64,000 nucleotides of DNA from Pseudovirgaria hyperparasitica (GCA_010093815.1 ML996590.1); one strand, 5' to 3'. Counted from the first letter of the stretch, positions 1 to 64,000 are shown. Notes: a model not told the origin generated them from the sequence alone. Numbers and translations are program-made.

Positions 1-3000
1 TCTACTAAATTAATATACTAGGGCTTATAAGGATAAAGCTAGTTATATATAGTAATTAGTTAATATTATAGAATAGTTATAGATTAGTAACTATAAATAG
101 TAGACTATATAGTTAGCTTAACTATAGTACTTATTTTTAGTTAATAGATCTAGATCTAGTACTAACCTTTAAGTAAATAATATAGAAAAGTACTTAATAG
201 TTATATATCTATAAAATACTTAGTAAATATATATATTATAACGTAGCTCGTTATAATAGATATTAATAGCTCTCTATCTATAATAGCTAGAGGCGGATAG
301 ATATTATAACTTTAAGTAGTTATTAATCTAGTTAGACTTCTAGTAGACTATTTCTATAAGCTTATTTAAGGTTATATTCTTTAACTAAGTCTAATAGAAG
401 TATACTTCGCCGTATCTACTAACCGAATTCTAGACCGTTGCTATATACTGTTACCTAGTATTTAATAGTTAGTTTATAATTATATCTAATTTAAATATAG
501 CGCTAATTATAGATAGTTATCGCTATCTACTTATTTATAATAGTAAGTAGGTATATATCTTCTCTATAGTCGAAGTAGTTAAGTTCCTTTAGAAATGGTT
601 CTAACTACTTAATAGATATTACTAGGTGTATTTTCTATATCCCTGGTAGCTCTAGTTCGTATATCTAATAGTCTACAACGCGTTTTATTAGTACTAGCCC
701 GACTTACTATTAGCTAAGCTTATAATAGATGCCTAGAATCTTATACCCTTTATATAGTTAAATATAGACCTAGTTACTAGGAGCGAGATCTAGTAGAGAT
801 ATATAGCGTATATCGAAACGCTCCTTTATACGCGTCTAGGTAAATACTAGTACGTCTAACGCCTCTTTCTAGTTTATATTATACTTTTAGATGTAATTAT
901 TTACTTCTATTAAACTAGTCTCCTTAAATAGAGCGCCTTTAGATAGTTAGAAGCTATATAATATCTTATTTAGAGATTTTTATATTAAGGAGTTTATTAA
1001 ATTATTTATAAGTTACTAGACTAATAGAACATAGATTATCTAGTCTATGGCCGGTAATATTAAAATAAGAAAACATAGGGTAATCTCTACCGTTTAGTTT
1101 GTACGTTCGCTTTAACTATTACTCTACTTATAATAGATAGTTAATACTAGGATTTTAGTATTAATGCCCTCTAAAATTCCTTTCTAAAATAATAATAGGA
1201 ATTTTTAGTCCCTATTATAAATAATTATAGCTAGAACTCTCTATTCTAGTAGTATACTCCTTCTAAATATAGTTATCTATTATATAGTAGTCTAGTCGTT
1301 TTAGCCTAGAATAAGATAGATTCGCTTAGTAAACTTATCTATTACTATAAGTAGTATATTAAGTCTATTCTATATTAGTAGTCTAATAATAAAATCTATT
1401 ATAACTATATAAAATAGTATTAGTAGTAACTAGACTAGCTTTAATTCGCTATATAGTATATATCTTTATATCTAGTAAGTTTTATAGATAGAATAGTACT
1501 AAATATAGTACTTTAGACGCTTTATAAGCTAATAAATAAAGTAGCCTAAGCGAATTTAATCGTATACTTAGAAAAAACCTATATAAGTACTTTTATTATA
1601 GAATTAAGCGAAAATGTCTCTATTAAGTAATTTTAGTATATAGATCTAATATTATCTATTAAGCTAATTAATATAATAAATTATACTATTAGTAAATTAA
1701 AAAGAAATCGATCGGATAATATTATTATCCTAGTCTACTACTATAGCTTTTATACTTATCTAGTACTTATTATTATTATATATATTAGCTAGCTACCTTA
1801 TAAACTTTAGATTAATTTTAACTATTATAATATTAAATATTAAGAGCTCCTTAAGAATGTCTAAGTCTCTTAGCTAGACTCTATTATAGATCTAATAGAG
1901 CTAAGAAAGAGCGTTAGGTACTACGTGCTCTTTATCTAGTCTATATTTAAGCTCTAGGTTAAACTATAATAGATACTATAAGGCCCGTACTAGTTAGAGA
2001 TTTAGCTTATTAACTAAGAAGCTTATAAGCGCCATCTACTAAACGATACTTAGTATAGCTATATAGTTAGTAATAATAATTATTAGTTAGTCTAAACTAT
2101 TAACTATATAGCGTATTTAGCATATAGTCTATATAACTACTACTACTTTAAGCTCTATTAGCTAGTACTATAACTTAGCTATAGAGAGTTCTTTACTAAG
2201 GTATAGAATAGACTTAATATCTAATTATCTAATCTTTATAATATCGCTCTCTTCCCCTTTAATATAGTAAGTAAAGACTCTAAAGCTATACTTTAATACA
2301 TTAATATCTATATAGAGCTATCGTTTTAGATTATAGTAGACGAGCTTAGTCTCGTCTATAAAGGCGGCCTAAATACCCTTTAATAACGCTAGTAGCTAGT
2401 CTATTTAAGTAATCTTTATTTATTTATAATATACTATACATGTATATCCCGCTAAAGATACTTCTTTAAGAAGCCGCGTTTTCTCTATCTATAGATTCTA
2501 GGCAAGTTAAGCGTAATATAGTACGTATTACTATAATTAACCGGTTAGTCTAAGGTAGTATTTAAGCTTATCGAGCGTTTTAGAATACTAGAGATTATAT
2601 ATAGCTACTAATTTCTCGGCTATAGTAGAAAGTCTATAAGTATTAATCTTCTAACTAAGTAGAGTAATAGATAGGTATTCTAAGTAATACTTTTTACCTT
2701 TAAGCGTTAGGTTTCTCGCTTATAGTATAGTAAATACCTACTAAAGGTAGTTAAGATACTCGTTAAGTTCCTTACTAAATATAGAAATATTATTAATATA
2801 CGCCATAGTAAACGCCTCGTATCTAGCGTTATATAAGATCTTATTAATCTACCTCTATATATATAGTAGAGAGTTATAGAAACCTATTAGAATAATATTT
2901 AACTACTTCTAGCCCTAGTATAATATAAATATTAGTTTATAACGGTCTTTCTTAGTAACCGGTTACTAGTAGAAGAAGCTAGCTATATTAATAATAGATA

Positions 3001-6000
3001 TAAACTTCTTTCTAGCCGTATATTAGATAATATCGCCCTAGAGTAGTAATAGATAGAAGTCCTTAATACTAATTTTATTTAGGCCTCTTATATCTCTAAC
3101 TATCTAACTAGTATTCTCGCGCGATATCTAGGTAAGTAACTTTACTATAGAGTATATAATAAATATTAGGAAACCGAACGGTATAGACTATATTAGATAT
3201 TCTATATAACCTTATATATAAAGCTTATTATAGGTCTTATTAATAATAGTCTTACTACTTACCCCTAACGGGTAGATATAGTAGCTTAGCTTTATACTAG
3301 CCGTTTTCTAGTCGCTTACTAGGGGAATATACATCTAGTCTTTCTCTAGAATATTTATAAGTTCTATATTATAAAATAAGTTAGTATAACTTTAGACGAT
3401 ATTATTAAACTTCTAGATAGTTACTTTATCTTTAGTATAAATCTTTATACTAAACACGTCTATCTATTTAACTTTATTAAGTTAAGTAAGCTTTATAGAT
3501 AATCTCTCTATACTATCTAAAGAAACTACTTTAGTCTAAAATATATAGAGAGCGTCTATTTCGTCTATTAATATACTAAGTCTTATATTTTTATTTATAT
3601 ATACTAATCTAAATCTATAGTTTATAATAAATATATATACTATACTTTAGTTAGTAAGATATATATAGATACCTCCGCCTTAACTAAGCCTTATACTTAT
3701 ATATATTAGAGTAAATATATAATCTTCTATAGCTAACTTATACTAGTAATAGATTATAATCGGGACTAGCGTAAGTATTTATAGCTAGAGAATAGTATAC
3801 TATAAAATAGTTACTTCCTAGTATACTACTAGTTAAATAGTAGTAGTAAAGGTTAGTATAGTAATCCCGCTATATATACCGATAGTTATTATATACGTAC
3901 TTATATAGATATCTATCTTCTAAGAAACTATAACGTCCGTTTTAAGAAGAAGACCTATCTATAGATAGTTAAGGATATATATCTTATATATTACTTTCGT
4001 AGTTACCACGGTTAAATTATTAGATATTTAGCCTAGGAGGAATAGTATAATAACTATGATTTTAGTTAACTTTATAGGCTTAACTCCCTCTACTCCCTAA
4101 ATAGAAATAGATAGTTAGATAAGTATTTAGATATTAGAGTTCTACTATTTAAGAAAAGCTTAGTTAATTAGTATTACTATACTTCTAGTATCTAGATAGA
4201 TATATTTAATGGGGCTATTAAGACTAAGTAAGGCCTTAACTTAGATATAGTATAATCCTTTATACGCTTAGCTGGTATCTAGTAGACTATTAACTAATAA
4301 TAGTATTACGTTACCCTAGATATTATAATATATAATATCTAATCTTAGAACTATATAATTATATAGGGGAACTTTAGCCTTTACTATTATCTTAAGATAC
4401 TTTCTATTCTTAAGGTACTTAAATAGCTTATTTCGTGATAGAAATACCTCGTTATAAATATTATATTAGATCTAGTATACTAGATATATATTAGTTCCTT
4501 AGTATACTATAAATTATAAAGGTAGACTCTTATTAATATCGCTAGATAGTAGATTAAGGCTAGCGCGGCCGGTTTCGTTACTAAACTATACTAGTTTAAT
4601 AGTATCTATATTAGTTAGTCTAAGGTAGAAGAAGACTTCTTTAACCTCTATATAGTAAGCGTCTTTAATATCTAGATTATATAATTCTTTTTAAATATTA
4701 TACGTCTAGTAGAACGGTTATAGTAGTTAGATAAACTATCTATTATTACTAAGAGACCGAGACTAGCTAGTATAGAGCTTATTAGTTATTCTAGAACTAG
4801 TAGAATAGTCTATAGAAGCGTTAGTTATAGCTAGTAGCTAATATACGTTAGCTAATGCCTTTTAATTACCTTAATCTAAATCTTCTAATTCTTATTAGAA
4901 CTACTATAGAGGGTAGAGCTAGTATAAGTTATAACGTTAATTAGATTAATTAGTTATAAAATAATAGCTATTAGACTAGCCCTAGTCTTAAGAGTTACTA
5001 AACGGTTAAGGTAAGTTATAGTAATAAGAGCTATTATATTAACTATCTTCTCTTTCTTATTAAGTAAATTAACTTAAAATACTATACTATATACTACTAA
5101 GATAATAGTAGATAAGTTAGTACTATTCTTCGTGTTTTACTTATAGAGTCTATATAAATTAGACTAGAGATATAGATTTAGTTAGTAGAGATAGACCCTA
5201 GTAAAGGAGAATATTAATACTATTCTATATAAACGTCTAAGCGTTTTAGCTAGAAGGGTCTAATAGCTATATAGTACTATAGTTATAAGCTATAGTATAT
5301 ATATATAAAGTAACGTTAGTTTATAAGCGGGTCTATTAGAGAGTATATCTTTATATTATAAGAGATAATAGAGTATTAGATAATAGCTACTTAAACTACT
5401 TAATTAAGGCTATAGTCTAGGTATCTAAACTAGGTAAGTAATAGAGCGCTTCCTTCTTAAGATCGGATAATTCTAATATAAACTACTTAAGGGTATATTC
5501 TTATAGATATTAGAAGATTTTTAACTTAATAGTTTTAGTTTCTCTAGCTATAGTAGCGTCTTTAATCTAGTTAAGGAAGATATATACGCTATATATATAT
5601 ATATTCTAACTAGTAAAAATAATATCTCTATCTCTAAAGCTATAATCTAAGTCGGGCTAGAAGAATCTAATTTCTTATATTCTAAACCCTTAGCTATCTT
5701 TATTATCATTAAATAGTAGGTTTTTACTACTATCTATTAGGTTTTAGTTATTATCTTATAAAATACCTACCCGCTAAGTAAGAGTCTACTAGATTATAGC
5801 TATAATTATAGTCTACTACCTTACTATAAAGTCTCTATTATTAGTCGTTAGGGCCCTAGCTAGTATACTACTATTACCGGCGTCTATTTCTATCTAATAT
5901 AGTATAGTATATTCTACTAAAGTACTAGTACGTTTAGGGTAGTCTAATATAGTAGCTTCTATACTAGAGTTTACTATATAATTAATAGAGTCTAATAAGC

Positions 6001-7494
6001 TTAAGAAAGCCCTAGGGAACCTAGTAGTTAATAGATACTAAGCGCGAATTAATAGATTATTTAGAAATAAGTTATACACCTCTTATAACACTAGGTAATT
6101 TATTAACTACTATAGTAGAAAAGGCTTAGTAGCTAGCCTTCTACTTTATAAGGAACGTTCTAGAGTAGAGAGTAGTAGATAGTTAGTAATAAGATAATTA
6201 AGTACTATCTTAAGTAGTAGTAGATTTCTAAATATCTATTAATTAACTTATCTATAACTAAATAGTTAATACCCTAGAAGAACTAAGTCCTCTAGTAATA
6301 ATATAAGCTATTATTATAAGCGGCTAGTAAGAGTATAGTAAATATAAAATTACTAGTATCTAGCGTATAATAGAAAACTTTTTAAGCTAAATAGTAAAAT
6401 ATAGAAGTAATAGAGTTATAGATACCTAGTTTAATCTATATATAGTCTCGTAACCGGTAAATAGAGTATTCTTAAGCTCTAGAGAGTTAAGTTTATAGTA
6501 ATATAATAAGTCTATTCTACTTATACCGTGTACTAGAAGGAGGACGTCTTACTAGCCTATAATAAAGTAGTTAGTATAGGTAGTATAGTAAAAAGGAGGT
6601 TACTTAAACTAGTAATCGTCCTAGTATTACTATATTAACTAAGATAGTCTAGTAAAGAGGACTTAGTATTTAAAGTATATAAACTAGTAGGTACTAATTA
6701 TTAGCTACTACTTTATTAAGATTATTAATAAGTTAAGTTAAATTAGTTATTGTAAGGAGGCGGACTCCACGTACTAACTAACTATACTAAAAGAACCGAA
6801 TCTGAAAGCTACTGCTTTAAGGGTGGAGCATACTACTTATATACGACTACTATATACATGTAGAATTAACTGGTAGGCCACGTGCTCCTTACGTGCCTAA
6901 TATTATCTCCCTTCTTAAAGGCGCGTGTCCTTACGCGTCGTAGGCATACTATCTTATGAAAGATAAACTAAACTAGCCGTAACGGGCCTAGTATACGCGC
7001 TAGCCATACTAGGCCTAGCATAAACCATGTGCATATAATCGATATTCGCAATGCCGCCTCTAGCACTAGATACGCTAACTTACCGTAGTAACGTTACTAC
7101 TATGTTATCTATTATGTATATAAAGTACACGTAACGTGGTAAGCTAAACGGAATCATGCGAAATTTAATAACGGTTAACTAGACCGAGAGTTAAACCCGT
7201 GACCCCGTAGTAGCTTTAAGATTATATAAGGAGGCGGGCTCTACGCACTAACTAACTATACTAAAAGGACCGAATCTTAAAGCTACTACTTCAAGGGTGA
7301 AGCATACTACTTATATACGACTACTATACACATGTAGAATCAACTGGTAGGCCACGTGCTCCTTACGTGCCTAATAGTTATAAAGTATACTATTTTCTAT
7401 CTACGTATACGGTCGGTTGTATTTATATATCCAACCGGTTCGCTACTATCTATAGTAATTATACATGATATATACTACTACTATAGCTATAACA
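1..7494 (-). mobile_element. RIP-degraded Ty3/gypsy LTR retrotransposon, family A (3' end outside window)
   Basis: Minus-strand relics: protease LLDT(S/G) ~4271-4285; RT 'KKFISIINIASFFY*' ~2960-3010 and 'AFTMAYINNISI' (=YIDDI) ~2780-2820; RNase H/integrase-like sequence further left. Probable 5' LTR starts TGTT at 7494 with TATA-like GATATATAAATA and AATAAA. Sequence right of 7494 is LINE L0. Confidence 0.8.
6751..7376 (-). mobile_element. TRIM-like miniature non-autonomous LTR element, copy 1
   Basis: 152-bp direct repeats 6751-6902 and 7225-7376 (TG...CA termini, partly RIPed); 322-bp non-coding interior; 5-bp TSD GTTAT (6746-6750, 7377-7381); minus-strand polypurine tract AAGAAGGGAGATAA next to 6902. 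Confidence 0.92.
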
Positions 7495-10400
7495 TCTCTA
7501 GTATAGATAGTATAGAAGTTCTATAGCTCCCGTTTAGGCTTAGAGGAGAATAGATATCTAGGCTTTTATAAGCCCCTTATATATCTATTTACTTAGTTTC
7601 TTCTATAGTTCTTAAATCTACTCTAGATATCTATTCTATTAAAATATCTAGTAGGTTTAGAGGGTCTCTCTCTATTTATTCTAGATCTATAACTTTATAG
7701 TCTATATAAGCTCTTAAGGGTTCTACTAGTCTAGAGAGATATCTAGGTTATCCTCTATCTTCTATATAATCTAGTTTAAGTCTATCTCTATTAGATACTT
7801 ATATTATATCTAGGTTTAGTCTATATATAGTAGTACTTAATAGTAGGTACTAACTTATATATATAGTATAGTAAATATATATTCTACGTGTCCCCTATAT
7901 TTCTATACTTATTATTTAGTAAAGTATATTACCCTCTATATCTAGTAGAAGTTCTATATACTTATTATATTTATCTCGCGTTATAGTAGTACTATATTAG
8001 TAGCTTTATATACGCTAGATATAAGGCGGAGTATATAGTTCTATATAGACTTAAGCTTTATTTACCTAGTCTATATAAGGACTATATACTAGTACTTATA
8101 TCTATATATAAAGGCGGGTCTTACTATAGAGATATATAGCTAGCGCGTCTTATTCTAGGTGGTTCTCTATATAGAGGCCGTAATCTAGTATATAGTAGCT
8201 TCTATCTTAAGAGCTCTAGATATAGTATAAGTAATCTATAGGCCCTATTTAAGTTTATTATTAATTATAATACTAAGTATATATATACTCTATATTAGTA
8301 GTTTAGAGAAAGTATCTATTATAGAATATTACTCTTCTTCTCTAGTAGTCTACCTTCTATAGTAGTTAATAAAGTATATAAGTTAGTATTTCTTAGGGGC
8401 TAACTTTACTCTATAGCGCTTTACCTACTAGATATACCTCTTATAGTCTTATTTAAGGTATTTATATATTAAACTAGTATTATTATTAATAGCTAGAAGG
8501 TATATATTATTAGTATATTCTACTATCTCTATATAGTATATTCTCTATAGAAGATCTATAGTAAAGAAGAGAAAGGGAATTAGAGAGATAGTATTTTCTT
8601 ATAGAATACTATATATTATCTTCTTATATTTACTTTAATATCTAGAGATATATATCTAGGTAATTCTTTTAGTAAGGAAGAACTATATAAACTTTATAAT
8701 CTATTTAGGTATATATCTCTTCTATAGATTATAGATAAGTCTTATATAGTTTACCTTATTAAATATACTAGCTATATTAAGAGAGAGTAATATTACTATA
8801 TATCTCTACTTCTATATAGTCTAAATAACTTTAAGAATATATTAGATAGTAGTAATTAGAGAGCTCTCTATCTTTATCTTCTAGTTTACTAGAAGAAGAT
8901 TATATTCTTATACTATAGTACTTATCTTCTTTATAATTATAGTCTTAAATATCTTACTAAGATAGAAGAGAAGGGTAATTAGTCTCTATCCTTTTAGAGA
9001 GTTAGAATTCTTCTCTAGCTTTAGAAGTATAATAGTATAAGTAGTCTAGAAGCTTTAGAGATAGTATCTATTCTTAGTATATATCTAGAAGATAAGACTA
9101 ATAAGTAGTAGAGTTATCTATATAGTATATTTAAGATATATATTTAGTATTCTATCTAGTCTAGGCGCTTTATTATTTAGAAGTACTTTAATAGTATTAA
9201 GTATATTCTCTTCCGTAATCTCTATAGAGATATTAACTATATCTAGATATATAGTATTATTAATATCTAATAGGTCTACTAGCTCTAGAGGGGGAAATAT
9301 AACTTCTTAGAGAATCTCTATCTTTTCGGGACTTATAGTATATATCCTTCCCTAGTATATTAGGGGATATATTAGTAGTAGTAGTATTAGTATATCCACG
9401 CTCTTAGTCTACTTTACTATATACTATAGTTCTATAGTCTATTATATATATTTATTAGTAATTATATACTAGTATTTATATTATTTATTATAGAGGGTTC
9501 TATTATAAGATTAGATTACCTCTTTCTATTCTTTCTATATCTTAGCTATCTAGATATAGTATATACGTATATATAGTCTCTAGGCTTCCTATCTACTTTT
9601 ATATATTTAAGGTATACCCCTTATATCTAGGGGCTTATATATTTAGTATAGTATATATTTATCTCTTAAGTCTTAGAAGACTTAAAGAAGGGCTTATACG
9701 GCTCTATCTATAGCCGGGCTATTAGATATATTAACTATAGAGAGATCTAGAATTACTAATTCTAGATCCTTTCTATACTTCTCCTAGTTAGTATCTTTCT
9801 ATATCTATTTTCTCTATTATTTATTAGATATAAATATATCTATTATAGTCTCTATATATATAGTTAGAGTCTATCTATATCTTACTAGGGCGGTAGTATT
9901 ATACTCTATAGCTTATATATTCTATAATAAGGGAGAGGTTAAGTATAGATCCCTCCTTATTCTATTTATATTTTCTCTATATAATCTATCTAACTAGTAT
10001 AAGAAGGTATAGGAGGTCTTAGTATCTTATATATAGTTCTCTTACCCTAAGCTCTTCCCTAGTAACTATTAGACCTCTCTACTATCTATAGTAGAGATTA
10101 AAGTTATCTAGAAGAATATATTATTCTAGTACCATAATACTCTCTAGTATAGTATCTAGTATAAGTAATTCTCTCTAGTTATAGATATTATAGATATAGA
10201 GGGGCCTTATATTTATCTAGAGATATAGTATTATTTAGAGGTTATCTCGTTCTATATAGGACTATTCTAAGAGTAGAATTAATTTATATATATAGAATAG
10301 GACTCTTCTATCTAGGCTTAGGGAGTAGATAGTATAGTATCCTAGGTATGTTATTAGTTTATTAGTTTAGTAGTATTTATATAGCTTCTAGATAGCTATT

Positions 10401-13400
10401 ATTACGGTATCTATCTCTTCTAGAAGTATAGTCTAGTTTTCTTATTTATATTATATGTTCGCCTATATAATAATAAATATATCTTAGCTTCTTATTAGGT
10501 ACTAGAGAATACTTAAGTCTATATACTAGTAGTATTAAGGCACGACTATCTCTATATAGTAGCTACCTTAAGAATACTCTAGGGTCGCTCTATCTTTCTC
10601 TATATAGTATACTATTATATATTAGTTCTATCCCCTTATAGATTAGTAGATATAGCTATAAGTAAGGTTAGAGTAGATAGTAGAGACCTTATAGTCTAGT
10701 ATATCTATCTTACTTCTCTCGCCTTTATAGCGTTAATATATTTAGTAACTTATTTATATTTTATATATATTACTAACTAGAATAGATATTTTCTATTATA
10801 GTTAGAGTACTTAGTAGTATCTCTATTCTATATACCGTCGCTCTAGATTCTATAGAGGTATTTCTAGATACTATAGCTCTAATAATACTAGCTATATATA
10901 GCCTTTTAAGAGTATCTCTACCCGGTATATCTATACCCTTAATAGTTAAAGTAAACTATTAATTCATTCTTAGAGGCTCACACCCTAACGGACTAAACTG
11001 GTTAATTTAGGGTAATACAGCGATCTACATACATTAAACAATAGAGTATACCAAGTATAACAACCTCCAATACACGTACGTACGTGTAGTATATAATACG
11101 CGACGACACCGACGTGTAGAGACGCTATATATATACGCTTGAAGGCTCTTCGATAACATGAGTATAGACTATCTCTAATAAACGCCGATACGCTAACCCC
11201 CTTTTTATTAGTTACGGGTAGCCCTTTACTAATAATTATAGCGGCCTTAGGCACCGACGTACCTCGGCTTCTACTAGGTATACCCCTAATACTAGTACGG
11301 TAGAAACGGCCATATAGTGGTATATCCTAGGACGATTAAACCCCTATCTAATAAACGACGAATAACTAAGGGCGTATAACGCCATAGATAATAGAGACGG
11401 AGGGGACCCCGCCCGGGGAGACCCTTCTAGATAAGATTAACTACTAGATAGTATGTATAGAGGGGGAAGTCGAGAAGGGAGAAACGGCCCTCCTTAGTAT
11501 CTTCCGGAACCTCGTCTAGAATATTAGAGAGCTTACTATAGAAGTAAAATAGGCGCCGGAACTAGACCTAGAATCCAGACTAGATCGTATAGAGGCCAGC
11601 CTATAGAGAATCTAGGAGGGCCTTACCTAGGGAAAACGCCCTAGTACGTAGGCATAGGTCGCCGCACCTATAAGCGGAATAGCTATATTAGCTAAAATAC
11701 TAAGGGCACCCACGGACGGGGTATATAGTATATAAGTTACTATCTAGGATAAAGAAGTACTCGTATAAGTCTAGCAAGCGTCCCTAAAGGATATTATAAA
11801 TAAGATTAATAAATAGAAAGGGATATAGTTAAATATAGTAGCCGCTAAACTTACCCTAGAAGGTATAGTACTAACTACTACTACTAATACGGCCTAGTAG
11901 ACTATCTCGCGTAACCTAAACACGATTAATAATATCTTCCCTAGCGCGTCCGTCCGCGTAACCACGTACCCAATATAGATATATACTATCTCTATCTAAG
12001 GACACGTTATCGGAGAAGACGATATTAAGTAAATAGAGTAATCTAATAAACCGAAGTACCCTAGGATTAAGATCGCGAAGGCGTGGTAGAAGAACGTCTA
12101 AGGGATTAAGATAAAATCGAAAAAGCACTCTACTATAATAGTAGAGCTTAGGGACCCCGCTCTCGTCTATAGAATAATATAGGAGGGCTTTCTAGCTAAA
12201 GGAGAGCTACTTACGGCGGAACCATAGGATAGGGTATAGGTAATAACGTAATGCTTTAACTATTAAGGATATAGGTATACTAGGTAGAGGTGCTCTTAGA
12301 AGACCGCCTATGGGTGGTATAAATAGGGCCATAATACTAAGGAATACCCTTATAAGACGCAGAGCGACGAGACGCGAGATAGGGACACCGCTAAGTACTC
12401 TAACTACGACGGGAAACACCTATCCTAGTCGGTAACGTGCACAAAACATAAGTAGATCGTAGAATATATTAACGCAATAAAGATAAGAGGGGCAAGGTAG
12501 ATATACCAAGCCATAAGGCCCTCGCTACCCTCACCGCCATCCCTAACTTTACTTATAAATCTAGTAACCACCCCCCGAAGGGGAGAGGATAACGCGTAAT
12601 AGTATACTATATAGAGAAAGATAGGCCGACCCCGGGGTATACTTAAAGCCGCTACCGCGCGAGGATAATCACGCCTTAGCGCTACTAACATATAGACTTA
12701 AACTTTCTCTAGCACCTAATAAGGGTATAAGATATACTTATTATTATATAGGCGAACGTATAATATAAACGAGAAAACTAAGCGACGCTTCTAGAAGAGA
12801 TAGAAGCCGTAATAATAGCCATCTAGAAACTATATAAATACTACTAAACTAATAAGCTAATAACACACCTAGGATACTATACTATCTACCCCACGGGCCT
12901 AGATAGGAGAGTTATATTTTATATATATAAGTCGATCCCGCTCTTAGAATGGTCTTATACCAAACATAATAACCTCCGGATGATACTATATCTCTAGATA
13001 AGTATAGGGCCTCTCCACATCTATAATATCTATAATTAATAGTAATCGCTCACGCTAGATGATATACTCGAGGGCACCACGATGCCGGGATAACATATCC
13101 TCCTAGGCGACTTTAATCTCTACTATAGATAGTAGGGAGGCCTAGCCGTCGCGAGAGAAGAACTTAGAGTAAGGGAACTATATATACGGTACCATGACTT
13201 CCTATACCTCCTTATACCTATAGGGTAGATTACCTAGAGGAAATATAAATAGAATGAGGACGGGTCTACGCTCGACCTCACCCTCGCCACCAAGTACATT
13301 AGCTATAGAGTATAGTACTACCGCCCGAGCCGGATATAGACGGACTCCGACCATGAATATATAGAAACTATAATAGACGTCTCTACTCTTAACGAATAAC

Positions 13401-16400
13401 GTAGGAAATAGCTATAGAAGGATACTAATTAGGATAAATACCTAGAGGACCTAGAATCGGCGATTCTAGACCCCTCTATAGTCGATATATCTAACGGCCT
13501 AGCCATAGATAAGGCCGTATAAGTCCTCCTTTAAGTATACTAAGCCATGAGAGATAAATACGTGCTATACCAAATATATAGACCCCTAGAAGCGAGGGGT
13601 ATACCTTAAATGCGAGAGTATAGAAGAGACGCCCGTAGACTATATACACGTATATACTATATCCGGACGACTAAGGCGTGGGAAGAGTAGAAGGAAGTAG
13701 TGCGATATCGTGATAGGGCCCTCCGTAATAAACGACGAAAATAATAGTATATAATTACCGATAAATACATACGGTAAGCCGTAGGGCTATAGCGTATAGT
13801 AAAGTAGGCTAAGGGTATAGACGCGCTAACACCGCCGCCACTAATACCTCCCCTAATATACTAAGAGAGAACATACTCTATAAGCCTAGAGAAGATAGAG
13901 ATCTTACGTAAAGTTATATTCCCCCTCCTAGAGCTAGTAGACCTATTAGATATTAATAATACTAAATACCTAGACGTAATTAATATCCCCTAAGAGGTTA
14001 CCGAGGAGGATATACTCGATACTATTAAAGTACTCCCGAATAATAAGGTACCTAGACCGGATAGAATACCGAATAGGTGCCTTAAACGCACTATACTAGC
14101 TACCCTACCGCTTATTAGTTATATATTTTAAGTATATATTAAGAACGGATACCACCCCCAAAGCTTCCGGACCGTCTATACCGTTATACTCCCGAAACTA
14201 GGGAAGAACCCTAGCTCCCTAAAAGGATAGAGGCTAATCGCCCTTCTCTTCTATCTTAGAAAGATACTAGAGGCTACGATCGCGAAGAAGATAAGCGCTA
14301 TAGTATAGGAATATAACCTCCTTCTAGTAAACTAGAAGGCGAAGGCTAGAAGCTCCCTAATTACCGCTATCTAATATATCCTTAAAGTCGTCTAGACCGT
14401 ATAGAAGTAGGGACGTATAGTAACGCTACTCTCCCTTAATATAGCCGGCGTATTTAATAAAGTAAACCACACGAGACTTATCTATAACTTACGGAAGAGG
14501 CGTATACCCGCGTAGATTACGCGGTTTATATAGTCCTTCCTCGCCGAAAGAGTTACCTAGATATATATCTCCGGATATCGAAGTAAGTACGAGAAGATAG
14601 CTTGCGGTATCCTATAAGGAAGTACTATCTCCCCGATCCTCTTCCTCTTCTTTACTATAGACCTTCTCTAGAGAATATAATATATAGAGGTAGTAGGATA
14701 CGTAGACGATATATACCTTCTAGCTATTAATAATAATACTAGCTAAATATATAGACGACTTAAATAAGACTACGGGAGATACGTCTAATAGGCAAAGCGC
14801 CATAGAGTAAAGTTCGCCCCTAAAAAGTACTAACTTATATACTTTATTAACCGCCGTAGGAAATAGGCTACTAGGGAAGGCGAGCGACGCCCTAGAATAG
14901 ACGCCTTCGACGAACCGCCGATATAAAGTATATATATACTCGGCGTCATGATCGATAATAAGCTTAAATAGGGACCATAGGTAGTATACGCCGTTTCTAG
15001 GGCCCTCTAGATAGAAGCCGCTATATACTAGATTACGGCCTCTACGTGGGGAACCGCCCGGGATAAGGCACGCTAGCTATATATATCTATAGTACGACCC
15101 GCCTTCACGTACGGACACGAGTACTAGTATACGGCCCTTATATAGACTAGGTAAATAAAGCTCGAATCTATATAGAACCGTATACTCCGTCTTATATTAG
15201 GCGTATATAAAGCTACTAACACGGTACTACTATAACGCGAGATAGACGTTATAAGTATATATAACTTCTACTAGATATAGAGGGTAGTATACTTTACTAA
15301 ATAATAAGCATAGGAACGTGTAGGAAATATAGAATATATCTTCGCCGCGCTACGCGCGCGAGTTAGCGTACACTACTAAGTACTCTTATATATAGGCCGG
15401 ACTCGACTACGGTATAAGTACCTAATAGAAATAGACTTAAACTAAGTAGTATAAGAGATTAAGGATAACCTAGATACCCTTCTAGACTAATAGAGCCTTC
15501 GAGAGCTCGGACGAAGTATATAGTTATAGATCTAAGATAAGTAGAAAGAGATACTCCGGGCCTAGTAGGCCTCCTAGTAGAATAGATATCTAGAGTAGAT
15601 CCGAGGACCATAGAAGGAGCTAAGTAAATAGATATATAAAGGGCTTATAAAGGCCTAGGCATCTATACTCCTCTAAGCCCGAACGGGCGCTATAGAACTT
15701 CTATACTACCTTTATAAGAGAGGCGTCCCTAACGTATCTCTATAGTATAAGGCGTACGGCCGGAGAGGTATAATACGCTACTATCTTATAATATGCCCTG
15801 ATCTTCACACGTAAAGGTAGAAGCTTATCTATATAATAAGAACCTCCGATATCGTATGATAGCTTAATAAGTACCCTAAGGACGTCGCCCGGTAGATAAT
15901 TATATACCTACTACTCCTCTAATTCTAGTAGACCTAGAAATATATACTAGAAGAAACCCGGTATATATTAGAGGAAACCCGGTATATGCCGGAAGAACCC
16001 CTTAACTAATAACCTCCGTACCTACACGTGCTACCTAAGGGTAAAATAACGGTAATATAGGCTGTAGGCTAATAGGTGTACCCTATGGCTATATACTTAA
16101 GAAGAAACAAAGGTTTAACGAGATGTAATTATCGACATAAGGAAGTTTTCCCCTCTTAGGTTTCTTCTTATATAGTAGCCTAGACTAGAGGAGGCATAGG
16201 CCTATAGAGTACTACTCTACCTAGTTATACAATATTATTATTATTATTATTAATAGTTAAAGTATTAGATTATTATCTATATCTAGTTCTATAGTTCTAC
16301 CGTAAGTAGTTCCTCTTTAGCTAAGAAGTCTTCTTATATAATTCTATAGATAAGAGTAGAGTCTCTAAGCTCTACTATTATAGTAGAGTATTTTTTTAAT

Positions 16401-17550
16401 TTTATCTTAATCCTCTATATATTTTTCTACTATACCTTTATAATCTTAATTCTAGAGTATTTCTAGCCGTTAGATCTCTCTATTTACTTAATATTATTAT
16501 TTCTAATAACTTAGCCCTAGATAGAGATAGTATATATCTATATTAGATATATATTTATATAGATAGATATACTATAGAAGATATTATTTATTATATTTAG
16601 GTTATAGAAGATAGTCTACTAGACTATATTAGTAGTAGTTATTAGTACTATACCCTCTAGAGTAAGTTTAGCTATAACTATATTTAACTATATTTATTTC
16701 TATTTATTAATTTTATTAATAATATCCTTTAGAGATATCTACTAGACTTATATAAGTACTTTCCTATTCTAGATAGTAACTTATACGCTATATACTTCTC
16801 CCTTAGATATCCTTAGTATTTAGACTATCTTAGTTATACTATCTATTAGTATAGTAATCTATATCTATATACTAGGGCGTTTATTCTAGGTAAGGTCTAC
16901 CTAGATCTTTAATAGACTAGTCTCTATCTAGTCTAGTCTAGACTCTAGATTTAACTCTAGTATCTATTTTACTTCTATAGTAAGTTCTTAGATATTCTAG
17001 ACTAGGCTCCGGAAGATATTAAGAAGGGTAGTCTCTCCCTTCTTAACCTCTCTTTCTATATATACTATCTAGTATTCTATCTTATCTATAAGGGTATTCT
17101 CTAGTAGAATTCCCTCTATCTTAGTTATCTATAGTAGTTTACGCCTTTAGTTATTCTTTATTTTCTAGATAGTAGTTTAGTTATTCTAGAATATACTACT
17201 ATATAGTCGTTTCTATTATACTAGTAGTAGAGATATCCCTAGTAGAAGCTAGGATATATTAGTATCTAAGGCCGCTATAATTATTAGTTAAGGGCTATCC
17301 TTAACTAATAAAGGGAGGTTAGAGTATTAGTATTTATTAGTAGTAGTCTATACTTACTACTCTAAAGAGTTTTTAAGTATATATATATAGTATCTCTATA
17401 TATTAGTACTATTATATATTATATACTATATATATATATATGTATTAGAAGCTATTATACTTAGTATACTCTATTAATTAATGTCTATAGATTACTATAT
17501 CGCCCTAATTTAACTAATTTTAGTCGCTTAGAGTATAAGAAGTTTTTTTT
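7495..17550 (-). mobile_element. Tad1-like LINE copy L0, heavily RIPed; interrupted by L1 and by gypsy A near its 3' end
   Basis: Collinear reverse-complement similarity to L1 ORF2 (7495-10400) and ORF1/5'UTR (10400-10953, 16251-17550). Its 5' terminus AAAACTTCT is shared with L2 and L3. Confidence 0.85.
10954..16250 (+). mobile_element. Tad1-like LINE copy L1, full length, RIP-inactivated
   Basis: ORF1 with CCHC knuckles (de-RIP QCFNCQGYGH...C..C...H....C, ~12245-12350). ORF2 has AP-endonuclease motifs LLGDFN, STLDLT and DSDH (13095-13355) and RT motifs LSL(D)IAG.F(D)KVNH ~14430, GI(PQ)GS.ISPILFLFF ~14605 and GYVDD ~14697-14710. (ATT)n tail ~16234-16250. TSD TTAATAGTTAAAGTA at 10939-10953 and 16250-16264. 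Confidence 0.93.
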
Positions 17551-18883
17551 ATAATAAGTATTATTAAGAGTATATTATAAATTATATAGAGGGATAATAG
17601 TATTAACCTATAATAGTTCTTAAGAGAGATAATAATTATTATTCTATATCTCTCTTAATTCTTTATAAGTCTATATAGTATAGATATATGCTTCTTAAAG
17701 GTCCTTAGACCTTCTTTCTAGTTACCTAGCTTAAAGAGTAAGTAAGTCTAATATTAATTATATCTTATTCTAAGGGAGTATCTAGAATAATTTAAATTCG
17801 ACCTCTATAGATATAATTAGCTTATAGCTAAGTATAAGATATATAGTACTATAACTAGTACTTATATAAGTTATAATTCTATCTATCTATATAACTACGT
17901 AGAGGTATTTAGGCTAGTTCTTAAACCTACTATTAGTTATCTTTATAAGGGTATTAGTAAGTAGTATAAAGCTTCTCTTAATAATTCTATTTATATAGGG
18001 GTTATATATAGATATAACCTTATAATAACTTCTATAGATTTAGAGAAGTTCCTCTATAGTATCTATATTCTCTTTTCTACTATTATAAGTAATCTTAGAA
18101 ATAATTCTATATCTATAAATAACGTTTTTAAAGAGAAACTTTAATTATATAATTACTTATTTATACTAGTCTAGATACTCTAGTAGGTTTTAGGGGATTT
18201 TCTAATAGATATTAGAGTTATTAATAGGGTATACTTTAACTCTCTTTCTTTTCTATATAGTAGCTATACTAAACCCCTATAATACCTCTAGTAAATATTA
18301 CTATTAGAGACTAGTAGAGCTAGCTATAAGCTACTCTATTATTATACTCTACTTATATATAAAGACTATATATCTAGCTACTATAACTAGGGTAGCTAAG
18401 TTATCTTTTCTTAATAACTAAATAATATTTTTAGACTAGATATCTTTAGAAAGTATTTCTATATAACTTATCTTTATATTTATATAAAAATATAGCTTAT
18501 CCCCTTTATTAGTAGTCTTACTATCTTCTATTTAATATAGATTATTAGTTAAGAATAGCTCTTAACTAATAATCTAACTTAACTCTAGCTCTTAGAGATC
18601 TACTCTACTATATAGTTAGTCTCTAGCTATAGAATTAGTTTTCTTTTCTAAGACTAATATATATTTATCTAGGCTAGTTTTAAAGATTATATACTTTTAT
18701 CTATAAATAGAATAAACTATTAGTAATACTTATCTAGAAGCTAATCTTTATACTATAAAAGAGACTTATCTAATATATAGCTCTCTAGAAATAAGATTAT
18801 AATTAAGTTTAGTATATATAAATATTAAAGTAGCTATAATAATCTATTTAATATAGATTAGATATTATTATACTATATCTATA

Positions 18884-21800
18884 ATAATAATAATAATAAT
18901 ATTAGTAAACTAGGTAGAGTACCACTCTATAGGCGCATGCCTCCTCTAGTCTAAGCTACTATATAAGAAGAAACCTACGAATAGGAAAAACTCCCTTATA
19001 TCCATAACTACGCTCTATCTATCCTCTCGTTCTTTATATATATATAGCCCTAGGGGCTACCCATAGGCCTATAGCCTATATTATAATAGTTTACCCTTAG
19101 GCAGCACGTATAGATACGGAGATTATTAGTTAAGGGCTACCCTTAACTAATAATCGCGGTTCTCCCGGGGTTCTTCTAACGTATACTAGGGTTCTTCTAG
19201 TATATATTAGGCTTCTTCCGGTATATATACGTGGGTCTACTAGAACTAGGGGAGAGGAAGGTATACGAGTATCCATCGGGCGACGTCCTTAGAGTACTTA
19301 TTAAGCTATCGCGTAATGTCGGAGGTCCTCGTTATACGGATAAGGGCTTATCTTAGAGTATAGAGGCTAGAGTATATCGCGAGGTAGTAGTATATTATAC
19401 CTCTCCGGCCGTAGTCCTCGTACTAGAGAGATACGTCTAGGACGCCTCTCTAGTAGAGGTAATATAGAAGATCTATAGCGCCTATTTAGGCTTAGAGGAG
19501 TATAGATACTTAGGCCTTCGTTAGCCCTTTATATATCTATTTACTTAGTTCCTTCTAAGGCCCTTAGATCTATTCTAGATACCTATCCTATTAGGAGGTC
19601 CACTAGGCTTTAAGTACCTCCCTCTATTTATTCTAGATCTATAACCATATAACGCAGCTAAGCTCCTTAGGGCTCTATTAGCTTAGAACGGCATCCGGGT
19701 TATTTCGAACCTCCTACGCGGTCTAGCTCGAGTCCGCCTCTATATAGTATTTATATTATACTTAAGTTTATTCTATAGTAGGGAGGGCCTAGTAATACGC
19801 GCGGATATATATACGTAGTATAGCGAAGGTATATACCCTATCTCCTCCACGTTCTTATACTTATTATTTAGTAAAGTATATAAGTCTCTATATCTAGTAG
19901 AAGTCCTATATACTTATTACGTTTATCTCGCGTTAGAGGAGCGTTATATTAGTAGCTTTATATATACCGGAGATAAGGCGGAGTATACGGTTTTATATAG
20001 ACTTAAGCTTTACCCGCTAAGCTTATATAAGGGCCGTATACTAGTACTCGTGTCCGTATATAAAGGCTAGGCGTACTAGGGAGACGTATAGCTATCTTAT
20101 CTTATCCCGGGCTATTCCCTACGTGGATACCGTAATCTAGCGTATAGTAGTTTCTATCTAGAGGGCTCTAGAGACGGCGTGTGCCACCTATGGTCCCTAT
20201 TTTAGCTTATTATTAATTATAACGCCGAGTGCGCGTATACTCTATACTAGTAGTTCTATAAAGGCGTCGATTTAGAGGCGACGTGCCCCCTCCCTAGTAG
20301 CCTATCCTCTATAGTAGTTAATAAAGTATATAAGCTAGTATTTTTTAGGTGCGAATTTTACTCTATAGTACTTTACCTACTAGACGTATTTCTTATGGTC
20401 TCGTTCGAGTCGTGTATATATTCTACTAGTACTACTATCGACCGCGAGGAGGTATATATCGTCCGCGTATCCGACTACCTCTATATATTTTATTCTCTAA
20501 AGAAGGTCTACTATAAAGAAGAGGAAGAGGATTAGAGAGATAGTACTCCCTTACGGGATGCCGTATACTATCTTCTTATATTCGCTTCGGTATCCGGGGA
20601 TATATATTTAAGTAGTCCTTTACGTAAGGAAGGACTATATAAATTATATAATCTACTTAGGTATTCGCCTTATCCGGAGGTTATGGATAAGTCTTATATA
20701 GTTTACCTTATTAAACGCCTCTACTATATCTAGAGAGAGTAGCGTAACGACTCGTCCTTATTTCTATATAGTCTAGATAACCTCAAGGATATATTAAATA
20801 GCTATAATTAGGGAGCTTTCTACCTTCGCCTTCTAGTTTACTAGGAGAAGGCCGTATACCTATACTACTATACTTATCTTCTTAGTAATTATAGCTTCTA
20901 GTACCTTACTAAGGTAGAAGAGGAGAGCGATCGGCCTCTATCCCTTTAGCGTATTTAGGCTCTTCCCTAGTTTTAGAAGTATAACCGTATATACGGTTCG
21001 GAAGCTCTATAGGTAGTATTCTATACGGGCGTACGCTCGGAATATATAGCCTATAATTAGTAAGGTCGCCTATATAGTCCTCTTAAGGCATCGATTTAGA
21101 ATTCCGTCTAGCCCGGGCGCTTTATTATTCGGGAGTATCTTAATAGCGCTAAGTATATCATCGTCCGTGATTTCCCTAGGGATACTTATAGCTTCCGGGT
21201 ATTCCGTGCCGTTAATATCTAATAGGTCTACGGGTTCTAGGAGAGGGAATATAACCTCTCATAGAATCTCTATTTTCTTAAGGCTTATAAAGTACGTCTT
21301 TTCTTAATATATAAGGGGAGATATAAGTGGTATAGGTGTCGGGGAGGCGGTGCTTTTAGCCCATTTTACTATATACCATAGTCTAGTAGTATTACGTATA
21401 TATCTATCCGTAACTATATACTACTATTTACGTCGCTTATAGCGGAGGACCTTATCTTATTATCTTCTTACCTCTCTCTATTTATCCCACGCTTTAGGTA
21501 TATAGTTATAGTATATATATATATATAATCTCCGGACTTCTTACCTATACTCTCGCACTTAAGGTATACTTTTCGGGTCTAGGGGTCTATATATTCGGTA
21601 TAGCACGTGTTTATCTCTTACTCCCTAGTACGCCTATAGGAGTATATTCACGGCCTAGTTAATGGCCGGGCCATTAGATATATTAACTATAGATAGGTCT
21701 AGGATCGTTAATTCTAGGTCCTTTAGGTACTTTTTCTAGTTAGTATCCTTCTATAGCTATCGCCCTCGTTAGTCTTAAGGGGTAGATATATCTATTACGG

Positions 21801-24336
21801 TCTCTATATATTCGTGGTCGGAGTCTATCTATATAAGGCTTAGGCGGTAGTATTAAGTCCTATTATAAATGTATCTAGTAGCTAGGGTAAGGTCGAGTGT
21901 AGATCCGCCCTTATCTTATTTATGTTTTCGCCAGGTAATCTATTCTATTAATATAAGAAGGTATAGAAAGCCATAGTATTAGGTGCGTAGTTCTCTAGCT
22001 CGAAGCTCTTCGTAGGTAACGGTTAGTCTACCCTACTAGCTATAATAGAGGTTAAAGTCTTCTAGGAGAATGTGTTATCCTAGCTTAGTAGTACCCTTAA
22101 GCATGTTATCTACCTAAAGCGATCGGTTCTAATTATATATATTATATATATAGAGGAGTCCGATATTCGTCTAGAGGTGTAGTATTATCTAGAGGTTATC
22201 CCGTTTAGTATATAACTATAATAAGAGTAGGATAGACTTATAGATATAGAAGAGGACTCTCCTCTCCGGTCCTAGGGGGTATATTATATAATATCCTAGG
22301 TGTGTTATTAGTTTATTCGTCTAGTAGTATTTATATAGCTTCTATATAGCGAGTATTATAGCTCTAGTCTCCTTAAGGAGTATCGCCTAGTTCTTACGTT
22401 TATACTATACGTTTACCTATATAATTAGGAGTATATCTTGGTCTCTTATTAGGTACTAGGGAATATATAGACCTATATATTTATTCCTCTAAGACGCGAC
22501 TATCCTTATACGGCGGCAGCCTTAGTAATTCCTTAGGGCTATTCTATTATTAGCTATAAGGAGGCGGGCTCCACGCACTAACCAACTACACTAAAAGAAC
22601 CGAATCTTGAAGCTACTACTTCAAGTGTGGAGTATACTACTTATATACGACTACTACACACATGTATAATCAACTGGCAGGCCACGTGCTTCTTACGTGC
22701 CTGACATTAGCTTTCTCGGGACGGTTTACTATTTCTAACCGCTTCCTCGTGAGGAGGTAGTCTATAGTAGTAGTATTATAGTAAAGAGAGGAATGGTAGT
22801 AGGTCGTATCGTTTATAGCTACCTTACTCCCTTCATCCGGATTAAGTAGATATATTTAGTAACCTATTTACGTTTTGCGTACGTAGCCGACTATAACGGG
22901 TACTTACCGTTATAGTTAGAGTACTTCGCCGTGTCCCTATCCCTCTAGCCCTCTCCTTATATCCCGTAGGGGCACTTCTAGGTACTATATTCTTATTAAT
23001 ACTATCTATACCTAGTCTTTTAGGAGTACCGCTATACCGTATACCTATATCCCTAATAGTTAAAGTACTATATTATTGCCTATACTCTATCCTATGGTTC
23101 CGCTATAAGAAGCTCCCCTTCCGCTAGGAATCCCTCTTATATAATTTAATACGCGAGGGTAGGGTCCTTAAGCTCTACTATTATAGTAGAGTATACCTTC
23201 GATCTAGTTTTAATCCCTTATATATTCTTCTACTATACTCTTACGATCTTAATCCCTAGGTATTTTCGCTCGTTTAACTATTCTATCCGTATAATATTCT
23301 CTTCTCTAATAATCTATCCGCTTATAGATATAGAGTATATCTATATCGGGTATATGGCCGCCCTAATAGAGGCGCCTAGGAAGATACTACTAATCGCGTT
23401 CGGATCACGCGAGATAGTCTACTACACGATATTTATTATCGTAGTAAGTACTACTCCTCCTAGCGTGAGTTTAGTAGCGACGACGTTTAACTATATTCTC
23501 TTTTATTTATTAATCTTACTTACTATATCCTTTAGGGATACTTACTAGACCTATACTAGGGTGTCCTTATCCTAGATTGCGACGTATATACTACACGCCA
23601 CGTCGCCGGTCCGGGGGGCCCGTAGTATAGCCTCTAGTATTACTACTATTTATATCTATATACTAGGGCGCTTACCTTAAGTAAGTTCCTCCTAGATTCT
23701 ATATAGGCTAGCCTCTATTTAGTTAAGCCTACCCTCCGGTCCTTCTAGTTATATCTTCTTCTCCTTCTCCGTAATTCCCTTTAGATTCTAGATAAGGTCC
23801 TAGAATATATATAGAAGGGTCTTCTAGCCCTCTCCGGCTTCCTTCTCTATACGTACTACCTAGTAGTTAATATAATCTAGAAGGGTTTCCCCTCTTAGGG
23901 TCCCCTTTATTCTATCTATCTATAGTAGCGTGCGCCTTTAGGTATATTCTACGTTTTAGATAGATATATAGTTACCCTTAGTAATATTGCTATATGGCCT
24001 TTTCTATTATACTAGTAGGGGTATATCTAGTATATACCGGGGTATATCGGTGCCTAAGGCCGCTATATTTATTAGTTAAGGGCTACCCTTAACTAATAAA
24101 AGGGGGTCGGCGTATCGGCGTTCTAGTAGTATAGTCCGTGCCTCTATCTCCGTAAGGATTTTAAGAGGGTATATATATATCTTTACACGGTGATAACGTC
24201 TTGGTTTCGACGCTACACGTACGTGCGTGTAGTAGTAGTTAGTATACTCGGTGTACTCTATCGATTAAGGTGTATATCTTACTATATTACCCCGAATGGA
24301 CCAAGTTAGCCTCTTAGGGATGTAAAAGAAGTTTTT
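18884..24336 (-). mobile_element. Tad1-like LINE copy L2, full length, RIP-inactivated
   Basis: (AAT)n tail at ~18884-18900, same ORF1/ORF2 layout as L1, TSD TTATACTATATCTATA at 18868-18883 and 24337-24352. Confidence 0.92.
22555..22706 (-). mobile_element. Solo LTR of the TRIM family
   Basis: 152-bp match to the TRIM LTR ending CCTGACA, with TSD TTAGC on both sides; inserted in L2 ORF1 3' region. Confidence 0.92.
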
Positions 24337-25440
24337 TTATACTATATCTATAAATAGTATACTATATTAAGTAGTACTAACTAGACTTAAGTCCTTTATA
24401 TATAGTAGTATTAAAGATATAGAAAGTCTAAGATATATTATAGTATCTAGATAAATATTATTTACTTATATACTACTATTAAGTAGTACTATACTTATTA
24501 TTTACTAAGGGCTAACTTCTATAGAATACTATAGATACTTAGTTACTAGTCTTATAATTCTCTTCTTAAGCTAATTAATATCTTACTATATAATAGCTAA
24601 TCTAGTAATATAAATTAGTACTAATATATTAAGTTTATTTATCTTAGAAGCTATAGTATAATTATTCTATCTTTTCTTCTTAGCTCTTTCTTTTTAAGTC
24701 TCTTAGACTTCTTAAGCTATAAAGTTAGAGACTCTCTTCTTAAATACTATATAATATAGATTATTATTAAGCCTTAGTAATTTATTAATAATAATATTTA
24801 TAGTTATCTCTAGAATATATACTAACTATATATTATTAGTCTCTATACTAAGTTACTACCCTTTATAGAGATAGTTATTAAGCTTAACTTCTTATATATA
24901 TAGTTTTTAACTAGAAACTTAGTTATTCTCTTTATCTATCTTATTCTAAGATATTATAGGTTTTTCTTCTAATATTTCTAGATTATTTTTCTTACTATTA
25001 TTTTTATACTCCTTACTAATTCTTATATATTACTTCTTATATATACTATAGAGATAAGCTATCTTTTATTTCTTTATATAATTAGATATATTCTTTATAG
25101 TCTCTCTTCTAGAGATTATTAGTACTATAGATTCTATAGACTTTATTTCTTTATAGATATATCTATTGTAGAAGGCCGCTCCTACAGCCCTACATATATA
25201 TATCTCTAGCTCGATTACATGGCTTCATTGTATATTTAAGGAGGGCGTTTTCCTTGGTCATTCTACTTGGCGCGCTCCCCCCCATCACTAATATTCGACT
25301 ATTTAACCTTTCCTTACGTTTATGGGCCTCTATGGGTATTAATTATTAGGCTTAGCTATTAAAGAATTGATTAAGAGTATTATATAGACCCGTCCTATCG
25401 TAAAAGAGAACTAATAAGAAGTCGTGCGTTNNNNNNNNNN

Positions 25441-26611
25441 AATAAGATTATAATTAAGTTTAGTATATATAAATATTAAAGTAGCTATAATAATCTATTT
25501 AATATAGATTAGATATTATTATACTATATCTATAAATAGTATACTATATTAAGTAGTACTAACTAGACTTAAGTCCTTTATATATAGTAGTATTAAAGAT
25601 ATAGAAAGTCTAAGATATATTATAGTATCTAGATAAATATTATTTACTTATATACTACTATTAAGTAGTACTATACTTATTATTTACTAAGGGCTAACTT
25701 CTATAGAATACTATAGATACTTAGTTACTAGTCTTATAATTCTCTTCTTAAGCTAATTAATATCTTACTATATAATAGCTAATCTAGTAATATAAATTAG
25801 TACTAATATATTAAGTTTATTTATCTTAGAAGCTATAGTATAATTATTCTATCTTTTCTTCTTAGCTCTTTCTTTTTAAGTCTCTTAGACTTCTTAAGCT
25901 ATAAAGTTAGAGACTCTCTTCTTAAATACTATATAATATAGATTATTATTAAGCCTTAGTAATTTATTAATAATAATATTTATAGTTATCTCTAGAATAT
26001 ATACTAACTATATATTATTAGTCTCTATACTAAGTTACTACCCTTTATAGAGATAGTTATTAAGCTTAACTTCTTATATATATAGTTTTTAACTAGAAAC
26101 TTAGTTATTCTCTTTATCTATCTTATTCTAAGATATTATAGGTTTTTCTTCTAATATTTCTAGATTATTTTTCTTACTATTATTTTTATACTCCTTACTA
26201 ATTCTTATATATTACTTCTTATATATACTATAGAGATAAGCTATCTTTTATTTCTTTATATAATTAGATATATTCTTTATAGTCTCTCTTCTAGAGATTA
26301 TTAGTACTATAGATTCTATAGACTTTATTTCTTTATAGATATATCTATTGTAGAAGGCCGCTCCTACAGCCCTACATATATATATCTCTAGCTCGATTAC
26401 ATGGCTTCATTGTATATTTAAGGAGGGCGTTTTCCTTGGTCATTCTACTTGGCGCGCTCCCCCCCATCACTAATATTCGACTATTTAACCTTTCCTTACG
26501 TTTATGGGCCTCTATGGGTATTAATTATTAGGCTTAGCTATTAAAGAATTGATTAAGAGTATTATATAGACCCGTCCTATCGTAAAAGAGAACTAATAAG
26601 AAGTCGTGCGT
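25441..26611. other. Exact-looking duplication across a 10-N scaffold gap (probable assembly overlap)
   Basis: Repeats 18790-18883 joined directly to 24353-25430, including the partial LTR-B 25167-25430. Confidence 0.75.
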
Positions 26612-27188
26612 TCAAAGAGAACTCATAATACCTAGGAGAGATACTTATAAGTTCGTCGCGACTACTATACTAGAAACACAGCCATTTATAAAAGGGATAC
26701 ACGTGGCGATAGCTTACTATAATTTTAGAGGTCGTACCCGGACTACGAACTTATAGGGGGAGATTAGGACTCCGAAACTAGCTTAGGGGAAGTATATAGC
26801 GTGCCTAATAAGGTAGTCTAGACTTACTAGATCGAAGCTACGAGTCTAGAAAACAGGGAGTCCGGAGTCGCTAGGGGCTAGCCTCTTAAAAGTAGCCGTA
26901 AAAAGTATACGCATGCTAACACGGGTAATAGCGCGACTCGAAAATGTCTTAGGGGAATAGAATATAAAATAGGGCTAGATGAAGTAGCAAAGAAGAGTTC
27001 AAAAACGATAAATATAACCTGTTTAGTACTACCATAGCTATTATTCATAAACACGGCTATATAAGTATACTACTTTAGGAACGCCTTACACGAAGATAAT
27101 AATATAAGTAGGATACTATGAACCTTATATTAATGAAGACGATAGTAATAGTTCACCTTATAAAGGGATTAGTTAACATGGAGAAGGG

Positions 27189-30100
27189 ATGATAGGTGTT
27201 ATGGGTAGACGTATTAGGCTAACCTTTAGTTAAGGTAATCCCTTAACTAATAACCTTACCCCTAGCGTCTCTACTAGCATATCTACTACTAGTAATAGTG
27301 CGATAGAAGCTTAAAATAACGACCTAGTAACTCATAGAGAGATACTTAACTTCTTCGTAGCATTTACGCGATAAGGAAGGATAGTACCTCTATCTACCCT
27401 AGCCCCCGAGCGCTTTAAAGAAATAAATATTACGGCCTTCCTTTGGAAGTACGAGGACATATATATAAACTATAAAGTTCCGCCTAATAAGAAGATAATC
27501 TCCCTACCGTTATACTACGAGGACTATCTCCGTCCTACTATTAAAGGAATAAGTAGGTTTTAGAAATAGTAGTAGGCCACGCTACGTAAAGAATTATTAA
27601 AGGAATTCTCTCTATTTAACTCCACCCTTAAGGAAGGCACCATCTACTTTATCCAAAAATACGTGGAAATAGTTAAAGTAGACCCATCCTACTCTCTCCC
27701 TATATACTACTCCCAGTATTATATTATTACAGAGAAACTTACGGCTAAAGGAAGCCTAAGCTCGTATTCGCAAATAGAGCTCTTCCTAGAAGAGCTACCT
27801 AATAGTCTTAAGGCTCGGGCTATAGAGAAATGTTAACTCACGATGGAAGCATATAGTTATAACTAGGTAATTATCTATGGCTTCGTATTACGAAAGGCTA
27901 GAGCACTTAAGGAACTAGCTCGTATTAATAAGTACTTAGCCGCATAAGAGCTAGCCATAGCCATATACTATAAATTAAAGATAGAGAGTAAGAAGACCGG
28001 CTTAGAAGAGTAGTTATATGAAGAAAGAAGAACTAATAAATTTAACCACCCCTCTCTAGTCGCAGTACACGTCGCGCTAGAATTAGATAAGTTTAATAAG
28101 ATAGTAGAGAGATTTAGTAAACTAGACCTCACGTTAATTAAGATAAAGTCCTACTTTACCTCTAATCCCTTATTCCCATCCCTTAAGAAGTATAAACCTA
28201 AGCTACTTTCGGCTATTATTAACTAGTAGGCGCGAAGGCTAAATCTTTTAGTATATCCCTAAGCACGAGGCATGCCTATAGAACTAATACAAGTTTATCC
28301 ATAGAATTATACATAGAATAGAGAATACGTCTCTACCCGAGACTCCTAAGGAGGCGTTATAGCCTAGAATAGACCTTAAAGACCGATCGTATATATCACG
28401 TACGGAGGAGATTACCTAATATATAGATGTCTAGAGATAGTAGGATATATTAGAGATGGATTACTAAATATTAACGGGGTATAAGTATTCTAAGGGCGTT
28501 TCGGGGCGAACAGAGAAGAAATCCTATTACTACCCTCCTTGGTAGGGCTATAAGCTACTCTATAAGCTATCCGGAACTACGTAGCAACGGTTTAAAATAG
28601 CCTAAGCTAGTACGGAGGAGGAGTAAAGGTTTCCACGTCCGTAGTAAATATTAACGCTTTATAGGGGGTGCTAGTATATAGTATTAGTATAAAATCTATA
28701 AAGGGTCTCTACTAGGCCTTGGCGGATAGCGATTCGGAAGAAGAAGTCACGTCGCCCGAGAGTAAGAAAGATAGATATATAGAATTCCACGAACGCTTCG
28801 ACGTGGCTAGTAATAGATATATCCGCGAGGAGATAGCCCTAGAAGAGCCTACTATACTTATAATATCTAGAAGGGGGATTATAAAGAGTACACCTAATTA
28901 TACTAAGGAAAGAAAGATCGCCTATCTCCGCGGAATACGTAAAGGGTAGTATATAAGGATTATTAAGGAATAGGAGGACGGCGAGAAGAGTAGCGACTAG
29001 AGAATATCTAAATAAGAGCTAACGGCGCCGGAGGATAAGATAGATAAAGGGGATAGCCTAAATCCTAGTTAAAAGGCACGTATCTAAGGCGTTAAGCTTA
29101 ATAACTATCTACGCGAAGGATAGTGGCTAAGTATAGAAGCTAGCGAAGCATAGCTAGTGCACGTTCTAGGGACAACCATAAACATTACTATTAGCGAACT
29201 ATTAAGCCTTAATAGTAACTTACGTCGTACGGTATTCAAGAAGGGCGCCCCCGACTTTATAGCTAGAGAGGTCTATAAGACTTAAGAAGAGAGAGCTAAG
29301 AAGAAAGGAAGAAATAACCATACTATGGCTCCCGAGATAAATAAACTTAACGTATTAGTACCCCTCTATACCACGGGGACGGCCATTATATAACGAGATA
29401 TTAATTAGCTTAAGGAAGGGATAGTAAGGCTAGTGGCCGAGTATCCGAGGTACCCCGTAGAAGTTAGTCCTAAAAGGGCGACTAGTATAGTACTATTTAA
29501 TAGTGGCGTATAGATAAATAGCATTCGACTAGATGCTACGAGGCGTCTTAGGCTAGTGATATCTTCGCTTCTACTATATATAAAGAACTCGAGTTTAGTT
29601 AGCGCTACTTAGTATAGTACTCTATTCGTGGGAATAGTATAGTAATACCCTATCCGCATAGGTCGGATTGTTACGGCTACTTCGATATTCGTATATAGCA
29701 AACTTAATTATAACCTTATCCTAGGGGAGCCATATACTAGATAGGCCTTACTTATAGTATAGAGGTTAGCCTCCGGGTAAGTACTCTTAATAGTCTACTC
29801 TATATATAGATAAGAACGTATAATCTTCGAAACTAGTCCGGACGAGTATATTCTAGTCTTAGAGAAGGAGGGTAACTCCGTGGCTAGAGACTAACTATAT
29901 AGTAGAGTATATCGCCGGAAGCCGGAGTTAAGCCGGATTATTAGTTAAGGGCTACCCTTAACTAATAATCCGTACTAAATAGAGTCCGGTAAATCTACTA
30001 ATAAAGGGGATAGGCTATATTTTTATACGGATATAGAAATAAGTTATATAGAGTTGCTTTCCGAGAAAATCCGGCCTAAAAATGTTACTCGGTTATCGAG

Positions 30101-33100
30101 AAAAGATAACTTAGCCGCCCTAGTTACGGTAGTAAGGTACGCTACCTTTATATATAAATAAGGCACGATAATAGAACGGCTTATAGTAGGCTCCACCGGC
30201 CTCTAAAGATAGTATTCATCTAGGGTATTAAAGGGATTTAGTATAGCTACTATATATAAAAGAAAGGGAGTTAAAGTACACCCTATGGATGACTCCGAAG
30301 CCCACCGAAAGGTTCCTAGGAATCTATTAGGGTATCTAGACTAGCGTGAACGAGCAATCGCATAGTAGGTACTTCTTCTAGCTATCTATCTAGGCCTTAA
30401 TACGTTTAATAGGCTAATAGAGCCTTAAAGGGTAACTATCCCGCTAGGAACACGTCTAACGCCTCTATATATAAGTTAGCTAAAGATTAGAATAGAGCTA
30501 CGTCCCGCGGAACTTAAGTTACTATATATAATCTTATTATATCGCGAGGAAGTACTAGTATAGAAATTCTTATACCTTAGTAAATTTAACGAAGAGGTAG
30601 CACCTCCGTAGGAGATCCGAACGGTAGAATATAAGGCATGGTAGGCTAAGAACTTTAATATTTCTAGAGCCCTTTATAGGAAGGTACTTACGATTCTAAA
30701 AGAGCGTCTTAATAGCGGAAGGCTTAAGCCCTATAGTAGTCCTTATTAAAACGCCTATTTTCTTATAGAAAAGAAGAAGGAAGCCAATAAGAAACGAGAT
30801 TATAGGTTAATTAATTCGGCAATAGAAATCAACCGAGTTACTATTCGTAATGCGGCCACGCCGCCCTTATATAAAGAGTTCTTAGAGTACTTTATAGGGA
30901 TAGCCGTCTTAACGTTTACCGACTTCTTCTTAGGATATAATTAGATTCCATTAGTAGAGTATTACTAAGACTTAACGGGGTTTATAACGCCCCTAGAATT
31001 ACTATACGGGATAATATTACCTTAAGGGGCCACTAATTTAGTAGCTTAGTTCGTTAGGATTATATTAACTATTATATAAGAACATATCCCGGAGAGGGCT
31101 CTACTATTCCTAGATAACTTAGGCATTAAAGGACCTACGATAAAATATAACTCTAAGGAGGCCCTGCCTAGAATTTATAGATATATCCTAGAACATTTAA
31201 TTAACGTAGATAAGGTTCTTACGGATATAGAGCGCGCCGGATACGCCCTAAGTAGTAAGAAGACTTAGTAGTATATTAAAGCCGCTAACGTTATAGAATA
31301 CGTCTACGACATTAAAGGGAGACGACTAAGTAATAAAAAGGTTACTACTATTAGGGACTAGAAACCCTATAAAAACACGACGAATATGCGAGCCTTTCTT
31401 AGCGTTTATATATATTTCCGGATATAGATCCCTAGGTACGCTATTATCGCATCGCCGCTATTTATACTATTAAAGAATAAATCGGCCTAGTAGTAGATAG
31501 CTAAGGAGTAGACCTCGATAGACGCGCTAAAGATAGCTCTAACTACTACTCCCGTACTAATAACGTTACGGTATAGGATAGGTACGGGAGATATAATTCT
31601 AGTAGTAGACTCTAGTAACATTAGGTAGGGAGCTACGTTAATATAGAAGAACGAGGATCGTAAACATTAGCTATCGCGGTATAATAGAGGAATATAGTTA
31701 AAAGCTAAGAGAAACTACGATACCGTGAAGCTGGAGTACCGAGCCCTCCTCTACGCGTTATAGAAGTTCTAGTAATACCTCTATAGCACGCACTTTATTA
31801 TAGAAATAGACGCGAATACTCTAGTCGCTTAAATTAACCGTACCGTAACTAACTTACTAGGGGCGCTCGTTACTAGATGGCTTGCGTGGATTTAGCTATA
31901 GAACTTTATAGTTAGGTACGTACCTAGGAAGCGCAACGTAGTTACCGACGGTATCTTATAGATATATAAAGGAGAAGAACCACTAGACGTCCCTACCTTT
32001 AACCTAGACGAGTTCGTGGACATGGCTCTATATATAGATATACTAGAGACGTCGTTAATTAAGCCCGTTAGCGGGAGAGATTACACGATAGAGATACTCG
32101 ACTATACCGCCATTAAGTCTCCCTTAATAGATAAATATAGCGATAAATAGTAGAGGATTACGAAGTACCTTACTATACTTAAGAGGCTAACTAACCTAAC
32201 CGACCGAGCGTATAAGGCCTTTATAACCGACTACCTAAAGTTCCTTATATATAACCGAATACTCTAGCGGAGAGAAGATAGGTATCGCCAATATACACGA
32301 GTAATTAAGAATCCGAATACTAGGGCGCGTATAATTACCGCCACTTACGATAAGATAGATTATAGAGGTAGCAAAGGGACCCTCGGAAGGATTAAGAATA
32401 AGTATTAGTAGATAGATATACATAGAGACGTGCGATAGTACGTGAAAACCTATAATAAATATTAACGACGAAGTAAACTCCTCGGAGGTCTTAATAAAGG
32501 GCTCTACCACGTTATAACGCCTATTCTTTAGTAAAGAATATACTTAGACGTAACGACGCTACTACCTTCTATAGGGTATAGTAAAGTAGTATCTATACGA
32601 GAATAGCTAAGCGGATAGACTAAGGCGGAGGCATATACGGCGGCCACGTCCATAGTTATCGTAAAGTTCCTCTTTAAGAACGTAATCTATAGATACAGAA
32701 TCATTCCTAAAATCACCTATAATAGTAGTAGAGAAAATATAGGTACTATAGAGGAGCTCCTCTAACTCTATAGAATTTATTAGAAGGTTACGTCTACGTA
32801 TAATCCCTAAGTAAATAGAATTATTAAGAGAAGTTTTATACTACTCGCTAATACTCTCGCGAAGATAACTAATAGCGGATTTAAGAACTAGCCCGGCCAC
32901 CTCTATACGGTTATCTAGGTAGATAGAATAACGACACGTGCTAGTATAGGGTATAGTACCATATACCTCGTGCTCGGCCATAAACCAATCATGCCTATCG
33001 AAGTCGAATTCGAGTCGCTCCGAATGCTCCCTTAGGACGAGATACGATTGACGTCCGACTTACTCGCTCTTTAAGCTAGATAACTTAAGAGAAGATCCGA

Positions 33101-33600
33101 GGATCTTAAGGAGGCCTATATCTACGCGACACGAACGCGTAAGGAATCGAGAGAGGCATAGAATAATAACTATTACCTTCGTTAAGAGTCGTTACTAGTT
33201 AACACGATTATCCTTCTATACAACTCGTAGTAATAGAAGAATATAGAGCGGAAGCTAAGGTAGTATTAGAGGGGACCATATAGAATCTAGTCCGTGTTTA
33301 ATTATACTTATAAGCTTATAGAGCTTAATAGAGCCATACTTAGAGGGACGTTTCCTAGCTATAGGTTAAAGAAATATTTTATAAGAAATATAAGTAATAA
33401 GAGTTACGACAAGCCCTCGCGACCACTAATTAGAAGAATTACCGAGAAAAATAAGGAGAGTAGTAATAAGGAAAACTATTATAAATAACTCACGGAATAC
33501 CTTAACGACGCCATACGAACCCGGGTGGAAGTAGTAATTCCTACTCCGTAAGACTTTAATAGAGAAGAATATTTACGTTTCCCTAGAATCGACATCTTCT
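27189..33600 (+). pseudogene. RIPed gag-pol polyprotein of element B
   Basis: Frame +3 motifs: CCHC-like knuckle ~28392; protease LF(D)SG 29493; RT FTDFF.GY, LP(Q)GATN and FLD(D) 31107; RNase H VVDSS ~31600; integrase (H)LDV, T(CD)..REN and YNP(Q).N.II(E)R 32540-32830. Ends approximate. Confidence 0.88.
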
Positions 33601-34283
33601 TCTAGAGGATAGAAGTTTTTTTAAGGAGGGAAGGGATACTTATAAAAGTAGTCTCATGACGATGAACTCCATTATCGAAAAAGAACGATAAACTCTATCA
33701 TCGAAAGAGGATAATAAACCCTATTATTACTATAAAATGATAAAACTTATTATTAAAGTAAGTAATGCTCGAAAGAAGACATAATGGCGTTTACGCGAAT
33801 TCCACCTACTATATATTAAAGCCGGTCGTGTAATCGAAGCCTACCTATTAAAGGCCTATTTCGTTACTATAGAACGGGCCCCGTTAGAAACTAATAAGGA
33901 AGAAAAGAAGGAGGAGGTATAGAAGAAAAAGATACTTATAGGAAGTCTTATAAGGATAAGAATATACCCAGTATCTATTTATTTATAGATTCCGCTATAT
34001 ACCCGGTAGATATATTTATTCATAGATTTCCTATATACCTAGTATATATTCATTCATAGATTCGACACGTATACGGGCCTACGGCCGTTAGTAAGGATCA
34101 TTTATAAAAATTACTATATACCCGGTATTCGAGGAGGCATAAAAGAGAACTTAAGATAGTATATAACTCTTCCCTCTTATATCTCTCTATACCTTCTTAA
34201 TTAATAAAACCTCCTCCTCTACTTCCGCCTCGCTTAACTATCTCTCCTTAGAACGTAACTCGCCGATAGAACCGATAATAATA

Positions 34284-37211
34284 ATAGCCCCGCCGAAAAA
34301 GAAAACGCCTATCTATAAAGAGTTATAAGATCGTTAAGCACTAATAAGATAGATACGGTCCTAGTTAAGAGTCATAAGTACTAAAGTAGGGCTATCGACG
34401 GCTATTATGGTATCGAGGCTATCTACTACTCCGTATAGATAGGCTATAGAAGCTACGGAAGTAAATAAGTCTACTATTAACCGAATTATCGCTATCTAGG
34501 ACCCGCAAGAGCGATGGGACTATATTCTAGACACGTTTAATAATCTCCTTTATATTACTAGCCTTATAGAATAGCTCTTAAGTAGTATAGTTAACCTCTT
34601 CTAGGAAGTAGGAGCTGTAATAGAGTATAGTAAGGCAAAGATTAACTCCTCTATTCCGAAAGAAGTCCACGAGATAATTCGTCGTGGAAGAGATACTAAC
34701 TCCTGCATCCTAAAAGCTAAAAATGCGATCCTATAAAACTAGCGAAAAGACCTCCCTAATAATAACGGCTAGTTACTCTAATCCGCCCTCCGACAGCTCT
34801 AGTAAATATAGAACTTTATAGAAAAGCTAGTAGCGCTCTTACGAATGCGGACATGGGCGAGAGTAAGGAACTAGTTAAACGTATCTCTATAGTCCTAAAT
34901 CGGCTAGGGATAGAAGGGAAGGAGAATTAAGGTATATCTTTAGAGCTCTAATATTAATGCCGCCCTAGCTAGCAATAGTAACGAGGACGGTCTATCTCTC
35001 TAGTAACTCTCGAACTACCCTAGCCGATAAAATAAACTAACATTCTATAATAAGACGGGACTTATTATCCCCGCTAGTTAATAGTTATAGATAAGTAGAA
35101 TAGTTCATAGGCCCGTCGAACACTACCTATAAATCAAAGAGATAAGTACATCGCCTCCGCCTTAGACCTTACCATCGCTAAAACTAGCGTAGGTAACGCC
35201 CGCGGTAAAGTCCCCTCCATAAAGCACGCCTTCTAGTTTAGTAGCACGTCGTCTCTTTAAAGCTAGTTATCCGTTTAAAGTAAGTATTTCTTCTAGTACT
35301 ACTAGTATACGTCCCTTACTAGGCCATGCGAGAACCTCTTTAGTACCTATTACGGCCACGCCGATAAAACCCACTTATAGACGTGCCTTATCTACCGGCC
35401 CTTAGTAATTACTAGGGGCGCCTACACGATAATCCCCGGTTATTCTTAGTTCGTACCCTAAGATAATAGTATCGGTCGAGGAAGAGGACGAGCCTAAGAA
35501 GTATTAATACGCGCCTTTAGTAATAAAGACTTTTAAGGTAGCTATATTATTAAAGAAGAATTTCACGAGCATTAAGGGAATAGCCCTACTAGTGCGCTAG
35601 AAAGCGTAGATAGATAACATGGCTATTCCGTATAAAGTCTACTACAAGCATTACTAAGACGTGGCTAGAAAGAATAATATACTCGTTAGCGTGTCCTACT
35701 TAAACCTAGTAGTAAGACTTAAAATAGTATATAAGTTTAGAGATAACGTAGGGGCCCTTAAAGTTTATAAGGACCGCTATATCTAGTTCGCGAAGTACGC
35801 GCGGCCACCTTATCTAATAGAGGCATTAGGTATCTATCGTTACTAGGCCCTAGAGACCCCGAAGTAAGTTATTAATATTAAAACCATCCTTACTAGCATC
35901 GCATTTATGATTTAGAAGGAGGATAGTAGGATAGGTAGGTAACTCTTCGACGAGTGGGAACGTACTAGAAGTATTAATATTAAAGGGCTCTTCGAGCCAC
36001 TTAAAAAGACGACCTCTATACTTAATAAGAGTATCCTAGAACTCGCGAGGGATGAATTTAATATATATAAGTACCACCAGCGCATGTTTAATAAGAAATC
36101 GAACTACGGCTAGCTACGAACTATATACTACTCCTACATCTAATAGTTTATTAGGTAATATCTACTTTACTAGCTTACCTATATCGCTCTTTAGCCCGAT
36201 CTTAACTACTATCTAATCTCGTACCCGTACTATACGAAGTCCTAGGATAGAGGCGATAAGACGGGTTTCAAGCATCTCGATAACGCCATTAATCGAATCC
36301 TCGATCCTAGTAATAGACACGGGTTTAATATAATCTAGGGGAGCATTAGTCTCGACGACGAACGAAGTAACGACTATACTATAATCGTTCCCCGCTCCTA
36401 TAAGTTCTTAAACGAATAGTAGTCGAAGGCTAAGCTCCGCGAGAGGGTTAATCGAAATAGTATAATCACGGCTATTAACGATAAGATCTATAATACAGAC
36501 GATAAGAAACGATTTAGTCCCTTCGTCCCGGTCCCCTACTAGTCCCTTAAAGTATATATCTCTAGTCTACTAATAATACATAGCGCCTAGGGTCCCGTAA
36601 AGGGTAGAAGACGTATAATGCTTCCATGGTATATCGCGATTGGCCCTAATTATATAATAATAGAAGTATCTAAAATAGGCACATAGGAATAACTCGTAGT
36701 AGCTCATAGGAATTTAACTCCGGGACCTACGTCTCCGTCGGGATTTTCTAATAAATATAGTACGATTTCTTTTACCTTCCTAGCCGTAGTTCAACTCCCG
36801 AGTTTTAACGCCGTTAGTAATATATTAGTCGGCTGTAAAAGATAGGATAGCTAGAAGGTAAAAGAAGAAGTAGCTACGTAGCTTAACGTAAGTCCTTAAT
36901 AACTTAAAGCTAAGGTAGACACCTAGTTTAAGGAGGGCTCGAGGGTATTTATAGAGACCTTTAAGAAAATAGTAAGGTAGGAAAGGCTAGTCTATAGGGA
37001 TAGGTCGTTCTAGAAGGAATTTAACGAGGCGCGCGCCGCTAAGCGGCTAATTAATTTTAAGAAATTCGAGCCCAACGCGGGCCTAGATAACATTAAAGAG
37101 AACTTCTACAGATAAAAGAGGCCTAACAAACTATCCGACAAGGAGGAATCTAACCTCTCTAAGATAAGCGACACGATTCTTTAGGAGCTGGCTCGCGACC
37201 TTAAGTACTAA
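34284..37211 (+). pseudogene. Extra ORF of element B: ~975 codons with a C-terminal 2OG-Fe(II) dioxygenase-like (PhyH-type) region, RIPed
   Basis: Frame +3 at start, motifs and end. (M)APPKKKTP start at 34284 (ATG->ATA). TGFKHLD with His at 36273, then I(Q)GSISLDDE..D(C)TIIVP..(H)K, then PVP(C)..., H at 36579 followed by GP..GRRR.MLPWY. Stops I read are TAA/TAG, the RIP products of Gln/Trp codons. Confidence 0.72.
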
Positions 37212-38790
37212 GATTAGGCGCCTAAAAACCTGCCTAATTATTAGTTAAGGGCTACCCTTAACTAATAATCCGGGCTAAGGTTTACCCGCACCGAGAGGTT
37301 TACTAGAGGTGCACTTTATTTATATTAAGGTCTTTCTTTTAGGCGTTCTTTACACGGTTTCTTACACGGTTACTATACTACTAAGGGTAGTAGTTCTATA
37401 GGCCGGGGAGGTATATGTGGAAGGCCGCTCCTATAGCCCTACATGTATATGTCCCTAGCTCGATTACATGGCTTCATTATATATTTAAGGAGGGCGTTTT
37501 CCTTGGTCATTCTACTCGGGACGCTCCCCCCCATTACTAATATTCGACTATTTAACCTTTCCTTACGTTCATAGGCCTCTATAGGTATTAATTATTAGGC
37601 TTAGCTATTAAAGAATTGATTAAGAGTATTATATAGACCCGTCCTATTATAAAAGAGAACTAATAAGAAGTCGTACGTTCAAAGAGAACTTATAATACCT
37701 AGGAGAGATACTTGTGAGTTCGTCGCGACTACTATACTAGGAACACAGCCATTTATAAAAGGGACACACGTAGCGATAGCTCACCACACTATTACTAGCT
37801 ATATTAAAGTACTTATAGAATTCTATATATCTATTCTTCTTACCTCTAGATAATATAATTTCTTCTTCTAAGTTACTATCTACTAAAGCTTTATAATAGT
37901 CTATTACTATTTTAGTACTAATACTATATACTAGTATTCTCTATAATATATTAATATTTACTCTAGATATAGAGATCTTTACTCTCTCTCTATACTAACT
38001 AGAGCTATTCTAGACTATTATTATATAGTTCTAAATTACTTATAGAGTAGCTTAAGGGCCGGCTAAGAAAGGTAGTAATAGAATTTTCTTATTATTTATT
38101 CTAAAGCGCTCTCTAAATATCTATACTCTATTAATATTTAGTAGTCTATTCTTAATATATTCTACTATCTCTAGGTATCTATATATAGAGTAATCTTCTC
38201 TATATATAATATAAATAATTAGTCTCTAAAGTCTATTTAAAGCTATAGCTAGTTTCTAGGCGCCTAGAGTAGAGATATACTCTCTCTTCTAGATATAGCT
38301 TTATAGATAGATCTATACTAATTCTATAGATATAACTTATACTTAAGAATATACTAAAATATTAAGTCTCTATATCTATTAGTTAATAATAGCTAAAAGT
38401 AATTTAGACTTATACTTTCTAAAAGATAGAAATATAGAATTAGAAGTAAAATAAGACTTTATCTTAATTAATATAAGGTCTAATTTACTAAACCTTTCTA
38501 CTATCTTATTAAACTTATCTAATTCTAGTATAATATAGATCTTAACTATAGAGAAGTTACTAAATTTATTTATCTACTATTCTTTATATAACTATGCTTC
38601 TAAATTAGTCTTCTTTCTTTCTATTTTTAACTTTTAGTATATAGCTATAGCTAGCTCTTATATAGTAGAGTACTTATTAATTTAGACTAGTTTCTTAATT
38701 ACCCTAGCTTTTTATAATATAAAACTATAGTTAGTTATCTAGTTATAGCTATATATATCTATTAGGCTAGGTAGTATAGTAGTAGTATAC

Positions 38791-39163
38791 TATGGAAGGC
38801 CGCTCCTGTAGCCCTACATGTATGTGTCCCTGGCTCGATCACATGGCTTCATTGTATATTTAAGGAGGGCGTTTTCCTTGGTCATTCTACTCGGCGCGCT
38901 CCCCCCCATTACTAATATTCAACTATTCGACCTTTTCTTACGTTCATGGGCCTCTATAGGTATTAATTATTAGGCTTAGCTATTAAAGAATTAATTAAGA
39001 GTATTGTATAGACCCGTCCTATCGTAAAAGAGAACTAATAAGAAGTCGTGCGTTTAAAGAGAACTCATAATACCTAGGAGAGATACTTGTGAGTTCGTCG
39101 CGACTACTATACTAGGAACACAGCCATTTATAAAAGGGATACACGTAGCGATAGCTCACCACA
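38791..39163 (+). mobile_element. Solo LTR of family B
   Basis: 373-bp match to the B LTRs with 4-bp TSD ATAC; the empty site is visible in SINE copy 2 (~44260-44280). Confidence 0.93.
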
Positions 39164-40020
39164 ATACTACGTTACTAGAAGCGTTTATTATCTAATATTA
39201 TAGATTTAAATTCTATAATAGCTACCTTTTTACACGCTAGTTTTCGTATACTCTACTAAGGTATATAGGGTTAAGCGAGTATGTAATATAAAGGTTACTA
39301 TTATATAATTACTTAGTTCTAAGCGATAGTTAGATAATATAGTAGTATTATATAATAAAGTTATCTAACTTAGCTATCTATCTACGCTACCTTAAGTAGT
39401 AGAGCTAAGCCTAGAGTAGCTAGACCTAAAAAATCCTACTTAGCTTAAATTATAGAATATATATATAGAGCCTTATCTATCTCTATAGAGTCTTATCTAC
39501 TCTAATCCGGCTTAGCTTATACTTACTCTAGCTTAGTAACTATGAAATAGATAGTAATATCTAATTAAGTATCCCGCCTACTAATAGATAATTATATAGC
39601 CCTAATAAATAATTTCTAAATTTAGTCTAGCTAGGGTTAGTACTAAGGCACGGACCTATTAGATATATAGCCTCTCTAGTATTAGTTATCTTAATTAATA
39701 ACTAATATCTAGTATAAAGCTATATTTCTATAGATAGAAAAAAACCTAGTAGTATAGAAATAATAGACTAGGCCTAGTCTAGTAATCTATCTAATTATAG
39801 GAGAGGTAATACTTACTATAGTTAGTTAGAGTATTATTAAAAGCTAGTACTAATATAGTAATAAAAAGCCTAATTTTAAAGAATAAGAAGTAAGTTTATT
39901 ACCTAATAGAATTTAAGGACTTAGACTAGACTAGGTTAGATTAGTAATAGGGTCTAGTTAGAGAGCTAATTATAGAAGGTTTTCTTATATATATAGTAGT
40001 CTAGACTAGAGAAGGCCTAT

Positions 40021-40598
40021 TGTTAGGCACGTGTCTACCAGTTGATTATACATGTATATAGTAGTTATATATAAGTAGTATACTCCACCCTTAAAGTAGT
40101 AGCTTCAAGATTCAGTCCTTTTAGTGTAGTTGGTTAGTGCGTAGAGCCCGCCTCCTTATATAATCTTAAAGCTACTACGGGGTCACGGGTTTAACTCTTA
40201 GTCTAATTAACCGTTATTAAATTTCGCACGATTTCGTTTAGCTTACTATATTATATATACTTTATACACGTGACGGATGATATAGTAGTAACATTACTAC
40301 GGTAAGTTAGCGTGTCTAGTACTAGAGGCGGTATTACGAGTATTGGTTGTATGTATATATCGTTTATACTAGGCCCGTTACGGCTAGTTTAGTTTATCTT
40401 TCGTAAGGTAGTATACCTATACCGCGTAAGGACACGCGCCTTCAAAAAGGGGAGATATTATTAGGCACGTGCCTACTAGTTAATTATACATGTGTGTAGT
40501 AGTCGTATATAAGTAGTGTGCTCTACCCTTGAAGTAGTAGCTTTAAGATTCGGTCCTTTTAGTATAGTTGGTTAGTGCGTGGAGCCCGCCTCCTTACA
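40021..40598 (+). mobile_element. TRIM-like element, copy 2
   Basis: 140-bp LTRs 40021-40160 and 40459-40598, TSD CCTAT, PPT AAAAAGGGGAGATA. The empty site is present in SINE copy 2 (~57770-57785). Confidence 0.92.
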
Positions 40599-41449
40599 CC
40601 TATACCTATAGAACGTATATATAGCTATATATATAGTTCTTCCTAGTTAAACACTAATATTATTATTATTATTATTATTATATATATCTATTATAAGCTA
40701 ATATTTCTCTATAGTTTATACTTTAAGACTATTAGATAGACCTTTAAGAAAGAGTTCTATTTATAAATATAGACTTAGACTTCCTTTAGTAGTAAGTTTC
40801 TCTATAATAATATATAGAGAGAGAGTATAATAGATCTATCTTAACTATCTCTATATATTTTTATATAAAGTAGATAGTACCCTCTTTAAGTATTAAGTTA
40901 AATAGAGAGAATTCCTTAAGTAACTCTTTATATAATATAGTATATTATTATTTTTAAAAACTAGATATTTCTTTAATAGTAGGTTAGAGATAGTTCTTAT
41001 AGTATAATAGTAGAGATATTATTTTATTATTAGATAGAACCTTATAGTTAGTATATATATCTTTATACTTCTAAAGGAAAGTTATAATATTTATTTCTTT
41101 AAAATATTCTAGAGCTAGAGTAGATAAAGGAACTATCCTTCTCTATTATATAAATACTATAAAGAAATTAAGTATCTCTCTATAAGTTACTAGGTCTTTA
41201 TCTTAAGTTCTAATTATACTATTACTAATAGTAGATATACTAATAGAGATACTAGGGGTAAGATTATTAGTTAAGGGATTACTTTCTAATATATCTATCT
41301 ATAATATCTATGAAAAGGGCAGGTATAAATAGATATATAATATTCCTTATATAAGGAATATATATCTAANNNNNNNNNNNNNNNNNNNNNNNNNNNNNNN
41401 NNNNNNNNNNNNNNNNNNNNNNNNNNNNNNNNNNNNNNNNNNNNNNNNN

Positions 41450-41753
41450 CTAGACCTCTAGACGTACGTATACGTTCTATAGCTCTAGTAGTTTCCTTAG
41501 AATAGAATAGAGTAGAGTAGAACTCTATAGAACTTATAGACTCTATAGTAGAACCTAATAGAACTCTATAGAAGTTCGTGTTTCTAAAGACCTCTAGAAG
41601 TTTCTAGAGGGTTCTAGAAACTTCTATAAGAGTATAGAGTATTTATATATATAAGTAGATAATATTAGTAATATCGATTACTAATATTAAGCTATTCCTA
41701 ATAAGGAAATACCTTATATAAACTTATTAGATATAGTAGAGGTTAAGTTTATA
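41450..41753 (+). repeat. Probable LTR, family D (left end in gap)
   Basis: Direct repeat of ~58335-58652, with TATA-like run and shared end GGTTA(A/G)GTTTATAA. Confidence 0.6.
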
Positions 41754-42206
41754 ATATCTACTATTTCTTTATTATATTAATTAGCTCTTTTATATAGTAA
41801 GCTATTACTATTATCTTTCTTAATATAAGACTTATAGTATTCTACTTATATTAATATTCTAGTATATGGTATTCCTAGAATAGTATATCTATGGATCTCT
41901 ATTTATAAGTAATAACTATAGTAATACTAGAAGGGCTATATTATTTATATCTATAGACTCTATTATTATTATTCTTATTACTCTATTTAGTTTTCTTTTA
42001 TATTCTATTTATTTAAAGCTCTTTTAACTTATATTATTATATAGACTAGTATATATATATTTATAGTAGTAATTTCTAAGAGACTAGTCTCTAGTAACTC
42101 TAGACTTTTTAGCTTCTAGACTTATAGCTTTAGTCTAGTAGATCTAGATTATCTTAGTAGTTACTTAATATATCTTCTCTATATTAGTTTAGAGATTCTA
42201 ATCTCT

Positions 42207-42434
42207 TATTAGAACTTAGTCTTAGATATAACTAGATCTATATATATCTTAGCTAACTTAGTTAGAAGGTAGTATAATAGATAGTAAACGGTTATATACT
42301 AAATAGATTAGTATCTCTTTATATATATACTCTTAGATTTCTACTAAAAGGGTTTAGTAGGAATTTATTCTATAATAGAATATACTCTATTACTTTATCT
42401 AACTATACTACTATCTAATTACTCTATTCTTATA
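42207..42434 (+). mobile_element. Solo LTR of family C
   Basis: 228-bp match to the C LTRs, TSD TCTCT. Confidence 0.88.
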
Positions 42435-42849
42435 TCTCTCTCTATAAGTCTAAGGTCTAGATATAATCTCTAAATTTATAGTAGACTATTCTTAAGGTAT
42501 ATTCTTTAGAGAAAGAGATTTTCTCTTTAATTAGATAGATATAATAAAGTTATATCTATCTTCTCTATATACTATAAGTACTCTTTAAATATATAATTTC
42601 TTATTAGTTTTCTTATATAATAGAATAGATCTATATAATACTTATAATCGATTCTTTAATAACTATATCTATTAATTAATATCTATAGAAGCCTATAAAT
42701 ATAAAGAAAAGATAAATAGTTAAATATTAGTAATAGAGAGTACTCTAGTTATTAAAATAAGTAGAGAAATATTCTTCTTAAGTATATAAATAAACCATGT
42801 AACTAAGCTAGAGATATATATATAGAGCTATAGATACGGCCTTCTATAC

Positions 42850-43865
42850 TATTCTAAGGGTACTTAGTATAAATATAGCTAAATATTTCTAGGTTATTAT
42901 AGATAGTAGCTTAACTTCCTTCTATCTATTCTATTGTTTATAGAATTATAAACCTAGATAGTATTCTCTAAATAAAATATATTATACTTTAATAGAAAAG
43001 AGTAGAGAGTTATTAAGAAAGTACTTTTTAGAATCTCTCTTCTAATCTTTCTACTTCTTTTAGTTCTTCTCTATAAATATAGTTAGATCTTTAGATTTTA
43101 GTATATCTAGAGAGCTAATAGTATAGATTAGTAATAAAGAAGTTAGAATTATAGTAGGTTATTATAGTTCTTATATAGAGTGAATTAATTCTCTCTAGAT
43201 TAGTATAGAATATTCTCTAGTAGCTTCTATATAATATAGCTCTTTAAGGGACTTCTTAAGTTTATATTTCTTTCTAAGAAGTTTTATATATTCTATCTAC
43301 TCTTTAAGAGTTTAGATCTCTTAGATCTAATTTATAATATACTTCTAAAGTTTAGTAATAGTTTATTATAATACCTTATATAGCTCTACTATAACTTATT
43401 CTCTAGCTTTATATTACTAGAAGCTACTTAGTATATCTACTATTTTCTTATTAGAAAGTTCTATAATTTAATCTAATATATCTACTTCTTAATTAAGAAT
43501 AGCTAGACTTAATACTAATTATAGAGAATTTCTAGTATTTAATATAGTATTACTTATCTCTATAGTAGATTATACTAATCTTCTTAGTTCTAATTAGACT
43601 ATCTTAACTATAGTACTATATAGAAAGTAATTTAAATATAAGAATAGAGTAATTAGATACTAGTATAGTTAGATATAATAATAGAGTATATTCTATAATA
43701 GAATAAATTACTACTAAACTCTTTTAGTAGAAATCTAAGAGTATATATATAAAGAAGTACTAATCTATTTAGTATATAACTATTTACTATCTATTATACT
43801 ACCTTCTAACTAAGTTAGCTAAGATATATATAAGTCTAGTCTTTATCTAAGACTAAGTTCTAATA
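42850..43865 (-). mobile_element. Truncated family C copy (5' LTR 43637-43865 plus gag fragment)
   Basis: Reverse-complement match to 44659-45675. Confidence 0.8.
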
Positions 43866-44658
43866 ACTATAGAACTTTTATACTATCTCTATAAGGGAGA
43901 CATCTCTAATATTTCTCTATAGTATAAGATATATAGCTAGAGAGATATAATATACTACTATCTTATTATATACTCTAACCTTTATATATAATAGTAATAG
44001 CTTATATATAATAAGAACTTCTAATATTATATAGTAGCTTAATAAGTACTCTAAGAATATCTTCTAGTAGATACTTATATATCTACTACTTCTCTAGTAC
44101 TAGTAGATCTAGAAATATATACTAGAAGAACCTTAGAAGAATTCTAATTATTAGTTAAGAATAGTCCTTAGCTAATAATCTCTATATTTATATATACTAT
44201 TTAAGAGTAAAATAATAGTAATATAGACTATAGATCTATAGATAGCTAGATAGTATAGTAGTAGTATACTATATTACTAGAAGTATTTATTATCTAATGT
44301 TATAGATTTAAATTCTATAATAGCTATCTTTTTATATACTAGTTTTTATATACTCTACTAAAGGTATATAGAGTTAAGTAAATATATAATATAAAGATTA
44401 CTATTATATAATTACTTAGTTCTAAGTAATAGTTATATAATATAGAGATATCTATAAAATAAAATTATCTAATTTAGCTATCTATCTATACTACCTTAAG
44501 TAATAGAGCTAAGCCTAGAGTAGCTAGACTAAAAAATTCTACTTAGCTTAAATTGTAGAATTTATATATACTAAATAGAGTCTTATCTACTCTAATCTAG
44601 CTTAGCTTATACTTACTCTAGCTTAGTAAATAATAAAATAGATAGTAATATCTAATAA

Positions 44659-47600
44659 TATTAGAACTTAGTCTTAGACACGACCTAATTTATACGTACC
44701 TTAGCTAATATAGTTAGAAGGTAGTATAAAGGGTAGTAAACGGTTATATACTAGGTAGATCGGCGTCCCTTTATATATATACTCTTAGATTTCTACTAAA
44801 AGGGTTTAGTAGTAATTTATTCTATAATAGAATATACTCTATTATTCTATCTAACTATACTACTATCTAATAACCCTATTCTTATATTCGAATTACTCTC
44901 TATATAGTACTATAGTTAAGATAGTCTAACTAGAACTAAGAAGGTTAATATAATCTACTATAGGGATAAGTAATACTATATTAAATAATAGAAATCTTCT
45001 ATAATTAGTATTAATTCTAGCTATTTCTAACTAAGAAGTAGAGATATTAGACTAAGTTATAGAGCTTTTAGATAAAGAAATAGTAGATATACTAAGTAAC
45101 TTCTAATAATATAAAGCTAGATAATAAGTCGTGGTAGAGCTATATAAGATATTATAATAAACTATTACTAAACTATAGAAGTATATTACTAATTAAGCCT
45201 AAGAGATTTAGATTCTTAAAGAATAGACTAAATATATAAAATTTCTTATAAAGAGATAAGAACTTAAAGAGTCTCTTAAAGAACTATACTAAATAATAGT
45301 AGATAGATAACTTTCTATACTAATTTAGACGGAATTAGTTTATCTACTACTAGAGTTATAATAATCTACTATACTTCTAGCCGCTTTATTACTAATTTAC
45401 TCTACTTCTTCTCTAGGCGTACTAAAATCTAAAGATCTAACTATATTTATAGAGAAGAACTAAAAGGAGTAGAAAGACTAGAAAAGAGACTATAAAAAGT
45501 ACTTTCTTAATAATCTACTACTCTTCTCTACTAAAGTATAATATATTTTATTTAGGGAATAATACCTAGACTTATAATTCTATAATTAATAGAATAGATA
45601 GAAGGAAGTATAGCTATTATCTACGATAACCTAGGAATATCTAGCTATATTTATACTAAATACCCTTAGAATAGATAGAGAATATAAAAGAAAGGTACTA
45701 TCTAAGTTAAGAAGCGTAGTATAATAACCGAACTAGATACCTACTTAACTACTATAATACCTTTAAAACCTATAGAATAATATCCCTATACTATAGAAAA
45801 ATATTTATATATTCTAGTTTTATAAAGTACTACTCCCGTTAATCTATAAAAGACTAGAAATAGTATTATTAAGTTTTAACTATCTATATAAATTAGAGAA
45901 GAAAGCTAATAAATANNNNNNNNNNNNNNNNNNNNNNNNNNNNNNNNNNNNNNNNNNNNNNNNNNNNNNNNNNNNNNNNNNNNNNNNNNNNNNNNNNNNN
46001 NNNNNNNNNNNNNNNNNNNNNNNNNNNNNNNNNNNNNNNNNNNNNNNNNNNNNNNNNNNNNNNNNNNNNNNNNNNNNNNNNNNNNNNNNNNNNNNNNNNN
46101 NNNNNNNNNNNNNNNNNNNNNNNNNNNNNNNNNNNNNNNNNNNNNNNNNNNNNNNNNNNNNNNNNNNNNNNNNNNNNNNNNNNNNNNNNNNNNNNNNNNN
46201 NNNNNNNNNNNNNNNNNNNNNNNNNNNNNNNNNNNNNNNNNNNNNNNNNNNNNNNNNNNNNNNNNNNNNNNNNNNNNNNNNNNNNNNNNNNNNNNNNNNN
46301 NNNNNNNNNNNNNNNNNNNNNNNNNNNNNNNNNNNNNNNNNNNNNNNNNNNNNNNNNNNNNNNNNNNNNNNNNNNNNNNNNNNNNNNNNNNNNNNNNNNN
46401 NNNNNNNNNNATCTTAGTAAAGTTAGCTAAACTATTATAGTTAATAGATATAAAGTTAGAACTTTAGATAAAGCTATAATAAATTATAAAGTTTATAACT
46501 TAAAGATAATAAAATAGTAGATATCTAATAAATTTATTATAGCTAATATTAGCTAATAGAATATAATTCTAGAGATACCTTAGCTTAAACGCCTAAACCC
46601 TATCCTTGATTTTTAGAAGAAGATATTAATATTCCGTTAATATTATAGTAAATTATACTAATAAGTTATAACTATTAGTAAGGAGGTATAGAACCTTACT
46701 ATATAGACTTAATTATTACTAATCTATCTTATATCTCTATTAATTATTAATAAAGATAAGAATAATAGTAATAATTAGAGTAAAGATATACTATCTAATA
46801 TATATTTATAGTATATAGATATGTTTTTAGTAGAAGACGCGTTACTTCTCTCTAATTATAGACTATATAAGCTAAAGATTAAGCTTAAAGAAGAAGTAGA
46901 TATCTCTTATAGTCTACCTTATCTACTTTTAAGACTAGAACTTAAAGTTCTTTATAAATATATTAAAGAATACCTCGGAAGAGACTAGATATATTATAGT
47001 ATATTATTAGCTAGTATATCTATTCTCTTTATAAAGAAGAAAGATAGAAGTTTATATCTATATATTAACTATTAGATACTAAATATAGTAACTAAGAAGA
47101 ATTATTATCTATTACTACTAGTTAGTAAATCTTTAGACTAATTAATAAAGGTAAAGTACTTTATAAAGCTAGATTTATAAGATATATATTACTAGCTTTA
47201 AATTTATTATAGAGATAAGTAGAAAACTATATTTTAGACTAGATATAGTTACTTTAAGTATACTATTATACTATTTAGGCTAATAAATATACTAGAAGCG
47301 TTTTAAGAATATATTAATACTATACTTATAGAATTACTTAATATAATCTATATAGTCTATCTTAATAATATACTAATTTACTCTAATAGTATATAGAATT
47401 ATAAATAATATATAAAATTAGTACTAAATTAGCTAAGATAGTATAAGCTCTATATAAAGTTATCTAAATATAAGTTCTACTAATAAGAAGTTAGGTTTCT
47501 TAGCTTTATTATAATATATAGCGGTTCAAAAATAGAGCTAGAGCGTATAAAGACTATTATAGAATAGCTAGAATCTACTACTATATATTAAATTAGAATA

Positions 47601-50600
47601 TTTATAGATTTTATAAACTATTATTATAAATTTATTATAGACTTCTTCTAAATTATAGTACTACTTAATAAACTTATAGAGAATAGTAGTAAAATCTCTA
47701 TAGATAGACAAGTATAGTATAAAGCTAAGTTAGTTAAAATATAATTAATACTAGAAGTATAAGATATATTCTAATTATTAAAGAATTACTTTATAACTAT
47801 ACTAATTCTTAGGTATTTTAATTCTAAGAAGTATATTTAGATTAAAACTAATATATTAGAATTTATAATTACTAGAATTATTAGTTAACTATATAAGAAT
47901 ATAAAAGATAAGGTATAATAGTACCTAGTTATCTTCTTTTTCTATAAAATAGTAGATATAGAGATATATTATAATACGTATAACTAGAAACTACTTATAA
48001 TTAGTAAGAGTTTTAAGTAATAGTAATATTATTTAGAAGGTTCTATATATTAGATTAAATTATTATTAGATTATATAAATCTATATTACTTTATATTAAC
48101 TAAGGTTCTTAATTACTAATAAGTATATTAGACTAAGTAGATATTAATATTTAACTTTAAAATCTTATATAAAACTAGAAGAGAGAATAAAGCTAATTCT
48201 CTATCGCGGTATAAAGATTATAAGAAATTATTATAGAATAACGTAGATAGTTAGTATAATTTAGACTATACTATACTATAGATACTATAAGACTAGTTAT
48301 CTAATAGAATACTAGAAGCTAGGATACTTTTAGTAATTCTCTATAGAAATTAGAGCGGGTATTAAGTAATCTAAATAAATACCTAAGAAACTAAGAAAAC
48401 TCTTAAAGACTTAATTAAATCTATCTAGAATTCTAATATATTAGTAAAGAAAGTTATAAGTATAAAAGAAAGTACTATAGATCTACTATAGTTATTAAGA
48501 TAGAAATAATAATTAGATATAATCTACTTCTAAGGCCAACTCTATATACTAGAAGGCGGCTTATAAATTAATATTTTAAGAGAATAGTATAATTACACGC
48601 TAGTGGAATACTTTAGTATTATAAGAATAGTTAATTTAATCTAAAGAATATATAACTAGCTAGGTCTTTATAAATATATAAAGAACTATATAAAAATATA
48701 TAACGTTTACTAGTTTATAAAAGTATATAGATACTTACTATATAGTAAATTAAAGCTATTATCTATACTAAAGAAGATATAGAAGAAATTATTAATAGAT
48801 TTTATTATAGATCTACCCCTAAGTAAGTATTTTAGATATATTTATAATAGTTTACTTATAGTTCTAGATAGATTTATAAAGATATTATACTATATCTCTA
48901 TAAGAAAGATAATCTAAGTACTAGGTCTTATAGATATACTACTCTATAATATAGTTTAGCTCTATAGTATACTAAATAGTATAGTTTTAGATAGAGGTCT
49001 ATAGATAATATCTAAATTTTAGAAGGATTTCTACTATATACTAGAAATTAAGTAGAAACTTAGTATTATATTCTATCTATAAATAGATAGATAGATAAAG
49101 TAGTAGAACTAGATAGTTAAGGTATATTTACGCGTATATTATAACTATAAATAGAATAACTAGATAAGGTTAGTCTATATTATAGAATTTATATATAATA
49201 ATAGCTAATATATATTAATCTATATAAGTCTATTTAAAGTAAACTTTAGTTAGAACTATAATATATAGTTCTTAGAAATATAGTTTAAAGTAGAATAATC
49301 TAATATTAAAGTAATAGAAATTACTATAGAACTATTCTAAATATAAAGAAGTATTATAAAGTTACTATAAGATACTATAGATTATAGTAAATTATACGAT
49401 AATAAGGGTAGAAAACCTATAATCTTTAATATTAGAGATAAAGTTTTACTAAATAGTAAGAATATTTATAGTATTAGACTAAAGAAGAAGCTTAACTATA
49501 TAATAATAGATCTATATAAGATTACTTATATAATTAATAACTAGATATATAAGTTAAAACTCCCTTCTATATTAAAGATATATAATATATTCTATATTAT
49601 ACTTCTTAAGCTATTTTATACCTTATTATTACTAGATTATTCTAAATAGATACTATATAAAGTAATTATATAAGAAGGTATAGATATCTATAAAGTTAAG
49701 TAGATACTTAGCTAATAATATACTAAAGATAGTATATAGCTATATAAAATTTATTAGAAAGGATATAATTCTAATAAAGATACTTAGAAACCTATAATAA
49801 ATATTAATAAAGTAGTAATATTAGTATATAAGTAGTAATTAATAAAGAAAGCTATAGAATTATAGAGAATTATACTAAAGTATAGTAATTTAATATTTTT
49901 TAGTATAGTTTAGTACTAAGGATAGCTATCTAAAAGAAAGAAGGTAAAAGAGATATAGATCTTTAAAATATTCTAAGGAATTAAGGAACTTCCTTAGAAA
50001 GTTTAAACTTAGAACTTCCTTAGAAAGTTTAAACTTAGAACTTTAAAAAATTTAACTAAAAAAGAGACTTAGAAAAATAATTTACTAAGAGAAATAGATA
50101 TTAAAAATTAGTACTAATTAGTATAGATTAGTATAGATTACTAAAGAGATTAAAGAAGTTATTATTAAAGAAAGATAAAAATAAGAAAACTAAAAGAAAA
50201 TATAAAGATCTATATAGATCTATATAAACTTATACTAATCTATCTAGAAGAAGTAAGATTACTTTAAAATTAAAACTAAAAACTAAAAATACTAGATAAA
50301 AAAAATATATTAATACTAATTAGTATAGATCTAAACTAATTAAGTTAGAGTAGAAGTAGAAGTACTAATTATTATAATAATTATATATAATTTCTTCTAC
50401 TAGTTCTTATTTAGTATAGTATAAAGCTTTATAATATAAGTCTCTAGTCTTTTATTCTAATACTATAAATTCTATATAATATATCTTATAACTATAAACT
50501 TCTCTATAGAAATCTATAGAGTAGTAGAAACTAGAGTAGAGAGAGATAGACTAGTATAGATATACTAAGAATTTTATAAATTAGTAAAAAGATTTAATAA

Positions 50601-53600
50601 TTAGTATAGAACTATAATAATAATAATAATAATATTATATAACTAGGTAGAGTAGTACTCTATAGGCCTATGCCTTCTCTAGTCTAAGCTACTATATAAG
50701 AAGAAACCCTATAGAGAAAAACTTCCTTATATCTATAACTATATCTTATTAAACCTCTATTTCGTCTTAAGTATATAGCTATAGAGTACGCCTATTAGCC
50801 TATAGTCTATATTACCGTTATTTCGCCCTTAGGTAGCACGTATAGGTATAGAGGTTATTAGTTAAGGGCTGCCCTTAACTAATAATCGGGGTTCTCCCGG
50901 GGTTCTTCTAGTATATATCGGGTTACTACTAGCGTATACCGGGTCTCTTCCGGTATATATTTCTAGGTCTACTAGTACTAGAGGAGTAATAGATATATAA
51001 GTATCTATCGGGAGACATCCTTAGGGTACTTATTAAGCTATTATATAATATCTAAAGTCTTCGTAACGTAGATAAGCTATTACCGTTATATATAGAGGTT
51101 AGGGTATATAGCTAGATAGTAGCGTATTATACCTCTCCGGCCGTACGCCTTATACTATAGAGAGATATTAGGAACGCCTCTCTTATAGATATAGTATAGG
51201 AGTTCTATAGCGCCCGTTCGGGCTTAGATAAGTATAGATACTTAGGCTTTCGTTAGCCCTTTATATATCTATTTACTTAGTTCCTTCTATAGCCCTTAAA
51301 TCTACTCTAGATACCTATTCTATTAGAAGATCTAGTAGGTATAGAGTGCCTCTTTCTACTTATCTTAAGTCTATAACCGTATATTTTTCACGAGTTCTTA
51401 AAGACTCTACTAGTCTAGAAGAGCGTCCGGGTTATCTCGGACTTCTTATACTACTTAGCTAGAGTCGGCTTCTATTAAGTACCTATACTATATTTAATTC
51501 CGGCCTATATATAGGAGTACGCGGTAATATATACTAATTTATATATATAGCGCGGCGAAAGTATATTCTACGTTTCCTATACATTTCTATACTTATTATT
51601 TAGTAAAGTATATTACCCTCTATATCTAGTAGAAGTTATATATACTTATAACGTCTATCTCGCGTCATAGTAGTACTATATTAGTAGCTTTATATACGCC
51701 TAATATAAGACGAAGTATATAGTTCTATATGGATTTAAGCTTTATTCGCCTAGTCTATATAAGGGCTATATACTAGTACTCGTGTCCGTACATGAAGGCG
51801 GGTCATACTATAGATATATATAGCTAGCGTGCCTTATCCCGGGCGGTTCTCTACGTAGAGACTATAATCCGTTATATAGTAGCTTCTATCTAGAGGGCCC
51901 TAGAGACGGTATATACTACTTATAGTCCCTATTTAAGCTTACTATCTAGTATAACTCCGAGCGCGTGTATACTTTATACTAGTAGTTCGTTAAATATATC
52001 GATTTAGAGGCGTTATTCGCCTTCTCTAGTTATCTATTTCCCTTAATAGTTAATAAAGTATATAAGCTAGTATTTCTCCGGGGCGAACTTTACTCTATAG
52101 CGTTTTATCTACTAGAGGCACCTCTTATAGTCCTATTCTAGTCGTCTATACGTTCGGTTAGTATTATTATTAATAGCTAGAAGGTATATATTATCGGCGT
52201 ATCCGACTACCTCTATATACTTTATTTCTTAAAGAAGGTCTACTATAAAGAAGAGGAATAGGATTAGAGAGATAGTACTCCCTTATAGGATGCCGTATAC
52301 TATCTCTTTATATTCGCTCTAGTACCTAGGGATATATATCTAAGTTATTCTTTCTATAAGGAATGACTATATAAAGCGTATAATCTATTCTAGTATTCGT
52401 CTTATCCGGAGGTTATGAATAAGTCTTATATAGTTTACCTTATTAAACGCTCCGGCTATATTAAGGGAGAGGAGTAATACTATCCGTCTCTATTTCCATA
52501 CGGCCTAGACAACTTTAATAATATATTAAATAGCTATTATTAGGGAGCTATCTATCTTTACCTTCTGGTTCGAAGGGAGAAGATTATATTCCTATACCGC
52601 GGTACTTATCTTCTTCGCTACCGTAGCCTCTAGTATCTTACCTAGGTAGAAGAGAAGGGCGATTAGTCTCTATCCCTTTAGGGAGTTAGGGCTCTTTCCT
52701 AGTTTTAGGAGTATAATAGTATAGGCGACTTAGAAGCTCTAGGGGTGGTACCCCTACGTGACGCATGCTTAGAATATATAAGTAATAAGCGGTAGGGTCG
52801 CTTTTATAGTACTTTTTAGGTATTAATTTAGAATTCCATCTAGTCTAGGTGCTTTATTATTTAGAAGTATCTTAATAATATTAAGTATATCCTCCTCCGT
52901 AAATTCTTTAGGGATATCTACCGTATATAGATATTCGGCGCCGTAAATATCTAATAGATCTACTAGTTCTAGGAGAGGGAATATAGCCTCCCGTAGGGCC
53001 TTAGTTTTCTTAAGGCTCGTGGAGTATATTCTCCCCTAATATATTAGGGGAGGTATAAGTGGCGGGGGTGTCGGAGTATCTACGCCCTTAGCCTATTTCG
53101 CTATATACCATAGCCCTATTACGTATCGTGTCTATTAACTAGTAATTATACGCTACTATTTACGCCTTTTATTATAGAGGACTTTATTACATTATTATAT
53201 CGCTTCCTTCTATTCTTTCTATGACTCGGGTGTTCTCGTACGGTATACGCGTGTGTATAGCCTTCGGGCGTCTTATCTACTTTTCTATACTTAAGGAATC
53301 TCCTTTACTTCCGGGGGCCGGTATATTTAGTATAGTACGTGTTTATTTCTTATATTCTAGTATATTTATAGGAGTGTCTATACGGCCTAGTCTATAGCTA
53401 GATTATTAGATATATTAACTATAGAGAGATCTAGGATCGCCGATTCTAGGTCCTTTAGGTACTTTTCCTAGTCGGTGTCCTTCTATATCTATTATCCCCG
53501 TTATTTATTCGGGGTATACACGTTTATTATAGTTTCTATATATTTATAGTCGGAATCCGTCTATACCTAGCTTAGGTAGTAGTATTAGATCCGGTAACTA

Positions 53601-56600
53601 ATATACTCTATAGCGAAGGTAAGGTTAAGCGTAGACCCGTCTTCGTCCTATTTATGTTTTTTCTATATAACTTATTCTATAGATATAAGTAGGTATAGGA
53701 AGTCGTGGTAGCGGGTACGTAGTTCCCTTACTCTAAGTTCTTCCCTTACTATAGCTAGGCCTCCCTACTATTAGTAGTAGAGGTTAAAGTCTCCTAGAAG
53801 AATATATTACCCTAGTTCCGTAGTACCCTCGAGCATCTCGTCTAGTATAAGTATACGTTATTAGTTATATATATTATATATATATAGAGGGCCTATATCT
53901 ATTTATAGGTATAGTATTATCCTAAGGTTATCGCGCTCGGTATACGACTATAATAAGAGTAGTATTAACCTATAAATATAGAAGAGGACTCGTCTTTCTA
54001 GTTCTAGAGGGTATATAGTATAGTATCCGGGGTGTATAGTTAGTTTACTCGTCTAGTAGTATTTATAGAGTTCCTAGATAGCAAGTATTATAGCCCCAGT
54101 CTCTTCGAGAAGCGTCGCCTAGTTCTCTCTTTTATATTATATATTTATCTATATAATTCGGAGTATATTCTAGTCCCTTATTAGGTACTAGAGAGTATAT
54201 ATACCTATATACTTATTCCTTAGAGGCGCGACTATCCTTACACGGTAGCGGCTTTAACTATACCTTTTAGTTATCCTATTATCTTTAGAATAGTCTACTA
54301 TTCTACCTAACTACCTTCCGGAGGGAAGGTTAGAGGTATTATAAAGGAAGGGCCTATAGTAGGTATTATATTCTATAACTATCTCACGCCTCTCGCTTTT
54401 ATCGTACGAATATATTCTATAACCTATTTACGTTTTATATATGTTAACGACTATAATAGGTATTTCCCGTCGTAGTTTAAATACTATACTATATCTCTAT
54501 TTCTTAGTCCGTCTTCTCGCGGTTTATAAGGGCACTCCTAGGTAGCGTGGTCTCTATAGTACTATCCGTACTTAGTCTTCTATAAGTACCTTTATATAGT
54601 ATATCTATACCCTTAATAGTTAAAGCACTATATTATTATCTATACCCTATTCTATGGCTCGGCTATAAGGAGCTCTCCTTCTACTAGGAATCCCTCCTAT
54701 ATAATATATTATACGAGGGCGGGGTCTTAGAGCTCTATAATTATAGTAGAGTATTTTTTCGCCGTTATCTTAATCGCCTATAGGTTCTTCTACCACGCTT
54801 TTACGATCTTAATCCCTAGGTATTTTCGCGTGTTAGATTATTCTATACGTATAATATCCTCCGCTCCAATAGCCTATCCCTACATAGGTACTATATATAC
54901 TATAATCGGGTATATAGCTACTCTAATAGACGCGCTAGGGAAGATACTATCTATCGCGTTCGGATCTTATAAGATGTTTTACTACGTAGTATTTATTATA
55001 GTAGTAAGTACTACCCTACCTAGCATAACTTTAGTAGCCACGACGCTTAACTATATTCCTTTCTATTTATTAATCTTATTTATAATTTCCTTTAGAGATA
55101 CCTATTAGACCTACGCCAGCGTGTTCTTATCCTAGATTATAATATATATACTATATACTCTATCTATGGTCCTAGTAGTCCTTAGTACGGTAGCTCCGGG
55201 TATTACTATAATCTAAGTCTATATATTAGGGCGCTTATCTTAGAATAGCTCTTCCTAGATTCTCCGTAGACTAGCTTCTATTTAGTCGAGTCTACTACTA
55301 GGTTTCTCTTATAGCGACTTTCTTTCTTCCTCCGTGATTCCTCTTAGATTCTAGATAAGGTCCCGGAATATATAAAGGAGGGTCTTCTTTCCCTCCTTAG
55401 CGTCCCTCTCTATATATATTATCTAGTATTTAATTTTATCTAGGAGGGTCTCCCCTCTTAGGGTCCCCTTAGTCTAGATTATCTATAGCGCTTCGCACCC
55501 TTAGTTAGTTCCTATATTTTAGATAGGTATCTAGCTATCTATATTAATATCGCTATATAGCCGTTTCTACCGTACTAGTAGGGGTATATCTAGCGTCTAC
55601 CGGGGTATTATAATGCCTAAGGCCGCTATGGTTATTAGTTAAGGGTAGCCCTTAACTAATAAAAGAGGGTCGGCGTGTTAGTATTTATTAGATATAGTCT
55701 ATACTCGTATTATTAAAGAGTCTTTAAGTATATATATATAGTGTCTCTATACGTCGGTATCATCGCGTATTATATGCTATATATACGCACGTATATCGGA
55801 GGTTATTATACTCGGTATACTCTATCGTTTAATATATGTAAATCGCTATTTTACCCCGAATTAACTAGTTTAGTCCGTTAGGGTGTAAGAAGTTTTATAT
55901 AGAACTATATATCTTTAGTATAGAAACCTCTAGATTAGAGTTATCTTTACTAACTTTATAGCTCTTTAGTATATATAAGAATAGAATCTTAGTCTTTTCT
56001 TTAGATTTTTTCTTAGGAATTTTAATATTACTAGTATATAGAAAGAAGTCTAAAGTAGTAGAGATCTTAGTACTATTATAGAGATTAATATATATTAGTA
56101 AGAATCTATAATAACTTAAGAAAAATAATATTATCTAGTAATTACGGTAATTATAGCTAAAGTAGCTTTAGCTAGATTAGTATAAATCTCTATAGAATTA
56201 TACTCCTAGCTATAAAATATACTATATTTATATAATTTATAGAAAGATATTTCTAAAGAATTCTAATTATTAGTACTATACTTCTTATTAGTAGTATTTA
56301 GATATTATCTAATATTAATCTATATAAATATAAGTAAATCTATATAAAGCTTCTTAAACTTATTTAAATACCTATAAATAATAGTACTTCTTAGTTATAT
56401 AAGTACTATAAGTTATAGAATTAGTACTACTATATATATATACTAATAGAAAGTAATAACTATAATAATATATAATTAGATTATTAGAGCCCGGCCTAGG
56501 TTAGAGTAGATTAATAGCTTTTATTATATTATTAATATAGATAAGATAAGAATTATTTAAAGGTATCTATTTACTAATTACTTCTAAGTATTAAGATTTT

Positions 56601-57324
56601 AGAAAACTATATTATAATTATTACTAATTTATATAGATTATTATAGATTATTATTATTACTAGCTATATATAGTATAAAAATTAGTAAATTATATAAATT
56701 ATACTAAACTATAGTAAATTTATATAAATCTATATCTATAAGAATTAGATAATATATCTAATAATCTAAAAAACTCTATAATAAGTTATAAAGTTTTTTA
56801 AGAAAAGAAATATTTCTAAGAAAAGATTTTAATATCGATAGTATCTAGACTTATCTAATTATATTATATAATATACTAGCTCTAATTAGATAATTCTATC
56901 TATATAAGAATTTAGAATAGATAAAATCTAGTTTATTAGAAAAATACTTATATAATTCTTAGATTAGCTAGTATCTATATATATCTAAGATAAAGTATAG
57001 TAAATAACTAAGATCTTATAAGACTTAGAATAGAGAATATAGAGATAGATAATAATCTAGATTACTAAGGGTAGCTTTCTAAAGAAAGAGGATAATTATT
57101 AGAACTTAGTCTTAGATATAATCTAATTTATATATACCTTAGCTAATATAGTTAGAAGATAGTATAAAGGGTAGTAAATAGTTATATACTAGATAGATTA
57201 GTATCTCTTTATATATATACTCTTAGATTTCTACTAAAAGGGTTTAGTAGTAATTTTTTCTATAATAGAATATACTCTATTATTCTATCTAACTATACTA
57301 CTATCTAATAACTCTATTCTTATA
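44659..57324 (+). mobile_element. Chromovirus-type Ty3/gypsy element, family C, heavily RIPed, with L3 inserted
   Basis: 228-bp LTRs 44659-44886 and 57097-57324; TSD AATAA; PPT AAAGAAAGAGGA; RT 'IVYLNNILIYS' (=YLDD) ~47352; RNase H and integrase motifs; chromodomain relic Y(E)V(E).I....YKI.(W)KGY....DT(WE)P ~49685-49800. Confidence 0.9.
50617..55896 (-). mobile_element. Tad1-like LINE copy L3, full length, RIP-inactivated
   Basis: (AAT)n tail 50617-50633, ORF1/ORF2 collinear with L1, TSD TATAGAACTATA at 50605-50616 and 55898-55909. Confidence 0.92.
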
Positions 57325-58320
57325 AATAAAGTATTATATCTACTATAGATAATTATATAGCTCTAAAGAATAATTACTAAATTTAGTCTAGCTAGAGTTA
57401 GTACTAAGATATAGATCTATTAGATATATACTCTCTCTAGTATTAGTTATCTTAATTAATAACTAATATCTAGTATAAAGCTATATTTCTATAGATAGAA
57501 AAAACCCGGGAGTATAGAAATAATAGACTAGGTCTAGTCTAGTAACCTATCTAATTATAGAAGAGATAATATCTACTATAGTTAGTTAGAGTATTATTAA
57601 GAGCTAGTACTAATATAGTAGTAAAAAGTCTAATATAAGAATAAGAAGTAAGTTTATTATCTAATAGAATTTAAGAACTTAGACTAGACTAGGTTAGATT
57701 AGTAATAGAGTCTAGTTAGAGAGCTAATTATAGAAGGTTTTCTTATATATATAGTAGCTTAGACTAGAGAAGGTCTATATCTATAGAATATATATATAGC
57801 TATATATATAGTTCTTTCTAGTTAAATACTAATATTATTATTATTATTATTATAGATCTATAGATATACTCTATAGCTATATACTTAAGAAGATATAAAG
57901 ACTTAATAAGATATAGTTATAGAGAGAAGAGAGTTTTCTCTCTTAGATTTCTTCTTATATAGTAGCTTAGACTAGAGAAGATATATATCTATAGAGTACT
58001 ACTCTATCTAGTTATATAATAATAATAATATTATTATTATACTTTAAGCTTTAAAGATAACTCTCTTAGTATAGAAAAAAATATAGATATAGATAGATAT
58101 ATAATATTTATAGAGTAGAAATATATATCTAAATAGAGTTATATAATAGAATCTAGCTATAATAGACTATTATATAATAAATAGAATAATAGAGTATAGA
58201 TTAAAGATAATAAGAATATAGTATAATTCTTAAAATAAAGACTAGATAGAGAGAGAACTAAATATATAGAGACTATTTCTTATATATTTCTTCTTATATA
58301 CTATAGAGCTTTCTTTTTAT

Positions 58321-58341
58321 TATTAATAGAAATCTTCTAGA

Positions 58342-58372
<31 letters not shown>

Positions 58373-58652
58373 TCTATAGCTTATATAGTTTTCTAAGAAT
58401 AAAATAGAATAGAGTAGAATTCTATAAATTCTATAAATTCTATAATAGAATCTAATAGAATTCTATAGAAGTTTATATTTTTAAAGATATCTAGAAGTTT
58501 CTAGAGAGTTCTAGAAACTTCTATAAGAGTATAGAGTATTTATATATATAAGTAGATATTATTAGTAGAGTTAATTACTAATATTAAGCTATTTCTAATA
58601 AGAAAATTACCTTATAGAAATTTATTAGATATAGTAGAGGTTAGGTTTATAA
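58321..58652 (+). repeat. Probable LTR, family D, forming the right edge of the RIP block
   Basis: Repeat of 41450-41753; left boundary approximate. Confidence 0.6.
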
Positions 58653-60535
58653 AATATTCCTAGGCTCGTTCTTGAATATCGTTCGAAAGAACTTCTTAGG
58701 TAGATCCGCTATAGCATCCGAAGCCTGAAAGAACACCGGATGCCTCGCCCAGAAACTCCTGTTCCTTTTGCCCAATACATATATTGGAATCGTCAGAGCG
58801 CAAACCGCAATTTGAACTCCACCAATAATGCGGAAGACTTTCCAAATCCCCTCCTGCCCACTTTGAACGAGCCAGTTGTATGAGTCGTAGGTCAAACCGA
58901 AGGAGAATATGTTCTTGAACACCAATAGACATGTAAATGCTTCGATGGCGATATCACGATGCGCATCGACAATGTATAACGATGATGATACCGCACCAAA
59001 AACCATACCGGCGACCTGCATGCCGAAGAAGAAACAGGATGGGAACCACCCGTACCGGAATGTGTTGTTGCTAGTCCAGCCAAAGCAGAGCAATCCAACG
59101 ACCCCACAAACCGTCTGTGGAATGACAAGTACCATGCGAAATTCGGGCTCGTAAACACCCCGGTTCCATTTGGTCATGAGCTTCACGCTATAGTCTGCCA
59201 GGATACCGGAGAAGAAGAATCCGACCACGGCTCCTATGAAAGCCCCGGCGTAGAGATATCCAGTCTCAACTTCATCAAAATATAGCGGTGGGCCAAGCAT
59301 GATTGCTGCTAGTACCACCCCGATCATGACAGTCCAGCCAATCATTACCCCTTGAATGAGGTAGGCCCAGGCAACGCCAGGATGGAAGAACAGCGGAAAT
59401 GGTCGCAGAAGCAAGCGTAGATATCCTTCATTTGTCTTCCGTCCATTGAAGGGCGTGAGAGACCGCCAGTATGTACGTTCGACTGGTGCAGCGGATGCGC
59501 TCTCATGACGATGCCCCGCTATACTGTCATTACCATTGCCATCGTTAGGAATGTTAAGCGTCTTGTTTGTGGACACATAGGACGTAGGATCCTGATTCCG
59601 ATGATCTTCGCTAGCTCCTATATCGGTATTCAAGTTATCGTCTCTGCGATATGACGTCTCAGGAAGGAAGAAGATGACCACTGGGAACAATGCACCGCAG
59701 AGGATCGCGACAAAGTAGAAAGGCCAATCCCATCCCAACGTTGCAGTCATCTTCCCCACGATTATCGGAGTACAGAATGCACCCCCGAAGAGTGCGAGGT
59801 TGGTGACAGCCATACGCAACCCGCGCTCGTGCACGAAATAAAGATCTCCAACGCTAGCATTAACCAATGCCTCGAACGGTGCGAGGCCAACTCCTTGGAA
59901 CACTCTTGCCCAGGTCAGACTGGTGTAATAGGTGCCGTCATAACAGAATTGGTCATTCCCTTGCCCGCCACAGTTTTTTGTACTACCAGCCCACGCAGAG
60001 CTGAATATAAGGCAAATGGTACCGATGATGTAGCAGTGGCGCTTGCCCCAGACACGAGCGGAGGGAACGAAGAGGAAACCGGCGATACCAACCCCTAAAA
60101 GATGATATCCCGTGAGAAGAGCCACGTCAGTGAAAGTGCGCCCGAAGTAAAGAGATAGTGTTAAAGTGTTCGCTGCGAGAAGAGACGACAAAGTCGATGC
60201 GATGACCGCGAGGAGAGAGAGTGTAAGAAGGTATACGTCGCGCTTCCAAAGAGGCCAATTCTACGACTCGTAAGCTTAATTATATTTCATAATCGTAGAT
60301 TAATGTTTTACCAGCGGGTCGTTGTGATCATCTGAAGGTTGTGGAACGAGTATGATAGTCCCGGTTTTGTCGTACTTCAACTTAGTATCTGGTTCGGTCG
60401 CCGATGTCTCTGAAGTCTGAGTAAGATTTACCGTTCCTATTACGATAAGCGTCAGTCGAGTTTCACGACAGCGGTAGAGAAGATTCTACCTGGTACGTGA
60501 GCGAGATGTTCATCTTCTAGGATACCAAGGCCCAT
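58647..60535 (-). CDS. Major facilitator superfamily transporter (DHA1/HOL1-like), 3 exons, ~594 aa
   Basis: Exons 60535-60490, 60436-60312 and 60260-58647, with GT-AG introns of 53 and 51 nt. Spliced N-terminus MGLGILEDEHLAHVPGTV...IILVPQPSDDHNDPLNWPLWKRD, motifs DLYFVHERG, FLPETSY and YEPEFRM, and about 12 hydrophobic segments. Confidence 0.92.
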
Positions 60536-60783
60536 CGTTACTCGGATAATATGTCCAGTAGCCGGTTCACAGGTCGGAGGGACACTCGCCAAACGTCGTG
60601 GTATCTGTTATATGACGGTCGATCTTATACGCGTGTCGAATCGCGAGAGATAATAGAGATATCTATATAAATACTAAAGTAATTAGGGCCATAGAAAGAA
60701 GAGTCTTAATTAGCTAGTCTCTCTCTCTAAATCTAATAAAACTAGACTTCTAATAGTACTTATAAAGTAATAATCTTTAATAT

Positions 60784-60786
<3 letters not shown>

Positions 60787-60880
<94 letters not shown>

Positions 60881-60890
60881 NNNNNNNNNN

Positions 60891-60985
<95 letters not shown>
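60787..60985. repeat. Long (ATT)n microsatellite spanning a 10-N gap, preceded by a short RIP-like AT-rich relic (~60655-60786)
   Basis: Direct reading of the sequence. Confidence 0.9.
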
Positions 60986-60986
<1 letters not shown>

Positions 60987-62585
60987 AAAACGCGGGCGGC
61001 AAAATTGCATCAGGAAATGGCGGTCGTTGTTCTAGGTTAAGCGTCCTCGCTTTGTCCGTTACGCTACGCCTGATCGGGCCGCTGCTCTGTTTTATATAAA
61101 CTCGACCGTAGGCCGCCCGTCCTGCTCGATTCCCTCTCTTCTTCAACCACCCCCCATCGCTCCTGATCTTCCCTACTATTTCCCGTTTCTATTATCCAGA
61201 CATTGTGCATAGTCGTGCCCTAACTACACAGCCCCGCGGATATGCCGCTGCACCCGCCCGTCTTTTCTGCTGGACTGACATTGTTTATTGCGCCTGAGCG
61301 CTGCCTGGTACGGCTGCCCTGACCTGCTTCTCCAATCTATCTTATCTCATACTAACTGTACCGGTAGACACGACACGTCGACTACAGATCTGTACCTCGC
61401 TTTCAGCTTCCATAGCAATGGTCTCATGGTAATGCAGCGGTGCTCCCTCTCCCTGTTCCCACTCGACACGGAGACCAGATATCTGGCTAGACGTAACGAC
61501 GCCCGAGATTACGCGCACATCGAGCTCAGACTAGGCGTCCGCGACCAAACCTAGCTAAATCCCTCACGTGCATCGAACTGTATCGGTCCTACATTTGGAC
61601 GCCGCACGAATGGCCTCGGCCCCAAACCCCCTCGGAACACTGCAGTGCGCCCCCAAGTCATCTCCTGGTCAGTACTGTCCTTCTCGAGCAGTGTGAAGGG
61701 AGCTCATTGCACTTGCCGTGTGCATCGGCGCTGTGATTCAGGCCTCTCGCGCTTTCCATTGGGCCTGCCCCGTGGCTGTGCAATAGGAAGCTATAGGACA
61801 ACGTGGCCACGACTCCTGAGAAGGGGCTGGCGTACCTCTCATCTGTCCTCTATGTTTCAGGCAGCCCGGTGACTGTAACGCTGCACTGCAACGAGCATGA
61901 GGCGCGACAGTGAAGGCACTGCAGGAGGCACGCTTATGCTAGCACTGTTCCATGATTGTGGCCGTCCCCAACACCGGCACGAACTACATTTGAAAAGTCA
62001 TGTAGCTCCCAAGATAGCAATCATTAAGGACTTGTTGGTGGCGTGTGATATAATCACGTCTAGATGCGGCGTTGCTGGTATACTGAAAGCTGGACTCGTG
62101 CCGGACATACATGCAGGCATGGAGTCTGTCTCGTGTGTCGCATAATCGTCAAGGGGCTTTCCTAGCAAAGTATCGCTGTCTGGTTTCCTCAGCTGATATG
62201 CGACTGAAACCCCGCTAAAGATCCAAGAGAGCAGATTGGGAATGCTTGCTCGCTCGATGTGATGGATCTATTGGCTAGCAATGCAGTATTGCCTCTACAT
62301 GACACGGCTTCCGGACCGGCGCGTGAGAAGCATCCCTCCAGAGTCCGCCTGTCGACACAGCCACTTCCAATAGTCTGCGGCATTAATGGCATCAATTTAG
62401 GGCATCGCGATCGACACGCCGATTTGCGTTCTTAGGTGGAAGCGATGTGGTAACGTATCGTTGCATTGTCCACGCTTCTGTTCTGGACGGGCCTTGAGGG
62501 AGTCAATCACAGGGCGGCAGTATCGTCTGGCGAGCATTTAAGAACCGCAAGGTCCCCTTCAGTATACCGAGCATTTCCTTCTAAC

Positions 62586-64000
62586 ATGGCTAACTCGGGT
62601 ATATTCAATGCGTCCTCGTCTAACCCTTATTCTTTCCAATTCGTACCTTACTCTGGACCACCTTCAGCCAAGCCGCGAAAGGTAGCAATGACGCGTGACA
62701 ATAATAATCCTACACGCAGAGCCCGATCCGTCATTAGTCCTGCATCCGGCCATGCCGTGTCCCCATTGCAAGGATCGGTCCATGTGGGCGAAGTGGCGTC
62801 GCAGTCGGTCACTGGCGTTTTCGATTCCTTGCAGTCCGGTACAGTGTGCTTCACATTTGAAGGAAGCGTCGAAAGCGATACAGTGCACACGACTCAATAT
62901 GGCCTTCAGGCTAACGCTTCTCGTAGATCCTGTGCACAGAAATCATGACCCACCCGAACCTCCATCAAGCCCAATACATCCAGAGCAGAAGGGGGCGGTC
63001 GAGGCTTCTGATACATATGAACCTGATAGCGGCCATGGTATGTATCATAATCCGTCAAACTTTCATGATTTCATTGACTGTAGCAGTTGCTCCTTACAGT
63101 GGAAATTGCGTCACGGAACAGCAGTTACACCATGAAGATGAGTGGGTAGATGAAGCAACCCGTACCGAAAACGAGTCTTGCCAGCACGTGAGCGAAAGCC
63201 CTGGTCATACGGCCCTCCCCAGAACTGGCGATAGCCCAGGTGAGTCTTAGTTGCGCCCTCTGTCAAAGGTGCCTAACACTACACTAGATTATCCAATCTC
63301 CATTGGATCCATTAAATCAGACGACTCTCTGTCTCCAGTGGAGGTATTGCTTAAACGGCGACGAAGACATGGACACAGCGTAAGCGTCAGCTCCGATGTG
63401 AGTGGTATCAACAATTTCCCCACGGATCGCGACCTGGCTGGCAGTTCGACAGTAGAGAATAGAGAGCCGAAACGCCTGGCGTCTAACACGGACAATCGAG
63501 CGTCGTCTTCTGACTATACCAAATCGCCCGATCTGACGTGCATTTCTCCACGCCCGGGCGAGACAGCTATTGTGGAGAGTGATGGTTGTGGATATTTTCA
63601 GAGTGAAGTCAACCCAATAGCGTCAAAAGTCGGGAAGGCAGTAGTAGGGGGCGTGAATGTCATACCCGAGACACAAGAAGTGCAAGAGGACGATCCGAAG
63701 AGCTGTCGCTGGCACATCCACGAGACCAACAAACATCTCTACGCGAGTGCTTCAGTGGCAAGGCATACGAAGCGAGTCCGTCAAACGAGCGAAGAGCCTG
63801 GAGTTCGTCCCAAAAAATGTCATCGACCACTAGCACCATTGCCTACAACAAGCTCGCAGCCGACCCCTGGATGTCGGCAACAAGCAGCTTCTCAGCTACA
63901 TCTGCAACACACAGCTGGCTGTAAGGCTATGGAGGAAGAGATTCCAAAGGCCACCGTTACGCGACTTGCTAGGGATTCGAATGTGAATTCGATCTTAGCC
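62586..64000 (+). CDS. Multi-exon hypothetical protein, S/P/E-rich, continuing beyond the window
   Basis: Exons 62586-62838, 62927-63037, 63084-63239 and 63288->end. Three phase-1 GT-AG introns with GCTAAC/ATTGAC/CCTAAC branch sites chain the separate track ORFs into one frame. The last exon is open for >235 codons and contains KRRRR. Confidence 0.7.

Follow-up and report, generated by a model that had tools for sequence, protein, structure and literature searches.

A 31-base perfect palindrome at five fixed places in two unrelated, long-dead retrotransposon families of Pseudovirgaria hyperparasitica

Several classes of short inverted-repeat sequence have been described in and around mobile elements. 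MITEs and foldback elements consist of inverted repeats only, lack coding capacity and, where described, MITEs measure roughly 50-800 nt. Shorter palindromes are known from bacteria, as the REP/REPIN sequences moved by RAYT transposases, and from fungal mitochondria, as mobile GC clusters and PstI palindromes; they have spread without leaving classical target duplications, and some of them lie in frame inside genes. The REP/RAYT type has a cognate HUH gene (RAYT/TnpA) and a conserved tetranucleotide next to the hairpin. Retroviral dimer and packaging signals are located in the leader, and the dimer and cyclisation signals of retroviruses and Ty1 (the HIV-1 DIS loop, MoMLV PAL and Ty1 CYC5/CYC3) are family-specific, 6-16 nt long and not known to be shared with LINEs. 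The recombinase sites of the loxP/FRT and hix/res type are centred on an asymmetric spacer of 6-8 nt or on a 2-nt crossover. Finally, ‘stringent’ LINEs carry a 3'UTR stem-loop that is recognised by the reverse transcriptase, and LINE internal promoters are located in the 5'UTR.

Here we describe a 31-base perfect palindrome that occurs at five fixed places in two unrelated, long-dead retrotransposon families within a 64,000-nt stretch of the P. hyperparasitica genome (GCA_010093815.1, ML996590.1; henceforth referred to as ‘the window’). Each of the systems above matches it in part. Like MITEs and foldback elements it has inverted repeats only, no coding capacity, several unrelated contexts and possible carriage after nesting in a master element, but it is 25-39 nt long, and no target-site duplication, empty site, parent element or outside copy was seen. 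REP/REPIN and mitochondrial palindromes share its size range (~20-40 nt) and palindromic hairpin shape, but are prokaryotic or organellar, whereas this palindrome belongs to nuclear ascomycete retrotransposons. The dimer and cyclisation signals are likewise self-complementary and lie in the RNA leader and towards its 3' end; four of the five sites are placed accordingly, and both the LINE and the gypsy element have, by position, a self-complementary leader sequence with a 3' partner. The recombinase sites have a similar length (~30-34 nt) and 12-15-nt inverted arms; in contrast, the palindrome is centred on one base, as the copy at 50855 shows, and its sites in the window show neither inversion nor deletion between them. 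The ‘stringent’ LINE stem-loops likewise place a hairpin in the 3'UTR, but this palindrome lies 222 nt upstream of the tail and occurs also in the 5'UTR and in an LTR element. In those parts of the literature that we could consult, we found nothing on the motif itself and no precedent for unrelated retrotransposon classes that share an identical, symmetrical 31-nt module at homologous ‘end-proximal’ places; a literature search also returned nothing on the transposons of P. hyperparasitica.

Allowing up to 3 mismatches, the pattern TTAGTTAAGGG-NNN-CCCTTAACTAA matched ten times in the window (at 11208, 17284, 18545, 19126, 24072, 27226, 29941, 37241, 50858 and 55635; no mismatch in six of these), whereas 100 dinucleotide-preserving shuffles averaged 0.01 matches, with a maximum of 1. 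Beyond these ten, the window holds one further copy, which is decayed, and two half sites: a RIP-tolerant pattern gave 14 matches against 0.13 expected and gained the decayed copy at 44151, while its 3-mismatch matches at 2175, 16317 and 56553 were left out of the copy count. In eight copies the perfect arms are 13-18 nt long and the entire unit consists of both arms plus 1-3 nt, and the hairpins of three canonical copies have folding energies of -11.7 to -17.7 kcal/mol (z -6.1 to -8.8). A first-pass annotation of this DNA had given arms of 16 nt at 19121-19155 and 18 nt at 29934-29972, both of which were borne out. It had also described a centre of CTA, CTG or TAG; these sequences are present, but the reading of them as a 3-nt spacer does not stand, as the true form of the palindrome is two 15-nt arms around one central A/T, within GGGC-W-GCCC, that RIP has altered. 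RIP has produced the CTA centre from CTG and the TAG centre from CAG. An inversion of the centre was considered and rejected, since CAG and CTG differ only in the one central base.

The first host family is a Tad1-like LINE (RVT_1 at E 1.2e-12; Exo_endo_phos_2 at 23.9 bits, under the 27.4 cut-off) with an (ATT)n tail at its 3' terminus. LINE copy A (plus strand, 10977-16275) has a palindrome in its 5'UTR (11205..11235), with two transversions in the arms, and only the right arm of one in its 3'UTR (15999..16012). The half site previously noted near 16000 is real only as a right arm and is better described as a deletion, copies C, D and F having 33 alignment columns (the left arm and left flank) that copy A lacks; CCC stands at each edge of the gap. 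Copy E (minus strand, 16250-17534), the 5' part of an older LINE split by copy A, has a 5'UTR palindrome with one transition (17281..17311). Copy C (minus strand, 18851-24319) has palindromes with 16-nt arms in the 3'UTR (19121..19155) and 15-nt arms in the 5'UTR (24068..24100), and fragment F (plus strand, 43867-44233) retains a RIP-decayed 3'UTR palindrome (44148..44178). In copy D (minus strand, 50595-55889), the 3'UTR palindrome (50855..50885) has 15-nt arms around 1 nt and is the sole copy with an un-RIPed centre (CTG on the plus strand); the central base of its 5'UTR palindrome (55632..55662) is the complement of that in LINE copies A, E and C.

The second host family is a Ty3/gypsy element (RT_RNaseH at E 5.5e-11; pol homologue at E 3.7e-166). 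Gypsy B (plus strand, 26349-37795), whose two LTRs (26349-26717 and 37416-37784) are 94% alike, contains three palindromes. That of the leader and gag start (27223..27253) is a variant with 10-nt arms around a TAATC centre, in which the left outer arm deviates and a 24-nt core lies between exact 7-nt direct repeats, TAACCTT. The copy in the linker between PR and RT (29934..29972) has 18-nt arms and amounts to 13 codons in the pol frame, and the third is in the 3' non-coding region (37237..37269). Two minus-strand gypsy fragments, termed B', carry further copies. The fragment at 18166-18844, which corresponds to gypsy B 29666-30344, has the PR-RT linker copy (18538..18576; 17-nt arms, centre decayed by RIP), and the fragment at 40672-41285, which corresponds to gypsy B 27232-27862, has a decayed form of the gag-start variant (41264..41289) with one recognisable arm and the same TAAT centre. 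A break at the palindrome (41267) in the latter was considered and rejected, as the decayed left arm is present and is followed by an assembly gap at 41370.

All copies in the window thus lie in the LINE 5'UTR or 3'UTR, or in the gypsy leader/gag start, PR-RT linker or 3' non-coding part. The proposal that the palindrome sits near both ends of each unit holds: in the LINE, the 5'UTR palindrome is 228 or 227 nt away from the 5' end and the 3'UTR palindrome 222 nt short of the 3' tail, and the outer gypsy copies are 496 nt downstream of the 5' LTR and 147 nt upstream of the 3' LTR. Two other accounts of the LINE arrangement were rejected. The LINE leader and trailer do not behave as long terminal repeats (z -0.1 to 2.8, compared with 77.8 for the positive control), and a site-specific LINE inserted in a palindromic target does not fit, the LINE having its own (ATT)n tail 222 nt past the palindrome and the flanks diverging beyond.

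The palindrome is the sole block of more than 17 nt that is common to the LINE and gypsy families, and its flanks are, as annotated, unrelated between the two classes (1 of 45 site-side pairs at p<=0.05 in an anchored extension test). Since identical sequence stands at five positions whose flanks differ, it was copied rather than independently evolved, and its sharing by two unrelated classes without any likeness of the flanks speaks against a longer fragment having been exchanged, which the annotation had raised as an alternative; the palindrome is not part of one. The anchored comparison of the window sites revealed no shared flank motif beside the hairpins, and a larger unit, its arms extended to 39 nt, was not significant in the same test. 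Among the copies in the window that cover a given site, the palindrome was found in 4/4 LINE 5'UTRs, 4/4 LINE 3'UTRs (one half-deleted), 2/2 gypsy PR-RT linkers and 2/2 gypsy gag starts, and its presence in every covering member of the families indicates that it was acquired before amplification. We conclude that the palindrome was copied into both families before they amplified; the route of entry and any function are left to the rival readings considered below.

The annotation had also named a lack of conservation above the flanks as counting against its interpretation, and no such excess was seen once RIP-type transitions were set aside: transversions are as frequent in the motif (3/31 columns) as in the flanks (30/200 columns). 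The motif has no CpA or TpG remaining, and its identity between copies is due to this saturation by RIP. RIPed sequences that lack CpA and TpG look ‘conserved’, and the conservation of RIPed copies is best judged on transversions only. Because the copies are dead and RIP-saturated, selection cannot show in them, and because they are dead the lack of excess conservation says nothing on function in active ancestors.

The copy in the PR-RT linker is read in the pol frame as RIIS*GLPLTNNP (29934-29972), as annotated, and the suggested origin of its TAA from CAA fits, in that the pol frame crosses the palindrome and reading TpA back to CpA would open only one of the three frames, that of pol. At 39 nt this copy is a multiple of three; 25 nt with a TA added would give 27. 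A search for relatives of pol gave 6 matches with a word search and 6598 with an exhaustive HMMER search at E<=0.001; the best 22 HMMER matches all start ~100 residues past the palindrome, with dissimilar N-termini, and the linker appears not to be conserved among relatives. An empty site in the linker was not found, relatives' proteins neither covering nor conserving it.

The five unrelated contexts are shown by the data, as are the occurrence in each family member seen, the reading frame, the saturation by RIP and the restriction to these two families. The reading that we tentatively favour, at rather less than even confidence, is that of a minimal foldback-type insertion into master copies followed by hitch-hiking. 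A 31-nt self-complementary cassette, with ~15-nt arms around one A/T when read back from RIP and with arms that may reach 35-39 nt in three of the five places, would have been copied into the masters at the LINE 5'UTR, LINE 3'UTR, gypsy leader, PR-RT linker and gypsy 3' non-coding region. The likeliest entry would be that of an inverted-repeat-only, non-autonomous DNA element inserting where extra sequence is tolerated, and the cassette would then have multiplied passively with both families and been frozen by RIP; that an insertion took place, how long the inserted piece was and how it read before RIP are what we infer. Consistent with insertion are the identical sequence at five positions with unrelated flanks, the occupancy of each site in all window members that cover it, the location of the sites in UTRs, leader or an unconserved inter-domain linker, which are insertion-tolerant places, and the 39-nt ORF copy in what would be the only frame open after TpA is read back to CpA.

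Against insertion, no consistent direct repeat was found at any common boundary across the five sites. The exact 7-nt direct repeat around the gag-start variant speaks for insertion but is marginal, with a ~1-in-20 chance over all offsets and sites, and a 2-nt TA on each side is indistinguishable from the palindrome itself or from RIP products; because TpA steps may be RIP products, a TA, TTA or TTAA target is no more than a possible reading. The near-symmetry of the LINE sites (228 and 222 nt from the ends) is not predicted by random insertion, and no empty site was found, with relatives' proteins lacking coverage of the linker. The genome-wide contexts cut both ways. In contigs of the same organism the palindrome core has ~20-45 times the summed depth of one flank (core words ~940-973 thousand versus 32-52 thousand for a single context in one contig set, and 466-470 thousand versus 8-15 thousand in another), so that the core far exceeds every individual context in depth, as insertion would predict. 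However, all 14 listed loose-end groups (of 18) were LINE 5', LINE 3', gypsy 3' or gypsy PR-RT contexts, and neither a solo context nor a single-arm parent element was among them. The ~30 kb of window DNA that belongs to neither family holds no copy, even by the RIP-tolerant pattern, and nowhere in the window does another element end in a single arm. The tiny mobile hairpin proposed by the annotation is possible, but no target duplication, empty site or copy outside the two families was seen. At 25-39 nt it would, to our knowledge, undercut every described MITE in size; if mobile, it would be the smallest nuclear element known to us, a parasite of parasites. A Helitron 3' hairpin, which would stand ~10 nt ahead of a CTRR terminus in an element with a 5' TC terminus and common upstream sequence, does not fit, both flanks being contiguous host retrotransposon and unrelated between sites.

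A close rival to foldback insertion, and one that we regard as possible, is that of a functional cassette, self-complementary or protein-binding, near both ends of each RNA; if so, the LINE and the LTR element of this fungus would have a common requirement, either RNA end-pairing or a common host factor. Its better form, in itself unlikely, is a cis-element of the RNA that would act by 5'-3' pairing (cyclisation) or RNA-RNA pairing (dimerisation), helped by the gypsy Gag/NC and LINE ORF1p chaperones and aiding strand transfer, packaging or full-length copying, and one common sequence would even let LINE and gypsy RNAs pair mutually. The LINE copies near both RNA ends, the gypsy copies in the leader and just before the 3' LTR and the strong hairpin (-11.7 to -17.7 kcal/mol) point this way, and the two-family restriction without target duplication is expected if the element was gained by recombination and then kept. 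Yet any palindrome would pair, and identical 31 nt in two families would still require a transfer step; a perfect palindrome folds locally first, the third gypsy copy, in the PR-RT linker, has no obvious role, and there is no non-RIP conservation excess, though the copies are dead.

Rather more doubtful is a neutral transfer, in which a 31-nt patch would have been copied a few times between co-expressed retroelement templates and then amplified, without function or mobility of its own, palindromes stalling polymerases or reverse transcriptases and so leading to template switching or break repair. The lack of target duplication, solo copies and extra conservation is what such transfer predicts, and the carriers are only retroelements, whose replication includes template switching; but five clean gains with junctions exactly at the palindrome edges would need two precise switches each, and chimeric LINE-gypsy junctions at palindromes were not seen in the window.

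We consider it improbable that the palindrome is a new nuclear module of REP size, that is, a hairpin that moves without target duplication or a common self-complementary ‘handle’ by which LINE and gypsy RNAs would cyclise, dimerise and even pair mutually; were the handle to exist, one retroelement class could ride in the other's particles or use the other's machinery.

The protein-binding form of the functional cassette is more improbable still. Here both families would have picked up a double-stranded DNA site for a dimeric protein, which could be of host origin or resemble a transposase or recombinase, for example for LINE internal-promoter transcription or chromatin targeting. The perfect two-fold symmetry and the long half sites, identical everywhere, suit sequence-specific recognition better than pairing, and one copy lies in the LINE 5'UTR, the location of internal promoters. 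On the other hand, 15-nt half sites far exceed ordinary transcription-factor sites, no host promoter context was among the listed loose ends of the same-organism contigs and no palindrome occurs in the genic 5.4 kb of the window, and the literature, as far as it was accessible, offered no precedent. A recombinase site, which the annotation had suggested, is disfavoured in its classical core form, the centre of 1 nt (3 nt after RIP) being unlike the 6-8-nt spacer or 2-nt crossover of tyrosine- or serine-recombinase core sites.

Very improbable is the reading in which the peptide-coding gypsy PR-RT copy is ancestral coding sequence and the source of the other sites: in P0018, a distant relative with 33% RT identity, ILISQGSPVKSNLPY precedes the AYKRK motif by ~66 residues and resembles RIIS*GLPLTNNPY, located here ~100 residues before TIYKRK, but the alignment has only E = 29, the loose motif occurs in 1/156 TE-related proteins and ISQGLPLTD with up to 3 substitutions in 0/156, and the linker is otherwise unconserved.

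Searches elsewhere gave results at chance level and unrelated to the palindrome, with no meaningful match outside the fungus. The whole window had no Rfam 15 match at gathering score. With a pattern that admits RIPed and un-RIPed forms, public collections yielded no locus in viral contigs, one in prokaryote genomes and five in metagenomes; the metagenome loci (three of them distinct) all have TTA or TAA centres, one lying within a bacterial recG ORF and one adjoining ligase and DDAH-like genes.

A search of the window allowing at most 3 mismatches returned 10 matches to the 31-nt palindrome against 0.01 expected, with no shuffle out of 100 reaching 10, which bears out the recurrence reported in the first-pass annotation. 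A pattern tolerant of repeat-induced point mutation (RIP) gave 14 matches against 0.13 expected and added a decayed copy at 44151; three 3-mismatch matches of this pattern were left out of the copy count. The arm lengths first described also held, with perfect arms of 18 nt at 29934-29972 and 16 nt at 19121-19155, and the half site reported near 16000 is a right arm without its left, at 15999. The copy at 50855-50885 has perfect 15-nt arms about a single central base, and a decayed one at 41264-41289 retains one recognisable arm. Folded as single-stranded DNA, canonical copies reached -11.7 to -17.7 kcal/mol (z -6.1 to -8.8) and the variant at the gypsy gag start -7.5 kcal/mol (z -4.2). Read along the LINE, the 5' site has the centres TAG, TAG, TAG and CTA, the 3' site has TAG, CAG and TAG, and the gypsy-sense centre is CTA. 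Since CAG to TAG and CTG to CTA are the usual RIP changes, and CAG and CTG differ solely in the middle base, the palindrome has a single A/T between 15-nt arms, and the variation in centre was rejected as evidence of inversion. A right-arm match with one mismatch, GCCTTAACTAA at 3677-3687, in the AT-rich, unclassified left part of the window, is probably due to chance. A second recurrent palindrome, TAGAAGTTTCTAGAG(G/A)GTTCTAGAAACTTCTA, with 14-nt arms and a 4-nt centre, occurs at 41595-41626 and 58492-58523 and is carried by another repeat family (41469-41757 matches 58366-58655 at 86%).

The LINE and gypsy families were defined by self-comparison of the window and by Pfam, which identified in the LINE RVT_1 (E 1.2e-12) and Exo_endo_phos_2 (23.9 bits, under the 27.4 cut-off). 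The LINE is present as copies A (10977-16275, plus strand), C (18851-24319, minus) and D (50595-55889, minus), as fragment F (43867-44233) and as an older element split by copy A into pieces B (7495-10951) and E (16250-17534). Copy A lies in the opposite orientation to this older element, whose two pieces complement each other and have ~13 nt of LINE coordinates (12254-12266) in common, as would fit a target-site duplication from the insertion of the younger copy A. The copies begin at the same 5' end, and the LINE's (ATT)n tail is genuine. All four copies covering the relevant part of the 5'UTR carry the palindrome, which starts 228 nt from the 5' end in copy A and 227 nt from it in copy D, and so do all four covering the 3'UTR, where in copy A it is incomplete and ends 222 nt before the tail. 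There, 33 alignment columns are missing with CCC at both edges, a secondary deletion. Beyond the palindrome, LINE leader and trailer are unrelated (z -0.1 to 2.8, against 77.8 for the control). Site-specific insertion of the LINE into the palindrome was rejected, since the LINE's own tail is on the far side of the palindrome. Immediately upstream of the 3' palindrome, at 15941-16001 and likewise in copies C and D, stand about three tandem 21-nt units (TATATACTAGAAGAAACCCGG).

The gypsy element that carries the palindrome (gypsy B, 26349-37795; LTRs 94% alike) contains RT_RNaseH (Pfam, E 5.5e-11), and its pol matches the protein P0001 over 30243-33389 (E 3.7e-166); a single frame spans the entire gag-pol. 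A sister copy, B', is present in the window as fragments. The palindrome is found in both gypsy copies in the linker between protease and reverse transcriptase (PR-RT), and in both at the gag start as a variant with the centre TAATC. It occurs once in the 3' non-coding part, 147 nt ahead of the 3' LTR; the palindrome nearest the 5' LTR lies 496 nt downstream of it. We confirmed that the PR-RT copy reads in the pol frame as R I I S * G L P L T N N P, 64 codons downstream of the protease match to another protein, P0029. The proposal that its TAA was probably CAA also fits, in that restoring CpA for TpA in the left arm and TpG for TpA in the right would give I S Q G L P L T D. After this un-RIPing the other two frames would hold TGA, which would place the PR-RT copy in the only open frame; its 39 nt, or 13 codons, would fit a cassette translated in the active element. 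The gag-start variant shares the pol frame, a weak point because the density of stops suggests that the ORF starts close by. Downstream of the integrase part, where the reported extra ORF starts, are two short tandem arrays (33659-33727 and 33962-34063; periods 26 and 34, ~2.7-2.9 copies).

Conservation of the palindrome above its flanks, on which the first-pass annotation had made its proposal depend, was absent outside RIP transitions, and dead copies cannot reveal past selection. In the four-copy LINE 5'UTR alignment, the 31 columns of the palindrome comprised 25 identical columns, 3 transitions, 3 transversions and no gaps, against 93, 72, 30 and 5, respectively, in the 200 columns of the flanks (±100). 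RIP-type transitions alone are depleted in the palindrome; the share of transversions is similar (~10% against 15%). Read directly, the canonical 31-mer contains neither CpA nor TpG, so RIP cannot alter its preferred sites further; the identity among copies is a RIP effect.

The other adverse outcome named at first pass, a longer fragment exchanged between the families, did not materialise: exact matches above 17 nt between LINE and gypsy B consist of the palindrome alone (27-35 nt). Anchored, RIP-tolerant extension from the core edges gave 1 of 45 site-side pairs at p<=0.05, so the arm extension at 29934 (CGGA...TCCG) has no significant support as part of a larger unit and could be a pre-existing small palindrome. 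The five sites share no boundary at which a direct repeat occurs. An exact 7-nt repeat, TAACCTT, encloses a 24-nt core in just one of them, the gag-start variant, and is marginal over all offsets and sites; TA, TTA or TTAA as a target must be read knowing that TpA steps could themselves be RIP products. Protein searches for a relative lacking the palindrome gave 6 hits in a word search (best 39-40% identity) and 6598 in an exhaustive HMMER search (E<=0.001). The closest all begin at a T.YKRK motif ~100 residues downstream of the palindrome, and their N-termini are mutually unrelated. None of 156 TE-related proteins contained ISQGLPLTD with up to 3 substitutions; in one distant relative, P0018, ILISQGSPVKSNLPY occupies a position that is roughly collinear, a lead only at an alignment E of 29.

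When contigs from four runs (X1 to X4) were compared with a 60-nt stretch around 29934-29972, 311, 79, 0 and 2, respectively, matched. Summed word depth, which is not copy number, was 940-973 thousand (X1) and 466-470 thousand (X2) for the core, and 32-52 thousand and 8-15 thousand for the gypsy-specific outer flank. Among 14 of 18 loose-end groups the contexts were the LINE 5'UTR, the LINE 3'UTR, the gypsy 3' site and the queried gypsy context, with no new context or single-arm continuation, although short matches may be filtered out. X4, a second sample under the same organism label, gave the LINE 3' context. In public collections, a pattern allowing un-RIPed forms matched 5 metagenome loci (3 distinct, all with a different centre, one within a bacterial recG ORF) and, across prokaryote genomes totalling 596 billion bases, 1 locus; viral contigs and Rfam gave no match. 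The literature listings and abstract openings mention neither the motif nor transposons of P. hyperparasitica.

Its presence in all family members requires that the palindrome was acquired in the master lineages, its presence across copies that all five acquisitions predate each family's amplification, and its 31-nt identity at five unrelated places that it was copied. Our tentative reading, possible rather than probable, is that a minimal foldback-type element would have inserted at tolerant places and then hitch-hiked with both families. Insertion is favoured by where the sites lie, by a length that is a multiple of three and by the open pol frame; it is disfavoured by the lack of a target duplication, solo copy or parent element and by the symmetry of placement within the LINE. 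A functional cassette, whether for RNA pairing or for protein binding, is favoured by the end-proximal placement in both LINE and gypsy and by the restriction to retroelements, but it would still need a transfer to yield identical sequence, no role is obvious for the third gypsy copy, and selection is not visible; we consider it doubtful as a whole, with RNA end-pairing or dimerisation unlikely and a putative protein-binding site improbable. Neutral patch transfer via template switching seems quite unlikely, and an ancestral coding origin in the gypsy element highly improbable. A recombinase site is the weakest of the three readings first offered, because the centre is a single base. The palindrome is real, unexplained and apparently undescribed, and in the one genome seen here it survives only as relics frozen by RIP; a claim to a new mobile element or mechanism is not yet supportable, and the motif merits genome-wide and cross-species follow-up.

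The window consists of nested dead transposons, AT-rich at GC 15-40%, beside genes at GC 45-52%, and the transposons bear the signature of RIP, with reading frames riddled with stops yet kept in frame. It has just two long ORFs, of 537 aa and of 250 aa, the latter running off the window's end. The former (58647-60260, minus strand) is by protein match an MFS transporter, 100% identical to a P. hyperparasitica entry; as the next best match is 66% identical, there is no close relative to compare. About 20 kb of very AT-rich DNA (1-7400 and 38000-50600; GC 15-31%), in which protein queries recognised no LINE or gypsy B and self-similarity is low-level only, presumably represents older, more heavily RIPed repeats. 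Two 1097-nt stretches (24334-25430 and 25516-26612) either side of a 10-N gap (25431-25440) look like an assembly overlap that was left unmerged rather than a true tandem duplication, since they are 99.9% identical against 70-76% among other copies in RIPed DNA. Further N runs occupy 41370-41449 (80 bases), 45916-46410 (495 bases) and 60881-60890 (10 bases); six apparent ORFs of 175-199 aa at 45818-46463 were rejected as artefacts of the 495-N run. The last gap breaks a (TTA)n microsatellite of ~69 units in the gene-rich part (60777-60985), a repeat of the same kind as the (ATT)n tail of the LINE.
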